A DNA stretch of 64,000 nucleotides from a virus (taxonomy: Duplodnaviria > Caudoviricetes), in the IMG/VR virus record IMGVR_UViG_3300038679_000051, positions 96,001-160,000 of that record; one strand, written 5' to 3'. Each line of letters begins with the position of its first letter. Position 1 is the stretch's first letter. Of this stretch, positions 1 through 64,000 are shown one piece after another. The position numbers were made by a program, and so were the translations under genes. The notes beneath the pieces were generated by a model. The model was not told the DNA's origin. It did no database searches and worked only from the letters and a program-made list of their open reading frames with translations.

Positions 1-429
1 CAGGAGAACCAGATCACGTTCCAAATCTTGTGGGATTGATTTGACCGGGCTGAGACAAATCAGCATCTTCTGTTGCGATTTGAATTCCCGACAGATGTCC
101 CTGATCATGCGTCTGACTTTTGGCATTTCAAAGAAGGGATGTATGTCCCGGAAGACATATACGACGCCATCGCTTTCAGTATCGTCGAGCGCTTTTTGGA
201 GGGCACCCACTGGATCATCCAATTCCTTGTCCTTCTCTTCTTCTTTCCATTGGCCTTTGACGTAAACCTCTTTGAGCCAACCTTCAGAGTGTGACCAGAA
301 GGTGACTTTGCGATTCAATTCTTTGGCAGCATCCAACAACATCAATTCGGCACGACCCTCTTCGGCCGTCTGCAGATAAATTGCTGGATATCCGGCACGC
401 ATGTAATTTGCCAAATTCAGTTTGCTCAT
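1..429 (-). CDS. Ycf46-like AAA ATPase, N-terminal part (runs off the window start; not in the ORF track)
   Basis: Manual translation from ATG at 429: MSKLNLANYMRAGYPAIYLQTAEEGRAE...VYVFRDIHPFF...VRRMIRD...LICLSPVKSIPQDLERD. This matches the N-terminus of Ycf46-type ATPases; the start overlaps the stop of the 426-764 ORF. Confidence 0.75.
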   Translation of the reverse strand, partial: MSKLNLANYMRAGYPAIYLQTAEEGRAELMLLDAAKELNRKVTFWSHSEGWLKEVYVKGQWKEEEKDKELDDPVGALQKALDDTESDGVVYVFRDIHPFFEMPKVRRMIRDICREFKSQQKMLICLSPVKSIPQDLERDLVLL

Positions 430-764
430 TTTCGCACCCCTTTCCCTCTCTTTTTTATCACCACATCGGAAATCGACAAGATCTTGATCTTCAATTTGTT
501 TAAAACCTTGCGACAGGCTAGACATGGTTCCAGCGGCAATATGCGTCCGGCACTGCTGATGCGGCAAATGACGACGCTTTTCACTCGTTGATCTTTAATG
601 GCATCCAATTCAGCATGCACGCCACCACCCTTCTTGCTGAATCTCGGACGATTGAATTTACAATTGACGATGCGTCCTTCGGCATCGAGACCTAAAGCCG
701 CAACGCGGTGTTTACATATTGATTTTGATGCTTTAGAGATGAGACGATCATAAATGTTCTGCAA
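426..764 (-). CDS. Zinc-dependent cytidine/dCMP deaminase-like protein
   Basis: HAE motif (VHAELDA) and PCxxC motif (EPCLAC). Confidence 0.7.
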   Translation of the reverse strand: MQNIYDRLISKASKSICKHRVAALGLDAEGRIVNCKFNRPRFSKKGGGVHAELDAIKDQRVKSVVICRISSAGRILPLEPCLACRKVLNKLKIKILSISDVVIKKRGKGVRK

Positions 765-766
765 AA

Positions 767-1399
767 TTACCGTACCAATTCACCAGCACGTTTTAGTGCT
801 TTTTGCTTGCTTTTTTTGTATTTCTCGATGTTCCGTAATCCTTCACCTATTTTTTCGTACATAGGTCCTACTTTCGATAAATAAGATTCACAGAGGATTC
901 TGCGGAGATCGTCCGGCGTATGCCATGCAATTCCTCTACTAGTTGATTTATCAAACACCATCTTAACCCATCCTTTACGTGGCACTTGGTGCGGAAGCTC
1001 GGAACGATAGAATGATTTGCTTTTTGTAATCCATACATCTACTCCTATCTTCTTCAGCCGCTGTCCGTAATAATACCATTCATTAATGTGTGTCCGCCGC
1101 CGCACATGACTATGTTTGCAAAACGAAGACAATATATCATCAACCAGATTTATAAATGTTTCAGGATCATTCCCATCAGAGGCCAGATAATTGACGAATT
1201 TGATCCTCTCCTTAATGTCTGGAATAACCTTAGAGAGTTTTTTAAGAACATACACATCATAAATCTTATGTATGTTTATTTCTGGCCGGTCCTCCTCGCA
1301 CATACGAAGAAATTCCTTCCGTGTATGTGTTTTTGCTAAGCACTCTACTACTCTTCGATCTGCTTGTGTAGGATCACACATGAATTGTCGAAAACTCAT
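767..1399 (-). CDS. Hypothetical protein
   Basis: 210-aa ORF co-oriented with neighbours; SD-like GGAGGG upstream. Confidence 0.6.
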   Translation of the reverse strand: MSFRQFMCDPTQADRRVVECLAKTHTRKEFLRMCEEDRPEINIHKIYDVYVLKKLSKVIPDIKERIKFVNYLASDGNDPETFINLVDDILSSFCKHSHVRRRTHINEWYYYGQRLKKIGVDVWITKSKSFYRSELPHQVPRKGWVKMVFDKSTSRGIAWHTPDDLRRILCESYLSKVGPMYEKIGEGLRNIEKYKKSKQKALKRAGELVR

Positions 1400-1413
1400 T
1401 TCGTCCCTCCCTT

Positions 1414-1647
1414 TTATAAGTGTTCCTCAAGCCATTTTCGTTCTGCGTCCAATGCTTCCCATCTAGTCTCAAACGGTCCGAGCATGACGTTTGGTCTGAT
1501 TGGCGACATGTCGGCTACCCATTTGCCGTCGTCGTCTGGTTCGACGTGACTGACGCGTTTGGTGGTTGCCTTGCCTTCAGTCATCAGACCGCGCAGATCA
1601 TCGTTGTAGACGAATTTAATCGTGCCGTCAGGCATCACGTTGATCAT
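1414..1647 (-). CDS. Conserved small protein typical of DUF2997/DUF1257/AAA modules
   Basis: PDGTIKFVY...RVSHVEPDDDGKWVADMSP pattern, plus gene context. Confidence 0.6.
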   Translation of the reverse strand: MINVMPDGTIKFVYNDDLRGLMTEGKATTKRVSHVEPDDDGKWVADMSPIRPNVMLGPFETRWEALDAERKWLEEHL

Positions 1648-1659
1648 GTTCCGGTCCTT

Positions 1660-1914
1660 TCATCTTTTCATCAATTTGCCGCATTTGAAGTCGTTAACCA
1701 ATTTCTGCAGACCGAGGTTATTATTATATTCAAAGATTTCACCATTGACCGACGTTGCTTCAATCTGATTGGAGTAGGGATGAACCGGTACTCGTGGTCC
1801 GTTTTTCTCCCCCAACATGATGAAATCATCACCATCCCAATAGTCTTGATCACAAACCACCTCAGTTGGTACGCCTAGTGCTTCGATCTTCGCTGCGATT
1901 CGTTCAGCTTTCAT
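1660..1914 (-). CDS. Hypothetical protein (likely start MKAERIAAK)
   Basis: 3' part of the 1660-2010 ORF; the ATG at 1914 avoids overlap with the upstream gene. Confidence 0.5.
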   Translation of the reverse strand: MKAERIAAKIEALGVPTEVVCDQDYWDGDDFIMLGEKNGPRVPVHPYSNQIEATSVNGEIFEYNNNLGLQKLVNDFKCGKLMKR

Positions 1915-1972
1915 GTTTGACCCCCATGATTGAAGTTCTATTCTTCCTCTTAAACAGACGTAGGGTGGGTCT

Positions 1973-2236
1973 TTATCTCTTTGGTTCTTTATTCTCCTGC
2001 AAAACCACACCGTGTCGGATCACTTTAACAATATCATGATCACATGGCAAACTGGCCAAATGTTCCTGTCCATTGTCTGCACGGGAAGTACGTCGATTAG
2101 TGCCTTTTAAAACAATCCAATGTGGGTATGGAGTTTCAGCCTTTTTACAATATATGAAAGTCACTCCGTGAATGGATATCAATTCATCTCCCGGAAGACA
2201 TTTTGTTAAATCAATCTCTTCCATTACGTTGTTCAC
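1973..2236 (-). CDS. Hypothetical protein
   Basis: 87-aa ORF whose start overlaps the stop of the upstream gene. Confidence 0.5.
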   Translation of the reverse strand: MNNVMEEIDLTKCLPGDELISIHGVTFIYCKKAETPYPHWIVLKGTNRRTSRADNGQEHLASLPCDHDIVKVIRHGVVLQENKEPKR

Positions 2237-2430
2237 GTTCCGGTCCCTTGTCCCTGTTTGAGTCCTTGTCCCTCGGACATGTAATATTCGCTGGTCTTTT
2301 TCGTCGACGTGACCTTACCAAGTGCCTTTTCGATGTCTGCCGTCAATTTTGAACATTTGCTGCCCTTCATTCCTTGTACTTTGATCATGCTTTCACCCGA
2401 TGGTGAAATTTCAATGATTATCTGGTGCAT
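2233..2430 (-). CDS. DUF2997-like protein
   Basis: IIIEISPSGE..IKVQGMKGSKC.KLT.DIEKALG, characteristic of the family. Confidence 0.75.
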   Translation of the reverse strand: MHQIIIEISPSGESMIKVQGMKGSKCSKLTADIEKALGKVTSTKKTSEYYMSEGQGLKQGQGTGT

Positions 2431-2534
2431 GTCATTCCCCTTTCTCATTCCACAAAGTTTATGTCGGCGTCTTGCATGCCGTTCGTTGCATCAAGTAACG
2501 GTTGCATCAAGTAACGCCTTCTGATGTGCTGCCG

Positions 2535-2927
2535 CTACGCTCGTCGACCGCCTGTTGTTTTCAGGACATCAACGTCGATCACGTCCACTTTTAAATCTTC
2601 CACATTGGTCTTGACTTCGGAAACGACGCCGCCGCTTACGATGATTGCTACATGTTTGGTGGCGTTTTGGTTCCGAACAACGCTGGCGTTTTGCTCTCTC
2701 TTTTCGTACATTGCTTTTTCAAAAGCAGCCATTGCTTCGACCGGCGTCTTACCAAAACCGGCAACGCCGTCTTGGATGTTGTTGCCCCACAGGACACAGT
2801 ACTGATCACCGTCGAGGAATGGTTTAAGGCCAAGCACGACGGCCCATTGCCGTCGTCTATCTGCACCGTCCATTTCCACGGAGAGCAATTCTGATGCGCG
2901 TCCTTCTAAAAATTGTGGTAAATTCAT
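2535..2927 (-). CDS. Hypothetical phage protein
   Basis: 130-aa ORF; DGDQYCVLWGNNIQDGVAGFGKTP.EAM.AF motif seen in phage hypotheticals. Confidence 0.55.
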   Translation of the reverse strand: MNLPQFLEGRASELLSVEMDGADRRRQWAVVLGLKPFLDGDQYCVLWGNNIQDGVAGFGKTPVEAMAAFEKAMYEKREQNASVVRNQNATKHVAIIVSGGVVSEVKTNVEDLKVDVIDVDVLKTTGGRRA

Positions 2928-2956
2928 CTCTTTCTCCTTTCAAATGTTTGTCACCA

Positions 2957-3598
2957 TTAAACGATTATCGTTACGTCGTTTCTTGCCTTGTACAGGTAAT
3001 CCTTAACTTCCTTGTCGGCACCAACATAAAGTGATCCGACCAATTCGGCGACCTTATCGTCGTTGATTTTTTGCGCCTTTACTAGTGAAATGAAATCAGA
3101 CACATCTTGGTGTTTCCTTGCTTTTGATCGATTGGGACTGATAAATGCCGCATATTTCATAACCACTGCCATTTCTGGTGTAGGTATGTTTATTTTTATG
3201 TTTCCTATTTTTCCAGTTTGAGAATTGTTGAGCGTTGATTTATAAAAACCAATCGGCTTGAGTATGTCGATCACTACGTGTTCGCCGTCAAAAATTCTCA
3301 CGGCATCCGATTCATCAACCGGTTTAAGATTTGGCCACTTGTTCATTATCGCCTTAACGGCCAATTTATGATCATCGACCACTACGTCGACGTCCTCCGT
3401 AGCTCTCGGCTGATTGGTATGTTGGGACAACGCCTGTGCGCCGACGAGAACGCATTCAATTCCTGCATCATTCAACGTTTTCATTACGTCAGTGATCAGA
3501 TAGAACTTCCGATTAAGCCCTTCGAGTTGAAGTTGTGAAAGCATCTGGGAACGTTGCACACTCCCAAACGTTTCACCAAACGCTTCACTAAGTTTCAT
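2957..3598 (-). CDS. Pol-beta superfamily nucleotidyltransferase (AbiEii/DUF6036-like)
   Basis: LVGAQAL...PRATEDVDVVV (GG/GA plus DxD) and C-terminal MK..A...R..KH.D. Confidence 0.75.
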   Translation of the reverse strand: MKLSEAFGETFGSVQRSQMLSQLQLEGLNRKFYLITDVMKTLNDAGIECVLVGAQALSQHTNQPRATEDVDVVVDDHKLAVKAIMNKWPNLKPVDESDAVRIFDGEHVVIDILKPIGFYKSTLNNSQTGKIGNIKINIPTPEMAVVMKYAAFISPNRSKARKHQDVSDFISLVKAQKINDDKVAELVGSLYVGADKEVKDYLYKARNDVTIIV

Positions 3599-3609
3599 CG
3601 CTTACTCCT

Positions 3610-3969
3610 TCACTTGCTCAGGGCTAATTGGACCGTGCCGTCTTGTTTGATCTTTTTCTGAACGATATAACCCATGCTGCGGGCCTTCTTAGTGGCCACT
3701 TCCACGCCGTATGCCTGTTTCATTTTGTCAAGTTCTTTCGAATTGCCCCAATTGCCGTTAAAGTTGTCAAATTTCAGCGTCCCATCGTTCAACAATGCGA
3801 CTGGGTATCTCCATCCTGGCAGATTGAATGAGAATTCACATTCAACGCTGCCGCTGTACATCGTGACTTTGTGCTTGCCGGTCTTGAATTGGCAACCAAG
3901 TTGCTTGCACGCCATCATCAATGCTGTCTTGTCCTTAATTTCCGTTTGTACCGTCGTTACGTGGCTCAT
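3610..3969 (-). CDS. DUF1257 (Ycf35-like) protein
   Basis: MSHVTTVQTEIKD..AL..AC.QLG...Q.YGVE..TKKARSMGY.V pattern. Confidence 0.8.
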   Translation of the reverse strand: MSHVTTVQTEIKDKTALMMACKQLGCQFKTGKHKVTMYSGSVECEFSFNLPGWRYPVALLNDGTLKFDNFNGNWGNSKELDKMKQAYGVEVATKKARSMGYIVQKKIKQDGTVQLALSK

Positions 3970-4328
3970 TCGTCTTTCTCCTTTTGAATGGTTTGGAATT
4001 GTCTCCATACCGCTTTGATCTTTTCAATGCAGTCAAGGTCATGGAGATCGGTAACGAAATTCCAATTCGATTCTTTGAAATTCATAATGCTGACTTTGTT
4101 GTCGTAAATGCCCCAGATCATGCTTGGCGAAATCACATAAATATAAGTGGAATCGTCTATGTCTTCACTACATATTGGTGAATCGAATTCCATAGCAATG
4201 CATTTAAACAATTCGGTGTAAGGGCACATGTTTTCACCCATGTTTTCATCTCCTTTGTTCATCCCACCGTTCGATCGTCCTTTCACGGGCTGCGATTTCC
4301 GGATTGCCCACTGGAATTTGGTTGTCAT
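3966..4328 (-). CDS. Hypothetical protein
   Basis: 120-aa ORF with SD GAGGAG upstream. Confidence 0.5.
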   Translation of the reverse strand: MTTKFQWAIRKSQPVKGRSNGGMNKGDENMGENMCPYTELFKCIAMEFDSPICSEDIDDSTYIYVISPSMIWGIYDNKVSIMNFKESNWNFVTDLHDLDCIEKIKAVWRQFQTIQKEKDE

Positions 4329-4338
4329 CCATCTCCTC

Positions 4339-5034
4339 TCACAATTGTAGCACCCTACCGCGTTTCATCGTGGCTTCTTCAGATTGGTTTAGTCCCTCAA
4401 GAAGTACCAGACTGGCACGACGAAATGCCGCCAACGTCTGTTCTTCGACATATTCAAATGCACCACCATTTTGTTGTGCTGCCGCCATACATATTTCTGG
4501 TGTTTGTTCTTCGACATATTCAAGTGCCCAACCATTTCGTTGTACCGCTGCCATACATATTTCTGGTGTCTGCTCCTTAACATACTGTAATGCCCAATTA
4601 TGTTGTTTTACTGCTGCCAGGCATATTTCTGGCGTCTGTTCCTTGACATGTTGGAGTGCCAGACCATGTTGTTGTACTGCTGCTATGCATATTTCTGGTG
4701 TCTGCTCTTCAACAAATTCAAGCGCTCGCCCATCTTGTTGCACTGCTGCCATACATAATTCTGGCGGTTTCTTAACATATTCAAGTGCCCGACCATCCTG
4801 TTGCACTGCTGCCATGCATAATTCCGGCGTCTGTTTTTTGACATATTCAAGTGCCCGACCATCCTGTTGCACTGCTGCCATGCATAATTCTGGTGTTTGT
4901 TCCTTGACATATTCAAGTGCCGAACCATTTTGTTGCACTGCTGCCAGACACAATTCTGGTGTCTGTTCCTTAACATATTCAAGTGCCCAACCATTTCGTT
5001 GTACCGCTGCCAGTTCCTTGTTTGTGGTCGTCAT
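4339..5034 (-). CDS. DUF4116-like 22-aa helical repeat protein (9 repeats, no N-terminal cassette)
   Basis: Tandem EQTPEICMAAVQQNGxALEYVK units; SD GAGGAG before the ATG at 5034. Confidence 0.85.
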   Translation of the reverse strand: MTTTNKELAAVQRNGWALEYVKEQTPELCLAAVQQNGSALEYVKEQTPELCMAAVQQDGRALEYVKKQTPELCMAAVQQDGRALEYVKKPPELCMAAVQQDGRALEFVEEQTPEICIAAVQQHGLALQHVKEQTPEICLAAVKQHNWALQYVKEQTPEICMAAVQRNGWALEYVEEQTPEICMAAAQQNGGAFEYVEEQTLAAFRRASLVLLEGLNQSEEATMKRGRVLQL

Positions 5035-5037
5035 CTT

Positions 5038-5190
5038 ATCTCCTCTCACAATTGCAGCACCCTACCGCGTTTCATCGTGGCTTCTTCAGAAATTTAAGTA
5101 CCAGACTGGCACGGCGAAATGCCGCCAACGTCTGTTTTATATAAATGATAAGACAGATTTACGTGACGTACTTAATGCATTTCTTATTCG
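5038..5190 (-). pseudogene. Remnant of a DUF4116-type gene 3' end
   Basis: 5038-5090 and 5096-5136 are near-identical to 4331-4383 and 4401-4442, the tail of the downstream gene; encodes the degenerate unit LAAFRRASLVLKFLK. Confidence 0.6.
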
Positions 5191-5302
5191 TTCATGATGC
5201 CATCATCTTCTTATCAATTGCGTCAACCAGTTCCTTGCTTGCGGTCGTCATGTTTTCACCCACACGTCAAGATAATTCTTCCATTGTCCACCCATGAAGT
5301 TT

Positions 5303-5512
5303 TCATCTCTCTTGGTTTTGGTCGATGCTTTGATCTTGCTCATCCCACCAAACATTCAAATCACGTTCAAATTCAGCGTCCTGCAGCATTTCAGACAATG
5401 ACGGCCCATCCATCACCGTCAATTCGGTCATTTCCTGTTGTTCGATTCGTGCATCGTCCATTTCACGGATTGCGATTTCCAGATTACCTATTGGAGTTTG
5501 ATCACCATCCAT
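5303..5512 (-). CDS. Hypothetical acidic protein
   Basis: 69-aa ORF in a co-oriented run. Confidence 0.4.
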   Translation of the reverse strand: MDGDQTPIGNLEIAIREMDDARIEQQEMTELTVMDGPSLSEMLQDAEFERDLNVWWDEQDQSIDQNQER

Positions 5513-5772
5513 GTTTCACCCTCCAGTTTCATGATTTTAATCTTCGCTTCCTCTTTCGTCAAATTAATCTCATGGTCGAGCAATTCTTCGATGACTTGCT
5601 CACGCGCCTCACGTAAGGTATCGGCAGTCACCTTCATGGCCGATTGGACGCGAGAATCAAGCAGCGTAATCCAAACGTATTCTCGACCGGCCAATGACGT
5701 AGATGGTTCCACCGACAACCAAGTGGTTGGCTTAGGAAGACGTTCTTCTATCGGCCTATTGTCACCAAACAT
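5488..5772 (-). CDS. Hypothetical protein
   Basis: 94-aa ORF with SD AAGGAG upstream. Confidence 0.55.
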   Translation of the reverse strand: MFGDNRPIEERLPKPTTWLSVEPSTSLAGREYVWITLLDSRVQSAMKVTADTLREAREQVIEELLDHEINLTKEEAKIKIMKLEGETWMVIKLQ

Positions 5773-5784
5773 TCATCTTCTCCT

Positions 5785-6057
5785 TTACCATCTCATTGGT
5801 TCCATTTTAACGGTGCCATTAATGTTAATGGCAATTCGTTTTGCTTCCTCTTCATCTTCACATCGCCCAACGTATGTGCCGTCCTTATCATACAGGATGG
5901 ACACAAGTGGCGCTTTAGGTTTATCTGGCACTGGCAATGGCGTCAATCCCTTAATTCTCCGTGATGCATTAGTTGAGATTATTGATTGTCGTGCTTTCAT
6001 TAAGCGTTGATATTCTTTATGTTTCTTGTTCATTTTAACCTCCATCGCAAATGTCAC
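5785..6057 (-). CDS. Hypothetical protein
   Basis: 90-aa ORF in a co-oriented run. Confidence 0.5.
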   Translation of the reverse strand: MTFAMEVKMNKKHKEYQRLMKARQSIISTNASRRIKGLTPLPVPDKPKAPLVSILYDKDGTYVGRCEDEEEAKRIAININGTVKMEPMRW

Positions 6058-6848
6058 CCCTCAACAATCTTGATCTTGAATTTTTTGTTAACATATTCAA
6101 GTGCTTCACCATCTTGCTGCACTGCTGCCGTACATATCTCTGGTGTCTGCTCCTTGACATATTCAAGTGCATGACCATTTCGTTGTACCGCTGCCATGCA
6201 CAATTCTGGCGTCTGTTCCTTGACAAATTGAAGTACCAAACCATTACCTTTTACTGCTGCCATACAGATTTCTGGTGTCTGTTCTTTGTTGTTCGCAGAA
6301 CATTTGACATGTTCAAGTGCATTGCTATTCTGCTGCACTGCTGCCATACACATTTCTGGCGTTTGTTCCTTAACATATTCAAGTGCCGAACCATGTCGTT
6401 GTACTGCTGCTATACATATTTCTGGTGTTTGTTTTTTGACATGCTGAAGTGCATGACTATTTTGTCTTACTGCTGCCATGCATATTTCTAGCGTCTGCTC
6501 TTTGTTGTTCGCAGAACATTTGACATGTTTAAGTGCACCACCATTTTGTTTTACTGCCGCCATGCAGATTTCTGGCGTCTGCTCCTTGACATATTCAAGT
6601 GCATAACCATCTTCTTGCACTGCTGCCATACATATTTCTGGAAATTGCTTGTTTAAATGTTTTAGTGCATCACCGCTTGGCAGCGATTTGGGCCCATACC
6701 CGCGTAGGGACGGAGCGCGGACGGGGCGAGTCAATAGTATCTCAATAATCACTTCATCCTTCATCTGTTTATAATTGCTATCAGTCTTTCTCACTGCTCG
6801 GATTACGTCAGCTAACTGTTCTTTGGTTACGGTCGTCATCCAGTGCAT
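6054..6848 (-). CDS. DUF4116-like repeat protein (8 repeats) with MHWMT..KEQL N-terminal cassette
   Basis: Repeat units as above; two CSANN insertions; GC-rich in-frame insert near the N-terminus. Confidence 0.85.
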   Translation of the reverse strand: MHWMTTVTKEQLADVIRAVRKTDSNYKQMKDEVIIEILLTRPVRAPSLRGYGPKSLPSGDALKHLNKQFPEICMAAVQEDGYALEYVKEQTPEICMAAVKQNGGALKHVKCSANNKEQTLEICMAAVRQNSHALQHVKKQTPEICIAAVQRHGSALEYVKEQTPEMCMAAVQQNSNALEHVKCSANNKEQTPEICMAAVKGNGLVLQFVKEQTPELCMAAVQRNGHALEYVKEQTPEICTAAVQQDGEALEYVNKKFKIKIVEG

Positions 6849-7293
6849 TTAAATTCCTTTCTTGATTTTCTAACATGTTGATTATGTCACTATCGTTGAG
6901 GTTCTTTGCGAATTTCATAGGAGTCCAGCCTTCAATTTCGCATGTCTCATGAGGGTCTGCCCCACCCATCAGCAATTTTTCTACCAATTTTATTTGTTTA
7001 TCAACCATTCTATTATAGAAGTAGCCATCACGTATCACAAGCGTCAATGCTGGAACCATGGCCGTACTGAACGGCACTTTAAATCTAACATGGGCGAATT
7101 TTTCCGGTTTTCGAAGTTCTGATAAGAACATCGATACTTCTTCATATCCTGCCCTAATTCCATCATTACATAATTTCTTGATAATCGTTTCATCTTTATA
7201 TCTTGCCCAATTTTTATTGATCTTATGTGCAGCTTGCAATATGTCATCGATGGTTTCTTTGTCCGCCATCGTCAATAATTCGATTAGCGTCAT
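6808..7293 (-). CDS. Protein with a DUF4116-family-like N-terminal domain and a C-terminal ankyrin-like repeat
   Basis: DKETIDDILQAAHKIN...KDETIIKKLCNDGI resembles TKEQLNDVIQAMRKID...KDATIVKKLMNDEI; C-terminal LLMGGADP...EGWTPMKFA...IINML is ankyrin-like. Confidence 0.6.
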   Translation of the reverse strand: MTLIELLTMADKETIDDILQAAHKINKNWARYKDETIIKKLCNDGIRAGYEEVSMFLSELRKPEKFAHVRFKVPFSTAMVPALTLVIRDGYFYNRMVDKQIKLVEKLLMGGADPHETCEIEGWTPMKFAKNLNDSDIINMLENQERNLNALDDDRNQRTVS

Positions 7294-7314
7294 TTGCCCA
7301 CTCCTTTTTGTGAT

Positions 7315-7758
7315 TCAAATTTGACGTAACCTCTGGTTTATTCTGGCGATGAATTTCTCATCATAATTATACTTTAGACCTTCACGCATCAACACCTCGT
7401 CGCTCTTCATAGCCTTTTTAAATCCGTCATAAGGCACGTCAATCATGTCTTTGGTTCGGAGGTTGTTGACAATCAATTGCGTATATGGCCCTGCCATTCC
7501 GGTTTTCTCTAAAAAGAGATAAATGGACCAGAGGGCTGAATCCGTGTTTTTGGAAAATTCGAAAGTAATGCTGTTGCCATGTCCTCTAACTCTGATCCAA
7601 CCTTTGTTCATGACTTGTAGCAGAATCTGAACGCGGTCTTTGTCATTGTGTGGATTTAAATCCTTATCGACTAGACCGCGTTCAGATGCCCATTGAGCAT
7701 GATCATAAACCTCATGTCGTCTGTCCTTATCAGTGATCCAATAGCCCTCTTTGGTCAT
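7315..7758 (-). CDS. Hypothetical protein
   Basis: 147-aa ORF with SD AAGGA upstream. Confidence 0.6.
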   Translation of the reverse strand: MTKEGYWITDKDRRHEVYDHAQWASERGLVDKDLNPHNDKDRVQILLQVMNKGWIRVRGHGNSITFEFSKNTDSALWSIYLFLEKTGMAGPYTQLIVNNLRTKDMIDVPYDGFKKAMKSDEVLMREGLKYNYDEKFIARINQRLRQI

Positions 7759-7773
7759 TTTCTCATCCTTCCG

Positions 7774-8313
7774 TTATTTTTTAATGCGTGCTTCCAAAGT
7801 CTTGAGGGAGCGTTTCGCCTCCTCTCCGCAATATTCCTTGTTGTAGAATCCACCACATGAATCGACACAAGTGCCATCTTTGTCCTTTATTACGTATTCC
7901 CAAACGTCGCCTTGTAAATATTGATCGTACGTCGCCACTTCCGCGATTAACAATTCCTTCGTCTTCTTGAGTGATTCCTCATTACAATCCCCATGTTCCT
8001 CCATGATCATTTCTTTGGTGGCATAGATGAGACCAACTTGCCCAGAGTCCCATGAGCAGGAGAATCCGGTAACGTTCATCGTAATGCCACTGTGATCATA
8101 AAGATATAATGGTAAGACGATTTCCGCATTCAATTCTTTGCGTAAATGGCCCTCTAATTCATCCCATCCATTGAAATCTTCATGTTTGAAATCATGTTCA
8201 TCGCCTAAGTCATAACGGCGATGAAAGCACACCATCTTGCCGAAACAATCATATTCTTTGCGAGGATTTGGGGCGGATTCGTCCTGTAAAATTTCGAGCA
8301 CCAATTTACCCAT
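7774..8313 (-). CDS. Conserved phage hypothetical protein
   Basis: LPLYLYDHSGITM...WDSGQVG.IY...YDQYLQGDVW.Y...DSCGGFY motif, widespread in phages and ICEs. Confidence 0.7.
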   Translation of the reverse strand: MGKLVLEILQDESAPNPRKEYDCFGKMVCFHRRYDLGDEHDFKHEDFNGWDELEGHLRKELNAEIVLPLYLYDHSGITMNVTGFSCSWDSGQVGLIYATKEMIMEEHGDCNEESLKKTKELLIAEVATYDQYLQGDVWEYVIKDKDGTCVDSCGGFYNKEYCGEEAKRSLKTLEARIKK

Positions 8314-8330
8314 CTGTCACCTCCCTCTCA

Positions 8331-8519
8331 TCACCCGTTCCCATTCTTCCCACACTTTGTTGATGTCTTAGCTATCTCTTTCTTAAGAGTTGGGTCTTTA
8401 ACAAATTGAAGAGCTTTTCAGAATGCATTAAGATGCGCATTAAGATGCACATTGGGTTTATTTCAACCATTAATCACGTCAGCTAATTGTTCTTTAATCA
8501 CTTCAGAGAGCCAATGCAC
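8331..8519 (-). pseudogene. Internally deleted DUF4116-family gene
   Basis: Keeps GTG-HWLSEVIKEQLADVING* and the ALQFVKDPTLKKEI tail but lacks the repeat array; contains a short gcattaagatgc tandem duplication. Confidence 0.7.
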
Positions 8520-9039
8520 GTTTTATCTCCTCTCTAAGAGTTGGGTTTCTAACAAATTGAAGTGTATCCTTATCTCGTTGTACTGATGTCATACATATTT
8601 CTGGCGTCTGTTCTTTGACATATTGTAGTGCCCAACCCCATTGTTGTTGTATTGCTGCCATACAGATTTCTGGCGTTTGTTCCTTGACACATTGAAGCAC
8701 ATGGCCACTTTCTTGTATTGCTGTCATACACATCTCTAGTGTCTGTTTTTTGACATATCGAAGTGCCCAACCATTCTGCTGTACTGCTGTCATACACATT
8801 TCTGGCGTTTGTTCCTTAACATATTGTAGTGCCCAATTATACTGTTGTACTGCCGCCAGACATATAGCTGGAAATTGTTTATTTAAATGTTTGATGATGT
8901 CACATAAGTTTATTTCATCATTTAATAACATATCAATAATTATTTCTGGTTCCTTCTGATTCAGTAGCCCAAAGGATGAATGATAGGCTTTAATCACGTC
9001 AGCTAATTGTTCTTTAGTCACCTCAGAGAGCCAATGCAC
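8503..9039 (-). CDS. DUF4116-like repeat protein (5 repeats)
   Basis: MHWLSEVTKEQL N-terminus; GTG start nested in the tail of the upstream paralog. Confidence 0.85.
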   Translation of the reverse strand: MHWLSEVTKEQLADVIKAYHSSFGLLNQKEPEIIIDMLLNDEINLCDIIKHLNKQFPAICLAAVQQYNWALQYVKEQTPEMCMTAVQQNGWALRYVKKQTLEMCMTAIQESGHVLQCVKEQTPEICMAAIQQQWGWALQYVKEQTPEICMTSVQRDKDTLQFVRNPTLREEIKRALAL

Positions 9040-9568
9040 GTTCTATCTCCCATTTAATGGCTGGATCCCTAACAAGATTAAGTGCATGGCAATCTTGTTG
9101 TACTGCTGCCATGCATATTTCAGGTGTTTGTTTTTTAACATGTTGAAGTGCCTGACCATTTCGTTGTACTGCTGCTAAACATATGTCTGGTGTTTGTTCT
9201 TTAATAAAGTGAAGTGCATAACCATCTCGTTTTACTGCTGCCATATATATTTCTGGTGTCTGTTCCCTGACATATTTAAGTGCCCAACCATTTTGTTTTA
9301 CTGCCGCCAGACAGATTTCTGGCGTCTGATTTTTAATGTACTTAAGTGCATAACCATTCTGTTGCACTGCTGCCATACATATAGATAGAAATTGCTTATC
9401 TAATTGTCCGATGATACCAGATAAATTTACTTTATTGTTCAATAACAGCTCAATAATTGTTTCTGGTGGCAAATCACCGCTGAATGCCAAATTTACCGTT
9501 TCCAATGAACGACAGGCTTGAAGCACGTCAGCTAATTGCTCTTTAGTTATGTCTATCATCCAGTGCAT
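9023..9568 (-). CDS. DUF4116-like repeat protein (5 repeats)
   Basis: MHWMIDITKEQL N-terminus; SD GAAAGGAG upstream. Confidence 0.85.
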   Translation of the reverse strand: MHWMIDITKEQLADVLQACRSLETVNLAFSGDLPPETIIELLLNNKVNLSGIIGQLDKQFLSICMAAVQQNGYALKYIKNQTPEICLAAVKQNGWALKYVREQTPEIYMAAVKRDGYALHFIKEQTPDICLAAVQRNGQALQHVKKQTPEICMAAVQQDCHALNLVRDPAIKWEIERALAL

Positions 9569-9599
9569 TCAAGCTCCTTTCTATGATTTGATTAGGTTT

Positions 9600-9655
9600 C
9601 CCATGACGGGGAGAGAACTCCCCGTTTCGACTAGTTACCATCTAGTCATCGTCAA
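9600..9655 (-). ncRNA. Degenerate or truncated type I hammerhead ribozyme (HH-A)
   Basis: UUGACGAU GACUAG-AUGGUAA-CUAGUC GAAA CGGGGAG-UUCU-CUCCCCG UC^AUGGG. Stems II and III are intact; the CUGANGA core is altered and the 5' stem I strand is missing. Confidence 0.55.
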
Positions 9656-9678
9656 TCAAAACGATTTTAATCTCCTTG

Positions 9679-9770
9679 CCCATTACAAGCACACCAACGG
9701 GCGGCGGACTTCTGTGCCTTATAACCCGTGTGGTGTGCTTGTTTCGATCATTAAGATCTCGTCAGATGGG
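9679..9770 (-). ncRNA. Type I hammerhead ribozyme with extended stem III (HH-B)
   Basis: CCCAU CUGACGA GAUC-UUAAU-GAUC GAAA CAAGCACACCA...UGGUGUGCUUG UA^AUGGG; predicted cut between 9684 and 9683. Confidence 0.9.
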
Positions 9771-9954
9771 TTTTACCCTTTCAATTATTCCGTTCGGCAA
9801 TTAAATGGCCTTGACGTGTGCCGCTCACGTCGAACATGATCGGTAACTAATTGAAGTGGCACCTCCTTTCGTGATCTCAAGGGTTTTTATCTTAGATCGT
9901 ACTTGTTCTTGCTCACTCCGTTGGTGTCCGTGCCGCCTTGCTCGCTCCGGCGGG

Positions 9955-10152
9955 TCACAGCTTGCGAAGACGTTTGTGCTGGTCACCTTCAACGTCAATA
10001 ATGACTTCACTTCCATCTTCACATTCTTCCAACTCTTCCTCCGTGCGTTTGCCCTCGTTCACCAACGTCTCGACAGCTTTCTCGTCCGAAATGACCCCTC
10101 TGTTTTGGTCACCGTTACAACCGTCGAACACGATCAGGGCAAATCTGCTCAT
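9955..10152 (-). CDS. Hypothetical acidic protein lying between HH-C and HH-B
   Basis: 65-aa ORF; SD UAAGGAG downstream of the HH-C cleavage site. Confidence 0.6.
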   Translation of the reverse strand: MSRFALIVFDGCNGDQNRGVISDEKAVETLVNEGKRTEEELEECEDGSEVIIDVEGDQHKRLRKL

Positions 10153-10193
10153 GTGTTTTCTCCTTAGAATGGGGTTTTAGGTGGGTTTCTTTT

Positions 10194-10253
10194 CCCGTGA
10201 CGGGGAGCGCTTGTTCCTCTCCCCGTTTCGACCATTCGGTCTCGTCAGACGGG
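10194..10253 (-). ncRNA. Type I hammerhead ribozyme (HH-C)
   Basis: CCCGU CUGACGA GACC-GAAU-GGUC GAAA CGGGGAG-AGGAACAAGCG-CUCCCCG UC^ACGGG. Stem I shows a compensatory A-U to G-C change relative to the other copies. Confidence 0.95.
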
Positions 10254-10329
10254 TTTGTTCTCCTTCAGTCAAGATTTTAAAATGTTTTTGGAAGTGCGGG
10301 TAAAAACCGTATTCCATCCTTGATGGGGT

Positions 10330-10614
10330 CTAAACTTTTCTCATCACTGTCCTGATTGGACATCGCAATTCTACCCATCCAGCCGCTTTACCTGCTTTGA
10401 AGATTATCTTCTTCGGTTTGTTGTTCCATTCATGATCAATGGACAGATCGAGCATTTCATTCAACTCATCGTAACTCAGTTCAACAGCTGGCTGTTCCAT
10501 CATTCCTTCAATGAGTTCATTTAATTCCTTAATTTTACTAACCACCTTAGTTAGCATTAATTTCCGTAATTCAGTTGCATCCAACAGTCTCTCTTCATTC
10601 ATTCTTTTCTCCAA
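10330..10614 (-). CDS. Hypothetical protein
   Basis: 94-aa ORF in a co-oriented run. Confidence 0.5.
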   Translation of the reverse strand: MEKRMNEERLLDATELRKLMLTKVVSKIKELNELIEGMMEQPAVELSYDELNEMLDLSIDHEWNNKPKKIIFKAGKAAGWVELRCPIRTVMRKV

Positions 10615-10626
10615 TCTTATCTGGAT

Positions 10627-10986
10627 CCCTCAATTTGGTTTGATTACTTTGCCCCGTCAATTCTTATTCCTTTAAAATTTTCTTTGTTTTTAGATGCAAG
10701 AAATTTTTCAATGGCTTTTCTTTCGTCTTTGCTTAAATCATAATCCGACATATTAAAATCAATTTCATCTTTACCATCCCAATCGATTTCACCATCATAT
10801 GTAAAAACGTATGCTATTGGTACAAAACTGCTTTTATCTTTTGTTCCAATTTTTTGTGCCCCTATGCCAGTGTAAACACAATCTGATTTTTCCCATGTAA
10901 CTATGCCTAATCTCCATCCTGATTCTAAAATTGCATCTATCTCTTTCCGCATGTTTACTCCTCCCTCAATTTGGTTTGATTACTTT
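10627..10986. repeat. 24-bp direct repeat (10627-10650, 10963-10986) flanking one gene
   Basis: ccctcaatttggtttgattacttt occurs twice; it is the 3' end of the vWA gene. Confidence 0.85.
10644..10952 (-). CDS. Hypothetical protein (direct-repeat-flanked cassette)
   Basis: 102-aa ORF with SD GGAGGAG upstream. Confidence 0.6.
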   Translation of the reverse strand: MRKEIDAILESGWRLGIVTWEKSDCVYTGIGAQKIGTKDKSSFVPIAYVFTYDGEIDWDGKDEIDFNMSDYDLSKDERKAIEKFLASKNKENFKGIRIDGAK

Positions 10987-12288
10987 TCCCCATGTGGGCA
11001 TTTGATTTGAGGATGATACGACATACCACAACATTGGGTATGATTTCTGTTCTGGCCATTCTAGATAACCGTCGGTGATGACTACGTTGACGTCACCGAT
11101 CAAACCGCGTTCTTCTGCCTCTTTCAGTGCTCTGACGATCGACGTCCCACCACGACCGTGGATTTTAATTTTCTTCCAATCACCTTTCCGGTATTTGCTG
11201 ACGTGTTCTATGCCATGATCAAATTCAATTAATCTGATTTTAGATCGGTAGGCGAGTTTTTCAATGTTGCTGAACGCTTCACTGATTTCATCCGGTCCCA
11301 TTGATCCAGACGTATCACAGAATACGCTTAGATCAACCATCGCCCTGCTGGTCGATCCCGGTATGCCGAATCTAGGGAGTCGGCGATTCAATCTGGAAAA
11401 CGTATTGCGTCTTCCGCCGCATTTCTTCCCCATCCATTCGTTCATCTCACGCATCCAATTAGTGCGTACTTCCTTCAATGCTTTGATGGCTTCTTCAAGA
11501 TGACCCGGTGCGTTTCCAGCGGACTTACATGTCTGTGCGACCATGCCATCAACAATCGCACGAGCATCATCCTCATTTGCCGTGCTGTTATCCCACATAC
11601 CATGATCATCAACCATTTCTGGTTTAGCACCGCACGTCGGACACGTATGTTCATCCTTCTCCTGACCCTGATCATCCTGATTTTGACTACCTCCACCACC
11701 TTGGCCTTGATTCTGGCCTTGATTCTGGCCTTGACCCTTCTGATTCTGGCCTTGACCCTTACCCTTACTCTGGTCATTTTTTGCATTCGGGTCGAAATGA
11801 ATGACCATTGCACCGCATGTCGGACAGATAGTAGAATTTTTCTTCAACCAGTCGTAATACTGTTCTGTGCCGAGATTGCTTTCCGGTGCCGTATACCATA
11901 CGACACTATTTGGAAGATAACATTTTTCGCTATAATCTTTGCCCACGATCTTGATGTTTGGATTATCTTTTGTGCCATTGACAATCGCATCAGCCGCGAT
12001 GTTCCAACATTCCTTGATCCTACTCATTTTCCTGATGCAGTGCAATCTGATGATATGATCAATTTCATGTATGATCACACATGCTAATCCCTCATTACTG
12101 AGACTATCGACGAATTCACGATTGTAGACCGAATCCACCGTGCCATCAGAAATGACCGACACGCCCATCGTTTTACAGTCTCTAGCATTTACCTCACGCC
12201 ACCTCATCATTGAAGCGAAAGTCCCATACCATGGCTTCCGCATAAGAAGTTGGCAGCGCACTTTTTGAATTCTTTCCATTTGGATCAT
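10966..12288 (-). CDS. DUF2201-type metallopeptidase-vWA protein (partner of the MoxR AAA)
   Basis: HEIDH zinc motif, WNIAADAIVN, a Q/G-rich linker, then DTSGSM MIDAS, GRGGT and VITDG. Confidence 0.9.
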   Translation of the reverse strand: MIQMERIQKVRCQLLMRKPWYGTFASMMRWREVNARDCKTMGVSVISDGTVDSVYNREFVDSLSNEGLACVIIHEIDHIIRLHCIRKMSRIKECWNIAADAIVNGTKDNPNIKIVGKDYSEKCYLPNSVVWYTAPESNLGTEQYYDWLKKNSTICPTCGAMVIHFDPNAKNDQSKGKGQGQNQKGQGQNQGQNQGQGGGGSQNQDDQGQEKDEHTCPTCGAKPEMVDDHGMWDNSTANEDDARAIVDGMVAQTCKSAGNAPGHLEEAIKALKEVRTNWMREMNEWMGKKCGGRRNTFSRLNRRLPRFGIPGSTSRAMVDLSVFCDTSGSMGPDEISEAFSNIEKLAYRSKIRLIEFDHGIEHVSKYRKGDWKKIKIHGRGGTSIVRALKEAEERGLIGDVNVVITDGYLEWPEQKSYPMLWYVVSSSNQMPTWGKVIKPN

Positions 12289-12359
12289 TTGTCACCTCCT
12301 TCTCTAGTATTTTTGTCAAACATAAACCGTGGGATGGAACAACAATTGAAAGGAACATC

Positions 12360-13415
12360 ATGTTCAACTGGATCAAAACTCAAAATTCTTTACCTCCTTT
12401 CATCGCAGTCGTCAACTGTGATGACTGCGGTGTTGAAATGACGAGGAAAATACGTCGCGAATCAGATTTACAAATTACTAAACATCATTGTAAACGATGT
12501 ACTGCGAAAAGACAATGGCAGGACCCAAAGTTTCGTGAACTCGTGGTTTCAAGCAGTAGGAAAATTTGGAATGACGAGGAACGTCGTACTAAAATGAGTA
12601 AGATACGAACTGATCCTATTCACGTTGCTAAACTCATTGAGAGGAATAAGACAATCAAACCAGACCCAATAAAGGCGTCGATTGCAGCTAAAGCAACTTG
12701 GCAGAAAATTTTATCGGATCATGAACGACATGTTGCTGCCATAAAAGCAAGAACGAGACAAGCAAAAGAAGCATGGACAAACGACGAATTTCGCAATAAG
12801 GTCGTCATGAATAATAGAAAAAATTGGCAAAACGATGAATATCGTACATCAATCGTCGAATCGTCGAAAGAATTGTGGAAAAATAAGGAGTATAGAGATA
12901 AGATACTCAATAAATTACAAGATCCGGAATATCGCATCAAAATGGCAGAGAAAATGCGCAATAAGTGGCGCACCGACGAACAATTTAGACAAAAAATGCG
13001 CGACCAACCAAAAGTTTCAAGCATTCAAAAGACGCTTTATTCCATATTAGATGATCTTAAAATCAATTATTTTAAAGAACGTGAAGATGGACCGTCAGAC
13101 AAAGAATGTATGATCGGTCCGTATCAATTCGATTGTGTCATTCCTCGTGGCAACAAAACGTTACTCATCGAATGTCAGGGTGATTATTGGCATTCAAAGC
13201 CGGACATCATCAGTAGAGATGCGGCAAAATCTTCTTATATAATGAATAATTTTCCAAATCAATATGAAATTAGATATCTTTGGGAACATGAATTTTCACA
13301 GAAAGATAGAATCGTCAATACTATTAAGCATTGGCTCGACATTAACCAGATCGACGTCGTTGACTTTGAATCACAAAATTGCGTGTCTAACGGCTCATTA
13401 ACTGATCGACGATGA
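12360..13415 (+). CDS. Putative homing endonuclease: basic helical repeats plus a DUF559/Vsr-like PD-(D/E)xK nuclease
   Basis: N-terminal CxxC...CxxC, repeated W.N.EYR.K units, C-terminal YQFDCVIP...LIECQGDYWH...IRYLWE; the only plus-strand gene in the left block. Confidence 0.75.
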   Translation: MFNWIKTQNSLPPFIAVVNCDDCGVEMTRKIRRESDLQITKHHCKRCTAKRQWQDPKFRELVVSSSRKIWNDEERRTKMSKIRTDPIHVAKLIERNKTIKPDPIKASIAAKATWQKILSDHERHVAAIKARTRQAKEAWTNDEFRNKVVMNNRKNWQNDEYRTSIVESSKELWKNKEYRDKILNKLQDPEYRIKMAEKMRNKWRTDEQFRQKMRDQPKVSSIQKTLYSILDDLKINYFKEREDGPSDKECMIGPYQFDCVIPRGNKTLLIECQGDYWHSKPDIISRDAAKSSYIMNNFPNQYEIRYLWEHEFSQKDRIVNTIKHWLDINQIDVVDFESQNCVSNGSLTDRR

Positions 13416-13999
13416 GGATTACGCTGTTCTCGGAGACATCCAATCACGATGAGACCGGCATCGTGCCGTAATCGCCGCCCTATCTGGATTAATGGCACAT
13501 CCTCCGCAACCTCTGAAATGACGACGTTGGTGTCCTTAACCAAATAATCGTTGATTCGTCTAGTCCCCGTTGGAAGATTAAAGTGAACGATGCCTTTGTC
13601 ATCGAACTTTTCAATCGTTCCCTTATCCAACATTTTCTTAATCAATTCATCGCGTTGTTTGATGATTTCCTCCGGTGGGGTGGGGATTTTACTTACCGCC
13701 TTGCGTTTGGATGCAATGATCTTTGGTATTCCGGCCATCAACGCATCTATGTCCGCATAATAATTGTTGTTGATGCGAAATTGTTTGCCTTGAATATAAA
13801 CGTTCCAATCAAACGTCTTGCCGTCAATTTCAATTTGCATTTGCGCAAGCAACAGGGAACCATACCTGGCAAATTGTGAACCTCTAGCTTCCGGAGAGAT
13901 GGAGATCACGTATCTCACGCCGTCAATCTTGGGCCATTTCTCCCCAAGTCTCTGTCTGACCAACGCATTGATCTCGTCTATCAATTCTTTGCCGTTCAT
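13259..13999 (-). CDS. Hypothetical protein; 3' end overlaps the convergent endonuclease
   Basis: 246-aa ORF with SD GAGGAG upstream. Confidence 0.55.
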   Translation of the reverse strand: MNGKELIDEINALVRQRLGEKWPKIDGVRYVISISPEARGSQFARYGSLLLAQMQIEIDGKTFDWNVYIQGKQFRINNNYYADIDALMAGIPKIIASKRKAVSKIPTPPEEIIKQRDELIKKMLDKGTIEKFDDKGIVHFNLPTGTRRINDYLVKDTNVVISEVAEDVPLIQIGRRLRHDAGLIVIGCLREQRNPHRRSVNEPLDTQFCDSKSTTSIWLMSSQCLIVLTILSFCENSCSQRYLISY

Positions 14000-14046
14000 T
14001 CTTGCTCCTCTCTTTCTTCGTCATGAGCGTCGTGACCAATTTCGTT

Positions 14047-14736
14047 TCAACATTCTTTCTCCTTTAACCATTCCCCAAACTTCTTGTCGGTCGCGTCGGC
14101 TCCCGTTTGCATTTCACCTACGAAGCGTTTAAACGTCTCGCTTCTTTCATCGTCGCCCAGTTTAATCAACACCGCATCGGCAGCCACGATGAAATGCATG
14201 AAATTGTTCTTATTGAGATGCACTCTTCGGTATGAGATCCAGTCGATCAACTTTCCAATTTCACCGAATTGCGACTGCAGTCGCAGACTGAGTTCTTTGG
14301 CCATCAGCTTCAAATTGTCCAGCGGGAAGTCGCCGGATTTCATCTTGTTCTTTTTCATTCGTTCTCTTCGCGTTTTCTGTTTCGGATCATAGATCAGAAG
14401 TCCGTCTTTGAACTTTATGTCGTCCGGCAATTTCGTGTAAGGATAGTCAATTACTATTGCACCGTATTTCTTTGCCAATTCACATGCTCTGTTTACGTCT
14501 TGACCGACAAAGACCGGTTTTTCGCTTACTCTTATGTTGTTCCAGTTGGTTTTAATCCAGGTCAGATCGGCGTCTTCCAACGATTCTTTCATGCAGGTAG
14601 CGCTTATTGCTGCGATGATCTCTTCTCTTCCACCGTAAATCACTTCACCGGTGGCGTTGATCAGTGGTTCTGGATTGACGCTCATCTCCCACGTGCCGTC
14701 CTCGTTTTTAACTGCTCCCAGCACTTCCATTTCCAT
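14047..14736 (-). CDS. Hypothetical protein
   Basis: 229-aa ORF; SD GAAAGGAGG directly downstream of HH-D. Confidence 0.65.
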   Translation of the reverse strand: MEMEVLGAVKNEDGTWEMSVNPEPLINATGEVIYGGREEIIAAISATCMKESLEDADLTWIKTNWNNIRVSEKPVFVGQDVNRACELAKKYGAIVIDYPYTKLPDDIKFKDGLLIYDPKQKTRRERMKKNKMKSGDFPLDNLKLMAKELSLRLQSQFGEIGKLIDWISYRRVHLNKNNFMHFIVAADAVLIKLGDDERSETFKRFVGEMQTGADATDKKFGEWLKEKEC

Positions 14737-14759
14737 GTTATCCTCCTTTCGATTAGGCT

Positions 14760-14816
14760 CCCATTAGGGGAGAAAATCCTCCCCTTTCATTCCTGCCACG
14801 GAAATCATCAGATGGG
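14760..14816 (-). ncRNA. Type I hammerhead ribozyme (HH-D) with an atypical U-U at the base of stem II
   Basis: CCCAU CUGAUGA UUUCC-GUGGCA-GGAAU GAAA GGGGAG-GAUUUU-CUCCCC UA^AUGGG. Confidence 0.8.
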
Positions 14817-15107
14817 CAAAGATGAGTGATAAAACTGAAGAACTAAATGTCCTTGTACTTCTTCACTGACCAGACCGTTTTCCAGCGGCGGATTGACGTC
14901 GTTCGAGAAATTTGCAAGGTGTCCATCCGGTACGGAAACGATCGAACAATGTGGATAACCGCTGCCAAAGTCTAAAGCAATTTTTCTTGCTTCTTCTTGA
15001 TTGAGATGTCCTGGAAGGACGATCGGCTTCACATCATCGTCGAGTCGTCCTTCCATGGTTGGAACTACGATGGTAACATTCATTTTGTCAGCGATCCCCT
15101 CGGTCAT
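14808..15107 (-). CDS. Hypothetical protein whose stop codon lies in the HH-D core
   Basis: Ends ...CCC ATC TGA TGA. Confidence 0.55.
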   Translation of the reverse strand: MTEGIADKMNVTIVVPTMEGRLDDDVKPIVLPGHLNQEEARKIALDFGSGYPHCSIVSVPDGHLANFSNDVNPPLENGLVSEEVQGHLVLQFYHSSLPI

Positions 15108-15113
15108 GACTGT

Positions 15114-15770
15114 TTATTTCTCCAGCACGTCCACTTTGATGTCGGCGATCGCTAAAGCGACGTTAGCGAATCCTGACGCGCCGAGCGTCTTGCGGGCGAT
15201 TTCAGCACGAACCGCTCTTTCCATCGTGCCGATCTTGGAGAGTTTCGTGCGGATTTCGATGATCTTCCGTTGGGCGTCATCGATCGCCTTTTCCAGCATT
15301 TCGTTGCGTTTGATCGCTTTCTTTTCCTCGTCGTTCAACTTCCGTTCCAGTTGCGCATCGTACAGGTTGTTGCAGTATGAGTGTTCTTTGTCAACCGAAA
15401 CGACCACGCTCAACATGAGCGTTTCTGCCTTTTCACACGGTCCCACGATTGACGCCTGCATGCTGCATTTCACTTTCACGTTCAGATCCTTGTACGCTTC
15501 CAGCAGCTTTTTCACTTTCGGCGTCCAGTAATTGGTCGCTGACTGAGAAGTCATCTTTTCGAAGCCGTCCTTGTTCTCTTTCAGTTCTTTTTTCGTCGCC
15601 GCCAGTTCGGCCACGATCTTTTTCTCCTCCACCATCAATTTGTTTTCAAATTCAGAGACCTTAATTGCCACCAGATCTCCCGTCGTCACCTGGGCGCTCA
15701 GCGTGGTGACGTTCTTCACATCGAGTTCTTTCTTCATCAGCATCTTCCTCCTTGAAAAGGTGGTTCCCAC
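15114..15770 (-). CDS. Coiled-coil hypothetical protein (likely start MLMKKE)
   Basis: Heptad-rich K/E sequence; SD AAGGAGG before MLMKK. Confidence 0.6.
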   Translation of the reverse strand: MGTTFSRRKMLMKKELDVKNVTTLSAQVTTGDLVAIKVSEFENKLMVEEKKIVAELAATKKELKENKDGFEKMTSQSATNYWTPKVKKLLEAYKDLNVKVKCSMQASIVGPCEKAETLMLSVVVSVDKEHSYCNNLYDAQLERKLNDEEKKAIKRNEMLEKAIDDAQRKIIEIRTKLSKIGTMERAVRAEIARKTLGASGFANVALAIADIKVDVLEK

Positions 15771-15787
15771 GTCCCCTTCTTGACTTT

Positions 15788-15849
15788 CCCATTAGGGGAG
15801 GATTTCCTCTCCCCTTTCGGCTGGTCGTCATCCAACCTCATCAGATGGG
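15788..15849 (-). ncRNA. Type I hammerhead ribozyme (HH-E)
   Basis: CCCAU CUGAUGA GGUUGG-AUGACGA-CCAGCC GAAA GGGGAG-AGGAAAUC-CUCCCC UA^AUGGG. Confidence 0.93.
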
Positions 15850-16128
15850 CCGTTGAAGTTCAGAGCCAGGATACGTTTCAAAAAATTCAGGATCTTCAGG
15901 ATCAAGACACGGAAATTCTTTCTTTATCCTTGCTGGAATCCCCATCAAATCATCCAGCGTCGCCCTGCGTTCAGTGTGATCATCCGTCAAATCACCCACG
16001 TTGTAAGCCGTCCCGTTCCCATTGACGCAATGCTCTTCTGCCACGTAGACCATTTTACCATTTTCCAAAACAAGAATTTGGTAAAGTCCGTCAGCATCCA
16101 CGTTAATTGACGTCCTAATCTTTGCCAT
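15841..16128 (-). CDS. Hypothetical protein whose stop codon lies in the HH-E core
   Basis: SD GAGGAGG upstream; ends ...CCC ATC TGA TGA. Confidence 0.6.
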   Translation of the reverse strand: MAKIRTSINVDADGLYQILVLENGKMVYVAEEHCVNGNGTAYNVGDLTDDHTERRATLDDLMGIPARIKKEFPCLDPEDPEFFETYPGSELQRPI

Positions 16129-16164
16129 CTGATTTCCTCCTCTTGAGTAAATCTGAACGTGGTC

Positions 16165-17334
16165 TTAATCAGGAGAACCTCTTGGTGCCATTTCCGTTTC
16201 GTCTTTTGACATCAGTTGTTTTGTCAACTCGAAGATTTTGGTTCTGCTCGGTATTTCTTTCAGCCAAATGTTGTTCGTCTTTGACATGATGTCGGCGACG
16301 GCTGCATTAGCCACGATCACAATTCCCATGGTTTGATATTGCGGCTTAAGGATTTGTGAGGCTAAGACTATGGCCATGTCTTTTTCCTTCGAGTCGCAGA
16401 GATGTTCCACGAAATCAAAGACATTGCTGACTTGCGCTTTGGTTACTTTCTTGTCCAAATTTCTGATATATGAAACCACACCCCACACCAGACCGGCCAT
16501 CAGATCACGGCTTATTTCTCGTCCCAGATCATAGATCGGTTTCACGCCATAATTCAGGATGTCCTTCGGTTCGATCTCGAAATTGACCTTTTCATATTGG
16601 ATGGCCAATTCACGACCGATCAATCCCGCTCTGACGTCACGCACGACGTCCAATGGGAATTCTGGGGCATGTTTCTCAATGCGTCCCACTGCCTCCCACA
16701 ATCGCGGTGATGGTTCGATCTTGAAATCCAATGAACCTTTTTCTCTCGTGCAGAGATTGGCCGGATCTGAACCGATGAACTGAATGATCCGCGTAACTTC
16801 CGTATTTGTTCTGTTGGTCACGTAGCTCATCCATTCCGTCATGTAATCCTCTGACATGGTCAATTCTACGTGGCAGAATCGTCCAATGAATGCCTTACAG
16901 AAATCGTTGACGTGGTATCCGTTGTTGTAATTGCCAGCACTGACCACTGACCAACCAGTGAAATTATCATTGTCGTCGTATGAGGTTGGTAACTCGTACG
17001 TGCCAATTCTCCTCTCAACGATCAATTGGAACGCCGCCTGAATGACCGGGTCATCTGCTCGATTTAATTCATCCAGAAAGAACAACCCCTGTCCCTCGCG
17101 GGGCAACTCCGCTGGTGGGCGATAGATCGTATAGCCGTTTTCTTTGTCCGGAAATCCTCGGAGATCCGTGGCCTCGATCTGTGCAGCCCGATAATCCACA
17201 AAACCAATTTGCATTTCTTGTGTAACTTGTCTGACGATGCTTGACTTACCCATCCCATGATGACCCCAAATCATGATGGGCACTTGTACTTTGTGACACA
17301 GTCCGATCGCACCCTTCAATTCAGCTACATTCAT
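16165..17334 (-). CDS. MoxR-like AAA+ ATPase
   Basis: Walker A WGHHGMGKS, DLRGFP, Walker B FFLDELNRA, AGN, RFCH and PSPR motifs. Confidence 0.9.
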   Translation of the reverse strand: MNVAELKGAIGLCHKVQVPIMIWGHHGMGKSSIVRQVTQEMQIGFVDYRAAQIEATDLRGFPDKENGYTIYRPPAELPREGQGLFFLDELNRADDPVIQAAFQLIVERRIGTYELPTSYDDNDNFTGWSVVSAGNYNNGYHVNDFCKAFIGRFCHVELTMSEDYMTEWMSYVTNRTNTEVTRIIQFIGSDPANLCTREKGSLDFKIEPSPRLWEAVGRIEKHAPEFPLDVVRDVRAGLIGRELAIQYEKVNFEIEPKDILNYGVKPIYDLGREISRDLMAGLVWGVVSYIRNLDKKVTKAQVSNVFDFVEHLCDSKEKDMAIVLASQILKPQYQTMGIVIVANAAVADIMSKTNNIWLKEIPSRTKIFELTKQLMSKDETEMAPRGSPD

Positions 17335-17423
17335 TTCTGTCTCCTTTCATCGCCCCCAACCATTAAATCCGTTCTTCTATCGCGTAAACATTGCGAAATG
17401 TCTGTCATCTCAGAGAACCATTG

Positions 17424-17660
17424 TCATACAGAACGATTAGAAGTTTGGTTCATGAACAGCCCTTCACGTTCGATGCGTGATAATTGCCTTAGATCAGCGG
17501 CAGATAAATCATGGCGCGTCCCCGACGGGGAGATGAACGTCCAGTCGGATTCACATCGCCATCCAGATTCCCAACAACGTGTCACTGCATCTAACCACAT
17601 TTTGTACTTCTCAGAACTCGTTTTCGTTTCATTCATTTGTAACCTCCAACTCAGTACCAC
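17424..17660 (-). CDS. Hypothetical protein
   Basis: 78-aa ORF; WTFISPSGTRHDLSAADL motif. Confidence 0.5.
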   Translation of the reverse strand: MVLSWRLQMNETKTSSEKYKMWLDAVTRCWESGWRCESDWTFISPSGTRHDLSAADLRQLSRIEREGLFMNQTSNRSV

Positions 17661-17820
17661 GAATCAGAATTGATCGGCCATCGTCAAACGTCACTTCCCA
17701 CATACAAGGCGGGACTTCCCCGACAATTTTAGTGATTTTGCCGACCATGCCATCATATTTTGGATGCGTCTCACCCTTCACTCTAATCGTAACGCGATCA
17801 CCGACTTTGTTTTTGCTCAT
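17629..17820 (-). CDS. Small SH3/KOW-like protein
   Basis: KVGDRVTI...GMVGKITKI...WEVTFDDG...ELE pattern. Confidence 0.55.
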   Translation of the reverse strand: MSKNKVGDRVTIRVKGETHPKYDGMVGKITKIVGEVPPCMWEVTFDDGRSILIRGTELEVTNE

Positions 17821-17829
17821 GCACCCCTC

Positions 17830-18282
17830 CTAATATACGGAAAATCCACCACAGTTCTGTAGAAATGTAATGAATTCCTTTAGGTGATCCAAATTAATTC
17901 TGTATGGACTGACCAGATCATCCCTACTGCCCTTGTACGTTTTCATATTGACAAACGCATTGGTTTTCTCGTCAATTACCAACGAATTTGTAGGAAGACG
18001 TAATTCATTGTCACCAAGAACAAAACCAAATTCGGTAGCCAGTGCTGGTTTGTTGATAATTTCGTTTAATTCCTCGGCTACGCGCAGACATTGTTCGTCG
18101 GTCAATCCCGCACCGTCGTTATACCTCATTGCAACGTACACTTCCTCAGAAATCAACTCATTATTGTTTCGTTTGTTGATGATGCCCAACAATTCATGTA
18201 GTGGATGCCATGACCAAATATTAGCCCTGAAATACTCGCCCTGTTCATTTCTCGGTTTAGTCCCGGTTACGTCCATCCCCAT
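17830..18282 (-). CDS. Conserved phage hypothetical protein
   Basis: MGMDVTG...GEYFRANIWSWHPL...NDGAGL...FLQNCGGFSVY motif. Confidence 0.7.
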   Translation of the reverse strand: MGMDVTGTKPRNEQGEYFRANIWSWHPLHELLGIINKRNNNELISEEVYVAMRYNDGAGLTDEQCLRVAEELNEIINKPALATEFGFVLGDNELRLPTNSLVIDEKTNAFVNMKTYKGSRDDLVSPYRINLDHLKEFITFLQNCGGFSVY

Positions 18283-19037
18283 TCATTTACCCTCCTTTTC
18301 GTCTCTCCATGTTTTATCTCCTCTCTAAGGGCTGGGTCCTTGACATATTGAAGTGCCCAACCATCCTGTTGCGCTGCTACCATACATATTTCCAGTGTCT
18401 GTTCTTTAACAAATTGAAGTGCGTAACAATTTTGTCTTACTGCTGCCATGCACATTTCCGGCGTCTGTTCTTTGTTGTTCGCAGAATATTTGACATATCT
18501 AAGTGCCCAACCATGTTGTTTTACTGCCGCCATACATATTTCTGGCGTTTGTTCTTTGACATATCGAAGTGCATCACCATCTTGTTGCACTGCTGCCATA
18601 CATATTTCTGGCGTCTGTTCTTTGACATATTCAAGTGCCGAACCATTTTGTTGTACTGCTGCCAGATATAATTCCGGCGTCTGTTCCTTGACATAATCGA
18701 GTGCAAAACCGTTTCGTTTTACTGCTACCATGCACAATTCCGGCGTCTGTTCCTTAACATAATGAAGTGCCAGACCATCTCGTTTTACCGCCGCTAGACA
18801 TATGTCTGGCGTCTGCTCTTCAACAAATTCAAGCGCTCGACGATTTTGTTGCACTGCCGCCATGCATATTTCAGGAAATTGCTCATTTAGGTGTTTGAGT
18901 ACATTCCCTAAACCTATTTCATCATTCATCAATTTCTTGACAATCGTTGCATCCTTCATTCGTTCATAATCAATCTTCCTCATTGCCTGGATCACGTCAT
19001 TTAATTGTTCTTTGGTTACGTTCGTCATCCAGTGCAC
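18267..19037 (-). CDS. DUF4116-like repeat protein (8 repeats)
   Basis: MHWMTNVTKEQL N-terminus; GTG start embedded in an upstream remnant. Confidence 0.85.
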   Translation of the reverse strand: MHWMTNVTKEQLNDVIQAMRKIDYERMKDATIVKKLMNDEIGLGNVLKHLNEQFPEICMAAVQQNRRALEFVEEQTPDICLAAVKRDGLALHYVKEQTPELCMVAVKRNGFALDYVKEQTPELYLAAVQQNGSALEYVKEQTPEICMAAVQQDGDALRYVKEQTPEICMAAVKQHGWALRYVKYSANNKEQTPEMCMAAVRQNCYALQFVKEQTLEICMVAAQQDGWALQYVKDPALREEIKHGETKRRVNEWGWT

Positions 19038-19137
19038 GTTTTATCTCCTCTCTAAGGGCTGGGTCCTTGACATACTTAAGTGCCTGACCATCTTGTCTTA
19101 CTGCCGCTGCCAGCCGTCGTTGCAGTCGTTGCTCCTT
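19035..19137 (-). pseudogene. Remnant of a DUF4116-type 3' end
   Basis: KEQRLQRRLAAVRQDGQALKYVKDPALREEIKR follows the stop of the 19138-19458 ORF; it supplies the SD and GTG of the next gene. Confidence 0.65.
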
Positions 19138-19458
19138 TCATCTCCATTCCCACAGACATGAGTTTATTTTGATGCGTTTATTGCTTTTCCGCAACCTGTC
19201 GCCCAGGTCTTTCAGAGATGACTTATTGAACCAGAAACCAACTCGTTCCCATTTATCCTTGGGATACCAATCACAAGCGACAACATCATTTTTTACTACT
19301 TCCAGAAACAACCGCCCATCATCCAACAGGAGAACGACCAGATTCTCCCTGACGGCAAACGCCTTGAAATCATAAGCTTTGCCCATGATTTCTTCTCGTT
19401 CAAATTCATTTGCCGTTCTGGGTTTCATATACAGTTGTGCAAGTGCATTCATTCCCAT
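19138..19458 (-). CDS. Hypothetical protein
   Basis: 106-aa ORF with SD AAGGAGG upstream. Confidence 0.6.
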   Translation of the reverse strand: MGMNALAQLYMKPRTANEFEREEIMGKAYDFKAFAVRENLVVLLLDDGRLFLEVVKNDVVACDWYPKDKWERVGFWFNKSSLKDLGDRLRKSNKRIKINSCLWEWR

Positions 19459-19476
19459 TTTTAATCCTCCTTGATG

Positions 19477-19665
19477 TCAGAACTCGTCCACATCGCCATA
19501 TTTGGTTAGAACGGCGATGACTGCCTCTTTGATTTGCCCAGCGATTTTCTCAACGTCTGCAGTCCCATCACGGATCTTAATTAATTCAAGATCAATAAAG
19601 ATCTCGACGTCTTCCTTCTTCTGTGAAGTCAGAATAATGTTAACGTCCAGTTGGCTGACTGTCAT
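19477..19665 (-). CDS. Hypothetical protein
   Basis: 62-aa ORF with SD AAGGAG upstream. Confidence 0.5.
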   Translation of the reverse strand: MTVSQLDVNIILTSQKKEDVEIFIDLELIKIRDGTADVEKIAGQIKEAVIAVLTKYGDVDEF

Positions 19666-19904
19666 CGCTCGTTTCTCCTTAATGGTAGTTTTCTGAGTTC
19701 GTTCTCGATTGCTTTCCCAATATAAGGGCTGAACATAGATAACAATGCCGGTGAAATCTTTTTCTTTACCTTCGGTTCCATCCGTTCAATATTTGTGGAG
19801 GGAACCTGCCGAGCACAACATTTCTTCTTCTTTTTGCCGCTGCCACACGAACATGGCTTATTCATGTTTGCAGTGTCCTTGACATATGCCGTGGTACTTG
19901 CCAT
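19662..19904 (-). CDS. SEC-C zinc-motif protein
   Basis: NKPCSCGSGKKKKKCC. Confidence 0.7.
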   Translation of the reverse strand: MASTTAYVKDTANMNKPCSCGSGKKKKKCCARQVPSTNIERMEPKVKKKISPALLSMFSPYIGKAIENELRKLPLRRNER

Positions 19905-19921
19905 ATCTCATTGGTTCTCTC

Positions 19922-20248
19922 CTACCATTCAGTCCACACGTCACACACCAGTTTAGTGAGGTTCGCTTCTTCGATTTCGTACTTGCCCCGCATTTCCGGT
20001 AAGGCGTAAACGTATTTCCCGTCTTCCTTGATGACGAACGTACAAAAGCCCGAATCAAAGAAGACGTCGGTACCGTCTGGTACTTCAAACGAGCCGTGCT
20101 CGTCGATTTTATCATCGATATTGAAACCAGGACTTTCCTTGATGGCTTTCTTGGAGATTAAAACCATCTTCATTCGGTCGTGGCAAACGGCGTAGTTGAG
20201 CGTCGTCTTTCCACGTTTGGTCTTGATCTTATCCTTTATCTGTGTCAT
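19922..20248 (-). CDS. Hypothetical protein
   Basis: 108-aa ORF whose start overlaps the upstream stop. Confidence 0.55.
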   Translation of the reverse strand: MTQIKDKIKTKRGKTTLNYAVCHDRMKMVLISKKAIKESPGFNIDDKIDEHGSFEVPDGTDVFFDSGFCTFVIKEDGKYVYALPEMRGKYEIEEANLTKLVCDVWTEW

Positions 20249-20622
20249 TTGGTCATATCGTTTCTAGTGTTTTCATCCATTCCATACAGCATATCACGGA
20301 CGGCCTTAATTGCTTTCTCAAGGTCTTCTGATGAGATCTCATCAGGCTCGCTCATGAGATGGTCCCACATGTATTCGGCCAATGCAGGGATGAACGAATT
20401 GTCTAAATCATTCACGGTCGTTGCGGTTCCGCTCATCATCATGACTACGGAAAAATCTACTGCCCTCATCTGCCAACCAATGACGTACTTCATGCTGAGA
20501 TAACAAAGATTGTTCAGTTCTTCAGTGGTTGGCACGTGCGTAGTAAAATCAACCAGTACCGGTGCGTTCTTGTTCTTGTCCTCAATCATCTTAATCCAAT
20601 CATGTAGTTCTTTTCTTGTCAT
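20245..20622 (-). CDS. Hypothetical protein
   Basis: 125-aa ORF with SD AAGGAG upstream. Confidence 0.55.
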   Translation of the reverse strand: MTRKELHDWIKMIEDKNKNAPVLVDFTTHVPTTEELNNLCYLSMKYVIGWQMRAVDFSVVMMMSGTATTVNDLDNSFIPALAEYMWDHLMSEPDEISSEDLEKAIKAVRDMLYGMDENTRNDMTK

Positions 20623-20682
20623 GGCGTTCTCCTTAAATGGTTATTAGTGTTTTCTGAGTTCGTTTTATTCATCCGTTCCTCG

Positions 20683-20928
20683 TTATTCATTAAGGCGCTG
20701 GAAGTTCTTAAAATCATCACTCCAAATTTGACGACTCGCATCGTTTTCAAATTTCACGATCATTTTGGGTCGACCGTCTTCAAATGGTTCAACGTCAGTC
20801 ACTACACCAGTCATTCCTTTACTGACATGAAGATGCTGTTTTTCGCCATCAGACCAGAAAACATCATTCAAAACGACAACCCGATCACCCTTTATCATTT
20901 TCTTTTCCCTTTCTTTTGTCATTTTCAT
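20683..20928 (-). CDS. Small SH3/KOW-like protein
   Basis: IKGDRVVV...KGMTGVVTDV...MIVKFEN pattern. Confidence 0.55.
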   Translation of the reverse strand: MKMTKEREKKMIKGDRVVVLNDVFWSDGEKQHLHVSKGMTGVVTDVEPFEDGRPKMIVKFENDASRQIWSDDFKNFQRLNE

Positions 20929-20953
20929 TTATTATTTCCCAACATCTTAGTTT

Positions 20954-21012
20954 CCCATTAGGGGATATGAGATCCCCTTTCGACTAGTTACTAGCTAGTC
21001 TCATCAGATGGG
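20954..21012 (-). ncRNA. Type I hammerhead ribozyme (HH-F)
   Basis: CCCAU CUGAUGA GACUAG-CUAGUAA-CUAGUC GAAA GGGGAU-CUCAU-AUCCCC UA^AUGGG. Confidence 0.93.
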
Positions 21013-21119
21013 TCAATTATGGTTCCGAGGCATATCCCATACAGTAATCACATTCATAAATCATATGCATATGACATCTACATCCCGGCGGTCTACTTCT
21101 GACATCCGCCTCTTCCAAA

Positions 21120-21413
21120 TCACACCTGAAAAACATCCGGTGCACGCCAGGTGATCCATTCCCTATCCCAGAATCTCAAATCACTCTTTTCATCTGCTGT
21201 TCGGACCATAAACATACCATTCCCCATATCCATAACAAACCATCTATAAACACCATCTGGTTTGTCAGACATATAACAGACCGGTCGTTCCCCGTTCTCC
21301 AACAGAAAAACATCACACTCCCAACATTTCACAATCACATGCGCACCAACTAGTTCAGCCAACGCATCGAGATCATCATGGTTTTTCACGTTATAATCCC
21401 CCTGAACAATCAC
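21120..21413 (-). CDS. Hypothetical protein (G/T-biased codons)
   Basis: 97-aa ORF. Confidence 0.5.
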   Translation of the reverse strand: MIVQGDYNVKNHDDLDALAELVGAHVIVKCWECDVFLLENGERPVCYMSDKPDGVYRWFVMDMGNGMFMVRTADEKSDLRFWDREWITWRAPDVFQV

Positions 21414-21604
21414 AAAACACGTACCAACTCAGTTTCATCATCAAACGAAATAACTTCATTTATTTCACAACTAGTAGTATAATACACAATGTCACGCTTC
21501 GAATAATTAAAGTTAGAACAACCCATAATCTCTTGAACAGACTTAAACGTCAAATCATCACTCAAAAAAACACCATCAGACTTCCGCCTAATCCTAAATC
21601 TCAT
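21410..21604 (-). CDS. Hypothetical protein (G/T-biased codons)
   Basis: 64-aa ORF whose stop overlaps the downstream start. Confidence 0.5.
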   Translation of the reverse strand: MRFRIRRKSDGVFLSDDLTFKSVQEIMGCSNFNYSKRDIVYYTTSCEINEVISFDDETELVRVL

Positions 21605-21806
21605 CCAAATGCCTCATCACTCATCGCATTCCCTCCCAATCATCGAAACAATCCCGTTGTTGGTGTTGGTTGAAGAACCCTTTAAGTGCGTGTAAGAGGC
21701 TTGATTATCGCAAATATATTATATATTTTAATTATTTCACTAATAGGATATTAACAGCTTGCTAATGCTTACTTAATAGCTCCCGTATGCGACCCTAATG
21801 CACATA

Positions 21807-22081
21807 GAGCAAGCGTTGACGCTCATTGTGCAGCTCATTGTGCACTGACTTATTGCACACCGAGCAAGCGTTGACGCTCATTGTGCATCAATACGTTCTG
21901 GGTTAGTTTGAACCAGAACAAAGAAAACCGCTATCCACATTTAAGATGCTCCGGTTTTCCCGGCTACATTTTACGTGGAAATCACCCAATCTAACGCTTG
22001 CGGCGTTAGCTCTAAGGGTGACTTGTTGCGGCAAAACGTTGACGCTCATTGTGCATCAATACGTTCTGGGTTAGTTTGAAC
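21807..22081. repeat. Direct-repeat cluster: perfect 45-bp repeat (21869-21913, 22037-22081) and 26-bp repeat (21807-21832, 21862-21887)
   Basis: cgttgacgctcattgtgcatcaatacgttctgggttagtttgaac occurs twice and contains the last codons and stop of the receiver-like gene. Confidence 0.9.
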
Positions 22082-22384
22082 TGGATCACACCGAACCAAC
22101 TCGGTAACACTAATTCTGATGTACCCCATTGCCACTAACGCACGAGCGATGTTTTCTCTCCCCACTGGATTCATAGTTACTAATACGACCGCTTCTGGTT
22201 GATAGGCAGGATTTTGTTCCAGCCAATTGGTTATATCATATCCCGTCTTCTCCTCACCTAAATCGTGGTCCAAGTACAGGACATCCCAGGGACCATTCTG
22301 TAATGCCACAATTCCGTCATCATATGTTCTGGCTGTGCGGTGGACGGTCATTACTCTTAAATCATCAATCAGAAGCATTTTCAT
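22046..22384 (-). CDS. Stand-alone divergent receiver domain of the cyclic-phosphate-processing (cREC) type
   Basis: LLIDDLR...ARTYDDGI..L....DVLYLDHDLGEEKTGYDI.NWLE...VT.NPVGRENI; the LDHDLG motif typifies this jumbo-phage family. Confidence 0.75.
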   Translation of the reverse strand: MKMLLIDDLRVMTVHRTARTYDDGIVALQNGPWDVLYLDHDLGEEKTGYDITNWLEQNPAYQPEAVVLVTMNPVGRENIARALVAMGYIRISVTELVRCDPVQTNPERIDAQ

Positions 22385-22395
22385 ATGGCATCTCC

Positions 22396-22650
22396 TCAGA
22401 CATCTGGTTCCCGTTCTTTATGCCTGGCAAAACGCGACCGCGTTTCTTCTGCTCCCGCGTTATAACCAGCACACCATCGTTGGTTCCAGGCATTCAAATG
22501 AATCTCAATAAATTTCCCGACGACATCCATAGCAACTTCATGTGTGCAACCTGTCGTTTTACGAATATAAATTGCCATCTCTCGGTGCCAATTTGGTGTT
22601 TCGGCATTTTGAAGTTCATCGTGATCCATTTTGGCACCCTCCTCCTTCAT
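22396..22650 (-). CDS. Hypothetical protein
   Basis: 84-aa ORF. Confidence 0.45.
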   Translation of the reverse strand: MKEEGAKMDHDELQNAETPNWHREMAIYIRKTTGCTHEVAMDVVGKFIEIHLNAWNQRWCAGYNAGAEETRSRFARHKEREPDV

Positions 22651-22800
22651 GATTTACCCACAAGAATCCGTCCCAGTCGTTTGTGACCAGCATGTTTGTA
22701 CCATTTCTTCCACCAAATGGCGACTTCTTTTGCCGACCATTCCTTGTTGAATTCCTCGGCAGCTTGTTCTGCGGCTACATCCATTCCGTCTGGGATCATG
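22647..22800 (-). CDS. Small conserved hypothetical protein (likely start MIPDG)
   Basis: EVAIWWKKWYKHAGHKRLGRILV motif; SD AAGGAG upstream. Confidence 0.5.
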
Positions 22801-23145
22801 TCATTTCTCCTTGATCGTTTTATCACAATGCCAGTAACAATCATCACCTTGTTGGAGATTCCAAACACGGAATGATACTGCTTTAAATGACGGTTTGCCG
22901 TCGACTCCTGGTCGAGCAGCATTTTCGAAAACGCCCACAGGGACTTTCAAGATGTAATTCAGTGCAGCAGCAGGATTGACAACAACTACACCTTCGTACT
23001 CCTCATCTTTATCACCAGCAGCAGTTTCACTGAATGCATCCTCATCACCAACGTGGACCAACTCGATGCGAAGCTGGTCTGCCAACTGAATCTGATCCTC
23101 GGTCGGTACATGTCTTGAAATGAATGCGAATCTCTTTTTTCTCAT
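22801..23145 (-). CDS. Hypothetical protein
   Basis: FAFISRHVPTEDQ..LA...GVVVVNPAAAL...VGVFENA.R motif; SD GGGAGG upstream. Confidence 0.6.
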   Translation of the reverse strand: MRKKRFAFISRHVPTEDQIQLADQLRIELVHVGDEDAFSETAAGDKDEEYEGVVVVNPAAALNYILKVPVGVFENAARPGVDGKPSFKAVSFRVWNLQQGDDCYWHCDKTIKEK

Positions 23146-23253
23146 CTCTCCCTCCCTTTCGTTTGGTGGATGTTATTTGTGGGGTTTCTACATATACAAG
23201 CCTATTGTCATATCTGACCGATTTCGGGGGATATAACAACATATACGTTTCTA

Positions 23254-23439
23254 TTAGATGACATCATAACCGTTGAGGAAGATAACACCATCACCGCGAC
23301 GAGCACGACGGTGTGCAGCTTTCTTCAGCTGCTTTTTGATTTTCTGAGAACAACGGGTCTTCGCACGACAAGACCATGACCACTTCCAGTCGTTGGAGAA
23401 ATATTCCTTCTCTACGATCTTGCTGGTGCTTCGACGCAT
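23254..23439 (-). CDS. Small basic protein inside the inverted-repeat segment
   Basis: SD GAAAGGAGG just after the HH-G cleavage site. Confidence 0.55.
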   Translation of the reverse strand: MRRSTSKIVEKEYFSNDWKWSWSCRAKTRCSQKIKKQLKKAAHRRARRGDGVIFLNGYDVI

Positions 23440-23466
23440 GCCACACCTCCTTTCAGTTTGGTGGCT

Positions 23467-23523
23467 CCCATTAGGGGAGGTTTCCCTCCCCTTTCGACCG
23501 TGCCACCGGTCTCCTCAGATGGG
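23467..23523 (-). ncRNA. Type I hammerhead ribozyme (HH-G)
   Basis: CCCAU CUGAGGA GACCG-GUGGCA-CGGUC GAAA GGGGAGG-GAAA-CCUCCCC UA^AUGGG. Confidence 0.93.
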
Positions 23524-23956
23524 CTGCAGCACCCTAGCTTCTTCCTGCACGCGGGTTCTCTTCGGCTTACTGGGGTACTTTGCATATGAACCAATCCAAT
23601 GAAGAGTTGGTTCATGTGCTTTTCCCCCATCTTCAGCAGCTAGTTTCGGTCGAGGGCTTTCGACCGTTGTGCGGTGCTGCATTCTTATTTTTTACGAATA
23701 TCGCATAAGAAACCTCCTTCTTTAATTGTACCGGGATCTACGGTCAGGAGCACAAGCATATTTTGCCTCCCAGTATCTAATGGCTCCCTCCGGACTGGGT
23801 CTTAATTCACAAGAATGTCGCACCTCCTTTCTTGGTTTGTATGTTCATCGGCAATAAAAGCGTATATGTTGCTATATCCCCCGAAATCGGTCAGATATGA
23901 CAATAGGCTTGTATATGTTGCCACCGGGGATGATTTATTGTCCCCGGTGGCACAGG

Positions 23957-24163
23957 TCATTTGGCTTGCAGCGCAGCCTCGATAGCTGCCTGCAGGTCGA
24001 TTACCTGCATGTGGCGTGCACGATTCAACATCTTTATGTAATTCGCGGCTTCATCGACCGTCCCACGATAGACGGTCTGACCACTTCTTTTCCTGATTTC
24101 CACCATCTTCTTGTCTGGGGACGGGAAGCATTTCAGTCCCAACTGGCACAGGTTTTCATTCAT
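23957..24163 (-). CDS. Hypothetical protein
   Basis: 68-aa ORF with SD AAGGAGGUG upstream. Confidence 0.55.
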   Translation of the reverse strand: MNENLCQLGLKCFPSPDKKMVEIRKRSGQTVYRGTVDEAANYIKMLNRARHMQVIDLQAAIEAALQAK

Positions 24164-24199
24164 TGGACACCTCCTTTTTCTGACTTTACTCTACTCGAT

Positions 24200-24287
24200 T
24201 AGGATCACAATGATCCCTGGGTAGACAACCCTCTTTGTGGAAGGTTGTCTACCGAGGGATCATACCCTCGGCGGGCTTTCACCCGGT
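24200..24287 (-). other. Multi-hairpin intergenic RNA structure including a 21-bp stem
   Basis: Arms 24210-24230 and 24243-24263 pair at 20 of 21 positions; flanking CGGGU-GAAA-GCCCG hairpin. Confidence 0.7.
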
Positions 24288-24291
24288 GTGA

Positions 24292-24507
24292 CTAGTCCTG
24301 CGAGGCTTCCCATTCAACTTCACCCAACGGGAAGGGTCCGAACCCCTTGGTACAGACATGGGTCTTTTCTCCCGCACCCATGACATAGCTGATGACCCGA
24401 TCCGCCGTTTCTCCGGCAATACGGATCTTGTCACCTTTCTTGAGATTCGCACCAGCCGCTCCCACTTTCAAGCTGCCCGTGTCGTTGTTCGTCACTTTGT
24501 TCGCCAT
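24292..24507 (-). CDS. Small beta-barrel (SH3/KOW-like) protein, paralog 2
   Basis: MANKVTNNDTGSLKVG...KGDKIRI...THVCTKGFGPFPLGEVE; SD GGGAGGUG upstream. Confidence 0.7.
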   Translation of the reverse strand: MANKVTNNDTGSLKVGAAGANLKKGDKIRIAGETADRVISYVMGAGEKTHVCTKGFGPFPLGEVEWEASQD

Positions 24508-24577
24508 TCTACACCTCCCTCTCAAATTAGAAGATTATCGTCGGGTGAAACACTCACCTTACGAAACCTTCTGGTTT

Positions 24578-24639
24578 CCCATTAGGGAGAGAAAATCCTC
24601 CCCCTTTCGGCTGGGGACCACCCAGCCTCATCAGATGGG
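24578..24639 (-). ncRNA. Type I hammerhead ribozyme (HH-H)
   Basis: CCCAU CUGAUGA GGCUGGG-UGGUC-CCCAGCC GAAA GGGGGAG-GAUUUU-CUCUCCC UA^AUGGG. Confidence 0.93.
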
Positions 24640-24846
24640 TTATTCAGCCGAGAACTCGACCTCACCCAACGGGAAGGGTCCGAACCCCTTGGTACAGACA
24701 TGGGTCTTTTCTCCCGCACCCATGATGTAGCTGATGGTCCTGATCTTGTCCTCGCCAGAAATCCGGATTTTATCCCCGACCTTGAGGTTTTCCCCGGCTT
24801 TCCCCACTTTTAGGGACCCCGTGTCGTTGTTGAGTACCTTCGCCAT
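24640..24846 (-). CDS. Small beta-barrel (SH3/KOW-like) protein, paralog 1; first gene of the leftward block
   Basis: Near-identical to 24292-24507; its stop abuts HH-H stem I. Confidence 0.7.
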   Translation of the reverse strand: MAKVLNNDTGSLKVGKAGENLKVGDKIRISGEDKIRTISYIMGAGEKTHVCTKGFGPFPLGEVEFSAE

Positions 24847-24905
24847 AGTAGTATCTCCCTCTCTCAGAAAAACCAGACGAGCAGGCCAGCCGACCAGCCA
24901 GTCGG

Positions 24906-24961
24906 CCCCGTCCCGCCCGTCCCGTCCCCCGCCCCACCCGCGCCCCGCCCCCGCCCGGCCC
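24906..24961 (-). other. G-rich low-complexity tract with G-quadruplex potential
   Basis: Eleven runs of 3 or more C on the plus strand (G on the minus strand) separated by 1-3 nt. Confidence 0.75.
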
Positions 24962-24982
24962 GCGCCGGGCGATCCGATTCCT

Positions 24983-25355
24983 TTCCAGCGAGAGATATAT
25001 TCCGTATGCGACCCTTAACTAAAAATCATAACTATCTTGTTCTTCCAGCGAGCGAGAGATATATTCCATATGCGACCCCTGCATGTTTGGTAGAACAATA
25101 ACTAAAAATCATAACTGTACACACATTGTCCATATTTCCGTGTGCAGTGAGGTAATGAAATTGAGCCGACAGGCATTTCTGTGAGTGCAACTAATGCACA
25201 CACCACAACGTTCAATGAGACAATAACTAAAAAATCATAACTGTACACACATTGTCCATATGATTGAAGCATAACAGAACATCACAATGTTTGCAAAACA
25301 ATAGTATTTTAATGAGACGATAACTAAAAATCATAACTGTACACACATTGTCCAT
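24983..25355. repeat. Iteron-like direct repeats in the divergent non-coding junction
   Basis: aactaaaaatcataactgtacacacattgtccat at 25100, 25225 and 25322, a half copy at 25017, and ttccagcg..agagatatattcc(g/a)tatgcgaccc at 24983 and 25043. Confidence 0.85.
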
Positions 25356-25480
25356 GTTACTGTATTTATTGCCTTTTTCTGTGTGTTTTTTGTGTGTTAT
25401 GTCAAACATATTGGAGAACATTGGCGCAATACAATAATTCTGTATTGCCTGCTTTGAAAAATCAAAAGGAGAAAAATTTC

Positions 25481-27433
25481 ATGTACCAGGACATTACGGA
25501 AGCTGATCTACCCAAAAAGGCACCGGTGCCAATGATGCCTACGGCGGATATTAAAAAACTGAGAACGGCTGCGCAACCGGAAGCGGCTAAAGCTGTTGCA
25601 GGACGATTGGAGAAGATTGATCCAAAAGTGCTCGCTGCTATGGCACATGCTCGTACTGAAAGAGGTACGGCGACGAAGAGCATGCAACATGGCATTGGTG
25701 GTGGTCCAGTTGATTTGTTACCACCGGCAGTGGTCAATGATTTCAGGGCCGCTCTACCACATTTTATTGATGTGGCGGCGGCTGGTGGTTATAGTCCTAG
25801 AAGGGTCGAACAAAATGATTTAGATGATGTCAAATCAGGCGAAGAAAAACCGGCCTGGTGGCATAACATGAATGAGAAACTTACGGAAATTAAAACTAAG
25901 GTTAAATCGATTTTTGAATTACACATTGATGATGCTGCATTGTTAGGTAGACATTCGAAACAAATAGATGACATGCATACGATGGGTCAGATGTTTGGTT
26001 ATTTGATGGCTGCGCTGCAACCACCTAAAGAAGAAACGGACGTTATGCGTACTGCTGCTGGTGAGATCAATAAAGCATTGAGAGGACCATATGTGGACGA
26101 TGACGATGATCCAACCGCCGAAACGGAAATATACGGCGATTGGTATAAACGAGCCGAAAAAATCGGATGGGATCGAGAGACTGGCATGCAAAAAGGTTGG
26201 AAATATCTTGAAGACAAGGACGGTAACGTCATTGAAACGCCAGATGGAGAATTGAAACGAAAACAGGGTGCCATACTTGAAGCATTGAAGAAGGAATTCC
26301 TGACTATCATGTATGCACAATTAATGGTACACGAAACGCTGTTGAAGGGCGACAATAAAAATAAACAAAAACTTGAACGAGATGCACAAGTAAGTAAACA
26401 GAGATATGAACATTGGGAAAATGAAATGGCTTTGCTTAAGAATGAAATCATTCACGATGAATACCCATTTACGAGATTTTTTCAATTGATGGAATCGATT
26501 ATACAAAAATCGGCACTCGGCGGCGGTGCCGTATTCCGGAAAGAACGTGACAAACACGCACTGGGCCGTAAGGGGAGACAAGAATTCAGATCACAAAAAG
26601 AATGGGATGACCTAGTACAACAAGTCACGCAACGTGCGAAGGACCCACAATCATCCCCAAATAAATATCAAGACATTGTCGATGAATACGTTGCAAAAGG
26701 TGCAAGCAAACAAGAGATCAATGACCTGATACGGACCGTTGAGGCCGAAAACGCATTCAAATGGGAACGGGAGAGAACTAAAATGAAAGAATCGACGGAA
26801 AAAACAAGTGTGCCACTAGTCGAAGTTGATCAAGAAGGACCAATCAATCTTGCTGATCGACCAGGTAATCCTGCACATACCTTCCAAAAAGTGTACCAAG
26901 AATTTGTTAAGAGATCTGAATTGCAACCAGTCACGCAACAGGATTATGACGACACTAAAAACGTTTGGTTCAATGCCATTAACACGCACATTGGCCATGG
27001 CATAAGCCAAAAGAATGCAAATAGAGTGTTTGAAGGCGTGAAAAAAATCGAAAACGATTACCCTGATTTACAGAAGAGATTCGAGAAATTATTGTTTTAT
27101 GGGACTAATTGGTTACTCTCCGCTATGGGTCTTAGTTCTGAATCATTTGAAATGATCGTCGACGATACGCTAGAATGTCTATTCGAAATAGATGAAAAAC
27201 GGCTTATAGCGATCATATCTGAATCTAAAACGCTATCCGAAGGCAAAGAAGAATCAATTGCCATGCTCCGCGAATTGTTAAACAAGGCGAAGCTAGGCGA
27301 CCTAACTAAATACGACATACACAACACCATCAAAAAACACGTTCCAGCCATGGAACGAAACACGCAACAATACGAAGACCTGTTCGACGGCCTACAAAGT
27401 GCATTGGAATCATACGGTAAAATCGTTGCCTAA
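25481..27433 (+). CDS. Large helical hypothetical protein (likely start MYQDIT)
   Basis: Long ORF; SD AAGGAG before the ATG at 25481. Confidence 0.75.
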   Translation: MYQDITEADLPKKAPVPMMPTADIKKLRTAAQPEAAKAVAGRLEKIDPKVLAAMAHARTERGTATKSMQHGIGGGPVDLLPPAVVNDFRAALPHFIDVAAAGGYSPRRVEQNDLDDVKSGEEKPAWWHNMNEKLTEIKTKVKSIFELHIDDAALLGRHSKQIDDMHTMGQMFGYLMAALQPPKEETDVMRTAAGEINKALRGPYVDDDDDPTAETEIYGDWYKRAEKIGWDRETGMQKGWKYLEDKDGNVIETPDGELKRKQGAILEALKKEFLTIMYAQLMVHETLLKGDNKNKQKLERDAQVSKQRYEHWENEMALLKNEIIHDEYPFTRFFQLMESIIQKSALGGGAVFRKERDKHALGRKGRQEFRSQKEWDDLVQQVTQRAKDPQSSPNKYQDIVDEYVAKGASKQEINDLIRTVEAENAFKWERERTKMKESTEKTSVPLVEVDQEGPINLADRPGNPAHTFQKVYQEFVKRSELQPVTQQDYDDTKNVWFNAINTHIGHGISQKNANRVFEGVKKIENDYPDLQKRFEKLLFYGTNWLLSAMGLSSESFEMIVDDTLECLFEIDEKRLIAIISESKTLSEGKEESIAMLRELLNKAKLGDLTKYDIHNTIKKHVPAMERNTQQYEDLFDGLQSALESYGKIVA

Positions 27434-27436
27434 TGC

Positions 27437-27760
27437 TTAGATTGTTCCATCATTGCGTACTTCCGTTCGGCCTACGCTCAATTTCTTTAAAATCATCCTC
27501 GCCATGTCCACGGCACAATATAACTGTGGGTTTTCCTTCTCAACATCCTCAAGTTCGTCTAACTCCATTGCCGCAAACGTCTCAAGGTTATCCAATACCC
27601 AAATAAGCCTCGGCAACAATGCGGTCGCAGTCGCGTTTTGTAGAGACTCATCAGATTGTATCCCAAAGTCGGCTATATGTCGTCCTTTATCGTCAACAAC
27701 CGCACATTGTCCATGGCCCTGCGTATCCACGTGCCAGTTTTCATTTTTAAAATCCTTCAT
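27437..27760 (-). CDS. Hypothetical protein
   Basis: 107-aa ORF. Confidence 0.55.
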   Translation of the reverse strand: MKDFKNENWHVDTQGHGQCAVVDDKGRHIADFGIQSDESLQNATATALLPRLIWVLDNLETFAAMELDELEDVEKENPQLYCAVDMARMILKKLSVGRTEVRNDGTI

Positions 27761-28047
27761 TTTTCTATCCTCCCCATGAAATCGTCGCTTATGACTACTG
27801 GGCGTTCAAAATTTCGACGTGCTTGGTTGAATTGTTTCATGAATTCCTCTTTCTCATTTGAATTCATGGTCTCATCGATAATTTTAATGGCCTCTTCATC
27901 AAAACCATTTTTTAGCCAATCATAAATGTGTCCCATTCGTTCATGTGCAATTACAGCTGGATCATTGCCAGTCGCCAATGCCTCTGAAGCGATGCTGGAC
28001 TCGAAAATTTTAACGATCATATCATCCATTTGGTTCCTCCTCTGCAA
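27757..28047 (-). CDS. Hypothetical protein
   Basis: 96-aa ORF with SD GAGGAGG upstream. Confidence 0.5.
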   Translation of the reverse strand: MQRRNQMDDMIVKIFESSIASEALATGNDPAVIAHERMGHIYDWLKNGFDEEAIKIIDETMNSNEKEEFMKQFNQARRNFERPVVISDDFMGRIEK

Positions 28048-28167
28048 ACGTCTTTAATCTATGTCATCAAATTCGTCAATTTATTTTTAAAATTGACGGA
28101 TTTATTCATTGCATATAAGTATTTAATGATTTGTGAATGATTCCATTTTCATCCAAAGGAGAAGAAA

Positions 28168-29433
28168 ATGTCTAATACTGATTTTGTGTTCAATGCCGGA
28201 AAATTGACGTTTGTAATGGATGGTGGGGCCGGAAGTTCTGGAAAAGGAAAAATTGGATCATTTATAGCAGAAAATTCGAGTAGTTGGCAATTTGCATGTC
28301 ATGCATTTATGTCAAATGCAGCGCACATAGTAATAATAGAATCTGGTAAACAATATTTATACCAATGTTTATCTTCAATGGCATATTTACATCAACGATA
28401 TGAGAAAATTTATATATGTGGTGGAGCAGTAATAGAATTGCCAGCATTATTGAAGGAGATCGAAGAAAATGGAATCCCGAAAGATAAAATTGGCATCCAT
28501 CCACTAGTGGCCATAGTCCAACAAATTGACATTGACTATGAATGTGGTTTGTGTGATTTGGACGGAAATTATTTCCAAGAACGACGAGTTTGTGAGAATC
28601 TCAAATTAGGTTCGACACTGCACGGAGTCGGTGCCGCACGAGCACGACGCATTTTGCGTAAAAACAATGCTTTATACGCAAAAGACGTACCCGAATTGCA
28701 GGAATATATATGTGATTCTCGTGCCGAAATAGTGACTAGACTAAACGGCGGCCAGTCAGGCATCTGTGAGATTGCTCAAGGATTCCAATTGGGATATTTG
28801 GAACCACGGTTCGCACCGAAGACGACGAGCCGCAATTGTACCGTCGCGGCCGCACTAGATGATTGTGGCATTCCGCCATTTTATGCTGGAAACGTAATCA
28901 TTAACTTTAGAACATATCCAATCCGCGTAAACAACAACAAATATGTAGATTCTAGAAATGGCAAGATTTTGAATCACGAGGAAATATCGCAAATGAAAAT
29001 TAAAGGCGACGATGGTTATGTCGAGACAATTAAAGGCGACAGTGGTGCTTGTTATGAAGATCAACAGGAAATCACCTGGGATAAAGTAACGAATGACAGC
29101 GGCATCAAGAACATCGACCCATCAGCCGAAATTAGAGAAACGACGTCACTCACTAAGTTGGAACGACGCGTATACAATTGGTCCAAAATCAATTTAAGAG
29201 ATGCAATCATTTATAATAAAACGAATGGTAAAACGTTTATTTCAGTTAATTTTATGAATTACGTTGACGCCACGTTAACCGGTAAACGAGGAATGGTTGT
29301 CGACGTCATGCACAATCATCCTAGAGCATCTGCGTGGTTGCAAAACAACGTCATGCAGGTAACAAATGGAACTGGTGCAATGTTGAAGTTTCTTGGTACC
29401 GGCGCAAAATCAAACGACATGGTTTGCTTCTGA
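28168..29433 (+). CDS. purZ: PurZ, N6-succino-2-amino-2'-deoxyadenylate synthase (PurA paralog)
   Basis: GSSGKG (Ser at PurA Asp13), NAAH, LGST..GVGAA, EIAQG, TTSR.CT...DCGIP, RTYPIRV (Ile at Thr271), TTSLTKLERR (Leu at Arg303), NFMNY in place of TKLD, and G.GAK..D. Confidence 0.88.
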   Translation: MSNTDFVFNAGKLTFVMDGGAGSSGKGKIGSFIAENSSSWQFACHAFMSNAAHIVIIESGKQYLYQCLSSMAYLHQRYEKIYICGGAVIELPALLKEIEENGIPKDKIGIHPLVAIVQQIDIDYECGLCDLDGNYFQERRVCENLKLGSTLHGVGAARARRILRKNNALYAKDVPELQEYICDSRAEIVTRLNGGQSGICEIAQGFQLGYLEPRFAPKTTSRNCTVAAALDDCGIPPFYAGNVIINFRTYPIRVNNNKYVDSRNGKILNHEEISQMKIKGDDGYVETIKGDSGACYEDQQEITWDKVTNDSGIKNIDPSAEIRETTSLTKLERRVYNWSKINLRDAIIYNKTNGKTFISVNFMNYVDATLTGKRGMVVDVMHNHPRASAWLQNNVMQVTNGTGAMLKFLGTGAKSNDMVCF

Positions 29434-29459
29434 TTTGTAAAGTCTAAAAGGATAAATGT

Positions 29460-29933
29460 GTGACTAAAGAATGCAATAAGTGTGGCATACAAAAACCGCT
29501 TACCGCCTTTTCTAAAAATAAGAGTGATTCAAGTGGGTATTTTCGTTGGTGCAGAGAATGTTGGAACGCAGCAAGAAGAAAACGATATGCCAAAAATCCA
29601 GAACCGTTCAAATTGGCTGGTGAAAGGTACAGAAACAAGAAGGAATTAATGCTGTCTGAATGTTTTTGGTGTCATAAACCGGCCGTGAAATTATCGGCGA
29701 TCATACCAGGAACGTCGAGATTAGTCCCGACATGCAATGGGTGTTCATATGATGCTACCATTTTCGGTAGATTGAATAATGATAAAACAATAGAAATCTT
29801 ATCATCACTAAATGAAGACGACCTTAATAAGATAAGACACATTCTTATCGGTGAGGCACTAAACGTGAAATCTGCGATAGATGCAATGAATCTCTACGAC
29901 AAACATAAAAAAGAGAGGAAAGTGACAAAATGA
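29460..29933 (+). CDS. Zinc-finger protein (endonuclease-associated type N-terminus)
   Basis: KECNKCG..KPLTAF.KNK...GY..WCREC and a second CxxC...CxxC. Confidence 0.6.
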   Translation: MTKECNKCGIQKPLTAFSKNKSDSSGYFRWCRECWNAARRKRYAKNPEPFKLAGERYRNKKELMLSECFWCHKPAVKLSAIIPGTSRLVPTCNGCSYDATIFGRLNNDKTIEILSSLNEDDLNKIRHILIGEALNVKSAIDAMNLYDKHKKERKVTK

Positions 29934-30286
29934 ATGTGATCATTTCAACTGGGATTGTGGTCGACAAACCAACATCATCAGGATTAATATATAATCGACA
30001 GACTGTGCAGAAAATTATAGATGATTTTAATAAAAATCCCAATGACGTGTGTGGTGGGTTATTAAATCGTAAATCAATTGAAAAAATTGGTAAGAAGACA
30101 CACAAGGTGAAAAGCGTCTTTCTACATAATGACGAATTAATGATGAATGCAGACATAATTGACGAATCAATTATGGACGATCTGAAAAATGGACAATTTG
30201 TCGCCAAACCAATAGTAATCAATGAATTGAACCAACCCACGAACGTAAAGGGTTTGCGCAGAATAGACATTGAGAGACGAAAATGA
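29930..30286 (+). CDS. Degenerate prohead-protease-fold protein
   Basis: DKPTSSGLIYNRQTVQKII...GGLLNR...THKVK resembles gp21 N.NGRIY...GEL.HP...SH, but the catalytic His/Ser are not evident. Confidence 0.4.
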   Translation: MNVIISTGIVVDKPTSSGLIYNRQTVQKIIDDFNKNPNDVCGGLLNRKSIEKIGKKTHKVKSVFLHNDELMMNADIIDESIMDDLKNGQFVAKPIVINELNQPTNVKGLRRIDIERRK

Positions 30287-30714
30287 ATTTCAAAAATAGA
30301 TTATCCTTGATTATGGAAGACGTATTGTGTGAAGTAAGATATATGCATCTTATCTATGGACCCACAGACGACCCAGGGACTCGGAAATGGCAGGACAATC
30401 AAAACGAGAAATTTCAACGAGGACAAGCCACAGTCTATCTTAATACTATCGACGAATTATTGAAAAAATACTCCACACAACCAAGCGTCGAACAAATCAA
30501 GACAATAATAGACAAAAATTTTGAGTCATTGCTCACACGGTTGAATCTCCAGAATTTATATAATACGGCTTCTTATAGAAAATATATGAATTACATATCA
30601 AATTTTTTACATGAGAAATGGGACATGTTAGAGATTTTTGCTGACGTCGATGGCGATGAGTCAATTGACCAAGAATTAATTGATCGCCTTGCTGGTGGGC
30701 AGGATCGTGAATAA
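30283..30714 (+). CDS. Hypothetical protein
   Basis: 143-aa ORF whose start overlaps the upstream stop. Confidence 0.55.
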   Translation: MNFKNRLSLIMEDVLCEVRYMHLIYGPTDDPGTRKWQDNQNEKFQRGQATVYLNTIDELLKKYSTQPSVEQIKTIIDKNFESLLTRLNLQNLYNTASYRKYMNYISNFLHEKWDMLEIFADVDGDESIDQELIDRLAGGQDRE

Positions 30715-30762
30715 TTGACTGTAGATCAAATCGCGATAAAAATCCTCTGAGGAGGACAAGCG

Positions 30763-31113
30763 ATGATCAGAACATATGACATTAAAGCTAAAAGACACCG
30801 GTTTGATCCAACCGACGAAGAAATAAAATTATATGAATGGATCAGAAACAACATTGAAATTCGTCCCTCGATTAGGAAAAACGGTCATGAAATGGTACGA
30901 ATTACCGATCATAAAGGCATTTTTTATATGAATCCAATGTACATGATGAATATGCCAAAAGAAATCATATCATTAGTCATCAAAGTTGCAAGAAATCAAC
31001 ATCCAAAATTTAATGGCGATGATGGCGAATTGTGCAGCATGATTTTAGAAAATAAATTGTCGTTGGATTTGTGCACCACCCCATATTATGAATATGAAAC
31101 ATTTGAAGTTTAG
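30763..31113 (+). CDS. Hypothetical protein
   Basis: 116-aa ORF with SD GAGGAGG upstream. Confidence 0.55.
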   Translation: MIRTYDIKAKRHRFDPTDEEIKLYEWIRNNIEIRPSIRKNGHEMVRITDHKGIFYMNPMYMMNMPKEIISLVIKVARNQHPKFNGDDGELCSMILENKLSLDLCTTPYYEYETFEV

Positions 31114-31224
31114 TGACCGACGTTTGGCCGAGGAGAAAAGATGAGCGAACGAATTGGGGGTAGGTGATGGTTGTCGAGGGGGTCACTGAAGAGAGATTAG
31201 CGAAGGTGAAATGGGAGCGCACCA

Positions 31225-31827
31225 ATGACCGCTGAAACTGCGGAACTCATGGAAAGACGTGCTTTTCTTTCTAATGATCATTCTATTGCAACCCAACTGG
31301 GCATTGACGTGCTCAATGCAAGCCCGGATTGGGACGAGCACACTGTTCATCCTCAAACAGGTCCTAAGCCTTTGTGGAGCTTAACTATAAAAATGGAAAC
31401 ACCCAAAGAGATGCCGTTCAATAACTTCGGCAATGAACCGATTTTTGATGCTCCAAGAAGGACGATGGATTGGGTGCGACCGGTTGCAAAAAAACTGGAT
31501 GAGTTGTTGTCTCTTCCTCAAAACTGGGATTCTTACGGCGCTCCGAAGATCGCCGATTCCGTGGTTCCCACGGTAATCGGTCTCTTACAAGATGTGATGC
31601 TACCCACCACTCCGATTCCACAAATTTTTCCGACAAGTTCAGGGGGCGTTCAGTTGGAATGGCACCAAAACGGTGTTGACTTAGAAATCGAAATTGATCC
31701 GCACGACTTTGCGCACGTTCATTTCGTTTGTGAAAATTCCGTGCAAAGTGAAGAATTTGAGGGGGAGGCGTCAACTCATCAAAAAGAATTGGCGGAACAA
31801 ATTCGTTTTTTATCAAACTGCAAATAA
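31225..31827 (+). CDS. Conserved bacterial-type hypothetical protein
   Basis: LDEL.SLP.NWDSYGAP.I...P.IFPT.SGGVQLEW...DLEIEI motif. Confidence 0.6.
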   Translation: MTAETAELMERRAFLSNDHSIATQLGIDVLNASPDWDEHTVHPQTGPKPLWSLTIKMETPKEMPFNNFGNEPIFDAPRRTMDWVRPVAKKLDELLSLPQNWDSYGAPKIADSVVPTVIGLLQDVMLPTTPIPQIFPTSSGGVQLEWHQNGVDLEIEIDPHDFAHVHFVCENSVQSEEFEGEASTHQKELAEQIRFLSNCK

Positions 31828-31834
31828 TCGAATT

Positions 31835-32566
31835 TCAATTCCTTAATTCTTTCTGTGCTATTTTCCAGAATTCTATTGCCCATCGTCTAGATTGACCAGT
31901 CGTTAATAACGGTATAACATTATCTTCTATCCATTCCTGGTCGATATTGTTTATTTTAATTAATTCTGCATAATCACCACGATCCTTCAGACGACCAGCA
32001 GAAATCTTGAGTGCCAACAATCTAGGCAAACTGACATAATGCAAACCAGCTGATTTATCTTCTGTGGCAGGGAATTTAATTTTACTTTGTGGATGTGTCA
32101 ACATTCCCTCTGGATAGAGATTGATTTCCAATTCACCACGTTTGAATTTATTGTGCCCAATAAACTGAAAACCAGCCGCTTCTAATTCGTTGGCTAATTT
32201 TTGAGCATCAATCGCCGACGTAACTACATCAATGTCTTCCGTCGTTCGTTTATAATTGTATTTCGGTAGAGCAGCACCCCCTATGATCATCGCCGAGATG
32301 TTTGTGCGTTTCGTGATGTCATCTAAAATGTCAATAGTCGTTGATATGTGCTCAAATAATTGGAAGCATTGCTTAGTCTTATGTAAATTTGAGATCCGCA
32401 TGGCAATTCCTCTCATTTTAAAATTTTCTTTTTTGATTAATGGACATTTTTTAAAATTTGCTCGTCGCCATATTACAAGTGGTGGGAAACAGACAAATGT
32501 TGATATCTGTTTGATTGTCTTATTAAGATAATGATCCTTAAGATATTCATCTTCTCCGTAGTCCAT
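31835..32566 (-). CDS. Pol-beta superfamily nucleotidyltransferase (true start probably internal, near MRISN)
   Basis: IIGGAAL..YNYKRTTEDIDVV...LLALKISAGRLKDRGD. Confidence 0.75.
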   Translation of the reverse strand: MDYGEDEYLKDHYLNKTIKQISTFVCFPPLVIWRRANFKKCPLIKKENFKMRGIAMRISNLHKTKQCFQLFEHISTTIDILDDITKRTNISAMIIGGAALPKYNYKRTTEDIDVVTSAIDAQKLANELEAAGFQFIGHNKFKRGELEINLYPEGMLTHPQSKIKFPATEDKSAGLHYVSLPRLLALKISAGRLKDRGDYAELIKINNIDQEWIEDNVIPLLTTGQSRRWAIEFWKIAQKELRN

Positions 32567-32630
32567 TTATATTTTGTCAATGCTTCAGATATTTTGTTTG
32601 AGCAAGACATATTTTTAAAATACATAAAAT

Positions 32631-33686
32631 TTAATTGAAAATTATGCTCCATCTTGTTATGATTTCAAAATTATTTGATTTTTTGACGGGAGTGGCTAGC
32701 ACGCGATGCGCGAATATTCTCATTGTGTCTTTGTATGCTCCGATCTGTCCGACCAGGACCTGTTGATTTGCGTCTGTCGGCACTCTATCTAATTGAATGT
32801 CTCTACCACCGGGTAATTTGTCCATAACCAGATAGTACGGAGTAATCTGTCCAAGAGTGTCATCAGCAATTGATCCGCCAGCAGATACCAATTTGATCAT
32901 GTCGCCGGTTCTAATTAAATCAATTAATGCCTCAGATGGATCCAACGTTATGACGTCTGTCCCATTGGCGATCACCGATAATGGCGTCCCATCTGAATGT
33001 CCTTCCATAAATAACGAATGAGGATCACATTCACATGCGCTCACATGATCTAATTTTTTCCCAGCGACTAATGCCACCTCACATATTGTGAAATAATCGC
33101 TATCAGTTAGACCAAAACCATTATATTCATCGAGCATCAATGTAGTTTGGAGATTCACTATATTGTTTATTGTCCTTACGTCTGCCTGCAATAATGGCGT
33201 ACCGGCCGGTTGTGCAGTTGGTTCGAAAGAGACTGATTCGATGCGTTTCAATGCTCTATACGGTTCGGCAATCGGTATGGCATTAATCAACCCACCACCA
33301 TATTCAGCTCCAACGCCTAAACGGATTGGGACCTTTGTGCCAGTGACTGGATCGGTGACATAATATCTTGGATCATCAGCGTCTAATGGTACACCATTAG
33401 GATCAAAACTTGCCCCAAATAAAATGTATTTGACGCCGTATTCACCATCAGGATCAAATGTGGTTGGCTCCCACGCACCAGTGCCAGTGCCGCCTACTGG
33501 GTTCCACACCTCATTAAATGGCATGCGATGTGATAAAATTTCCTTCGCATGTATCTTAATTAAATTACGATCAATTATTCTATCCACGACATCACCGTTT
33601 TTGTCCTTGATGATGAATTCGAGCATGCCAGCCATCGGTCCAGCATTCCCTTTGTGAACCTCATCAAACATTTTAACTGTAGCCAC
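32631..33686 (-). CDS. Baseplate/tail-associated structural protein
   Basis: N-terminal EFIIKDKNG.VV....RNLI; C-terminal FTICEVAL...IFAHRV..PVKKSNNFEIITRWSIIF, typical of baseplate/tail-fibre anchor domains. Confidence 0.6.
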   Translation of the reverse strand: MATVKMFDEVHKGNAGPMAGMLEFIIKDKNGDVVDRIIDRNLIKIHAKEILSHRMPFNEVWNPVGGTGTGAWEPTTFDPDGEYGVKYILFGASFDPNGVPLDADDPRYYVTDPVTGTKVPIRLGVGAEYGGGLINAIPIAEPYRALKRIESVSFEPTAQPAGTPLLQADVRTINNIVNLQTTLMLDEYNGFGLTDSDYFTICEVALVAGKKLDHVSACECDPHSLFMEGHSDGTPLSVIANGTDVITLDPSEALIDLIRTGDMIKLVSAGGSIADDTLGQITPYYLVMDKLPGGRDIQLDRVPTDANQQVLVGQIGAYKDTMRIFAHRVLATPVKKSNNFEIITRWSIIFN

Positions 33687-33695
33687 GATTATCTC

Positions 33696-34322
33696 CTATC
33701 CGGCCAACACGTCACCATTGACGAAATTGGCTATGTTGGTCAACAAAACGGTAAATTTATCACCAGTTTTCAAATCATTCACTAAGTTTATTCTGACTGG
33801 ACAAGTACCGGGATCGATTTGTACGTCGCGAGGATCGATCAATGATCCATTTACCCATACAAACGGTCTAGTGTTTGAGTAAATGCTTGATCTGATTGAT
33901 TCAGGTATCGGTATGCCATTTGTAGCATTAATGGCACGACCACTATATGTCGATTGTGGTCGTATGGATGCTAATGCGACGCTCGCACTGTCATACCATT
34001 GTGATAATGAAATAGGCCCAGGTAATCCAAGAGAAATGACATCTGATACTGGTGACCACTCAGTGCCGGCCACGCCAGTGCCAGTTCGAATTTTCAATGT
34101 CATATCATTTAAATCAAACCACGGTGATCCTACTCTGAAATTTTGTGGTTCATCATAAGACGATTGATTGGATAGCAATGCTATGATTGCCATTCTCATC
34201 CAATCATATCTTGGTTGACCAGGTGATGGATATTCATCATGTGGTTGGCCAGTTTCACCAACATCCGATGGAAAATTAATCAGTGGTCCAGGGATCCGAA
34301 ATCTATTGTCTGGTAAGGTCAT
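33696..34322 (-). CDS. Probable virion structural protein
   Basis: Context between structural genes; PFVWVNGSLIDP beta motif. Confidence 0.5.
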   Translation of the reverse strand: MTLPDNRFRIPGPLINFPSDVGETGQPHDEYPSPGQPRYDWMRMAIIALLSNQSSYDEPQNFRVGSPWFDLNDMTLKIRTGTGVAGTEWSPVSDVISLGLPGPISLSQWYDSASVALASIRPQSTYSGRAINATNGIPIPESIRSSIYSNTRPFVWVNGSLIDPRDVQIDPGTCPVRINLVNDLKTGDKFTVLLTNIANFVNGDVLAG

Positions 34323-34339
34323 TTTGTCTCCTATCTCTC

Positions 34340-34756
34340 TTATTTACGTTCATATCGTTGATTAAAGAATTCAACGATCGACTCAGATATGTCTCTTGAC
34401 AATGGTAATTCACCATATTTTCCATTGAACGTATCTGATAAATTACCAGTAACATCCCAAATCTTTAGACTAAAATTAGGTATTATTTTTAAATCTGAAA
34501 TTCCACGTTTTAAAATCAAAGTGTGAATTTCATTTAGAGTCATATCTACGTCTATTTTAAATTTGTCTTTGGTTTCTGTTAGGATATTATTCATTAAATC
34601 GCTTACGATATTGCGCAATTTCTCAGATAAAATCTGTTGTTGTACTCTCAAATCCTGTAATTTACCTAACGTAACATATACGTCAACAAATTTGTCATCC
34701 GACAGTCTATCAAGCGCAGAATCAATTTTCGTGTCATCCATCTTCGTTCCTCCCAA
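34340..34756 (-). CDS. Hypothetical protein
   Basis: 138-aa ORF. Confidence 0.5.
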   Translation of the reverse strand: MGGTKMDDTKIDSALDRLSDDKFVDVYVTLGKLQDLRVQQQILSEKLRNIVSDLMNNILTETKDKFKIDVDMTLNEIHTLILKRGISDLKIIPNFSLKIWDVTGNLSDTFNGKYGELPLSRDISESIVEFFNQRYERK

Positions 34757-34784
34757 AGCAATAATTTATATTTGTCTTATAGAA

Positions 34785-35081
34785 TCATTTTAATTTGGCT
34801 AGCTTTCGCGCATCAATGATGGCATATGAATTCCGAAAAAACACAAAATAATATAAACGATCCAGGAAATTCATGTGTTTGAATTCTACCATAAAGTATA
34901 TGCTATATATTAAATATATCCATTTACTTCCGGTGAATCCCAAGACATAATAAAAGAATAATTTATCATACCATGACAAATTACCAATCAGAGTGACTAC
35001 GTGGGATAGTCCATCTCCGGTTTTGAAACGTTCTTTGTGGTTGCAGACTTCGATTTTGTCTAGAAATTCTTCTGTAGTCAT
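34785..35081 (-). CDS. Hypothetical protein
   Basis: 98-aa ORF. Confidence 0.45.
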   Translation of the reverse strand: MTTEEFLDKIEVCNHKERFKTGDGLSHVVTLIGNLSWYDKLFFYYVLGFTGSKWIYLIYSIYFMVEFKHMNFLDRLYYFVFFRNSYAIIDARKLAKLK

Positions 35082-35111
35082 GTGCTTTTTTTATCTCGCC
35101 ATTCTTAAGCG

Positions 35112-38100
35112 TCAAATATCATCGTGTCCTACAGTAACTTCGGTTCCAGTTCCGGGCCAAGTGGCATCACAAACAGCTATGCCATCATCGTTACCCCACA
35201 CATTAATCCAATAAAAGGGTTGATGGTGACTACTAGGAACCATATAATAAAGTTCAGCACCTACCTGAATTAAGTCAGGCCAATAAACTAAATGATCTTC
35301 GTGAACATTGACGTTTGCCCATCTCGTTCCACATGAAATGAGCATTTCAACCACTTCTTTGATCCCACAGTTGAAGAAATCACCAAATATCGTTTCAGCC
35401 TTCAATGGGATCTTATCGCCGCATTTCCATGACGTTTGAATTAATTCAATTCGTTGTTCACCACCGGCGGAGATGATTTGATAACTAGAGGCATAAAATT
35501 CGATGATTTTTCTGTCGATTGTCACAATTCCACGTCTAAATACCCGACCATTTATAATTTCTCCGGCTGGCGATTCACCCCATACATGTGGAATTTTCGT
35601 TGTCGTCAATATGTCCAATCTATTGTCATAGAATTTATACTCGACCTCATATTGTGTGTCATAATTATCTTTAAAAAAGAACGACCCTTCTGTCTGGGCA
35701 TCTTTCAATCTAAATGAATCAGGAATAGAACCATCATTAATGTTGGAACAACTTCCAAACGTTTCATTTAATTTTAGTTTGGGAAGCACGGATAATTGAT
35801 CACAATGCGCATCGATTGTTCCATTTGCCGTGCGCATCTTATCGATCATACATTGCCTGTCATTGGCATCAGAACCACCACAATCCAGACAACCACAATC
35901 ATTGCGCAGTCCTTGGTAATGTTGGTATCTATATATGCTTTCATCGATCAGTATTCCACTGCCTGACTTGAATAATAATGGAAGTGACCCAGTAGAATCA
36001 TGTGTTGGTAAATTGAGCAATTCCATCAAGTCCTGATCATCAGTCCCGCCTCTTTCGAATCCTCTATCAAATGAATATTCATATGTGCCATATTCAGACG
36101 GGTGACCATCAATACAATCTTCACCACTTTGTGATTCCGATTGGAAAATGTGTAATCCATCGTTGATTGTAGTCTCAGTGGTGGTCGTAGTCTGATCGAA
36201 TGTAATCGCCAACCTAGGATCACCCGGTTGCAACTCATCATGCATGTAGATTTTATGAGTCACGAATAAGGTAGATGTGTGATCTCCGAAGGTCATGATG
36301 TCTTGGGTTATGCCATTACCAGATAATCTATAGGGAGCATCATCAAAATAAATGTGCTGATTGCCATCGCTACCAATCTCAAGACGTGCATTTAGAGGGT
36401 TATCATAATTTATGCCATTGCAATCGTATGTTGGCCAAGGATAATCCCATGGTTTAGCTTTCCAATTTTTGCTTTCATAGTCGTTCAACAATTTATCAGC
36501 AGTTATGAATCGATGACCAGGGAAAAAACTATTAGATTTCTGTATGTCTAATGACCGTCTCTGCCATGCCAAATAATTATTCTTTTGATCATCTTCATTG
36601 AAATATGCACGATCAGTAAATCGCAATGACGGTTGTGGCTCATCATAATCAGTGCGTAATTTACCTAGGAAACCACCTTTCTCTAGGACGTCCGCCTTCT
36701 TATTGATCGTATAATAAACTCCAGAACCAAATCCTAATAGACATGGTTTGCATCTTACTGAATCAATCATTCTTAGATGTCGTTCATTTTTAAGTCGATC
36801 AACGACCCGCCCAATATAACATTTATTGACCGTTGCGTCGTCATCACATACTTTCTCACGTAAATCCGGCACCTGGTCGTAATCCAAATCAACGTTCTTA
36901 AGTAATTCTTGCCCGAATTGCGTATATTGACATTCAGTACCAATCGGTTTCCCTGATGGAACTCTAGATAAACGATTCACCAATTCTTCTTGATCGGGCG
37001 TTAAAATATGAGTACCATCGAGATCTTTCCAAGCAATGTGTTCGGCTCTTAAACCATCTATTACTCTTGAGCGTAATTTTTGATTTTCAGTAATGATGCC
37101 ATTCTCAGTGCCTGGCTTACACTTATCAGCGCTCTCGTCTGGTGGATAAAAATATGGTGGTTTTTCCAATTTACCACCAGCATAATTAGGATCTTGTTTG
37201 TTATCTGCACCCAAACAAAAATCAGTGACGTTATATATGTCCAACACATTTTGTGTAAACGTCAATTTTCGCAATAAGCTGTGAAATGCTTTCAGCTTAA
37301 ATATGAAATTTATTAAGAAATCAAGTAGATCTGATTGTATATCATCCTCAGATTGTGAGGCAATATTTACATCGAATCTATTAGACCTTAAATCAATCAA
37401 GGAATCAGGCAAAATGATCTTGGTTCTGGGATAGACGGCAAAAATGAACAAAGCATCATTCTCATTGAATTTAATGTAATGATCAAATGTGACGTTTATA
37501 ACGTTGAAATCATGTCCATATGAAATCCCTGATTTCGACAATGGTGTGATTCCGGTTCCATATTCATCTATAGCTCCTCTTTTTTGATCGACGAGAATCC
37601 GCGAATGTCCTATCACGGTCTGGTCGGGTATGATTTGGTTTAATAATTTAGATGATGGAAATCCAGCAGCATCATTTTTACAAGCATCCTCTGTGGATTC
37701 TGGACCCGACATTATCTGATTAATTATGTCTTTCAATTGTGAATAAATTGGGCCATCTTTTTTAACATGCCATGCTTCAATAGCAATCATATCATTGCTT
37801 CTGAACAACAATGGAACGCTGAATTGCCCAAAACCGGCTGCAACATAATCAGAGACCAATGCATCAGTCTGACATTTTTCCTGTGTCATAATTTTCTGGT
37901 CGGAATAATGGGGTGGCAATGGCTCATTTGGGCCGATGAATCTTTTGCCATCTTTGGAATACCAAAGATTAATTAATTCTATTGAAAAACCAAAAATTTT
38001 GAACAAATCAGAGATTGCAAGTCTCGTGCCTTTCAATTTTTGTAATCGGACACCATTACGAAGCATTGCACGACGTATCGAATCTTTATTTCTGGGAAAA

Positions 38101-38930
38101 TTTGGTAAATCCCACCCAATTAAATATGCGAGATATGGTATCAATTGTACTGGTATTTTATTGATCCAATTCACTCCAAGCAATAATTTCTGCTCATCAA
38201 ATATGTCCTGTAATCCATCAGCGTATGCCCGCATCAATTTTACTACTGGGTCGTTAGTACGGTCGACGTCTCCTAAATATATCGCTGGCATGTTATCAAT
38301 CATCATCCGATGGACGTCACCAGGATGTGCCATCAACATCCGAAATCTAGCAATTGCAAATTCATCTCGAATGCAATCAAAATCATTAGTAGACGTTGTC
38401 GATCGAATTTTATATCTACATTGCCACACAAAATAATAATCGTCCTCTGGCAGACCACTGACGCTTATTTTGAAATTGGATAAATCATAATAATCGGCAT
38501 CTTTGTAATATGGCACTCTGCCTATTGTACCCGATCTTAAACGATATTCAAAATAATCGCCATTCACTGCTTCTTCATATGTCTTTGGCGTGCCGTCGGA
38601 AGCATAGAAATTTTGCCCTTCTAGAATGGTATTTAATCTGCTGTCTATAAATTCTTGCGTACCAGGTTCGAAGACATATAACGTCCGTTGTGGAACAAAA
38701 ACCCCAACGTTCTCCGGACCGGCTACTTTAGCTGGTGTAGGCGCATCTTCAATATAAAATTGTAATTCCGACACCGCAGAGTCAGACAAAGGCGTCCCAC
38801 TCATTGATCTAACCCATGGTACGACTAGGATCAATGGCAAAGAGACATCTTGATATCCGGTTCTGGCATTTTGGATGTCAAACCTAAAGAAACTAGGTTG
38901 AAATCTATCAATTGCAGGTGCAACAGGCAT
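35112..38930 (-). CDS. Large baseplate wedge / tail protein I-like structural protein
   Basis: 1272 aa; IP.QLIPYLAYLIGWD...IRR....LQKLKGTRLAISDLFKIFG matches the P2 gpI-like domain. Confidence 0.7.
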   Translation of the reverse strand: MPVAPAIDRFQPSFFRFDIQNARTGYQDVSLPLILVVPWVRSMSGTPLSDSAVSELQFYIEDAPTPAKVAGPENVGVFVPQRTLYVFEPGTQEFIDSRLNTILEGQNFYASDGTPKTYEEAVNGDYFEYRLRSGTIGRVPYYKDADYYDLSNFKISVSGLPEDDYYFVWQCRYKIRSTTSTNDFDCIRDEFAIARFRMLMAHPGDVHRMMIDNMPAIYLGDVDRTNDPVVKLMRAYADGLQDIFDEQKLLLGVNWINKIPVQLIPYLAYLIGWDLPNFPRNKDSIRRAMLRNGVRLQKLKGTRLAISDLFKIFGFSIELINLWYSKDGKRFIGPNEPLPPHYSDQKIMTQEKCQTDALVSDYVAAGFGQFSVPLLFRSNDMIAIEAWHVKKDGPIYSQLKDIINQIMSGPESTEDACKNDAAGFPSSKLLNQIIPDQTVIGHSRILVDQKRGAIDEYGTGITPLSKSGISYGHDFNVINVTFDHYIKFNENDALFIFAVYPRTKIILPDSLIDLRSNRFDVNIASQSEDDIQSDLLDFLINFIFKLKAFHSLLRKLTFTQNVLDIYNVTDFCLGADNKQDPNYAGGKLEKPPYFYPPDESADKCKPGTENGIITENQKLRSRVIDGLRAEHIAWKDLDGTHILTPDQEELVNRLSRVPSGKPIGTECQYTQFGQELLKNVDLDYDQVPDLREKVCDDDATVNKCYIGRVVDRLKNERHLRMIDSVRCKPCLLGFGSGVYYTINKKADVLEKGGFLGKLRTDYDEPQPSLRFTDRAYFNEDDQKNNYLAWQRRSLDIQKSNSFFPGHRFITADKLLNDYESKNWKAKPWDYPWPTYDCNGINYDNPLNARLEIGSDGNQHIYFDDAPYRLSGNGITQDIMTFGDHTSTLFVTHKIYMHDELQPGDPRLAITFDQTTTTTETTINDGLHIFQSESQSGEDCIDGHPSEYGTYEYSFDRGFERGGTDDQDLMELLNLPTHDSTGSLPLLFKSGSGILIDESIYRYQHYQGLRNDCGCLDCGGSDANDRQCMIDKMRTANGTIDAHCDQLSVLPKLKLNETFGSCSNINDGSIPDSFRLKDAQTEGSFFFKDNYDTQYEVEYKFYDNRLDILTTTKIPHVWGESPAGEIINGRVFRRGIVTIDRKIIEFYASSYQIISAGGEQRIELIQTSWKCGDKIPLKAETIFGDFFNCGIKEVVEMLISCGTRWANVNVHEDHLVYWPDLIQVGAELYYMVPSSHHQPFYWINVWGNDDGIAVCDATWPGTGTEVTVGHDDI

Positions 38931-38954
38931 GTTCTATCCCCTTTAAAGTATGTT

Positions 38955-39317
38955 TTATAACCAATTAGGTATTGATTTAATCCAATTTTCTGGACACCAG
39001 AAGATCGTATTCTTAACTAATTGTCCGTCATGGTATCTTAAACATACGCGATAATGAACGTGGTCTTTATTGATAATTGTCCCTGGAGAGAGATAAAATT
39101 TATGATCAGCATTATTGAGGTAAATTTTAGTACCAATCTTTAACAAGGGTATTTTGGCTTTTATCTTCTGGTTTGGCATGATCAACATCATTTCATTGAT
39201 TTTCTTAATCCAGAACATTTCGCCACATTTTTGGCAGATAAATGGAAATCCTAAATATTCATGCCATGATTCATTGCGACCCTCTTGTTCGAACTTACAT
39301 TTGGGACATCTAAACAT
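38955..39317 (-). CDS. Zinc-ribbon plus SH3-like protein
   Basis: CPKC...CQKC. Confidence 0.55.
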   Translation of the reverse strand: MFRCPKCKFEQEGRNESWHEYLGFPFICQKCGEMFWIKKINEMMLIMPNQKIKAKIPLLKIGTKIYLNNADHKFYLSPGTIINKDHVHYRVCLRYHDGQLVKNTIFWCPENWIKSIPNWL

Positions 39318-39377
39318 TGATGGAGACCCTCCAGCCGTATATACGGATACGAGGTGAACCTCTAAAGGGGAACAAGA

Positions 39378-39980
39378 ATGAATAAATCACCATTGGTCCT
39401 TTGCGTAAGTTATATACCACTGTTCATTGCTGACCCAACTAAAAATCACTCAATGAAAGAGATCATCAAATTATTAAATGAGGCCATCGAAAATGTACCA
39501 TGCCCAATTGCTTGCGTGTGGGCACAAATAAATGATAAACACATCCCATGTTTTTTGATCAATAAAGCTAGAGAAATAGTTGACCATATTCTGCTATGGT
39601 CAGAGGATAAACCACATGAATGGTTTAAATTAATTGTTGAACGTGATGTGGCTCATTACGAAGTTGCATTGTTTCCCAACCTAATTAAATCAAAAGAAAG
39701 ACAATTAATTCAATATGTAATGACCAATAATGAAATTATACCGGAAAGTTCCGAACGACAAATTCTCTTTAAACCATTGCATTTCCGCAGTAAAAGCATC
39801 AGCATGATTAACACAATTAATCTTGCGGATCCTTCAATGGTCGGTTTCATCGAATCGGACGGACTTGATTTAAATCAGCTTGACTTAGGCAAGATACCAG
39901 AGCCAATCATGATTGGCCCGTTCGAGATAGACAAAGACCAGAGTCTCAAGACATATTCGAAAGGACTAGAAGATGAATGA
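39378..39980 (+). CDS. Hypothetical protein
   Basis: 200-aa ORF. Confidence 0.6.
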   Translation: MNKSPLVLCVSYIPLFIADPTKNHSMKEIIKLLNEAIENVPCPIACVWAQINDKHIPCFLINKAREIVDHILLWSEDKPHEWFKLIVERDVAHYEVALFPNLIKSKERQLIQYVMTNNEIIPESSERQILFKPLHFRSKSISMINTINLADPSMVGFIESDGLDLNQLDLGKIPEPIMIGPFEIDKDQSLKTYSKGLEDE

Positions 39981-40133
39981 CATATGCTCCGCAGCAACAG
40001 GTTCTTTGCCGAATGAGTGCTCGATAATTTCCACCCTTGTTCCAGTGAGGAATATCGTCCCATCGTCGCCATCAACGAGTTGTCCCCTGGCATTGTGAGG
40101 GTTGTAGTTACAGAGAAATTGCAAATATAATTT

Positions 40134-40937
40134 ATGAAATTATCGCTATTGTTTGAATCTAACGACATAATTAAACCATTCGGTATGTTTGTCTATCTGA
40201 ATAACGAGTATCCATACTGGGGGAATCCACGCGGTCGAAATAAAACTGTAGAATACGATAAAGGTAAATTTAATAGATATGCCAAACTTGGGTCCTATGC
40301 TGATGAGATTATTGAAGAATTACAGGCAATTATCGAAAAAGGCCATAATACAGACGATGGTCGGTGTGCATTTGCTAGTTTACTTATGATGTTGTATGGT
40401 GTAAGAATAGGCAATGAGGGTTCTGCAGAAGGATATGTTTCGGGATTGAAAAAGAATGAGGGCGAAATTGTCCACACATACGGGACGACCACTTTATTAA
40501 ATAGACATATATCATTTCCCACCGGTGCCATGATGCTTGATTTCCTAGGAAAGGAACAAGTGGCGCATAACATTATTGTTGTAAATGATTTCCTAAAACG
40601 ATATGGAAAATTATATCATGATCCGAACAATCCTGACGAAAAATGGCTGAAAATAGATTATGCCACCCTGTTTAAATTCATCAAGAGAAACATTGGTGAA
40701 CAATTCATACCAAAAGATCTGCGGACGTTTTGTGCAAATATATCTGCTTGGAATTATATGAAGAAAATTCTTGATAAACCTTTAGTTGACACTAAAACAA
40801 ATGCCAAAGCAGAAGTAAGGGAAATAGTCGAGAAGACAGCGAAACGACTTGGTAATACTGTTGGAATATGTCGCAGGGCATATCTTGACCACAGGATGCT
40901 CAATTGGTTCATCGATCAACGTTATGAATCATCGTGA
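40134..40937 (+). CDS. DNA topoisomerase IB (catalytic domain, minimal)
   Basis: GVRIGNE, YG.TTL...H, LDFLGK, PKDLRT, LGNT..ICRRAY: the R-K-R-H/N-Y pentad. Confidence 0.85.
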   Translation: MKLSLLFESNDIIKPFGMFVYLNNEYPYWGNPRGRNKTVEYDKGKFNRYAKLGSYADEIIEELQAIIEKGHNTDDGRCAFASLLMMLYGVRIGNEGSAEGYVSGLKKNEGEIVHTYGTTTLLNRHISFPTGAMMLDFLGKEQVAHNIIVVNDFLKRYGKLYHDPNNPDEKWLKIDYATLFKFIKRNIGEQFIPKDLRTFCANISAWNYMKKILDKPLVDTKTNAKAEVREIVEKTAKRLGNTVGICRRAYLDHRMLNWFIDQRYESS

Positions 40938-40939
40938 CC

Positions 40940-41524
40940 TTACATTGCTGCTGCTTTTACATTAATGTCCGGATAGTTTTTAGGCGGAATATAAACACAA
41001 TTCCCTAGGGCTTCTTCTTTCTTTTTACAATATTCCTTGATCAATGACAGCAGATCATTCATGACATTGTCTGGGATGCCCTTCTCGTCTTCACTAGCAT
41101 TAAACATGTCGATCACTATACATTTTCTACAAGTAAGAAATGGAGTATATGGATCGCATGGAACGCATTTCCCAGCTGGTGTTTTGTCTGCTACGCAAAC
41201 TCTAATTTCTGATACCGGTTCATCTTTCTCTATGACCTGCCGATCACCCATGACTAGAAATGACGTATATTTCATTAATTCTGCCGTCATAATACAATCT
41301 ATGTCCGTTGTGATTTGTGCATTCATCCATGTTCCTTGTTGTGTCTTATATATTCTACGCCCGACGTGTGACAGATGCCAACCGTGTGCCCCATACTCAT
41401 CATTTCCTAAGAACAATGTCGTTTTATGTTCCATATTATATGTTTGTAGGCGTGGTATTAGGCCAATATCTTGCAAACACTGCCTTAGTTCTATCATCCA
41501 TGACTTGTTGTCCATTCTCGTCAA
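40940..41524 (-). CDS. Hypothetical protein
   Basis: 194-aa ORF. Confidence 0.5.
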   Translation of the reverse strand: MTRMDNKSWMIELRQCLQDIGLIPRLQTYNMEHKTTLFLGNDEYGAHGWHLSHVGRRIYKTQQGTWMNAQITTDIDCIMTAELMKYTSFLVMGDRQVIEKDEPVSEIRVCVADKTPAGKCVPCDPYTPFLTCRKCIVIDMFNASEDEKGIPDNVMNDLLSLIKEYCKKKEEALGNCVYIPPKNYPDINVKAAAM

Positions 41525-42149
41525 TTGCCATGGTTACCCTTGCTCTCGTTCCTTTCATTTCTGGATGGAAATGAAACACATGAATTGGTTTAGATGCCCT
41601 ATAATATCTCTTCCAAAATCCAGAACATCCGACGTTGAATGTTTGGTCCACAATCGTTATTCTACCTTTATATTGATCTAAATTTAGGATTTTCCTGATT
41701 ATTGGTTCTTCTTTTTTCGATTGTTGTCGTTCAATCTCATTTACGATTTCTTGGACCATATCAATAGCTGATGGCCGTATGAACATGCTGCCACCATTGA
41801 TTTTTCTTTCTACTGAGTATGTCGTGACCCCTATGTCTGTAAATTCTGGCATATCAAATTTTATTTGTTGCCATGCATCTAAATCATGCGCCCAGAATGG
41901 TTCGTTCATTCCGTGTTTGAGCAACAATAAAGTTGAGAATGTCTTACTACCGGTTAAGCATCCCCCTGGATTTAAATCCATCTTCATTGCCTTGACGCCC
42001 ATAAATTCAAAATCGAAATTAGTCACCAATATGATTGAATCAGTCGACCAACCAAGTTCGATGCTATTGTCGATTTGTGCCTTCAAATATGATTCGAAAT
42101 AATGAAAGTCTTTCTGCTTTTTAAGATAACAGGTAATCACGTTTTTCAT
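41436..42149 (-). CDS. GT-A fold nucleotide-diphospho-sugar transferase-like protein
   Basis: WAHDLDAW (DxD) and INGGSMF. Confidence 0.6.
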   Translation of the reverse strand: MKNVITCYLKKQKDFHYFESYLKAQIDNSIELGWSTDSIILVTNFDFEFMGVKAMKMDLNPGGCLTGSKTFSTLLLLKHGMNEPFWAHDLDAWQQIKFDMPEFTDIGVTTYSVERKINGGSMFIRPSAIDMVQEIVNEIERQQSKKEEPIIRKILNLDQYKGRITIVDQTFNVGCSGFWKRYYRASKPIHVFHFHPEMKGTRARVTMAIDENGQQVMDDRTKAVFARYWPNTTPTNI

Positions 42150-42874
42150 TGTGTGATCGTCTCCCTAAAATTCTTCAACAACGTGGCTGATCCCCAATTT
42201 TTGTCGACGTTGGCTACCAACATCCCATCTTTCAATTTTTTCATTGATATTGCTCTATTTCTTTCTTCCATTGCCCTACGATTCTTCTCCAGCATATACT
42301 TGACCCGATCAGCTCTTGCATGATGCAATCTGTTGATGTAGACATTACCCTCGAATCTTCCGATCTTAAAACCTAATGCCATAGCTCTGTCAAACATGTC
42401 TCTATCGTCATGACCATAACCAATTATGTCTTCATCATAACCACCCATATTAATGAAATCACTTTTAAAAAATCCCAATCGTCCATGCAATAATCTTTTA
42501 CCTTTCGAAAACAACGTTTTCGTACCCATTTCGTTTGCTAATCTATTTAATTCAGTTGCGAAATTGCCGGTGAAATTATCAGCATCAACGTTGCAAACGA
42601 TGTCCCCAGTTGCCGCTTTGAAGGCAACGTTCCTTGAATGTGTCATGCTGTAGAATCTTATGGTGCTTTCTTTCAGATACAGGATCTTACCATCGTCCAT
42701 TAATTGCACATATTGCTTCATCCATTCGTCTAAATTGTCTGGTGAATTATAATTTAGGATCACAAATTCTACGTTTGGATAGATGTTGTCTTCAATATTC
42801 TTGGGTAATGTCTCACATAAATGATGCAACCTACCCATACAAGTGGTACAAAGTGAAATCTTGTGAAATGCCAT
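42146..42874 (-). CDS. GT2/GT7-like glycosyltransferase (likely start MAFHKIS)
   Basis: ISLCTTCMGR, SRNVAFKAATGDIVCNVDAD, GGYDE...GYGHDDRD. Confidence 0.8.
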   Translation of the reverse strand: MAFHKISLCTTCMGRLHHLCETLPKNIEDNIYPNVEFVILNYNSPDNLDEWMKQYVQLMDDGKILYLKESTIRFYSMTHSRNVAFKAATGDIVCNVDADNFTGNFATELNRLANEMGTKTLFSKGKRLLHGRLGFFKSDFINMGGYDEDIIGYGHDDRDMFDRAMALGFKIGRFEGNVYINRLHHARADRVKYMLEKNRRAMEERNRAISMKKLKDGMLVANVDKNWGSATLLKNFRETITQ

Positions 42875-42878
42875 CGAA

Positions 42879-43205
42879 TCATACCTTCTGCATAGTCTTG
42901 GCATCAAGTATGTGTCCACAATCAACACAAACGAATACAATCCGACGACCAAATAAACGTGCAGGAATTGAACTATATGTGCCGTTTTCGTGTTGACATA
43001 AATCAAAAGGAATAACGAAAGTCCACGACAATTTTGTAGCTGTTGTGGTTGTACCAAGAACCTCTTCTTTCGTTCCTGTTATGAGTGTTCCTTGCGTCTG
43101 TTTCATTCTTTGCTCCTCGCAGTCCATTCCGAGACCTATTAATCTCTGAACTTCATAAATACTTAGCTCATTGTGCATTTCAAATCCTTCTGAATCTTTC
43201 ATCAT
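42879..43205 (-). CDS. Hypothetical zinc-binding protein
   Basis: C.H...FVCVDCG motif. Confidence 0.45.
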   Translation of the reverse strand: MMKDSEGFEMHNELSIYEVQRLIGLGMDCEEQRMKQTQGTLITGTKEEVLGTTTTATKLSWTFVIPFDLCQHENGTYSSIPARLFGRRIVFVCVDCGHILDAKTMQKV

Positions 43206-43211
43206 CCGTTT

Positions 43212-44069
43212 GTGGTTATTTTCGTAAATAATATGAGATTGGAGCTAAAGATGATGCCAGTGCCGCCGTGGATGACACACAGATTAAAAGAAATCACTAA
43301 GCAACCCATAGACATTAAACAATCCATACCTCCAATCACGGACAGACATACGAATCATTATTTTATAGATACGAAATTCAGAATTACCGAAGAGATATTT
43401 TCTGTGAATGGTCGTGGGCTGGGTGACGTATGGGGATCAATCTGTTATTTTTATAAATTGAGTGAAGATTTTGGTACCAAATTGAAATTATCTAAATATT
43501 ATATGAAATCACAAAGGAGGCGCGAATTCGAACGCAAGGCGGCAGAAATAATTCCATTGATTGATTCGACTGGATCGATGAATTTTGTTGATGGTGATCC
43601 TACAATAAAGATAAGACATCAGAACATAGGATATATACCATATTTTCCTACAAAGATTAGATGGATGGACATTCCAATTTGTGGTCATCCATCAGAATCG
43701 AATTCTACTACCTTTTGTTATCAATTTGATGGCAAGTCACATAAAGGCGCGAAAAACATGACTAAAGATCATGAGAAATTAATTATTGATTCTCTACAAT
43801 CACATGGATTATCACCAATTAAATTAGGCGGTCATTTGTCTCTAAATGAATGTGTAAACCACTTGTCGAAGTGCAAATTGTTCGTCGGCGTGGATAGTGG
43901 ATTCGCACATGTTTCATGTAGCGTCCGCAGTCCTACATATATAATTAGAAATCAGAGACCAGTCAAGGACTTAGATGATATATATTTCGGGAAAGGTGCA
44001 CGTTTCTGTAATTCAGCTCTGGATTTCGTGGAGAATTTAGATGACTCAATCATACGCACAAGACAATGA
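43212..44069 (+). CDS. GT9 (ADP-heptose transferase-like) glycosyltransferase
   Basis: GLGD.W and LFVGVDSGFAHVS. Confidence 0.75.
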   Translation: MVIFVNNMRLELKMMPVPPWMTHRLKEITKQPIDIKQSIPPITDRHTNHYFIDTKFRITEEIFSVNGRGLGDVWGSICYFYKLSEDFGTKLKLSKYYMKSQRRREFERKAAEIIPLIDSTGSMNFVDGDPTIKIRHQNIGYIPYFPTKIRWMDIPICGHPSESNSTTFCYQFDGKSHKGAKNMTKDHEKLIIDSLQSHGLSPIKLGGHLSLNECVNHLSKCKLFVGVDSGFAHVSCSVRSPTYIIRNQRPVKDLDDIYFGKGARFCNSALDFVENLDDSIIRTRQ

Positions 44070-44619
44070 AGATTTATTGATGGATAAATTTCTTGTTGAT
44101 TTGGGTAAAAAAGACATATCATATGTTGACATAGGTGCTGGTGATCCTATTATAATCAACAATACATACTATTTTTATCAAAAAGGATTCCACGGGGTAT
44201 TGGTTGATCCACTTCCATGGAATTGTAAATTAATAAGAGAAAAACGGCCTAGGGACATATTGATAGAAGGTGTGATCTATGATGGCGCTGAATCGGAGGT
44301 CTATGTTCGCGTTAAGGGTCGTCATGGCGGTGGTAGTAGAATAGTGTCGACGAAACCACCGGAACATAAACGACAGGTAACGGCATCAGCATGCAACATC
44401 AATGATGTTCTCGATTATTTTAGAAAAATTCCGGATCTCGTCTCGATTGATGCCGAAGGATATGATCTGACGATATTAAAAAGCATGAATCTAAAGAAAC
44501 GTAGAATCCCAATCATCTGCGTGGAAACTGAACATGATCAAAACATTGTGCCATTCATGACATCCAATGATTATAAAATTGTAGCTAAGACAAGATCAAA
44601 TACCATTTTCATGCAATGA
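44041..44619 (+). CDS. FkbM-family methyltransferase
   Basis: YVDIGAGDP..INNTY...GVLVDP...LVSIDAEGYD. Confidence 0.85.
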   Translation: MTQSYAQDNEDLLMDKFLVDLGKKDISYVDIGAGDPIIINNTYYFYQKGFHGVLVDPLPWNCKLIREKRPRDILIEGVIYDGAESEVYVRVKGRHGGGSRIVSTKPPEHKRQVTASACNINDVLDYFRKIPDLVSIDAEGYDLTILKSMNLKKRRIPIICVETEHDQNIVPFMTSNDYKIVAKTRSNTIFMQ

Positions 44620-45679
44620 AATCAAAAAATTGGTTTATTATTTTCTCGGATTTAAATTGCTTGGCATAAATTTGAGCGTTCCTACCTAAAAGTTTTATTT
44701 TGTCTGGATTGTCAAGCAAATGGGTCGTCCACATTAAGAAATCATCATATCCATTACATAAATATCCATTGCTACCAGGCAATATTTGTTCTATGTTGCC
44801 CCCTCTGTTGTTTGCTATAATTGGACAACCAGCAACCATTGCCTCGGCTGTCGATCTTGACCATGGTTCTATTCGATCATACTCTAGATAAAACAAGAAT
44901 ATGTCGATGTTCCTCAAATATTGTTTTACTGAAATTGAGAATTCTTTTCGGATTATGACATTCGATATATCCTTAATTGAATCAATTTTGTTGCCCGGCA
45001 CTCCTAAGAAATCCCAAACAATTTTATCACCATATCTTTCATTGACCGCTCGTATCAATTTAGCATGGTCTGAATTAAATTTATTACCATATGCTTTGGA
45101 ATGTTTACCAATTCTGATTTTATTACTCTGGTCTTTATCCGGGTCGACTGATGTCACATCAATTGGGCTATGTAATAACATGCGCGGATAATGTTGTACG
45201 ACTCGTAATTTATCTTTCTTGCCATTAATTTCATCCATAAAACGTTTGTTACCAACCAATATCCTAATGTCTTTGCATTTTTCCTCTATTCCTGGTAAAT
45301 TAGTAGATGGGCTGATCACGAAGTTATATAAGAATGCCATTTGTTTAATTTTGGTCAAATCGACAAAACATTTGTGATGTTCCGTTCTACCTTCCCAATA
45401 ATCCAATTTCGAAAATGAATAACTGTCAGTGTTTACCGTCAACAACGTGTCAACGTCGTATAACCTCATTATGTTTTCGGGGTTTGGTTCTGGTTTAAAG
45501 ACGTTCGACCGCACTTCTATTTCGGGCATCAATCTCTGTCTGATTGAATCCAACAATCTACCTTCCGCAAACAATATCGGTTTATGTGGCGTATGTCTGG
45601 CGATTGAATTCGCCATTTCAATGCATCTAAACTCTGATCCACCGGACACTTCAAATTTTGAAAAAATTCCGACAATCAT
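44609..45679 (-). CDS. GT4 (GT-B) glycosyltransferase
   Basis: EPWSRSTAEAMVAGCPIIANNRGG..EQI..G.NGYL. Confidence 0.85.
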   Translation of the reverse strand: MIVGIFSKFEVSGGSEFRCIEMANSIARHTPHKPILFAEGRLLDSIRQRLMPEIEVRSNVFKPEPNPENIMRLYDVDTLLTVNTDSYSFSKLDYWEGRTEHHKCFVDLTKIKQMAFLYNFVISPSTNLPGIEEKCKDIRILVGNKRFMDEINGKKDKLRVVQHYPRMLLHSPIDVTSVDPDKDQSNKIRIGKHSKAYGNKFNSDHAKLIRAVNERYGDKIVWDFLGVPGNKIDSIKDISNVIIRKEFSISVKQYLRNIDIFLFYLEYDRIEPWSRSTAEAMVAGCPIIANNRGGNIEQILPGSNGYLCNGYDDFLMWTTHLLDNPDKIKLLGRNAQIYAKQFKSEKIINQFFDFIA

Positions 45680-46571
45680 CTGAATTAGATCCTTCCATTA
45701 TTTCCTCAATGAGTTTTATGTTGTTTGGAAACGCTATGTTGGCGTCATACCATGCCAGGGCATTTGCAGTGATTCTCATTCTGAAATCATCATCATTAAT
45801 GACGTCATAATATTTCTTGATTGCATTGCCAGCCGTTATTGGGACATAATGCACTCCTGGAATTAAATCATTGTAATATTTATTGATCAATTTAGGCATT
45901 AACACGAGTACGCCAATGCCAAAACATTCTAACTCTCTATGACAAAAATTCCCAGAACCAGGCAATGAGAGCGCAATTTTATGTTTAGATAACGTCTGAA
46001 GATATATTCCATGTTCTAATTTTACGTTCTCATTCAAAATGTTTCTCATTGAATCCAACATGGGTTTTCTATTGCGTCCTTCTGACCCAACATAAAACAG
46101 TTTATTCTCAATTTTTTCGGTCACTAACAATTCACTTCTCAATTCATTATATGTCTCTGGATTCCTTACCCAATAGACATATGGTTTCACTCTAATGTCA
46201 CTATCGGAGATTCCTGGTTGAAATTGCGATTTCAAAATAGCAATGCATTTTGGGTGAGCCATTAATCCAGATATTCTATTAAAATGTGGTTTATCATCGA
46301 AATCAAATATGATAAATGTGTCATTTGATCGTTGTAATACAATCGTACGATGCATTTGGCCGGACATATCATATTTCGTATGCGTCGTCTGATATGGGAA
46401 TTTGTTTTTGTCTAGAATTTCGACCGTAATTCGCTGTCTAAAATAATTGCACAAATCATTCGCTGGGTATTTATTCCAACCGACATCAGCATATATCCTA
46501 AGCGTGTGCATATTGTAGAGCGCCCCCTTCATAATATAATTCAATTCGCCTAATAACTTCCTCTGGAGCAA
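45651..46571 (-). CDS. GT90-like/exostosin-like glycosyltransferase
   Basis: IALSLPGSG.FCHRELEC...LIPGVHYVPI. Confidence 0.7.
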   Translation of the reverse strand: MLQRKLLGELNYIMKGALYNMHTLRIYADVGWNKYPANDLCNYFRQRITVEILDKNKFPYQTTHTKYDMSGQMHRTIVLQRSNDTFIIFDFDDKPHFNRISGLMAHPKCIAILKSQFQPGISDSDIRVKPYVYWVRNPETYNELRSELLVTEKIENKLFYVGSEGRNRKPMLDSMRNILNENVKLEHGIYLQTLSKHKIALSLPGSGNFCHRELECFGIGVLVLMPKLINKYYNDLIPGVHYVPITAGNAIKKYYDVINDDDFRMRITANALAWYDANIAFPNNIKLIEEIMEGSNSDDCRNFFKI

Positions 46572-47697
46572 TCATGTTCATGCATTTGGGGATTCGCAGC
46601 TCCGACGTTATTTGGATCGGATTGGAGCATAAATTTTTCTCATCCTTTTCGTCACCATCACCAATTAATTGACATCTGGAACACCAACAGCCACCGTCAT
46701 CACAACATAATAAAGCACCATTTGTGTGTATGTATTGATGATGTGGGTATGCTTCCCATTGTGATGGTTCCCGCCCACCGGCTATCACTACACATGCTCT
46801 ATTTTTTGGCGTCCCCTTAGTTTCTACAGCCGCCGCCAGATGCATGGCGAACGTGACTGGGCATACTACACCACTTGCATGATGCATCAATCTTATAAAT
46901 TGTCTGGTGTCGGTTTTACCACGCAAATCCAACACATTTTTCAATGGTTGGTGCCAATGACCATTGCTAATCTCACCACATTGTACGAAATTTATTTTAT
47001 CCTTAAAATGGTCAACGACTGCTTGATAGTATGCAGGATTCCACCATTTTGCGGTAAAGTCATTTTTGCCACCTGCTATGATTATCCAGAAGTTCTTGAT
47101 TCCATGTTCCTCAGCCTGTGACGTCCAATTTTTCTCAGCTTTAGAGAGATGAATGTCGCCCTTGAATTTGGTTGGTTTTATTCTTATGTTCAGTTGGTCT
47201 TCTAAATTCCTGATATAACCATGAATGAAATGATGCGGTGAATGATTACTGCCAGAGTCTGGTCCAAATGAATTGTCAATCAACGGATAATTACATTCCA
47301 CGACTCCTATGTCTTTGTCGTTAGACGTTATTTTCTTAATTAATCCATTCGGCGTATTCACTAACGTCTCATTCCATCCATTTAATCGGGTAACGTATGG
47401 ATTGTTGTCCCATAATTGCATGGCCGTAGTACAGACGTCAGTCTGAAATTTATTTGGGTGATTGACATGAAGATCACGCACGGCAGCAGTCAACATCACA
47501 ATGTCACCGGGTGAACAATTGCTACATAATACTAATTTGGTCTTCTTGGTTTGTTCGGTTCGCATTTGAGGAAGCGGTGGTTTAATCAATCTTGCATTTA
47601 ATTGTCTTTCGATATGATCTATGCGCATGCGATCGACATGTTGTTCTAATAGACTTACTCTCGTCTTGAGTTCTCTAATTTCTTTATTCTCATTCAT
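46498..47697 (-). CDS. GT9-like glycosyltransferase
   Basis: PGDIVMLTAAVR, FVQCG, DLRGKT..RQFI.LM..A..VV..VTF.MHLAAA. Confidence 0.8.
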   Translation of the reverse strand: MNENKEIRELKTRVSLLEQHVDRMRIDHIERQLNARLIKPPLPQMRTEQTKKTKLVLCSNCSPGDIVMLTAAVRDLHVNHPNKFQTDVCTTAMQLWDNNPYVTRLNGWNETLVNTPNGLIKKITSNDKDIGVVECNYPLIDNSFGPDSGSNHSPHHFIHGYIRNLEDQLNIRIKPTKFKGDIHLSKAEKNWTSQAEEHGIKNFWIIIAGGKNDFTAKWWNPAYYQAVVDHFKDKINFVQCGEISNGHWHQPLKNVLDLRGKTDTRQFIRLMHHASGVVCPVTFAMHLAAAVETKGTPKNRACVVIAGGREPSQWEAYPHHQYIHTNGALLCCDDGGCWCSRCQLIGDGDEKDEKNLCSNPIQITSELRIPKCMNMIAPEEVIRRIELYYEGGALQYAHA

Positions 47698-47711
47698 GTT
47701 TTTGAAATACT

Positions 47712-47966
47712 TCAGGTAGTGAATTTGTCTATCATTCTGATTATGTCATTTGTCGAAGTGGTCCATTTTAGTGGTTTATATTTTCCCATGTGAAATTCAT
47801 CATAATCTACAACTTCTACTTTGGTCTTTTTATTGTACGATGCTTCCTGTTCTCTAATGTCGTTGGCACCACAGAATGCCAATATGCGACCATCATCCCC
47901 ACTAGTTATGTGAGAGATTTGCCAACCTTTGTCTTTCTCTTTATAAATGACGGCGAACGTCATCAT
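47712..47966 (-). CDS. Hypothetical protein
   Basis: 84-aa ORF. Confidence 0.45.
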   Translation of the reverse strand: MMTFAVIYKEKDKGWQISHITSGDDGRILAFCGANDIREQEASYNKKTKVEVVDYDEFHMGKYKPLKWTTSTNDIIRMIDKFTT

Positions 47967-48670
47967 CCAAATATACCAAATTTATTTGATTTGTTCTTAT
48001 CGGTTTTACTCACTTCAACATCCACCTCATCGAGGTCGTCGATGTCGTCGTCGTCTCTTGGCAGACCATCTATGATTGTCTTACCAGCGGCGGTTGAACC
48101 AAGAAGACCAATTGAATCATTTTGTTCCTCTTCGACATCGATACGTTTTTCATCTGGTTTTTCAAATTTCTTCTCTTTGAAAATCCATGAATCCTGGATT
48201 GGCGTATATTGATTTGCAGCTTTAATTAATTCACCAGCAGTCGATCGATCGAAACTTACAATTTCAACCCTACAACCTATTGATTTTAATGTTTCTACTA
48301 AATATACATATTCACCATCGCCGGTAACCAACACGATTGTGTCAACTTTATTTGCGAGTCGAATGGCATCGATTGTTAGTCCGACGCTCCACGAATCTCT
48401 GCTTATTGTCGTTTTGCCTTCATGGTCCGTCCTTACTTTTAATTCCTTGATCTTTAATTCATATCCAAATTTACTGAGTGCATCATGAAACGACGATTGA
48501 TCGATGTTCTCTTTTTGGAGAATGTAAGCAATCGCCCTTATTAGATGTCGATCGCCGACAATTTGTTTCAACAAGCAACCATAATCAACTTTTGCTTGTT
48601 TGAGGTTTTTTGCAGAATAAAACATGTTCTGTACATCGACCAGAATGGCGATTCTTTGTTCCATGTCCAT
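47963..48670 (-). CDS. NYN-domain (LabA/DUF88, PIN-fold) protein with an acidic tail
   Basis: ILVDVQNMFY, LVTGDGEYVYLV..LK..G.RVE, EL..AAN.Y. Confidence 0.85.
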   Translation of the reverse strand: MDMEQRIAILVDVQNMFYSAKNLKQAKVDYGCLLKQIVGDRHLIRAIAYILQKENIDQSSFHDALSKFGYELKIKELKVRTDHEGKTTISRDSWSVGLTIDAIRLANKVDTIVLVTGDGEYVYLVETLKSIGCRVEIVSFDRSTAGELIKAANQYTPIQDSWIFKEKKFEKPDEKRIDVEEEQNDSIGLLGSTAAGKTIIDGLPRDDDDIDDLDEVDVEVSKTDKNKSNKFGIFG

Positions 48671-48696
48671 CTCCTTTGTTTGGGTCTCGGCCAGAA

Positions 48697-49599
48697 TTAT
48701 TTAAAATCTGCTATTTTTTGCGTCAATACTTCTGGCAGTTTTCTACGCACGACATCAGCCGTGACGTTTTTGCTTTTCCAGACGATGTCGAATCCATTCA
48801 ACAAATCATCTGCAGTTATTATTTCTTTTCCAGCGTATCTTTTTCTACCGATTCTTAATTCTCTACGTCTATGCCACCACGCAAAGGACACTACCTCGGT
48901 GCACGAGAATGCACCAAAAGTTGTTTTTAAGTTGTTTTTACTTTCGTCTAAATTTGTAATTTCGTCCTCCGTTAATTTCAATCTCTGGATCATCATGTTT
49001 CTAATTGTCATTCTCTTCTCGACAGTCAATGGTTCACAAATTTCATTCTGTTTGACATCAACTCCATGTTCGTCCGTAGTTATAGCCAACATTTTGCACC
49101 GCAATCTATCGTCGTCAAGTTCTTCCAATTTTATGAAGGCATCTTCTATGTCAAACTCGAATTTTGAATCATATTTACAGCCTTCCAATCTGTTTGCATA
49201 TTTTATGGCTAATTCTGTGTCGTGTTGATTTACTTTGTCCTGTGGTGGTCGTAAAATTATGGCATAATCGCTATACACTGGATACATCGCATGTCGTCTA
49301 ACTACGCCCTCTGAGATTGCTTCAATGACGGTTGCCCGTCCTAATTCATTTCCATCAGTTACATGAATCCATGCATGTTTAAAGAATCCTGGTATGGCAA
49401 GATTTGACAAATATCCTACGTCCAAATGTAACCCAATATCACCAGCTTTGGAAATTTTGATGCCATCAAGTGCCTCATTATAAGACATCTGTTTCGAATT
49501 GACATCCCATGTCATCCATGGAAAATGCTTGATTCGTCTAATGTCCCCAATGAGAAAAACGATTTTTTCTCTAAGTCTGTGCGCCAGAGTGTGATTCAT
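48697..49599 (-). CDS. Permuted papain-like NlpC/P60 (YiiX/YebB) amidase
   Basis: GDIGL...PG.FKHA.I...VIEA..EGV...YD..F and C-terminal FSCTEVV. Confidence 0.75.
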   Translation of the reverse strand: MNHTLAHRLREKIVFLIGDIRRIKHFPWMTWDVNSKQMSYNEALDGIKISKAGDIGLHLDVGYLSNLAIPGFFKHAWIHVTDGNELGRATVIEAISEGVVRRHAMYPVYSDYAIILRPPQDKVNQHDTELAIKYANRLEGCKYDSKFEFDIEDAFIKLEELDDDRLRCKMLAITTDEHGVDVKQNEICEPLTVEKRMTIRNMMIQRLKLTEDEITNLDESKNNLKTTFGAFSCTEVVSFAWWHRRRELRIGRKRYAGKEIITADDLLNGFDIVWKSKNVTADVVRRKLPEVLTQKIADFK

Positions 49600-50005
49600 C
49601 GATTTTCTTCTCCAATTCGGACATGTTCTTCATCAGTAATTCTTGCATCTTTTCTTGTGCCGTGTTTGGCACCACCAAGGACGATGGTTTTATCTCTAAG
49701 CATTCCTCCAATATATCATGTAAAACTGGTTTGATAATGTCTTTTATATTATCAAACGTTTTAACATCACACAAATCATCCGCATTACCATCTAACCAAT
49801 ATAATGTAGTTGGTTGATCAACCACTGGCATTATTATCACTTCATATGCTCTTAAATGTGGTTTTAATCCTTCAACTAGATGTTTCATGTGTGCACTTAT
49901 CTGCCAGCTCGCCAATGCGCCTTTGACATTGATTAACAAGACTAGTTTCTTCTTTTGTTTTCGTCTTTTCATAAAGTTTTTAATACATTGCATGTATTTC
50001 TGCAA
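49571..50005 (-). CDS. Hypothetical protein
   Basis: 144-aa ORF. Confidence 0.5.
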   Translation of the reverse strand: MQKYMQCIKNFMKRRKQKKKLVLLINVKGALASWQISAHMKHLVEGLKPHLRAYEVIIMPVVDQPTTLYWLDGNADDLCDVKTFDNIKDIIKPVLHDILEECLEIKPSSLVVPNTAQEKMQELLMKNMSELEKKIDESHSGAQT

Positions 50006-50393
50006 TTATTCTCTGTGCTTGTTTAATGAATCGCACAGCCGAATCTACGTTATATCCGTCTACTAATTTTTCCATAAAAACGACAATTGTGTCTTCTTTT
50101 CCCTTGGCGTTCATCTTCATTACTGTCTTGCCATTTTTGAACGACACCGTTATGTGATGTCCCATGGGGCCGATCGGTTCTGTAAAAAATGATGGCCCTT
50201 TCTCTGGTGCATCATCGTGGTATTCCCCTGATGTTTCACCAAGGCGATCACGTAATTTCTCAAGCGATTTCTTCGCCTGGAAATCGCCGATCATTCTACG
50301 TTGTGGCGAACTGAGCGTGTCAGCCTTTGGTTCATCAACTTCTGATTCATCAGGTATTTCAATTGGAGTGTCCAAATCGAGATCTTCCGGCAT
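49980..50393 (-). CDS. Hypothetical protein
   Basis: 137-aa ORF with SD GAGGAG upstream. Confidence 0.55.
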   Translation of the reverse strand: MPEDLDLDTPIEIPDESEVDEPKADTLSSPQRRMIGDFQAKKSLEKLRDRLGETSGEYHDDAPEKGPSFFTEPIGPMGHHITVSFKNGKTVMKMNAKGKEDTIVVFMEKLVDGYNVDSAVRFIKQAQRIIAEIHAMY

Positions 50394-50465
50394 TTTTCGT
50401 CTCCTCTTTCTAAAACGGTTCCTTTACATATTTTTGACAAATTACATACGTTTGGAGGAACTGAT

Positions 50466-51431
50466 TTGAAGATTGCCTTAATAGATCCATTTGAAGTTAA
50501 AATACCGCCACCATTTAGCGGTAATTTAGAAAGAATGTGGCATGGATTTATGTGTGGAAGTGGTAATCATGATATGACCGTTATTTCAGTGCGTAAACAT
50601 CACATTGATTTGCCGTTAATTAGTGGTACGTTCCGACCAAACTCAATGTCTGCCACCTTGGAATTTATGGATTTATTCGATTTAATTATCATTCCAGCAA
50701 ACGTTGATTGGCATCTAAATGGAGTCAGACTTGGATTTGATGTATGTCTTAAACACTTGCGCCAATTACGACAGTATAATAATAAGATTGCCATGGTCGG
50801 ACAATTGAATTGTGATGATTTATGCGTATTGGTTAGAAGTAGGACAGAAGCTAATTGCATAAAATCAAAACGAATTAAAGTGATCCGGCATTGTAGTCCA
50901 ATTAAAAAATCATCAGTCGTTATAGATGAAAAGACTGTGGTTATGATTGGGTGCGTCACGCAATGGGGCGTGAACGTCGCCGCTGAAGCCTGTCGTTTAA
51001 ATGGACAGCAACTGTTTGTCGTTGGAAGGCATGACCTTAAGTCAACATATGGGGCGGTAATGCTTGGGGAAATAAATGAATCACAAAAGATCGATCTCAT
51101 ATCGCAGGCGTCTCACTGCGTGTGCATTAGACATCAGAATCATAGATCATTAGGAAGTCCATCATTGATTGAGCCGGGATTATGTGGTACGCCGACCATA
51201 GCCATTGATTTTGACGATCAATGTGCCATCGGCGAATATCTTGACGATACCATGATCGTGAACGCAAACATTAATGCAAGGGATATGGTGAATCTTTTGA
51301 GCGTCGCATTGAACGAACATCACACAGATCGCCTGAATCTCAAACAACACACGGCTGATCTTTACTCTTGTGAAACGTTTGTGCGAAACGTCATAGATGC
51401 CTTCTTTGATGACATCTCGATGTTTGATTGA
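50466..51431 (+). CDS. Degenerate GT4-like glycosyltransferase
   Basis: MKIALI...PP...G.LER...GEINE.QK.DL.SQA...LIE.GLCGTP.IA. Confidence 0.6.
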   Translation: MKIALIDPFEVKIPPPFSGNLERMWHGFMCGSGNHDMTVISVRKHHIDLPLISGTFRPNSMSATLEFMDLFDLIIIPANVDWHLNGVRLGFDVCLKHLRQLRQYNNKIAMVGQLNCDDLCVLVRSRTEANCIKSKRIKVIRHCSPIKKSSVVIDEKTVVMIGCVTQWGVNVAAEACRLNGQQLFVVGRHDLKSTYGAVMLGEINESQKIDLISQASHCVCIRHQNHRSLGSPSLIEPGLCGTPTIAIDFDDQCAIGEYLDDTMIVNANINARDMVNLLSVALNEHHTDRLNLKQHTADLYSCETFVRNVIDAFFDDISMFD

Positions 51432-51500
51432 CGTTTACCCAATATCTCGACAATGAATCGCATTGCATTCCTCAATTTGGCAATTTTCTCATCTTGCTTT

Positions 51501-51824
51501 TCAATTTTCTTTTTTGTCATTTTTCACCTCGTCTAGTGACATGGAGATTAGTTTGTGTTTGGTGGACTCTTCCGTTGACATCATCCCAACAAGACTGATG
51601 AAATTCATTCTTTTTATTTTGTTGATTTTATTGATTAGTTTATCTCTGATTATTTCTGGTTCTATATGTTCGTCGTCAATTATTTTCTCAAACATTATTA
51701 CCTCAAATTCGGAATCTACGATGACTACGATCGATATTTTCTTGTTTTCTAATTTTCCGATCACCTCTACGGTTATGTCTTCCGGTTGCGCAAACAACCT
51801 TATTAATTCATCGTACCATTCCAT
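51501..51824 (-). CDS. Hypothetical protein
   Basis: 107-aa ORF. Confidence 0.45.
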   Translation of the reverse strand: MEWYDELIRLFAQPEDITVEVIGKLENKKISIVVIVDSEFEVIMFEKIIDDEHIEPEIIRDKLINKINKIKRMNFISLVGMMSTEESTKHKLISMSLDEVKNDKKEN

Positions 51825-52101
51825 TTTTCTTTTTCCTCAATGTTTGTTTGGTAGCACAAACTTCATCATATATTTTTAGAAATGCCTTCTCTGAGGTTTT
51901 ATATGCTTTGGCAAGCGTCATATTTTTATAGACTTTAATGATGACCATACCGCCTCTGTTGTCATTGTTGACGACTTTTAGAATCTCTCTAAGATGATTT
52001 TGATCAATAGCCGTCCCAGCATAGAATGGTCCCTCTATGACAATTATTGGCTTGCCGTCTGGATTTTTCGCATCACATACTCTTGCATACATCACTATCA
52101 T
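51808..52101 (-). CDS. Hypothetical protein
   Basis: 97-aa ORF. Confidence 0.45.
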   Translation of the reverse strand: MIVMYARVCDAKNPDGKPIIVIEGPFYAGTAIDQNHLREILKVVNNDNRGGMVIIKVYKNMTLAKAYKTSEKAFLKIYDEVCATKQTLRKKKNGMVR

Positions 52102-52712
52102 TAGACACCCGCCTTAAATCCAGATGACCCAAATCCATTTGATCCCCGTTTGCTTGGTCGCAGCGCCTCTGCTATTTCACATTTAAAATTAACCGTTTTA
52201 AATAAGATTAACTGAGCGATTTTCTGTCCATGTTCGATGTCTATAGGCCATGTATTCATGTTGTGGACTTGGATCAATAATTCATTTCGATAATCATCTA
52301 TGACACCTTCTACGACCCGTAATCTGAATCGCCGTTCGGAACTCGACCGATGTATGATCATACCCCAATAACCAATTGGAAATTCCGCTACAATACCAGT
52401 ATGTAAACAGATACGTTCGTCTGGATGTATGCGCATACATCCGTGTCCCCGCGAATCTGAATCAAGAACGGTCACTAGATCAAGGCCAGCATCATCATCA
52501 TAAGCACGTTGTGGTAACCCAAATTCTTTAGCTGCTTCGCCATACCCATCATCAGTGTATTTTATTCTAATTAATTGCTTATGTTCCTGTTCCTCTTTCC
52601 ACTTGATGACGTCTAGAACCAAATTAATTTCATCTTTCGAATATTTCTCTAGACCATTCATGTTTTTCATTCTCCTATTTCTAAATTCCTTGATTGATCT
52701 TAATTTTTTCAA
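52101..52712 (-). CDS. dut: Trimeric dUTPase with N-terminal extension
   Basis: AGLDL, RSS, GVIDDYR.EL, GQKIAQL, SKRGSNGFGSSG. Confidence 0.92.
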   Translation of the reverse strand: MKKLRSIKEFRNRRMKNMNGLEKYSKDEINLVLDVIKWKEEQEHKQLIRIKYTDDGYGEAAKEFGLPQRAYDDDAGLDLVTVLDSDSRGHGCMRIHPDERICLHTGIVAEFPIGYWGMIIHRSSSERRFRLRVVEGVIDDYRNELLIQVHNMNTWPIDIEHGQKIAQLILFKTVNFKCEIAEALRPSKRGSNGFGSSGFKAGV

Positions 52713-53373
52713 TTATAGTCCTGACGACCTCACCAACTGGCATAGAGACGTCAACATATTCTGCATGTAGTATTGTTCTCGCTGGTGAACCACAAATACC
52801 ATTGACTTGCTTGCTTTTAACGAAATTCTTAAGGTAATATCCATGCGTCTCTAATATCGTAGAATATGATTTGTTGACTCGTTTTAAGTAATCATCTCCA
52901 TATCGTTCTATCCTACAGCGTTCATTTCTTGCTTTACGTCTAATTTCTAAAACTTCATCACAGCATTTGAAGACAAACAACATGTCGATCAATGGTGGAC
53001 TCTCAATACAGGCATGCATTTTTTGAATCGTCGTTAGGTCTACGCCAAGCGATTCGCCATACACAATGTCGCTTATGAAATTACAGCGATCCATTATGAT
53101 CCATTTATCAAGGTTCTTTTTGAGTATCGTCTCTACAAAAACTGAATTATCACACAAAAACAACAACCGCTCAGTGCGTGGATCTATTTGGATGTCGTCT
53201 GAGAACGTCTCCGGCTGTTTGATTAATTTGCGTATGGTCTTACCCAGTGGTGTTGATCCTGGATTATTCGCCAAGATTGCCTGCCTTGATGTGATTTGCA
53301 ACCATTCTATTATTGCAGCAGCAACGGTTGATTTGCCGGTACAATCCGGTCCTTCGAGACAAATGATTGGCAT
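52681..53373 (-). CDS. tmk: Thymidylate (dNMP) kinase
   Basis: ICLEGPDCTGKST, PG.T.LG..IR, MDR...S..VYG. Confidence 0.9.
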   Translation of the reverse strand: MPIICLEGPDCTGKSTVAAAIIEWLQITSRQAILANNPGSTPLGKTIRKLIKQPETFSDDIQIDPRTERLLFLCDNSVFVETILKKNLDKWIIMDRCNFISDIVYGESLGVDLTTIQKMHACIESPPLIDMLFVFKCCDEVLEIRRKARNERCRIERYGDDYLKRVNKSYSTILETHGYYLKNFVKSKQVNGICGSPARTILHAEYVDVSMPVGEVVRTIIEKIKINQGI

Positions 53374-53375
53374 GG

Positions 53376-53588
53376 TTATCTCCTAATCTTTGATTTTAAT
53401 TCATCTTGTCGTTTCTTAATCATCTCGACTCTCTCGGCATTCATATACAGCGTTACTACGTTTTGGATATTGGCATGTAATTTCTCATATACTATGGTGC
53501 GCTTGTTCTTAGGAAGCAGATTTAAAGCTTCCAGCAATAATTCGGCCTCATTTTTCGGTAACTCTATCGTGATTTTCTTTTTGAACAT
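53376..53588 (-). CDS. Hypothetical protein
   Basis: 70-aa ORF with SD GGAG upstream. Confidence 0.45.
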   Translation of the reverse strand: MFKKKITIELPKNEAELLLEALNLLPKNKRTIVYEKLHANIQNVVTLYMNAERVEMIKKRQDELKSKIRR

Positions 53589-53597
53589 TGTGACCTC

Positions 53598-54164
53598 CTA
53601 AATCTTAGCCGTTATCAAACGGTTTTGGTGTTGATACTTACCATCATAGATATGGTTTGGTAAATTACCCCTAACGAATACTATCTGACATATCCCTGCT
53701 TCTGCATATACTTTGATTGGTATTGGAGATGAATTATGTAATTCAATTACCAATCTGCCAACCCAACCCGGTTCAAGTAACGTACAATTAATAACCAATG
53801 CACATCTAGAATAAGTACTTTTGCCAAATACCATGCCCAATACGTCATTAGGCATAAGAAATGCTTCCCTAGTTACTCCTAGTGCAGTTCCGTTGCTCGG
53901 CACGATGAAATATGCCAGACCATCTCCATCTATTCTTGGCTCCATCTTTACCAATAGTTTATCGTCAAATTTCCTTGGGTCAATAATGCCACCCCCAACG
54001 TTTGAAAATGCAAAGAATTCGTTTTTGTCGAGCGTCGCATCATATCCAAATGATTGCAACCCCCACGACGGCACTTTACGCCCGTATATGAGATTCTGTT
54101 TAGATTCGCATGGATTAACTATCCCAAGTGAATTTATTTCGTGATCAGGTAATGGTCCGTTCAT
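53598..54164 (-). CDS. dcd: dCTP deaminase
   Basis: S.GL.S.GYD, GKSTYSRC, LEPGW.GRLVIEL.N, GICQ.VF, YDGKYQ.Q. Confidence 0.9.
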   Translation of the reverse strand: MNGPLPDHEINSLGIVNPCESKQNLIYGRKVPSWGLQSFGYDATLDKNEFFAFSNVGGGIIDPRKFDDKLLVKMEPRIDGDGLAYFIVPSNGTALGVTREAFLMPNDVLGMVFGKSTYSRCALVINCTLLEPGWVGRLVIELHNSSPIPIKVYAEAGICQIVFVRGNLPNHIYDGKYQHQNRLITAKI

Positions 54165-54959
54165 TTAATCCTCTGGAAATGGAAGAGTGCCATCATTTTT
54201 ATCTTCTCTACTTGCCATCGCCCTACGTATTGATTCTGTCTCTGAATAACCCATCGTCCTAAACGTTTTTATGTCCTGTTTTATGGAGTCATCGGATTTT
54301 GTCTGTTCGACGCTCCGTTTAATTATTTCCTTGATCTGTGTTGTGGTAACGTCGAATCTATTAACGTTGAATTTCTGACACGTATCTAATGTGATGTTAC
54401 AACTCAATTTGATTGGGTACGGTATGACTTTTCTGATGCTAGATATGATGCTATTTTGTACGTCATCATTGCATTTTGGCGACACTAAATGATGGTCCGT
54501 TCTAATATATGCAACCGGCACGCTCTTCGCAGCTTGTAATATGAGATCAATTGCTTCTTTACTACGATGCAATGCACCTAGAACGAATCTGATCTCTAAT
54601 GTCGGATTAATTCTAGTTCTGATGAATTCAGTTAGGGCTTTCATTTCATTAATTGTCTCGCCTAGATTTTTACCTTCAGTTATTAATACGTCAAATCCAT
54701 CCGATTGAAAGACGCTTCGGTCAAGATTTTTGAATTTATCCAGCGCATAATTGTTGGATCTATCAAAATCAATTGCGGTTATGATTTTATATTGTGCACG
54801 TATCTTCGACCGTTCAACGATAGCAACAGGCACCAATATGGGTGGTATGACTATTGCAGGACAACGATATTTGGCGGCGAAAGTGATGGTGTCTGCCGTT
54901 TCCATTGGGGTTGATTCATTTCCGATATTGATTTCAAATCTCGATGTCAAACCAAACAT
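54165..54959 (-). CDS. DeoC-like TIM-barrel aldolase homologue, probably atypical
   Basis: AA.Y.C.AIVIPP..V, IDF, GFDV, YIRT (Arg at the Schiff-base Lys of FIKT), PIKLS..I. Confidence 0.55.
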   Translation of the reverse strand: MFGLTSRFEINIGNESTPMETADTITFAAKYRCPAIVIPPILVPVAIVERSKIRAQYKIITAIDFDRSNNYALDKFKNLDRSVFQSDGFDVLITEGKNLGETINEMKALTEFIRTRINPTLEIRFVLGALHRSKEAIDLILQAAKSVPVAYIRTDHHLVSPKCNDDVQNSIISSIRKVIPYPIKLSCNITLDTCQKFNVNRFDVTTTQIKEIIKRSVEQTKSDDSIKQDIKTFRTMGYSETESIRRAMASREDKNDGTLPFPED

Positions 54960-55603
54960 GCATTTCTCCTTCTAGCCAATCCTGTGATTGCTTCTAACAA
55001 TTTCTCTGGATTGAGAAAAAACGTCTCATCTATTGTATCATGTTTGGCGAATTCAGCCAAAAGCCAGAAAGATGGTATTCCGTCTGGACAATCGAAGAAG
55101 ACATCTTTGCTCAGTTGCTTGGCAAGCAACAATTCCTCTATGGTGCCAACTGTAAAAATTTTTGGTAGACGACATAATATGACGTCACTAATTGTCACCA
55201 TAGTTCTACACATTTCTATGCAGGCGTTCATACCAACAAATGCATCCTTAACGTTTTTGCGTTCATTCAACATTTTCCAATATTCATCTTGTGGCAAGTA
55301 TGCTTCTTTTGGCATGCCATGTGGCTTGATCAACGGATTGAGAATCGATATTAAATTTCTGTTTGATATGTCTCTTATCGTAGATAATTTATACGTCCAC
55401 CAATCACGCCAGTCGCCGGGCTTGGCATCATGTTCAATTGGGCCGCATAGATAAACTGTGGTGGTGACCATAGACATGAAATACATTGTTAATCCGATAC
55501 GGCTCACTAAACGAAGTTGGGTAGATTGTCCTAATTGCAACGGCATTGGCTCAAAAATTGTCAGGGATGGTGTAATTAAAGTATTAAAATGTGCCGAATG
55601 CAA
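54947..55603 (-). CDS. Nucleoside 2-deoxyribosyltransferase / DNPH1-like N-glycosidase (likely start near MVTTT)
   Basis: VYLCGPI...WR, SDVIL, VGT.EE...A..L.K. Confidence 0.65.
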   Translation of the reverse strand: MHSAHFNTLITPSLTIFEPMPLQLGQSTQLRLVSRIGLTMYFMSMVTTTVYLCGPIEHDAKPGDWRDWWTYKLSTIRDISNRNLISILNPLIKPHGMPKEAYLPQDEYWKMLNERKNVKDAFVGMNACIEMCRTMVTISDVILCRLPKIFTVGTIEELLLAKQLSKDVFFDCPDGIPSFWLLAEFAKHDTIDETFFLNPEKLLEAITGLARRRNACLV

Positions 55604-55916
55604 AAAATACGTGAAATTACATAATTACTTTAAAACAAACGATCTTGGTCATGTTTTAGGTAAATTGATCAATACATATAATGATTTGAATTCGATATTA
55701 GTTAGTTTGCCAAAAGATTTGGATCAGAAATTAGTCATTGATATTCTGAACGTCGCATTGTCGCGTGACATGATCGTAGCGGCAAAAATATATGGGAAGA
55801 TTACGTTGTATCGTTCACCTTTCCCTGTGTACGTCATGAAACTGAGGAGACCTAGATATGCCAACAAAACCGGAACAAAAAAAGACCGCCGCCGGTCCAT
55901 ACGGTGGGGGAAATAA
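55476..55916 (+). CDS. Zinc-finger hypothetical protein
   Basis: CPNC...CAEC. Confidence 0.5.
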   Translation: MKYIVNPIRLTKRSWVDCPNCNGIGSKIVRDGVIKVLKCAECKKYVKLHNYFKTNDLGHVLGKLINTYNDLNSILVSLPKDLDQKLVIDILNVALSRDMIVAAKIYGKITLYRSPFPVYVMKLRRPRYANKTGTKKDRRRSIRWGK

Positions 55917-56031
55917 ATATGGACAAATGACGATTAAGAATGAATTCATAGTCGTCAATGATCGACCTTCCGGGAAATTCGGCAAAAAAGCCGATAACAG
56001 CAACGAGAAAAGAAAAGAAAGGAGTTAAAAC

Positions 56032-56238
56032 ATGCCACAGAGAGACGGTACTGGACCCGCTGGGAAAGGACCAATGACTGGACGTGGGGCTGGTTATTGT
56101 TGGGCACGTGATCTGAAACAACGTGGCCCTCAGAATGCGCCAGGGAAGAAAAATCCTGGCATAAGCCGTAATATGGGCCAAAACGTGCAATCACACCAAC
56201 CTAATCAATCACCACCCCAAGGGTGGCGTTATATCTGA
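56032..56238 (+). CDS. DUF5320-like protein
   Basis: MP.RDGTGP.GKGPMTGRG.GYC. Confidence 0.75.
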   Translation: MPQRDGTGPAGKGPMTGRGAGYCWARDLKQRGPQNAPGKKNPGISRNMGQNVQSHQPNQSPPQGWRYI

Positions 56239-57497
56239 TTGGAATATGATTCAACTAAATTGACGACATTAATGGCATCTTTGTCCATATATATTTCCCA
56301 TTGTGCAGAATTTGCATTATTGTCCATACAGACGTATTCAATGCCATGATTGTCAATCCATTTACTGCCAATCGTATATCCTTTACTCACATCATCATGT
56401 GGCGTTGGTTTCCGTTCCTCATCCATGTTGTGCTTTGTTAATTGTGGTATTATATCATTCTGCATTAATGTCATTCTGATTATGCGCAATTTCTCCTTTA
56501 CTGAACTTGAATGTAAGCCCAGGAATTTGGCTATCATTGAATAATTATATCTTGCTTCTTCACCAAATTCCATTAAGAAAATGTCTGGTGGATCGGACAT
56601 TATTAAATAGACGTCTCTACATTCTTCCGGAATTAAATCATCGATCTCTCTAAGATTTACGCTCTTGCGCTCAATTTCGTTGTGTTTGCGGTTATCAGTC
56701 TGCATCCGATATTCTAGTGAATCTCTATATCTATCGTTTTCTTCATCACCACCCTCAAAACTCGTTATAGATAAATTCTCTTTATGCCTCTGCTCCACGG
56801 TAATGGTTATGTCATTCAGACGGGTGATGATTATCATGCCAGGAATTACGTTTATAGAACATCCAGATCTTTTGACTATGTCTACGAATTTGGATGCTCC
56901 AATTATGCCATCATCCATGTTTAATATTGACATTACGTTGCTACTACAGTGATCAGTATCTAATTTGATGAACGTGTGATTTTCATCATGCGTTAAAACA
57001 TATCTGTTTTCGAGTCCTTGTGAATTTAATAATTTTTTAATCTCTTCTATGACTATTTCCTCACCCGCAATTTTCTTCTTCTGTGAAATTGTAACCGCTG
57101 GTATTACGTTTTCCCTAATGATCTGTTTTAGATAATTAAACACCCAATATGTAAAAATTTTCCTCATTTGGTTTGGATCATTTAATACTTCATTCTCTAC
57201 TGGCTGCACGAACAAAGTCGTGACACCAGCTCGCATGACTGCTATGTCAAATTCACCCTGAGCCACTTCTGGGTTACAATATTCGTTTTTAATTGTGGTG
57301 GCCAATTTCCTACAGAAAATGCTCCGACATTTTTGCATTTCTGGCATGCTTCGTACTCGCCGTATCAATGTGTCTAGCCTTTCTCTGTCCCCATCCGACA
57401 AATTTTTCAATGTGTCGTTGTATCGTTTTCCTCTGAGGAAGAGTTTGGCTACTTGGCGCATTTCTGTTTTCTCCAAATCTAATGTTAAATGATCCAC
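56229..57497 (-). CDS. Divergent sigma-70-like factor (region 2 plus region 4 HTH) with a C-terminal extra module
   Basis: AQGEFDIAVMRA...FTYWVFNYLKQIIRE; IDDLIPEECRDVY...YSMIAKFLGLHSSSVKEKL. Confidence 0.55.
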   Translation of the reverse strand: MDHLTLDLEKTEMRQVAKLFLRGKRYNDTLKNLSDGDRERLDTLIRRVRSMPEMQKCRSIFCRKLATTIKNEYCNPEVAQGEFDIAVMRAGVTTLFVQPVENEVLNDPNQMRKIFTYWVFNYLKQIIRENVIPAVTISQKKKIAGEEIVIEEIKKLLNSQGLENRYVLTHDENHTFIKLDTDHCSSNVMSILNMDDGIIGASKFVDIVKRSGCSINVIPGMIIITRLNDITITVEQRHKENLSITSFEGGDEENDRYRDSLEYRMQTDNRKHNEIERKSVNLREIDDLIPEECRDVYLIMSDPPDIFLMEFGEEARYNYSMIAKFLGLHSSSVKEKLRIIRMTLMQNDIIPQLTKHNMDEERKPTPHDDVSKGYTIGSKWIDNHGIEYVCMDNNANSAQWEIYMDKDAINVVNLVESYSNQI

Positions 57498-57527
57498 AGT
57501 ATTTTAATGCTCTTGGGGGGAGCAAAC

Positions 57528-58199
57528 ATGACAAAGTACGTCGATACGAAAGAACTTGAAAAGACATGGGGAGGATGGCTAAACGACAAAGACCCACAGA
57601 AATGGGAGTCTCTATCGTTGATGGTTTACAAAATATGCGACGGAGTGTCAACACATTTCAATCCTAAAAATGATGACGAAAAAATTGAACATACCCACGA
57701 CGCTACGACAGCAATCCTGGATAAGATCAATTCAGGGAAATTGCGATTTGTCGCTGGCAAAGCACCAGTATTTAATTTATTAACGACCACTGCATTCCAC
57801 TTATTGTACTCGAAAATGAATAAAGCCAAAAGGCTCAAACAACAAATAGACAAGTACAAGCAAAAAATTTCAACAAAGCTCATTGATATCAAATCCTATG
57901 AAAGAAGCCAAAATTTTATGTCCGTGTGCAATTTTACCACACCGTTAATTCCTTGTCAAGTATCTAACGAGAAACTAACCAATGACAATGATGACTATAA
58001 ATACATAATTGATCGTTATCCAAATGTCGTGCCGGGTTCTTTCATACGTGATCATTTAAAAAAGAGAACGTCATGTTTGATTAATTGTAAATGTGGTGAG
58101 CAGGTGAGAGTCCTAACATGTAGTTTGTTCCAAACAAAATTATGTCATAAATGTAAATCGAGGAAAAGACATGGCATCGCCGCCAATGAGACGCGTTAA
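57528..58199 (+). CDS. Sigma-like (gp55-type region 2) factor with C-terminal zinc ribbon
   Basis: LSLMVYKICDGVS..F...HDA.TAIL.K...F..GKAPVFNLLTTTAF; C.C.CG...C.KC. Confidence 0.5.
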   Translation: MTKYVDTKELEKTWGGWLNDKDPQKWESLSLMVYKICDGVSTHFNPKNDDEKIEHTHDATTAILDKINSGKLRFVAGKAPVFNLLTTTAFHLLYSKMNKAKRLKQQIDKYKQKISTKLIDIKSYERSQNFMSVCNFTTPLIPCQVSNEKLTNDNDDYKYIIDRYPNVVPGSFIRDHLKKRTSCLINCKCGEQVRVLTCSLFQTKLCHKCKSRKRHGIAANETR

Positions 58200-59223
58200 C
58201 ATAACGATAAAACATAATCTGCCAAAATTTGTAAATCTTGGGCGACAAACAATAGCTGCGGCTAGAGCAACCAAGACGGCAAAAATTCCACAAACATTAA
58301 AACGGCAATCATCTACGTTGGTGGTGCAACATTCTCGACCATCACCTGTACCACAACCTCAATTGCAACCTCAACCTCAACCTCAACCTCAACCTCAACA
58401 ATTACGACGACCAACGCCGCAAGAGCTTAGAAGGCCGTCGGTTGTGGCTCAACCGAAACGTATACAATTAAAAAAGACATCAGCCAACGTCGCAGGAATA
58501 CGAAAAACATTAATCAACGCCATAGATGCTAACGTTGCACAATTAAGAGACGTAGGAAAAGGACGTATATTGATCGTTGTAGGTAATGGTCCATCGATTT
58601 CAGAAGCACCACTAGATAAATTAAAAGGCGTCGAATTGATTGATATAATGTCAATTAACAAACCAGACAAAAGACTATGGCCGACTAGATGGTGGTCAAT
58701 CTGCGATCATACTCAATATTTGCGAAATCCAGACAATTGGAATGACACTAGAACGCACGTAATCACAGCTACCTCTGTCAGAGTCAAAGACAGAACTGAG
58801 AATAGAACCATAGTTAGAATAAAGCAGGGGATAGGATTCTCTAGAGATTTAATGCAAGGATATCACATAGGTAGATCAACGGTATATGCAAACATGCAGA
58901 CTGCGCATTATATGAATTATGATAAAGTATTTATTTTTGGGTTAGACATGTGTGCTGATCCAAAAACTGGAAAATTACATCATTATGGGACGAATCCTGA
59001 TGTCAGCCCTAACATACGTAAGGATAGGTTTAAACATGAGGCCAATAGTTATCAATGGGCTGCAGACAATTTAACGGAAAATGAAAGAGACAGATATGTC
59101 ATTTGTAGCGCCTGGAACCCATGGCCGTTCGCCAATCGTTTCAATAGACTCGACCATAAAACTGCCGTCGATGACATACTTAAATTAGTTGAACAGATCA
59201 AGGCTCGCCCAAAGGAGGGTTGA
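58171..59223 (+). CDS. MptE/DUF115-like glycosyl-modification protein with a basic, PQ-repeat N-terminus
   Basis: LIVVGNGPSI, MSIN, GRSTVYANMQ.A.YM..DKVFIFGLDM; caacct hexamer repeats. Confidence 0.7.
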   Translation: MASPPMRRVNITIKHNLPKFVNLGRQTIAAARATKTAKIPQTLKRQSSTLVVQHSRPSPVPQPQLQPQPQPQPQPQQLRRPTPQELRRPSVVAQPKRIQLKKTSANVAGIRKTLINAIDANVAQLRDVGKGRILIVVGNGPSISEAPLDKLKGVELIDIMSINKPDKRLWPTRWWSICDHTQYLRNPDNWNDTRTHVITATSVRVKDRTENRTIVRIKQGIGFSRDLMQGYHIGRSTVYANMQTAHYMNYDKVFIFGLDMCADPKTGKLHHYGTNPDVSPNIRKDRFKHEANSYQWAADNLTENERDRYVICSAWNPWPFANRFNRLDHKTAVDDILKLVEQIKARPKEG

Positions 59224-59582
59224 AAGTGGAGAACCAAGTCCAATTTGAGACTATATTAACACAAGAATGGCTTTCAAACGTTCAGAGAAAAATAACCAAT
59301 GAGAAAACAGTAACTGAACAGATGGCTGTTCTGGTTGAATTATTGGGACGCTGGAAGACATTATTGCGATCTATGAAAATTGAAATTGAACGGTTTGCCT
59401 TGAAATTCGGTGAGGATAATTCCATATATCTTTTTGTAATTGCACAACCAAAAGCTATGACCAAAGAACTTTATTTATTAACATCCCAATTGGACGGGAT
59501 AGTCCATGCAATTACGGGATTTGATTGTGAATCAGCATTAGTTGAAGAAGCACCACTCACAGCAAACTGTTTGATAAATTAA
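59220..59582 (+). CDS. Hypothetical protein
   Basis: 120-aa ORF. Confidence 0.5.
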   Translation: MKVENQVQFETILTQEWLSNVQRKITNEKTVTEQMAVLVELLGRWKTLLRSMKIEIERFALKFGEDNSIYLFVIAQPKAMTKELYLLTSQLDGIVHAITGFDCESALVEEAPLTANCLIN

Positions 59583-59866
59583 TGATTATACTTTCTGCTA
59601 ATTATTGCTTTCCATTGTAGAAGAATTTCTGCAACTACCATTCCATGACGATTCTGGTCGATAGCCATATGTTTAATCGACGTTTTTAATAAATGCTCCG
59701 CGATCACAGTTGCAGTTACATCCTCTTTGAGTAAGCGGAAAACTTGCGGAACATATTCATGGTATTCATTACGTGCTTGTGGAGTCTCTGCTACTCCAAT
59801 GGGATCCCAGACATAATAAAGTACTTCGTCAATGATGCGATAAAGTTCTTCATCATGGGTCATCAA
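59579..59866 (-). CDS. Conserved bacterial-type small protein (DUF1871-like)
   Basis: L.YVWDPIGV......EY..YVPQV..LL. Confidence 0.6.
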   Translation of the reverse strand: MMTHDEELYRIIDEVLYYVWDPIGVAETPQARNEYHEYVPQVFRLLKEDVTATVIAEHLLKTSIKHMAIDQNRHGMVVAEILLQWKAIISRKYNH

Positions 59867-60399
59867 ATCGGTCTCTTTTTAGAATAGAATTGATTTGATG
59901 CCATCGATGCAGTGATAGGCGTAGGCGCAATGGTTGGGGCGGTATCAAGATATCCACCTTGTTTATGTTGTAATTCACCTACGATGAATTTGATGATCTG
60001 TTTCGGCGTAACCATTTTTCTAGAAGACATCGACGTCGCACCAGCATACTGACCAAGATTCAATTCATTAATGTCCTTGTGGGTTGAATTACCCAAGTAC
60101 ATTCTACTATGTCCCAAAACAAATAAATTCCATCCAACTCTTACTGTGCCGCTTGATGGGTCTATTTCTTCCATGTATGGTACGATTTCCACCTTGCCTA
60201 AAAGTTGAGGTATTTCTTTAGATAAATCAGCAATCATAGGGGGATAAACATGTATGTCGAAATTATCTGCAAATCCCTTTTTGATGAAATAACGAATGAG
60301 CAGCCTTTTGGCATATTCAAGGTTAAACATCATTCTAATTTTTTCCTGAATTGTTTGTCGCATTCCATCCTCCTGTCTTATTTTTGAATGACTTTTCAT
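59863..60399 (-). CDS. Hypothetical protein
   Basis: 178-aa ORF. Confidence 0.55.
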   Translation of the reverse strand: MKSHSKIRQEDGMRQTIQEKIRMMFNLEYAKRLLIRYFIKKGFADNFDIHVYPPMIADLSKEIPQLLGKVEIVPYMEEIDPSSGTVRVGWNLFVLGHSRMYLGNSTHKDINELNLGQYAGATSMSSRKMVTPKQIIKFIVGELQHKQGGYLDTAPTIAPTPITASMASNQFYSKKRPI

Positions 60400-62225
60400 A
60401 GTCCTTCAATTCTGACCGTTGATTTACCATTCACACCAGGTGGTCGTTTTTCTACTATGATTTTGGTCGGAAATGCGTCGAACATTTCTGATTTATGACT
60501 TATGACTAATATACTATCCGGACGATCGGTCATTTGGTCATTGTTTACAAAATCCTTCCAAATGATCTCGACGAATGATTGTATCCCACTCTTATCCAAT
60601 CTCCCATCTATCTCATCAAGCACTAATATGTTGCATTGTTTGCCATATATGGCAGAATGTAGATCATATAGTGCAAACATCAATGCGACGTCAATTCTCT
60701 TTTTCTCACCGCCGGAAAACCAGACGTAATCCCATTTGTCGCTCTTACATTGTAGATATTGATTAAATTCTAACTTAGTATCAAGACCAACTGCTTCTAT
60801 ATAATATGAAAGTCTATTATTTAAATATGGTATCAAATCAGTCAATATCAGACTCTTTAATTTGTTTTTGTCATGATACATTTTGTAGATATAATCAACA
60901 TGTCTTATGAAGACGTTCAGTTTTGTCGTCTTCAGATCATGGTCTCGCAATTTTTCTTTGGTCTTTATTAATTGTTTATTATATTCATCTATTAACGTTT
61001 CGTAGGGATTCCTTTCGTTCTGTTTAGATTCAATCATTAATTTATGCTGAGAAATGTCTCTAACCAGATTGTTTACAGATGCATTATGTAATTCTGCTTC
61101 ACGCGCCGTGATTTTTGGTTTGATCTCTTCTAATTTTTGTTCCGCTTTATTGGCAGTCGTTCTTAATTGATTGATTGTGGTCGTTATCTGCGTCTTTGCG
61201 TCAACCAATTTTGACATTTCCTCTATGATTTCATCAATGTGTTTTTTGGCATGATTTGGATCGATTTTTTGTAGACATTTCGCACAGATCCCACCGGATT
61301 TCTTTTTCCATTCATCCATTATTCTATTTCTAGAATCGATTTTCGAATTGATGTTTAATAATTCATTAGAATTATAATCGTCAATTTTCGATCGCATCGC
61401 ATTTATTTTGCTCTGAACCTTTGATACGACTTCCCATTTCTTTTTTAGATCCTGAATGTCGATCAGATTCCCATCTCTGGTCAATTTTTCTTCCATAGTG
61501 GATAACGCCATTGTCATCTTCTTGATCTTATCTGATCTCTCAATCTCGAACGGTTTCATCTTTTGTTTGGTGTTTACAATGTCAGATTCTATTCGGCTTA
61601 ATTCAGAAACCATGTCATCATATGCAATTGCATTCATCGATTGCATCTGGTTGAGTTCTTTGACCTTTTCGCCAGCTATTTCGGCGCGGACGTTCATTCT
61701 ATGGAGGTGCAATAATCTTTCGAGTGATTTACGGCGTTTTGCGTCCGGTAATTCTAAGAATGGTTTACTGAATTGTCCGAAGAACGTTCCGGCTATGAAC
61801 AATTCGTAATCCAGATCGAACATTTTGTTTAATGTGGCTTGCGTATTAGTGCTCGTCGAATGAGTGATGTCGGTCTGATCTTTATAAATGAATAATTCGT
61901 TGGCATTCTTTCTTCTGAATCGTTTAATTGTATGTCCAGTGTCGGTCTCCAATGACACATAACATTCATCTAGACCCCAACCTATTACATTGTTTGCTGG
62001 TCGTTCTGACGACGGCATTTTGCCAAATAAGCACCACAATATAGCATCTACCAAAGTGCTCTTGCCAGCGCCGTTGCTAACATCGTCACCATTATGGCCA
62101 ATTATCAAAGTCGGACCGAGATTGTCGAGACGAATCGTCGTTTCTTCTACACCAAAAGATCTAAAACCACTAATCGTAACGCTCTTTAATCCAAGCATCC
62201 ATCCTTCTCCATTCTTTTCAACCAT
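60396..62225 (-). CDS. sbcC: SbcC/Rad50-like recombination ATPase (T4 gp46-like)
   Basis: GFRSFG, NGAGKSTL, CAKC zinc hook, FSGGEKKRI, ILVLDEIDG.LD, ISH. Confidence 0.92.
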   Translation of the reverse strand: MVEKNGEGWMLGLKSVTISGFRSFGVEETTIRLDNLGPTLIIGHNGDDVSNGAGKSTLVDAILWCLFGKMPSSERPANNVIGWGLDECYVSLETDTGHTIKRFRRKNANELFIYKDQTDITHSTSTNTQATLNKMFDLDYELFIAGTFFGQFSKPFLELPDAKRRKSLERLLHLHRMNVRAEIAGEKVKELNQMQSMNAIAYDDMVSELSRIESDIVNTKQKMKPFEIERSDKIKKMTMALSTMEEKLTRDGNLIDIQDLKKKWEVVSKVQSKINAMRSKIDDYNSNELLNINSKIDSRNRIMDEWKKKSGGICAKCLQKIDPNHAKKHIDEIIEEMSKLVDAKTQITTTINQLRTTANKAEQKLEEIKPKITAREAELHNASVNNLVRDISQHKLMIESKQNERNPYETLIDEYNKQLIKTKEKLRDHDLKTTKLNVFIRHVDYIYKMYHDKNKLKSLILTDLIPYLNNRLSYYIEAVGLDTKLEFNQYLQCKSDKWDYVWFSGGEKKRIDVALMFALYDLHSAIYGKQCNILVLDEIDGRLDKSGIQSFVEIIWKDFVNNDQMTDRPDSILVISHKSEMFDAFPTKIIVEKRPPGVNGKSTVRIEGL

Positions 62226-62515
62226 TCATCTCTCTCTGGTAGTGATCTTTCGATTCCATCACCATCAATCTTACCGCCGAATCTTTTTAAAAGAATCATC
62301 GCCGGTTCATATATCTGTTTCCAATCACCCTTCCATGGCACGACTATGAATATTTCGATTTCATTACCAATCTTGATCAGTATGTCTACGTCATTCTTCC
62401 TGTAAGTGTGATAATCCTTATCTTTACCCACATATGAAAAATTCATGTTTAGACATGCCATTTCAATTTCTGATAAGACGTTTCGTTTTATTTTGATGTG
62501 AACCGCATAACTCAT
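62186..62515 (-). CDS. Hypothetical protein inserted between sbcD and sbcC
   Basis: 109-aa ORF whose start overlaps the sbcD stop. Confidence 0.5.
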   Translation of the reverse strand: MSYAVHIKIKRNVLSEIEMACLNMNFSYVGKDKDYHTYRKNDVDILIKIGNEIEIFIVVPWKGDWKQIYEPAMILLKRFGGKIDGDGIERSLPERDEWLKRMEKDGCLD

Positions 62516-63612
62516 TCATCGTCCTCCAACCCTTTTTCGATGAGTATTTCCTCGGCTCTCTCAGATATGCTCTCATTCAATTTTTCCAATAATTTTATGT
62601 CATATTCAGTTGGTTTGTCGACGCTAAGCCAAGTATGTAGAGCAGATTTGTGATTTCGCAAATCCACCTTTACGTTCGACATTTTTCTTTCGGTTTCAAT
62701 CTGTTCCTTAGGTCGTGCAAAGACTACTGATTTCGCACCACTCTCGATCAAGTTTTGTCGAATGGTCGTCAATTCGTTTGGCGTATATTCTCTAGATAAG
62801 ATGATTTTTATATTATTGCCTTTTGCGTTCTTGATTATGGTTCCCTCTTCCGTGTCACTCATATTAGTCAAATGTTTTGGCGGTGCCTGACTTAATAATT
62901 CAGCCGGACATGCATCATATATGTCTATGAATTCAACCTTTCGGGGATTGAAATTTACGACCAGAAATCCATGATCAACTAATCCATCGTCGAATCTAAA
63001 TGAAATTGGACTGCCTGGATACCAAATCCGATCTCCTACTTGTTGTTGGCAATGGAAGTGTCCAGTGAAAATTGATGACATTTTTACGTCATCGAAATGA
63101 ACTTTCGACCAATGTTGTAATAGGAAGCATCTGTTTAGTTCCGCGCCGCGCACTCCGATGTGCGTCAATAGGATGTCTTGTGGTTCAGCACGATTGTTGA
63201 TCTCCATCAGATGGACCAAATATTCATCTTCATTATAAATGAATGGCAATATGAAGAATTTGAAGTCGACGAAATCAATCACTGATGGTTCGTCGATCGC
63301 CGTCAACACTTTACCAAGCGGTCTCACTGAATTTATGTCCCATGAATTCTTTAAAAACATGTCATGGTTTCCTGGGAACGTGGTCCATTTTTGTCCCCAT
63401 TTTTCTTGCGTTTCGCTGAAAAAATCATATGCTTTAACTAACGTCTCAATGTTTATGCTTACCCGATCGTGAAACAAATCCCCTAGACAATAAACGTTGG
63501 TTATGTGATGATCATGTGCATATTGTCGCATAATCATCATAGCCCAAATACAATTGTCCAACTTGCTGGGGATTCCGAGATGTGGATCTGAAAAAATCAA
63601 TGCTTTATTCAT
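62512..63612 (-). CDS. sbcD: SbcD/Mre11-like nuclease (T4 gp47-like); start MNKALIFSD
   Basis: FSDPHLG, LGDLFH, GNHD, LTH, GHFH, YPGSP. Confidence 0.92.
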   Translation of the reverse strand: MNKALIFSDPHLGIPSKLDNCIWAMMIMRQYAHDHHITNVYCLGDLFHDRVSINIETLVKAYDFFSETQEKWGQKWTTFPGNHDMFLKNSWDINSVRPLGKVLTAIDEPSVIDFVDFKFFILPFIYNEDEYLVHLMEINNRAEPQDILLTHIGVRGAELNRCFLLQHWSKVHFDDVKMSSIFTGHFHCQQQVGDRIWYPGSPISFRFDDGLVDHGFLVVNFNPRKVEFIDIYDACPAELLSQAPPKHLTNMSDTEEGTIIKNAKGNNIKIILSREYTPNELTTIRQNLIESGAKSVVFARPKEQIETERKMSNVKVDLRNHKSALHTWLSVDKPTEYDIKLLEKLNESISERAEEILIEKGLEDDE

Positions 63613-63672
63613 AATCGTTAAATACTTGACAAAGATAACAAGTATTTGATATGTGGTTTCATGAATGGAGGA

Positions 63673-64000
63673 ATGATGCGAATAGACAACATGGGCAAAA
63701 GAAAATTGATTCTTGACCCGGTCGACCGGGTTGAGGACGTGAAAGTGGAAGACAATTTCATTGATGACGTTTTCCCAATGAAAGAGTATCGTCATGGACA
63801 GAAAGAAGCAATCAAGAAGATTTTAGATTCATTTTCTAGTGGGAAGAAATTCGTTCTTTTGAATGCACCAACTGGTAGTGGGAAAAGCGTGATTGGATAT
63901 ACCGTTTCTAAAATTTTAGGGTCATCGTTTTATTTGACTTCTACTAAGATATTACAATCACAATTGGTCGGCGATTTTGACGACATTGTTGATCTAAAAG
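63673..64000 (+). CDS. SF2 (DinG-like) helicase, N-terminal part (runs off the window end; not in the ORF track)
   Basis: Manual translation: FP.KEYR.GQKEAI...VLLNAPTGSGKS...YLTSTKILQ.Q; SD GGAGG upstream. Confidence 0.85.
   Translation, partial: MMRIDNMGKRKLILDPVDRVEDVKVEDNFIDDVFPMKEYRHGQKEAIKKILDSFSSGKKFVLLNAPTGSGKSVIGYTVSKILGSSFYLTSTKILQSQLVGDFDDIVDLK

What the first reader, a model, noticed from the sequence alone, without database searches (positions are those of the whole stretch)
9600..24639. Array of eight co-oriented hammerhead ribozymes punctuating a huge-phage accessory transcript
Seen: seven complete type I hammerheads (9679-9770, 10194-10253, 14760-14816, 15788-15849, 20954-21012, 23467-23523, 24578-24639) and one degenerate copy (9600-9655). 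All are intergenic and on the coding (minus) strand. Each has CUGANGA and GAAA cores, an NUH site, stems II and III with different sequences but conserved pairing, and a CCCAU/AUGGG stem I that covaries to CCCGU/ACGGG in HH-C. Most cut a short distance upstream of a strong SD. Established: hammerheads self-cleave to give 5'-OH and 2',3'-cyclic phosphate ends, and scattered copies are known in bacterial and phage DNA. Inference: the phage uses protein-free processing to split one long early transcript into units whose 5'-OH ends resist 5'-monophosphate-dependent decay, analogous to RNase III sites in T7 early RNA. The conserved ribozyme repeats may also act as recombination joints for gene-cassette shuffling. 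I know of no described system with this density and regularity.
Basis: partly seen in the sequence, partly recalled or inferred. Interest (0 to 1): 0.93.

Follow-up and report, generated by a model that had tools for sequence, protein, structure and literature searches.

The report
Seven hammerhead ribozymes between phage genes
A 320-kb groundwater phage carries seven intact self-cutting RNA motifs (hammerhead ribozymes) and one decayed copy at gene junctions within 15 kb; this is a large example of an arrangement known in phages since 2011, whose purpose has still not been tested.

Summary
Window 9600-24639, minus strand, has seven type I hammerheads and one relic. A strict descriptor finds 6, against 0.01 expected in shuffles. 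These seven are the only hammerheads in the 320,399-bp phage genome. Rfam 15 misses them, but a model built from them finds 47 more copies in other phage contigs. Across 40 distinct sequences the core is invariant and stems II and III covary strongly. The ribozymes sit exactly at gene junctions: the upstream stop codon abuts the ribozyme or is its core UGA, and the next start codon lies 28-75 nt after the cut. Clustered hammerheads flanking phage genes, the pseudoknot and the mRNA-processing idea were all published in 2011 (PMC3088659), so this is a new, unusually large member of a known kind. "One long early transcript" is not shown, and a likely plus-strand gene interrupts the block. Cleavage and RNA ends remain untested. 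Other first readers of this scan had noted the same stretch of this genome.

The parts
24572..24639 (-). Type I hammerhead (24578-24639) plus its 3' tail. Cut after 24583 (CUA). Loop II UGGU pairs with ACCA at 24572-24575.
   Evidence: Model R1 76.4 bits; descriptor hit; MFE fold is a three-way junction; pseudoknot. Upstream ORF 24640-24846 ends in a TAA that abuts the ribozyme; next start at 24507.
23461..23523 (-). Type I hammerhead (23467-23523) plus tail. Cut after 23472. Loop II GUGGC pairs with GCCAC at 23461-23465.
   Evidence: R1 69.6 bits. The core UGA is the stop of ORF 23515-23682; next start at 23439. Lies inside the 73-nt inverted repeat pair.
20948..21012 (-). Type I hammerhead (20954-21012) plus tail. 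Cut after 20959. Loop II UAGU pairs with ACUA at 20948-20951.
   Evidence: R1 66.5 bits.
15781..15849 (-). Type I hammerhead (15788-15849) plus tail. Cut after 15793. Loop II UGAC pairs with GUCA at 15781-15784.
   Evidence: R1 75.2 bits. The core UGA is the stop of ORF 15841-16128; next start at 15743.
14756..14816 (-). Variant type I hammerhead (14760-14816): U.U at 10.1/11.1 and only a 3-bp pseudoknot (GGC/GCC). Cut after 14765. Activity uncertain.
   Evidence: R1 64.1 bits; found only with one stem II mismatch allowed. The core UGA is the stop of ORF 14808-15107; next start at 14736.
10194..10253 (-). Type I hammerhead with stem I CCCGU/ACGGG and a GUC cut site (after 10199). No pseudoknot found near stem I.
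   Evidence: R1 57.5 bits; only weak Rfam hit, RF03152 at 26.7 bits against a cut-off of 56.3. Next start at 10152.
9667..9770 (-). Type I hammerhead (9679-9770) with a long branched stem III. Cut after 9684. Loop II UUAAU pairs with AUUAA at 9667-9671, 7 nt after stem I.
   Evidence: R1 54.2 bits.
9595..9655 (-). Degenerate hammerhead relic: C3 changed to U and no 5' strand of stem I; stems II and III, GAAA and GUC kept. Its stem II matches the 20954 copy and its stem III matches the 10194 copy.
   Evidence: Partial R1 hit at 9606-9647, 31.5 bits, model positions 13-55; sequence; repeat family D12.
22046..22384 (-). cREC_REC gene, a predicted 2',3'-cyclic-phosphate processing receiver domain, inside the array. 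A link to the ribozymes is possible but not shown.
   Evidence: PF20274, E 3.6e-19, 69.7 bits against a cut-off of 27; the only copy in the genome.

Best explanation
These are cis-acting, pseudoknot-stabilised type I hammerhead ribozymes placed at intercistronic junctions of minus-strand accessory-gene transcripts in a 320-kb phage. Each ribozyme is transcribed just after, or overlapping, the stop codon of the upstream gene. Stems II and III and the 5-bp stem I form, and loop II pairs with the 4-5 bases that follow stem I, which holds stems I and II parallel. The RNA then cuts itself after H17. The upstream product keeps its stop codon and ends in two stable hairpins with a 2',3'-cyclic phosphate. 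The downstream product starts with 5'-OH-AUGGG, then a short leader of 28-75 nt, a Shine-Dalgarno sequence and the next gene. The likely result is that neighbouring genes of a polycistronic RNA become separate molecules whose stability and translation are uncoupled. Shown here: motif, covariation, pseudoknot and junction placement. Inferred from the ribozyme class: the cleavage itself, the end chemistry, and any effect on decay or translation.
For: Six strict descriptor hits against 0.01 expected, all on one strand. They are the only hammerheads of any topology in the genome. All seven fold to the three-way junction. Family alignment A2 (40 distinct sequences from this and other phage contigs): C3-A9, G12-A14, A15.1-U16.1 are invariant and H17 is only A or C. 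98.2% of cells are paired against 75.7% in shuffles and at most 45% with slid partners; 13 of 19 pairs change on both sides. Pseudoknot: cognate loop/tail pairs beat non-cognate pairs within the window (permutation p 0.0016) and in the family (26 of 29 with at least 4 Watson-Crick pairs; p below 5e-5). Junction placement: in 27 of 34 distinct sites the upstream stop is within 10 nt, abuts, or is the core UGA, and the median distance from cut to next start is 37.5 nt. The flanking genes are unrelated to each other, so the conserved unit is the ribozyme plus its tail. Published precedent: clustered prophage hammerheads cleave in vitro and in E. coli; the pseudoknot is needed for fast cleavage at 0.5 mM Mg; in haloviruses HF1/HF2 a transcript 5' end was mapped within 3 nt of a hammerhead site (PMC3088659).
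Against: No cleavage assay and no RNA-end data exist for this phage. No Rfam hammerhead model reaches its cut-off. One copy (14760) has a mispair next to the core, one copy (10194) has no pseudoknot, and one is a relic, so not all are likely to be equally active. A likely plus-strand gene at 12360-13415 breaks the block into more than one unit. Promoter and terminator scans are uninformative. Stem I is almost invariant in sequence, which simple processing does not explain; part of that invariance comes from how the family was collected.
Confidence: 0.7

Rival explanations
1. The ribozymes mainly mark the edges of exchangeable gene cassettes. They spread and rearrange together with, or between, unrelated small genes, and RNA cleavage is secondary, or serves the element rather than phage gene expression.
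For: The same ribozyme flanks unrelated genes. Copies are mosaics: the relic combines stem II of the 20954 copy with stem III of the 10194 copy. DNA run X4 has minority joints (about 5-6% of depth) that join 10253, the first base of one ribozyme, to 20947, 7 nt past another, and join 12307 to 23464, 3 nt past a ribozyme. It also has a loose end at 18276 that reads into a hammerhead 3' half. The segment 22052-24349 has 2-2.4 times the DNA depth of the rest in two runs. The subclass is scattered over unrelated phages.
Against: The joints rest on single contigs with only 21-30 letters on one side and could not be re-examined. Contigs that encode the DUF2201 protein show only the reference arrangement. 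No recombinase, integrase or reverse transcriptase was seen in the array. The cognate pseudoknot covariation shows selection for catalysis itself.
Confidence: 0.13
2. Cleavage is regulated rather than constitutive. Ribosomes terminating on the core UGA, or next to the ribozyme, hinder folding, so cutting reports on translation of the upstream gene and tunes expression of the downstream gene.
For: The core UGA is the stop codon at 3 of 7 window sites and 6 of 34 family sites, and the stop abuts or lies within 10 nt at a further 21. Perreault et al. raise regulated cleavage for phage hammerheads.
Against: Tight packing of stop and ribozyme could simply reflect genome compaction. About one in three ORFs that run into CCCAUCUGA would stop at that UGA by frame alone. 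No ligand-binding or switch element was found.
Confidence: 0.1
3. Segments between two ribozymes are released and ligated into circular or spliced RNAs, using the shared stem I to bring the ends together.
For: All copies share the stem I sequence, so the 5' AUGGG of a released segment could pair with the CCCAU of the ribozyme at its own 3' end. The idea is raised in PMC3088659 and by other first readers.
Against: The pseudoknot tail matches only the loop II of its own, upstream ribozyme, so a ribozyme re-formed across a segment would lack it. No RtcB or Rnl2-type ligase was found in the phage. Perreault et al. looked for such products and found none. No back-splice joint appeared in the two RNA runs, though contigs are a poor test.
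Confidence: 0.04
4. The copies are inert repeats, either decayed ribozymes or chance look-alikes, with no present function.
For: One copy is clearly decayed and one has a mispair next to the core. Rfam models do not score them.
Against: The core is invariant while the stems change by compensatory pairs, and each pseudoknot covaries. 0.01 hits are expected by chance.
Confidence: 0.03

Closest known systems
Clustered hammerhead ribozymes flanking genes in prophages (Perreault et al. 2011, PMC3088659; e.g. the triple arrangements of Agrobacterium tumefaciens around ardA, Clostridium scindens and Azorhizobium caulinodans)
   Same: Several hammerheads lie close together on one strand, flanking single genes or short blocks of small, non-conserved phage genes. 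The same hypothesis was proposed: long phage transcripts are processed into gene-length mRNAs.
   Different: Here there are seven intact copies plus a relic in 15 kb of a 320-kb phage, all of one type I subclass with the same stem I. The published tested arrays are triples and mix types. Nothing here has been tested at the bench.
[quoted passage not shown] 2011, about 40% of representatives)
   Same: A 4-5 bp Watson-Crick contact takes the place of loop-loop tertiary contacts, and it covaries. The paper shows that this contact is needed for fast cleavage at 0.5 mM Mg.
   Different: Here loop II pairs with the single-stranded tail 1-3 nt after an open 5-bp stem I. The mutational work in the paper was done on a type II construct.
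RAGATH-1 / PK hammerhead (Rfam RF03152; crystal structure in PMC11300833)
   Same: Type I topology with a short 5-bp stem I. It is the only Rfam family that gives any hit.
   Different: In RAGATH-1 helix II is itself a pseudoknot formed with an upstream hairpin. The window copies have an ordinary stem II hairpin and no upstream hairpin, and the score of 26.7 bits is far below the cut-off of 56.3.
Ribozyme-rich neighbourhoods in phage-like DNA (hammerhead, twister, pistol and others near each other; reviews PMC6155905 and PMC6765202)
   Same: One relative locus (L158) has two hammerheads of this subclass and an Rfam-level pistol ribozyme about 400 nt apart on one strand. The ORFs between them are small and of unknown function.
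   Different: The window has hammerheads only; no other Rfam ribozyme class was found.
RNase III processing of the phage T7 early polycistronic RNA (from general knowledge)
   Same: An intercistronic cut separates the genes of one transcript and leaves structured 3' ends.
   Different: That cut is made by a host protein on a double-stranded RNA hairpin and leaves 5'-phosphate and 3'-OH ends. Here the RNA would cut itself and leave 5'-OH and cyclic-phosphate ends. This is an analogy, not a relationship.

Membership tests
Hammerhead ribozyme | Conserved core: C3 U4 G5 A6 N7 G8 A9, G12 A13 A14, A15.1-U16.1 pair, H17 (not G) | tested here: met
   Present in 7 of 8 window copies. Invariant in 39 of 39 full-length distinct family sequences, with H17 only A or C. 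The relic at 9600-9655 fails because C3 is U.
Hammerhead ribozyme | Three helices around the core, supported by compensatory changes | tested here: met
   98.2% of cells paired; 13 of 19 pairs change on both sides; covariation score 0.44 against 0.12 in shuffles; slid controls reach at most 45% paired. MFE folds agree. Stem I hardly varies (one covarying position), partly because of how the family was collected.
Hammerhead ribozyme | No mispair directly next to the core (10.1-11.1, 1.1-2.1, 15.1-16.1), the criterion of Perreault et al. | tested here: met
   Met by six copies. Not met by 14760-14816, which has U.U at 10.1/11.1.
Hammerhead ribozyme | [quoted passage not shown] | tested here: met
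   A loop II / 3' tail pseudoknot of 4-5 bp in 5 window copies and 3 bp in 2; none in 10194-10253. Family-wide, 26 of 29 have at least 4 bp, permutation p below 5e-5.
Hammerhead ribozyme | Site-specific self-cleavage giving 2',3'-cyclic phosphate and 5'-OH ends | not testable with these tools
   The RNA runs were available only as contigs, which cannot show RNA ends.
Rfam hammerhead families (RF00163, RF00008, RF02276, RF02275, RF02277, RF03152) | Score at or above the family's gathering cut-off | tested here: not met
   No hits at gathering in the window or in ten relative loci. The best hit is RF03152 at 26.7 bits against 56.3. The class is assigned on core, helices and covariation, not on these models.
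RAGATH-1 (PK) hammerhead | Helix II replaced by a pseudoknot with the loop of an upstream hairpin (helix IV) | tested here: not met
   All copies have a normal stem II hairpin. The upstream-hairpin part of the RF03152 alignment is poorly matched.
Clustered phage/prophage hammerheads (Perreault 2011) | Several hammerheads in close proximity flanking single genes or short gene blocks in a phage genome | tested here: met
   Seven plus one on one strand within 15 kb of a complete phage record with terminal repeats, at stop/start junctions.
cREC_REC (PF20274), for the gene at 22046-22384 | Pfam score above the gathering cut-off | tested here: met
   69.7 bits against 27, E 3.6e-19. Its activity on cyclic phosphates is a published prediction only (PMC7824862).

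The most novel reading that the evidence does not exclude
The hammerheads are the boundaries of exchangeable gene cassettes. Modules of unrelated accessory genes are joined to each other exactly at ribozyme edges, at the first base of a ribozyme or 3-7 nt after its 3' end. Phage populations would then shuffle, delete and duplicate cassettes at these points, and each cassette would arrive with its own RNA-processing signal. The single cREC enzyme inside the array may deal with the cyclic-phosphate ends the ribozymes leave.
Probability: 0.12. Interest if true: 0.7.

Novelty: new member of a known kind. Interest (0 to 1): 0.4.

Why it matters
What hammerheads do in bacteria and phages has been an open question since 2011. 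The processing hypothesis has precedent but has not been tested functionally. This locus is a compact natural test case in a complete 320-kb phage genome. It has seven ribozymes of one subclass with predicted cut sites, natural 'mutants' (a relic, a copy with a core-adjacent mispair, a copy without the pseudoknot), and the same DNA appears in two metatranscriptome libraries. It also shows that Rfam 15 misses a widespread phage subclass (5-bp stem I CCCRU/AYGGG, often an extra U after A9, loop II/tail pseudoknot). That subclass could be added as a model. It does not change what is known about how hammerheads work.

Tried and rejected
- Rfam at gathering cut-offs gave nothing in the window or in ten relative loci apart from a tRNA and a pistol ribozyme. 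In E-value mode only RF03152 hit, at 26.7 bits.
- RNA evidence: two metatranscriptome runs hold parts of the region, but only as low-depth contigs. None of the listed contigs bridges or ends exactly at a cut site. Contigs also break at the ribozyme repeats in the DNA runs, and DNA carry-over cannot be excluded. Transcription and cleavage are therefore neither shown nor refuted.
- Relatives of this phage: none found through the AAA ATPase peptides, megablast against GenBank phages, or tblastx of metagenome loci that carry the motif. The 229-aa protein downstream of one ribozyme has no homologue apart from itself. Syntenic conservation could therefore not be tested.
- Whole-record scans of metagenome contigs were not possible.
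- cREC-ribozyme link: 50 other phage loci with cREC relatives have no hammerhead of this model. Twelve of them show tRNA arrays and a tmRNA instead, so the link is not general.
- RNA repair partners in the phage: no RtcB and no Rnl2-type ligase. The T4 Rnl1 search had no working control. Only sub-threshold kinase-like hits were found.
- Type II and type III hammerhead descriptors found none in the genome.
- Co-duplication of genes with ribozymes was rejected for the 15788 and 14760 neighbours. It holds only for the two 68/71-aa paralogues around 24578-24639.
- Promoter and terminator scans gave counts at or below shuffle expectation.
- Variant contexts: contigs that encode the DUF2201 protein show only the reference arrangement.
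- The supplements of PMC3088659 held as text do not contain this stem I/core string.
- Pfam, PHROGs, NCBIfam and PADLOC gave no function for most array genes.
Full report
CONTEXT. The window is bases 96001-160000 of a 320,399-bp IMG/VR phage record with direct terminal repeats, rated complete. The DNA recurs almost unchanged in groundwater and coal metagenomes.

OBSERVATION. Reading the minus strand at the stated coordinates shows the claimed motifs directly:
- a 5-nt stem I strand, then CUGANGA;
- a stem II hairpin, then GAAA;
- a G+C-rich stem III hairpin closed by A15.1-U16.1;
- an A or C at position 17, then the other stem I strand.

A strict descriptor finds six sites, all on the minus strand, against a mean of 0.01 in 200 dinucleotide shuffles. 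When one stem II mismatch is allowed, the seventh copy (14760-14816) appears; it has U.U at 10.1/11.1. Nothing else convincing appears in the whole genome. Descriptors for type II and type III find none. The copy at 9600-9655 is a relic: C3 is U and the 5' strand of stem I is missing. All seven intact copies fold on their own into the three-way junction.

WHY RFAM IS SILENT. No Rfam 15 family reaches its cut-off in the window. With permissive filters only RF03152 (RAGATH-1 hammerhead) touches one copy, at 26.7 bits against a cut-off of 56.3. I built model R1 from the seven copies. It recovers them at 54-76 bits and the relic at 31.5 bits.

THE FAMILY ELSEWHERE.
- Pattern scans of IMG/VR for the shared stem I plus core gave 36 loci. 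R1 confirmed 47 copies outside the window.
- A metagenome scan added more singletons in unrelated contigs.
- On the 40 distinct sequences of alignment A2 the core is invariant.
- Stems II and III are 96-98% paired, and 12 of their 14 pairs change on both sides. Shuffled and slid controls are far lower.
- Most relatives carry an extra U between A9 and G10.1. I recall this variation being reported in some viroid hammerheads; I did not check that here.
- Rfam does not detect the relatives either. One relative locus does have an Rfam-level pistol ribozyme next to two of these hammerheads.

Loop II is complementary to the bases 1-3 nt after stem I, and the pair differs from copy to copy:
- UGGU/ACCA
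- GUGGC/GCCAC
- UAGU/ACUA
- UGAC/GUCA
- UUAAU/AUUAA, in this case 7 nt downstream of stem I

Cognate loop/tail pairs beat non-cognate pairs (permutation p 0.0016 in the window). In the wider family, 26 of 29 have at least 4 Watson-Crick pairs, with p below 5e-5. This is the pseudoknot contact that Perreault et al. (PMC3088659) found in about 40% of hammerheads and showed to be needed for fast cleavage at 0.5 mM Mg. It means these are not 'minimal' hammerheads, and that selection acts on catalysis. Copy 10194-10253 lacks the contact, and 14760-14816 has only 3 bp. I found it independently, before opening the scan's earlier notes, and tested it.

PLACEMENT.
- The upstream ORF ends in the UGA of the CUGA core at three window sites. 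At a fourth its TAA abuts the ribozyme.
- The next gene, with a strong Shine-Dalgarno sequence, starts 28-75 nt after the cut.
- Over 34 distinct sites in all loci, 27 have the upstream stop within 10 nt, abutting, or in the core. The median distance from cut to next start is 37.5 nt.
- The cut is always 3' of the stop codon, so the upstream message keeps its stop.
- Because the topology is type I, the upstream product keeps stems II and III at its 3' end, and the downstream product begins with 5'-OH-AUGGG.
- The genes on either side are unrelated to each other, except for two 82%-identical small paralogues around 24578-24639. Repeat analysis shows that the conserved unit is just the ribozyme plus its tail.

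GENE CONTENT. Most array genes have no known family. Those that do:
- three DUF4116 proteins;
- a DUF2201 VWA/metallopeptidase protein and an AAA_5 ATPase;
- a cREC_REC protein.

A plus-strand ORF at 12360-13415 has a codon score like real genes and is also called by others' gene finders. The array is therefore probably not one uninterrupted minus-strand transcript. Nothing shows that it is 'early'.

WHAT IS KNOWN.
- Perreault et al. 2011 state that multiple hammerheads often flank individual genes or short gene blocks in prophages.
- They propose that long phage transcripts are processed into operon- or gene-length mRNAs.
- They show that triple arrangements cleave in vitro and in E. coli.
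- Reviews repeat this and call the biological role open.
- A 2026 paper treats type I hammerheads in DNA phages as already described.
One lies next to a gene I read, from its HExxH-containing translation, as ArdC-like, i.e. anti-restriction; I did not run it against any family library.

The window's seven plus one is the largest array I saw, but it is the same kind of thing.

MECHANISM AND RIVALS. I commit to cis self-cleavage at intercistronic junctions that splits polycistronic RNA into units with a structured, cyclic-phosphate 3' end and a 5'-OH leader (0.7). The rivals are:
- ribozymes as cassette boundaries (0.13);
- translation-coupled regulation (0.1);
- circularisation of inter-ribozyme segments (0.04), which is disfavoured because the tail matches only its own ribozyme's loop and no RtcB or Rnl2 ligase is encoded;
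- inert repeats (0.03).

LEADS.
- DNA run X4 has minority contigs that join 10253 to 20947 and 12307 to 23464, both at ribozyme edges. It also has a loose end at 18276 that reads into a hammerhead 3' half. The segment 22052-24349 has 2-2.4 times the depth of the rest in two DNA runs. These fit cassette exchange, but they rest on short contig sides.
- The single cREC gene lies inside the array. cREC is predicted to process 2',3'-cyclic phosphates (PMC7824862). In other phages its relatives sit among tRNA genes rather than ribozymes. This phage has just one tRNA and a tmRNA, about 80 kb away from the cREC gene.

VERDICT. This is a new, large member of a known kind. Cleavage and RNA ends remain to be shown.

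Noticed in passing
window 22046-22384 (-): A cREC_REC (PF20274) protein, predicted in the literature to process 2',3'-cyclic phosphates, lies inside the ribozyme array and is the only one in the genome. In 50 other phage loci its relatives are not near hammerheads, and in the 12 of those loci scanned with Rfam they lie among tRNA arrays. This phage has only one tRNA and a tmRNA, far away, and no RtcB or Rnl2 ligase was detected.
   Followed up: partly
window 23183-23255 and 23853-23925: A 73-nt inverted repeat (92% complementary) encloses 597 nt that hold hammerhead 23467-23523 and several strong Shine-Dalgarno sequences followed by short ORFs with poor codon scores. On one transcript the arms would form a long double-stranded RNA. 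One RNA contig joins the arms on opposite strands, which may be an assembly effect.
   Followed up: partly
window 22052-24349: This segment (the cREC gene through to the small paralogue gene) has 2-2.4 times the DNA depth of the rest of the phage in two metagenome runs. That suggests a second co-occurring genome or an extra copy shares it.
   Followed up: no
window 10253/20947, 12307/23464, 18276: Minority contigs in DNA run X4 (about 5-6% of depth) join these points, which lie at the first base of a hammerhead or 3-7 nt past its 3' end. A loose end at 18276 reads into a hammerhead 3' half. These may be structural variants with breakpoints at ribozyme edges.
   Followed up: partly
window 12360-13415 (+): A 351-aa plus-strand ORF has a gene-like codon score and a weak REase_MTES_1575 match (E 0.0015). 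It lies in the middle of the minus-strand array and converges on minus-strand ORF 13259-13999, with a 157-nt overlap.
   Followed up: partly
window 25006-25363 and 24900-24990 (-): Three to four copies of a repeat of about 40 nt, found nowhere else in the genome, are followed by a G-rich tract of about 90 nt in a 41% G+C genome. Both sit at the head of the minus-strand block, next to a divergent plus-strand gene. They may be tandem promoters or a leader structure.
   Followed up: partly
window 24292-24507 and 24640-24846 (-): Two small proteins (71 and 68 aa), 82% identical, lie on either side of hammerhead 24578-24639, with a 342-nt repeat period. This is the only case where a ribozyme's two neighbouring genes are paralogues of each other.
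   Followed up: yes
window 8503-9568 and 18267-19037 (-): Three DUF4116 repeat proteins share 66-nt periodic internal repeats. One of them starts 36 nt after the relic ribozyme.
   Followed up: no
L158:838-907 (-): A pistol ribozyme (RF02679, 56.7 bits) lies about 400 nt from two hammerheads of this subclass on the same strand of another phage contig, forming a mixed-class ribozyme array.
   Followed up: no
L154:281-2715 (+): Another phage contig has a gene I read as ArdC-like from its translation (not checked against any family library), followed by three hammerheads of this subclass about 500 nt apart. Each hammerhead separates single small genes.
   Followed up: partly
I did not examine it.
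   Followed up: no

Follow-up and report, generated by a model that had tools for sequence, protein, structure and literature searches.

An inverted repeat bracketing a predicted hammerhead ribozyme and a small basic-protein gene in a phage operon

The locus and the repeat

The locus lies in a stretch of 64,000 nucleotides (hereafter the window) that makes up positions 96,001-160,000 of a phage record that is complete at 320,399 bp and has direct terminal repeats. The genes around it are all on the minus strand and belong to an operon of small accessory genes, which starts at ~24,850 and runs leftwards. In transcript order, and in the coordinates of the window, the locus comprises the following features:

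24163-23957, minus strand: gene for a 68-aa protein, the first element of the locus
23922-23951, minus strand: hairpin lacking a U-tract, with a G+C-rich stem of 10 bp, located after the stop codon of the 68-aa gene and before the left-hand arm
23853-23925: left-hand arm of the repeat (5' in the transcript), core 23861-23918, in the spacer after the 68-aa gene and the hairpin
23692-23830, minus strand: two Shine-Dalgarno sequences (23823-23830 and 23713-23720) with tiny ORFs
23526-23682, minus strand: candidate structured RNA domain, ~157 nt, multibranched, directly 5' of the ribozyme
23467-23523, minus strand: predicted type I hammerhead ribozyme HH-G, predicted cut between 23472 and 23471
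23254-23439, minus strand: gene encoding a basic protein of 61 aa, preceded by a strong Shine-Dalgarno sequence and with relatives in other phages
23183-23255: right-hand arm of the repeat (3' in the transcript), core 23190-23247, beginning where the 61-aa gene ends, at its stop codon
23146-23187, minus strand: 5' untranslated region of the 114-aa gene, a junction duplicate (direct repeat D4)
23145-22801, minus strand: gene for a 114-aa protein, with its ATG 42 nt past the right-hand arm

As the left-hand arm follows the 68-aa gene and its hairpin, and the right-hand arm starts from the stop codon of the 61-aa gene, both arms occupy untranslated spacers. The 5' untranslated region of the 114-aa gene is similar to the sequence that comes after the hammerhead (70% identity between 23151-23187 and 23446-23482, direct repeat D4), and is hence regarded as a duplicate of that junction. 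A consensus scan recovered no sigma-70-like promoter between or inside the arms, and the terminator-like sites found there are only weak (five in the region as against 3.8 expected in shuffled sequence). Given that there is neither a promoter nor a convincing terminator between them, the two arms are likely to be carried on one transcript. A gene coding for a receiver domain of the cyclic-phosphate type is found 1.1 kb downstream.

The repeat was first described as 58 bp long, with 57 of the 58 bases at 23190-23247 matching the reverse complement of 23861-23918. This count is exact, and the single mismatch within the core falls at 23236/23872. The similarity does extend past the core: it lengthens to 66 nt at 95.5% identity (63/66; 23190-23255 and 23853-23918) and reaches 73 nt at 92% (67/73; 23183-23255 and 23853-23925). 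Over the next 35-40 nt, inward and outward alignments are about as good as those of shuffled sequence (p 0.2 and 0.35), which means that the edges of the repeat are sharp; an apparent continuation into the 3' part of the 61-aa gene was not significant and was rejected. Each arm is itself a quasi-palindrome, in which the 12-bp half-sites TATTGTCATATC and GATATARCAACA flank an asymmetric spacer of 15 nt containing a small CCG/CGG stem, and the 8-nt word ACATATAC borders each arm at both sides.

A minus-strand BLAST comparison of the genome against itself identified this as the sole near-perfect inverted repeat with separated arms in the 320,399 bp, the remaining inverted matches being local hairpins or diverged paralogous genes. 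The arm is present in exactly two copies in the complete genome; thus, the search for additional 58-mers recommended by the initial annotation returned nothing besides the two arms themselves. The 14-mers of the arm, with up to two mismatches allowed, do not recur elsewhere in the genome beyond chance. Derivation of the arm from a coding sequence or a recurrent genomic motif was also considered and rejected, as none was found.

The contents of the enclosed segment

The hammerhead reported within the repeat is indeed present at 23467-23523 on the minus strand. It has a 5-bp stem I (CCCAU/AUGGG), the core strand CUGAGGA, a 5-bp stem II capped by a GUGGCA loop, and GAAA, followed by an 8-bp stem III that is opened by an A-U pair with an A preceding the cut (a UA cleavage site). 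It thereby displays the core features of type I, namely CUGANGA ... GAAA, the A15.1-U16.1 pair and a non-G cleavage residue, and its local minimum-energy fold is exactly the canonical three-way junction. The corresponding descriptor matches six times in the genome, always on the minus strand and within 15 kb, and not once in 20 shuffled genomes; across these six copies stems II and III vary in sequence with the pairing kept. HH-G with its untranslated region is ~75% identical to 14742-14820, and both copies possess the stem I CCCAU/AUGGG, which makes HH-G a paralogue of the phage's own junction ribozymes. In strain L005, which is discussed below, its sole change is at N7, the single free position of the core. 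Taken together, HH-G fits the descriptor of a type I hammerhead and is predicted from its sequence to be self-cleaving, with a cut that would leave the 61-aa gene a 32-nt leader, carrying a strong Shine-Dalgarno sequence, before its ATG.

The Rfam model RF00163 does not recover HH-G in the window, in a 2.2-kb region or in a 91-nt stretch, even at E<=10. A hammerhead on another phage contig (L020, see below) is scored by the Rfam type I model at 18.8 bits, below the gathering score of 34; as this weak match indicates that the model was present in the search, we attribute its silence on HH-G to insensitivity towards copies with short stems. Arrays of this kind have a precedent: Perreault et al. 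[quoted passage not shown] HH-G likewise belongs to a set of six or more co-oriented type I hammerheads, which lie at gene junctions of an operon. However, the copies here diverge too far to be matched by the Rfam type I model, and a long inverted repeat around a hammerhead is not described in that work (PMC3088659).

The 61-aa basic ORF noted between the arms is also present (23254-23439, minus strand). Both of its differences in strain L005 are synonymous, and an exhaustive HMMER search found four distant relatives of 47-60 aa with the common motif W..AW..R.KTR...LKK.AHR.ARRGDG.IRLNG.DVI; on these sequence grounds, we conclude that it is a real gene. The protein has no match in Pfam, PHROG or NCBIfam, and in the Atlas it falls only into unnamed phage clusters with a low-confidence model. 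A tblastn search with it found no relatives of the locus. Contig L020 is a phage fragment that is G+C-rich and otherwise unrelated, and on it the gene for one of the relatives is also preceded by a type I hammerhead, in this case with a GUC site. Hence, the coupling of ribozyme and gene looks like a recurrent functional arrangement. As there is no long inverted repeat near the relatives of the 61-aa gene in the four other phage contigs, the repeat appears to be an addition specific to this phage.

The two strong Shine-Dalgarno sequences are, as previously observed, followed by only vestigial ORFs, one of two codons (GTG AAT TAA, 23802-23810) and one of four (ATG CGA TAT TCG TAA, 23692-23706), and the TAA of the latter is retained in strain L005. 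An uncalled ORF of 55 codons (23515-23682) overlaps the putative RNA domain, and its last codons, Pro-Ile-TGA, fall within the ribozyme core; searches returned no homologue, no collection calls it as a gene, and the genome contains no paralogue of it. On the RNA side, of the 300-nt windows between 20.3 and 25 kb, the one at 23401-23700 folds with the most negative z-score (-7.9), the local fold of 23526-23682 has a z-score of -6.5, and in L005 a C-to-U change along with a 3-nt insertion lengthens the closing helix of this domain from nine to 13 pairs. The stretch upstream of HH-G is accordingly treated here as a candidate structured RNA domain, as suggested by these folding models.

Inversion, mobility and operator readings

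Exact-protein look-ups retrieved a set of independent contigs (L003-L009) that allow the repeat to be followed across assemblies and strains. In all four assemblies that cross an arm, the orientation is the same as in the window (L003 spans both arms, L006 the left-hand one, L004 and L005 the right-hand one), and the alleles at the mismatch remain with their own flanks in every assembly. In three Logan contigs, the sequence opens exactly 30 nt into the right-hand arm; as a k=31 graph breaks at repeats, both arm contexts must exist in the samples concerned. Strain L005 is 97.7% identical, with the right-hand arm 100% conserved: there are no changes over the 110 nt of this arm and the adjacent untranslated region, as compared to five substitutions and two indels in the 212 nt upstream. 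In all, the repeat is present unchanged in at least two strain types and in about six samples. The phage is carried by JGI samples 3300037048 and 3300039302, ENA ERZ28594924, and SRA SRR13051709, SRR11844737 and SRR12918151.

In the wider scans, from which near-identical records appear to have been kept out, an exact search of viral, metagenome and prokaryote genome collections for the arm core yielded no copy. The comparison with related phages that had been advised likewise found none carrying the locus, either by blastn against phages or by protein-guided scans using both flanking genes, and scans for the hammerhead family of HH-G and for look-alike stretches produced no relative of the locus. 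The 114-aa flanking protein has ~100 relatives, and the synteny is absent from the two long contigs inspected. Clusters of the proteins at 90% identity are single-membered and add no strain variants. The locus is thus known from near-identical strains only, with no diverged relative in which compensatory changes could be compared.

The initial annotation had offered as one possibility an invertible switch, whose flipping would take the ribozyme off the sense strand and reverse the ORF. This idea posits that the segment flips either by a RecA-dependent homologous flip-flop or through a site-specific recombinase that is unrecognized or encoded by the host, thereby silencing the ribozyme and the 61-aa gene and perhaps blocking the operon. 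The sequence does offer it some purchase. The quasi-palindromic arms, with their 12-bp half-sites and 15-nt spacer, resemble the core sites of recombinases, and a terminator-like hairpin with a U-run on the plus strand (23315-23332) would face the operon once inverted. The phage also codes for a RecA of its own (E 2e-107), and at 66 bp the arms are longer than the minimum of homology that recombination usually requires; as this RecA is bona fide, a small flipped minority is plausible.

Nevertheless, several lines of evidence run against it. The earlier statement that the window lacks a recombinase holds across the complete 320-kb genome for the families searched, and the recommended search for a serine or tyrosine invertase came back empty: Resolvase (PF00239), Phage_integrase (PF00589) and DEDD_Tnp_IS110 (PF01548) have no match, the large-serine Recombinase (PF07508) gives only a chance-level hit of 15 bits with an internal stop, and Y1_Tnp and TnpB are equally missing. 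At the level of assembly, no contig shows the flipped orientation, and the association of the mismatch alleles with their flanks likewise speaks against inversion. The terminator-like sites are no commoner than in shuffled sequence. Further, the flipped strand would expose neither a promoter nor an ORF with a ribosome-binding site; with no internal promoter and no such plus-strand ORF, inversion could only silence the contents of the segment. Well-studied invertible segments include those of Gin/gix of phage Mu, Cin/cix of P1, Hin/hix of Salmonella and fimS. The present locus is like these in having inverted repeats that bound 0.3-3 kb, with an imperfect dyad in the arms; in contrast to them, it has no recombinase, promoter or alternative gene ends, its arms are two to seven times longer, and it occurs in a single orientation in all assemblies. 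We therefore find the switch unsupported as a description of this locus and consider flipping by any of the above routes improbable.

A second suggestion was that of a MITE-like non-autonomous element carrying a ribozyme. One version of this is a MITE, or a composite of two tiny palindromic elements, which brought in the ribozyme and the gene. A small, largely non-coding segment bounded by terminal inverted repeats is what MITEs share with this locus, and the 8-nt ACATATAC at both sides of each arm could be read in the same light. However, MITEs differ from it in several respects: the arm occurs only twice in the genome, with no exact copy in the viral, metagenome and prokaryote collections, so that the segment is single-copy; there is no cognate transposase, the IS110, Y1_Tnp and zinc-ribbon TnpB families being absent from the phage genome; and, in agreement with what had been noted initially, there is no target-site duplication, the flanks (...GGGGTTTCT and TGCCACCGG...) having a longest direct repeat of 1 nt. 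Moreover, the contents are native to the phage, in that the enclosed hammerhead and untranslated region are paralogous to its other ribozymes and the interior G+C content is that of the flanks; compositional foreignness of the interior was specifically considered and rejected, none being found. The mobile-element interpretation is thus not supported, and we deem it highly unlikely.

A third DNA-level possibility is that the arms serve as paired operators for DNA looping, perhaps with the 61-aa basic protein as their ligand. The quasi-palindromic character of the arms and the presence of a gene for a small, very basic protein between them are in keeping with this. Yet operators of ~15-20 bp would be enough, leaving 66 bp of identity unneeded, and the genome contains no further occurrence of any sub-motif of the arm. 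The relatives of the 61-aa protein occur without such sites, and no DNA-binding fold or family was detected in it, its Atlas model being of low confidence. We accord this proposal a very low probability.

By the reasoning of the initial annotation itself, a single orientation at high depth together with no further copies and no recombinase would leave only a static repeat; with both switching and mobility unsupported, and orientation being judged from assemblies, that is what remains. Hence, the repeat is best read as fixed, and as neither a DNA switch nor a transposable element.

A proposed duplex in the transcript and its main rival

The last of the original suggestions was a long RNA duplex that loops out the ribozyme domain. 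Its physical side has held up well: the complementary segments lie in a same-strand operon and can form 66-73 bp, i.e., at least two helical turns, from arms that sit in spacers. The arm-arm duplex alone amounts to ~-122 kcal/mol, as against ~-19 and ~-20 kcal/mol for the local hairpins of the right-hand and left-hand arms, respectively. In the predicted fold of a 791-nt transcript the arms are paired end to end (MFE -347 kcal/mol, z -17). The apical parts of the hairpins are mutually complementary between the arms, which would provide a route for nucleating the duplex. With both arms on one transcript, such a duplex would be expected to form. The RNA-duplex reading as a whole is plausible but unproven, any function of the duplex being putative. 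A bias towards wobble pairs on the sense strand was considered as a sign of selection at the RNA level and rejected, there being none: the duplex energies of sense and antisense are -122.4 and -123.7 kcal/mol, with two wobbles in the former and one in the latter.

We tentatively favor, with a confidence approaching but short of even, the view that the repeat is fixed and represents the inverted duplication of a discrete stem-loop-forming unit of 66-73 bp, present in two spacers of the operon, and that in the transcript it forms a stalk around the ribozyme/gene module that is cut by RNase III. A near-perfect duplex of 66 bp is a textbook substrate of RNase III. Such stalks flank the 16S and 23S rRNAs in bacterial rrn operons, and RNase III sites are likewise known from the early mRNA of phage T7. 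As in those systems, complementary segments lying hundreds of nucleotides apart would here loop out a structured RNA. The differences are that 66-73 bp of near-perfect pairing stand here against roughly 20-30 bp of imperfect pairing there, that an mRNA and a ribozyme are enclosed rather than an rRNA, that the arrangement occurs once in the genome, and that the cleavage is in this case a prediction. Genes for RNase III, RtcB and an Rnl2-type RNA ligase are absent from the phage genome; as the phage has no RNase III of its own, cutting of the duplex would depend on the host. In the 16-kb operon no other gene or ribozyme unit has a comparable stem around it, and being unique in the operon, the repeat would stand outside any systematic processing design.

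Briefly, the mechanism might operate as follows. A polycistronic transcript carrying both arms would fold them into the near-perfect duplex of 66-73 bp, looping out a module of 597 nt that comprises the two dead-end ribosome sites, the ~157-nt candidate RNA domain, the hammerhead and the 61-aa gene. The RNase III of the host might then cut the duplex and so separate the module from the neighboring messages. Self-cleavage by the hammerhead would next split the module into two RNAs: the first would be structured and non-coding, with a 2',3'-cyclic phosphate end; the second would be a short, monocistronic mRNA that encodes the 61-aa protein and has a 5'-OH at its start. A stalk that stays uncut would, on the other hand, tether both products of the ribozyme. 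The full form of this scheme, a two-step RNA excision cassette in which the stalk cut by RNase III and the hammerhead jointly yield a ~380-nt ncRNA and a 5'-OH mRNA, is in our estimate unlikely. Were the duplex to be functional, the protein-dependent cutting of a long-range stalk and the self-cleavage of a ribozyme would be combined in one phage operon, a discrete ncRNA would have its ends made by two mechanisms, and the locus would be a useful case for the expression of accessory genes in huge phages.

A further point concerns stability. In a phage with its own RecA, an inverted repeat of 66 bp is a liability with respect to recombination, and the fact that it has lasted across strain variants hints that it is selected or of recent origin. 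On the side of caution regarding the processing stalk, each arm is also able to fold alone, and a recent neutral duplication would account for the 98% identity and the sharp edges just as well.

Such a neutral inverted duplication of recent date is the main rival to the processing stalk. On this account, a stem-loop unit of 66-73 bp was copied in inverted orientation, by template switching during replication or by illegitimate recombination in the course of gene-cassette exchange, and the RNA duplex is a by-product. The sharp edges and the 98% identity suggest one recent event, and the uniqueness of the repeat in the genome accords with this. The surroundings also contain the junction duplications D4 and D8, and a 48-bp direct repeat (21866-21913 and 22034-22081) across which strains L004 and L007 have a deletion. 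On the opposite side, the other known scars in this genome are direct and none is inverted; a phage encoding RecA should invert or lose a neutral repeat, and yet this one is unchanged across the strains; and even if neutral in origin, the duplex would still form in the RNA, with consequences. Weighing these points, we regard the neutral scar as a realistic possibility, though a somewhat doubtful one. Were it to be correct, inverted duplications, like direct ones, would arise in the cassette-exchange regions of this genome, and such a repeat could persist in a phage having its own RecA. In either case, neither the switch nor the transposon, the two readings that had made this locus look exciting, is supported.

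The nearest described counterparts of such a duplicated unit are the PeSLs, promoter/stem-loop cassettes of T4-type phages, which serve as recombination substrates that shuffle gene cassettes (Arbiol et al. 2010; PMC2839356). The similarity lies in repeated intergenic stem-loop units amid small accessory genes. However, PeSLs are multi-copy, have a consensus sigma-70 promoter and are in direct orientation (PMC2839356), whereas the unit here is present in two copies, is inverted, and has no promoter with acceptable spacing. Finally, one contig offers a glimpse of an inverted junction at this very locus: the first 14 nt of L004 are inverted sequence, fused to the ribozyme core at a 5-nt microhomology (CATCT). 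This joint, which is in line with the neutral-scar account, indicates that inverted joints do arise here, be it in vivo or in library preparation.

Deletion polymorphism and possible inverted joint near the inverted repeat

A direct repeat near the inverted repeat occupies DNA that is non-coding and strongly folded (folding z = -6.6 for 21801-22100):

21866-21913 and 22034-22081: 48-bp direct repeat, copies 98% identical

The DNA between the two copies is absent from two of the strains (L004 and L007); therefore, this is a deletion polymorphism, generated through recombination between the repeats. A full-length RecA is encoded elsewhere in the same phage genome, as a 366-aa open frame (Pfam RecA, E 2e-107):

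L013 (G000:C1:180747-181520), outside the window: RecA gene

An inverted joint is present at the very beginning of L004 (JGI 3300039302). The first 14 nt of this contig match, in reverse complement, the beginning of the gene for the 114-aa protein, and a CATCT microhomology marks the point where they meet the ribozyme core:

L004:1-14 versus window 23134-23147 (+) and 23519-23523 (-): inverted joint, CATCT microhomology

In L006, a contig from the same sample, the contig end coincides with the position of this joint. The joint represents a chimera formed in the library or else an inverted-junction variant of minor abundance.

Neighboring genes and RNA elements

The 114-aa protein itself (window 22801-23145, minus strand) is a member of an unnamed but widespread family whose proteins are about 97 aa long, with approximately 100 relatives at 40-58% identity from both phage-like and bacterial contigs; no Pfam family was matched by it. 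Further along, 1.1 kb from the ribozyme on its downstream side, there is a stand-alone protein of 112 aa with a match to Pfam cREC_REC, a cyclic-phosphate-processing receiver domain:

22046-22384, minus strand: gene for cREC_REC-type 112-aa protein (Pfam match, E 3.6e-19)

Hammerheads produce 2',3'-cyclic phosphate ends. Neither RtcB nor an Rnl2-type ligase was found in the phage genome. The same operon also contains a hairpin, a candidate for a further RNA-processing or stabilizing element, and a tandem pair of small paralogous genes with a hammerhead in between, whose DNA repeats (about 80 nt each) show 95% and 70% identity:

24210-24263: hairpin, 24-bp stem and 6-nt loop, in the 77-aa/68-aa intergenic spacer
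24292-24525 and 24640-24846, minus strand: tandem paralogous small genes, with DNA repeats

Relatives of the 61-aa gene in other phages

A textbook type I hammerhead is present in L020, a G+C-rich contig of an unrelated phage, directly between the stop codon of the upstream gene and a gene (332-502) related to the 61-aa one; Rfam gives this hammerhead a score of just 18.8 bits, which falls short of the gathering score:

L020:239-298, plus strand: type I hammerhead (CUGACGA, GAAAC, GUC site)

In L016, a contig from a different phage, copies of a palindromic hairpin, TCGGCCNGGCCGA, bracket the gene related to the 61-aa one:

L016:1190-1203, 1399-1411 and 1898-1911: copies of the 13-nt palindrome

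The stop codon of this related gene is the exact start of one copy, and a direct repeat, about 50 nt long, spans the upstream junction.

Follow-up and report, generated by a model that had tools for sequence, protein, structure and literature searches.

In the literature searched, the characterised Z-DNA phages have a replicase of the PolA or PrimPol type, and their genomes measure approximately 40-80 kb. The closest described enzymes for the synthesis of 2-aminoadenine (Z) nucleotides are the PurZ proteins of phiVC8, S-2L and SH-Ab 15497 (6fm1, 7odx; NF038379). Two solutions for the exclusion of adenine are described, DatZ/MazZ on the one hand and, in PurZ0 phages, the DutZ/DmtZ pair on the other. 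The DutZ/DmtZ route was shown biochemically for the PurZ0 phages Ghobes (Gordonia) and Wayne (Arthrobacter), and the roles of the catalytic Tyr and Glu of DmtZ have been described as well (PMC12884076). Furthermore, NDT enzymes were associated with dZ contigs in a metaGPA preprint, in which they co-occurred with DatZ but were not adjacent to purZ (10.1101/2025.10.22.683976).

Here, we analysed a window of 64,000 nucleotides, which corresponds to positions 96001-160000 of a 320,399-bp IMG/VR record; the searches for partner genes covered the whole genome. A preliminary description of the window had placed it in a huge phage, and the record indeed represents the complete genome of an uncultured jumbo phage; the genome has direct terminal repeats, and CheckV rates it as 100% complete. 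The overall explanation that we favour, by a cautious judgement, is a functional long-form PurZ combined with dAMP breakdown by an NDT-like and a DERA-like enzyme, which would replace DatZ/MazZ.

The purZ gene and its long-form subfamily

The gene at 28168..29433 on the plus strand encodes a protein of 421 aa that we annotate as a putative long-form PurZ-type succino-aminodeoxyadenylate synthase, based on profile matches, alignment, tree and an AlphaFold model. Its ATG start agrees with the N-termini of 35 relatives in the alignment, and the product matches Pfam PF00709 (adenylosuccinate synthetase; E 4.6e-12) as well as phrog_1211, the PHROG holding phage PurZ (E 5.7e-34). The preliminary description had listed four substitutions relative to PurA, and all four could be located in a MAFFT alignment with E. 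coli PurA (from MG1655) and phiVC8 PurZ. Asp13 of E. coli PurA corresponds to Ser23 in the jumbo-phage protein and to Ser14 in phiVC8, and this Ser is unchanged in 36 relatives; Thr271 corresponds to Ile252 and Arg303 to Leu331. At position 303, phiVC8 PurZ has Lys and the assayed PurZ of S-2L and SH-Ab 15497 have Leu, hence Leu is a known PurZ state. The stretch T330-K-L-D333 of PurA is changed to N361-F-M-N364 followed by Y365, i.e. the GTP motif TKLD is replaced by the ATP-type motif NFxNY, and the PurZ0 markers show TMLD or SMAD where the jumbo-phage protein has NFMN. Generally, NFxNY versus TKLD separates PurZ from PurA and PurZ0.

The residues for catalysis and for nucleotide and aspartate binding known from PurA and PurZ are also retained (K16, N38, H41, T129, R143, Q224, T239, T301 and R305), and with PurZ of phiVC8, S-2L and SH-Ab the protein has in common Ser13, Ile271, Leu or Lys303, NFxNY, the catalytic His, Lys, Gln and Thr, and its region in the tree. 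Among the PurZ-associated residues reported in the metaGPA preprint, which in phiVC8 numbering are S14, T262, W252, Y244, P233, F295, Y298 and F12, all but the last are found in the jumbo-phage protein (10.1101/2025.10.22.683976). The sole difference concerns Phe12 of phiVC8, which is Ala21 here. Phe12 is reported to contribute to holding the 2-amino group. Judged by sequence, the assignment to a PurZ-type enzyme with Ser13 and the ATP-type motif, and not to PurA, is supported, and PurZ activity of the 421-aa protein is predicted with good confidence.

The preliminary description had also called the protein a canonical PurZ, and this term could not be kept. On the PurZ model NF038379 it scores 131.4 bits, below the cut-off of 300, compared with 397 bits for phiVC8 and 350 bits for S-2L PurZ, which are true PurZ; on an archaeal-type PurA model it reaches 113 bits. 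The identity to the structurally solved PurZ of phiVC8 and S-2L is 24-26% only, an insert is found at approximately residues 256-288, and a C-terminal extension is present. Unlike the PurZ of phiVC8, S-2L and SH-Ab, the protein is 60-80 residues longer and has Ala at the position of phiVC8 Phe12, and the genomes that encode it measure 100-436 kb, have a DnaE replicase and show no clustering of its gene with DatZ, MazZ or DpoZ. The AlphaFold model has a pLDDT of 90.6, its closest fold is phiVC8 PurZ (6fm1), and phiVC8 PurZ is also the best sequence match in the PDB. PurZ of phiVC8, S-2L and SH-Ab resemble the model with a TM by target of 0.81-0.86. However, the folds of S-2L PurZ, P. horikoshii PurA and PurZ0 come almost equally near, which makes the fold alone non-decisive; as a means to tell PurZ from archaeal PurA or PurZ0 the comparison failed, all values of TM by target lying between 0.80 and 0.88.

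In a word-indexed search, over 330 relatives with lengths of 400-450 aa were obtained, many of them on 100-385 kb contigs; when 1.8 billion cluster representatives were searched exhaustively, 706 clusters reached E <= 1e-10. Position 13 is Ser in every full-length sequence among the best 150 of these 706 clusters, and almost all of these sequences show an NFxNY-like motif. Conservation of the gene extends to hundreds of large phages, inteins have invaded it, and the long-form subfamily is common on phage contigs of 100-436 kb. A quick IQ-TREE analysis covered 112 rows, with E. coli PurA as the root, PurZ0 markers included and archaeal PurA left out; it placed the protein in a long-form clade of 41 rows together with the Flavobacterium phage MaF61 (SH-aLRT 99). 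This clade nests within the ATP-type group of phiVC8, S-2L, SH-Ab and Bacillus phage BpsS-140; the nodes between it and the other PurZ have support of 84-93 only in this quick tree, and the PurZ0 markers are basal. The phylogeny proposed in the preliminary description thus puts the clade inside the PurZ radiation, for the sampling and root given. Because of the low NF038379 score, the low identity, the insert and the tree position, we file the protein, from its sequence, as a divergent, non-canonical long-form subfamily of ATP-type PurZ.

Such a divergent protein might instead be an auxiliary PurA-like enzyme that raises the ordinary AMP/dAMP supply in a phage with canonical DNA. The Pfam adenylosuccinate synthetase match, the 113 bits on the archaeal PurA model and the PurB gene in some relatives would fit this view. 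However, the catalytic base Asp13, which is 99% conserved in PurA (PMC12884076), is Ser here, the motif for GTP specificity is swapped for the ATP type, the clade lies among PurZ sequences, and a partnership with a dNMP-destroying enzyme family, as outlined below, is ill-suited to AMP supply. We consider such a role extremely improbable.

Genomic context and the absence of classical partners

The preliminary description had recognised no datZ, mazZ or dpoZ in the window, which is correct and also true of the whole genome according to family profiles, our own HMMs and tblastn. The DatZ-related profiles phrog_7076, PF13023 and PF01966 gave no match in the whole genome, save one SpoT-type HD_4 protein, and our own DatZ HMM, built from 7 sequences with huge-phage ones among its sources, had a best E of 2.5 over all six frames of the genome. 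The sole HD-domain protein (62571-63140, minus strand) was rejected as DatZ, being of the SpoT/RelA-type HD_4. For MazG/MazZ/DUF550, the profiles PF03819 and PF04447 remained without match in the whole genome, and our own MazZ HMM of 3 sequences gave a best E of 0.56 over all six frames; the search with PF18909 was uninformative, as this profile was silent everywhere, controls included. Whole-genome searches for PurB and for a family B polymerase found neither, tblastn with phiVC8 DpoZ detected no relative in the whole genome, and the same holds for relatives of S-2L proteins. The replicase is a split DnaE, and the single PolA match in the whole genome is weak and lies in a 370-aa ORF. The genome search for HD-type dATPase, MazG-like and polymerase genes that the preliminary description had proposed hence ended with the SpoT-type HD_4 protein, no MazG and the split DnaE.

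That description had furthermore implied that a Z phage of this size is unique. The characterised Z phages are small, as it had stated, but IMG/VR holds phages of 118-436 kb that combine PurZ with a DatZ-like gene. Of these, the phages of 118 and 307 kb also carry a MazZ-like gene; DatZ adjoins purZ in each case, and MazZ is an immediate neighbour in the 118-kb record but approximately 5 kb away in the 307-kb record. Classical Z clusters are therefore already present in huge-phage contigs, and we found no paper describing them there in the literature searched.

Directly downstream of purZ, an Endonuclease VII/HNH-like ORF (29460..29933, plus strand; phrog_1035, E 3.9e-12) is located between purZ and its usual downstream neighbour. 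It is missing at this position in relatives and is probably a mobile insertion. The usual neighbour is a conserved ORF of 118 aa (29930..30286, plus strand), homologues of which were found by tblastn directly 3' of purZ in three relatives. Its Atlas structure resembles Peptidase_S77 clusters with TM 0.76-0.77, i.e. it has a prohead-protease-like fold. We dropped it as a member of the nucleotide pathway, outside of which it probably stands by this structural likeness.

The NDT-like and DERA-like gene pair

G001, the closest complete relative (341 kb; PurZ 57% identical), carries two genes upstream of purZ that are homologues of the window ORFs 54947-55603 and 54165-54959; its MazG, PurB and HD genes have no counterpart in our genome. 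The first of the two ORFs has an internal Met as its probable start, which gives a protein of approximately 178 aa (54947..55483, minus strand) of the NDT/DNPH1 superfamily. In an alignment of 12 sequences, the motifs YLxGP and TxGTxEE are invariant, as are Y11, G14 and E117. With Pfam PF05014 (cut-off 28.8 bits), the homologue of G009 scores 30.2 bits and that of G002 27.6 bits, or 29 with neighbouring matches. The ESM Atlas grouped the protein with clusters of viral nucleoside 2-deoxyribosyltransferases (features 0.93-0.94, structure TM 0.74-0.76), and a profile search of PDB sequences with the NDT-like alignment returned nothing significant. Compared by hhalign with the NDT domain of the NDT-Dut fusion (DmtZ-DutZ) of the PurZ0 phage DrRobert, the match is weak, with a probability of 11% and E 0.0027, and in it the motifs are aligned and the catalytic Tyr and Glu line up. 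NDT-family genes are found in phages without Z, too. By analogy to DmtZ, the protein at 54947..55483 is a candidate dAMP N-glycosidase/transferase.

The second ORF (54165..54959, minus strand) codes for a protein without any Pfam, PHROG or PDB sequence match, and a profile search of PDB sequences with the alignment of its family also gave nothing significant. Nevertheless, its model has a pLDDT of 91.9 and the 50 best structure matches in the PDB are all deoxyribose-5-phosphate aldolases, so that together with the Atlas result it appears as a DERA-fold protein of an unannotated family. With DeoC/DERA (6d33, 3ng3) it shares the TIM-barrel fold, an acidic residue on strand 4 and a Lys in the barrel. 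DERA proper has a Schiff-base Lys on strand 6 and a second Lys on strand 7. The DERA-like family has one Lys instead, on strand 6 or on strand 7, and the covariation is strict: 18 of the 40 sequences have Lys on strand 6 and none on strand 7, whereas the other 22, this genome included, have Arg on strand 6 and Lys on strand 7, as placed by the strand register in the model and not by superposition. In our protein, strand 6 carries Arg153 and strand 7 carries Lys184, so that the class I Lys dyad is absent. One barrel Lys is always retained in the 40 sequences, which fits Schiff-base chemistry in the absence of the canonical dyad.

The two genes are linked to purZ in many relatives. The order NDT-like gene, DERA-like gene, (120-aa Cys-rich ORF), purZ was found in 12 IMG/VR loci from the subclade of our phage. 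The Cys-rich ORF has a Zn-ribbon-like appearance; tblastn placed its homologues between the DERA-like gene and purZ in five relatives, in which the CxxC...CxxC motifs are present, and its counterpart in our window lies at 38955..39317 on the minus strand. In a separate PurZ clade from phages of 234-388 kb, the DERA-like gene is likewise found immediately upstream of purZ, and in one of its members a PF05014 NDT gene precedes the DERA-like gene. As an independent check, four DERA-like homologues were fetched blind from other collections (metagenome contigs). Three of these four contigs show the NDT-like gene, the DERA-like gene, a dCMP deaminase gene or small ORF and then a PF00709 gene; the fourth has NDT/DERA-Dcd-Tmk-Dut, the same arrangement as our genome, in which the pair is 25 kb away from purZ and contiguous with Dcd-, Tmk- and Dut-family genes.

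Among 25 PurZ-bearing large-phage records, 13 contain the DERA-like gene and 8 a DatZ/HD_3-like gene, and the overlap is zero. If records of at least 90% completeness are considered (n=9), five have the DERA-like and four the DatZ-like gene, and none has both or neither. These nine records come from approximately four lineages only and are hence not nine independent observations; still, the NDT/DERA and DatZ modules behave as alternatives. The Flavobacterium phage MaF61 (PQ858689, 168 kb), the closest cultured carrier, with a long-form PurZ of 447 aa, 35% identity and a place in the same 41-row clade, differs from our phage in that HD_3-like, MazG-like and PurB-like genes are present and the NDT-like/DERA-like pair is absent. 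The linkage to purZ and the mutual exclusion with DatZ suggest a dedicated function in adenine removal. The preliminary description had guessed at a different mechanism of dATP exclusion, for which the NDT-like and DERA-like module beside PurZ in relatives now offers a concrete candidate, apparently one that was previously undescribed. Whether the module is a substitute for DatZ is, in our estimate, an evenly balanced matter.

The neighbours of the pair fit a context of nucleotide metabolism by their family matches, with a 188-aa dCTP deaminase-like protein (53598..54164, minus strand; PF22769 E 6e-21, phrog_1663 E 7e-41), a 230-aa thymidylate kinase-like protein (52681..53373, minus strand; PF02223 E 2.7e-19) and a 203-aa dUTPase-family protein with an N-terminal extension of approximately 60 aa (52101..52712, minus strand; PF00692 E 3.8e-19). 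A second dUTPase-family match was set aside, as it is an ordinary dCTP deaminase-like protein. The 203-aa protein shares 40% identity with DrRobert's DutZ domain and 30% with E. coli Dut; it is a possible dATP/dGTP pyrophosphatase.

The likeness to the DmtZ/DutZ system is that an NDT-superfamily enzyme with Tyr and Glu takes the place of DatZ and that the genome also codes for a Dut-family enzyme. Unlike that system, our phage has an ATP-type PurZ, not PurZ0, its NDT-like protein resembles DmtZ only remotely, the Dut gene is neither fused nor adjacent to the NDT-like gene in relatives, and a DERA-like gene is the constant partner of the NDT-like gene. In the literature searched, a DERA-like gene is not reported for any Z phage.

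Adenine modification and a possible route to Z-DNA

Five Mom-domain genes are present in the jumbo-phage genome; of the five near-complete records without DatZ, four have Mom genes, and the DatZ-bearing records have none. The five genes imply a DNA modification directed at adenine; with no adenine left it would be redundant, unless it acts on Z. The Mom-like enzymes may act on the remaining adenine, which would favour a partial substitution, or on Z. Palindromes of six bases that consist of G and C only have a mean observed/expected ratio of 0.18, compared with 0.86 for those containing A/T, and this avoidance is suggestive, but not decisive, for a protection of A-containing sites. The A-containing palindromes CTCGAG and AGGCCT are, on the other hand, absent from the genome, hence A-containing sites are not generally shielded.

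These observations bear on an alternative in which PurZ is active and the substitution partial or conditional, such that Z and A coexist and the Mom-like enzymes modify residual A or Z. The lack of DatZ and MazZ in the genome, the five Mom-domain genes together with their distribution among near-complete genomes, and the avoidance of several A-containing palindromes all speak for it. It is weakened by the tight linkage of the NDT/DERA module to purZ and its mutual exclusion with DatZ, which suggest dedicated removal of adenine, and we regard partial substitution as somewhat unlikely. A doubly modified purine, i.e. adenine exclusion by an NDT/DERA module with a migrating catalytic lysine together with Mom-like enzymes that modify Z or residual A, appears unlikely.

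Another alternative is that the NDT-like, DERA-like and PurZ-like enzymes jointly make a different, undescribed purine nucleotide or salvage bases, so that the product is not plain dZ; for example, DERA acting in reverse could make deoxyribose-5-phosphate, which is then joined to a base. In favour of this, the PurZ subfamily differs in a pocket residue (Ala21) and carries both an insert and an extended C-terminus, the Lys of the unannotated DERA-like family is displaced, many Mom-like genes co-occur, and DmtZ is able to transfer deoxyribose-5-phosphate (PMC12884076). However, the known defining residues of the PurZ reaction are all retained, and the conserved gene string is without an extra modifying enzyme, which leaves this alternative very unlikely.

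The favoured explanation, a functional long-form PurZ with dAMP breakdown by the NDT/DERA pair, starts from the observed PurZ residues and fold, gene linkage, DatZ exclusion and partner folds; the substrate specificities of the PurZ, NDT-like, DERA-like and Dut-family enzymes are those that we infer. PurZ would condense dGMP and aspartate, using ATP, to N6-succino-2-amino-dAMP, which host PurB and host kinases would convert to dZTP, and the DnaE-type replicase of the phage would insert dZTP opposite T. In parallel, the NDT-superfamily enzyme would split dAMP into adenine and deoxyribose-5-phosphate, or transfer its deoxyribose-5-phosphate, and the DERA-like enzyme would clear the deoxyribose-5-phosphate released. 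The dAMP could originate from the breakdown of host DNA or from dATP via the Dut-family enzyme, and this neighbouring enzyme may yield both dAMP and dGMP from the triphosphates. A substantial content of Z in the virion DNA is accordingly what we would expect, with a slight preference.

Several observations weigh against this explanation. On the side of the pathway enzymes, these are the score of 131 versus 300 bits, Ala in place of Phe12, the lack of a phage PurB and Arg153 in the DERA-like protein. Furthermore, the NDT-like protein is only distant kin of DmtZ, NDT genes exist in non-Z phages, Mom genes are present, and CTCGAG and AGGCCT are absent.

If the favoured explanation is true, Z-DNA reaches phages of 250-440 kb with DnaE replicases, and the accessory module is interchangeable, with DatZ/MazZ in some lineages and the NDT-like/DERA-like pair in others. 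The latter would then be a third solution for adenine exclusion beside DatZ/MazZ and the DutZ/DmtZ of PurZ0 phages. The DERA-fold family, which is without Pfam annotation, gains a function-linked context, and MaF61 as a cultured relative makes part of the question directly testable. Finally, the analysis points to many contigs from metagenomes with DNA that may be resistant to restriction enzymes and to some sequencing chemistries.

Genes in and around the NDT/DERA/PurZ string

In G001, the closest complete relative of the jumbo phage genome G000, the string of NDT-like, DERA-like and purZ genes has immediately upstream a gene for a 384-aa thymidylate-synthase-like protein (L014:6196-7350, minus strand; partial match to PF00303, E 7.5e-13), which could be a pyrimidine-modifying enzyme. 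No counterpart of this protein was found in G000. In some relatives (L070:5650-6132 and one Logan contig), a dCMP deaminase gene lies between the DERA-like gene and purZ, which ties the remodelling of purine and pyrimidine pools into a single operon.

Among long-form PurZ homologues, many reach 750-824 aa and show the PurZ match in two pieces (L071:5709-8063 on a JGI contig; proteins P0121-P0131). One of them also has Hint and LAGLIDADG_2 matches, which identify an intein-invaded purZ gene. In G000, an endonuclease VII/HNH-like ORF (window 29460-29933, plus strand) is inserted 3' of purZ, separating it from its usual downstream neighbour, and is probably a homing element.

Replicase, HD_4 protein, Mom genes and restriction-site avoidance

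The following genes of G000 are situated outside the window. The replicase DnaE (Pol III alpha) is split into two ORFs (G000 172227-174963); a family C polymerase was found in none of the Z phages described in the literature searched. The 189-aa SpoT/RelA-type HD_4 protein (G000 62571-63140, minus strand) is probably a small alarmone hydrolase. Moreover, there are five Mom-domain (PF25680) matches (G000 239655-240224, 248328-248627, 256926-257420, 288672-289247 and 292148-292687), two of them with in-frame stops, and eight in G001. Generally, PurZ phages lacking DatZ, the usual dATP-removing helper, carry Mom genes (4 of 5 near-complete records), whereas DatZ-bearing ones do not.

The 6-mer palindromes GGCGCC, CCGCGG, CTCGAG and AGGCCT are absent from the whole of G000, compared to 12-21 expected copies each, and GGGCCC occurs once. 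This depletion represents strong restriction-site avoidance.

A relative classed as provirus

Although the close relative G002 (IMGVR_UViG_3300037067_027684, 246,684 bp) has the same NDT/DERA/PurZ string, it is classed as a provirus in IMG/VR. If correct, this status would be atypical of jumbo phages; it may also hint at the host.
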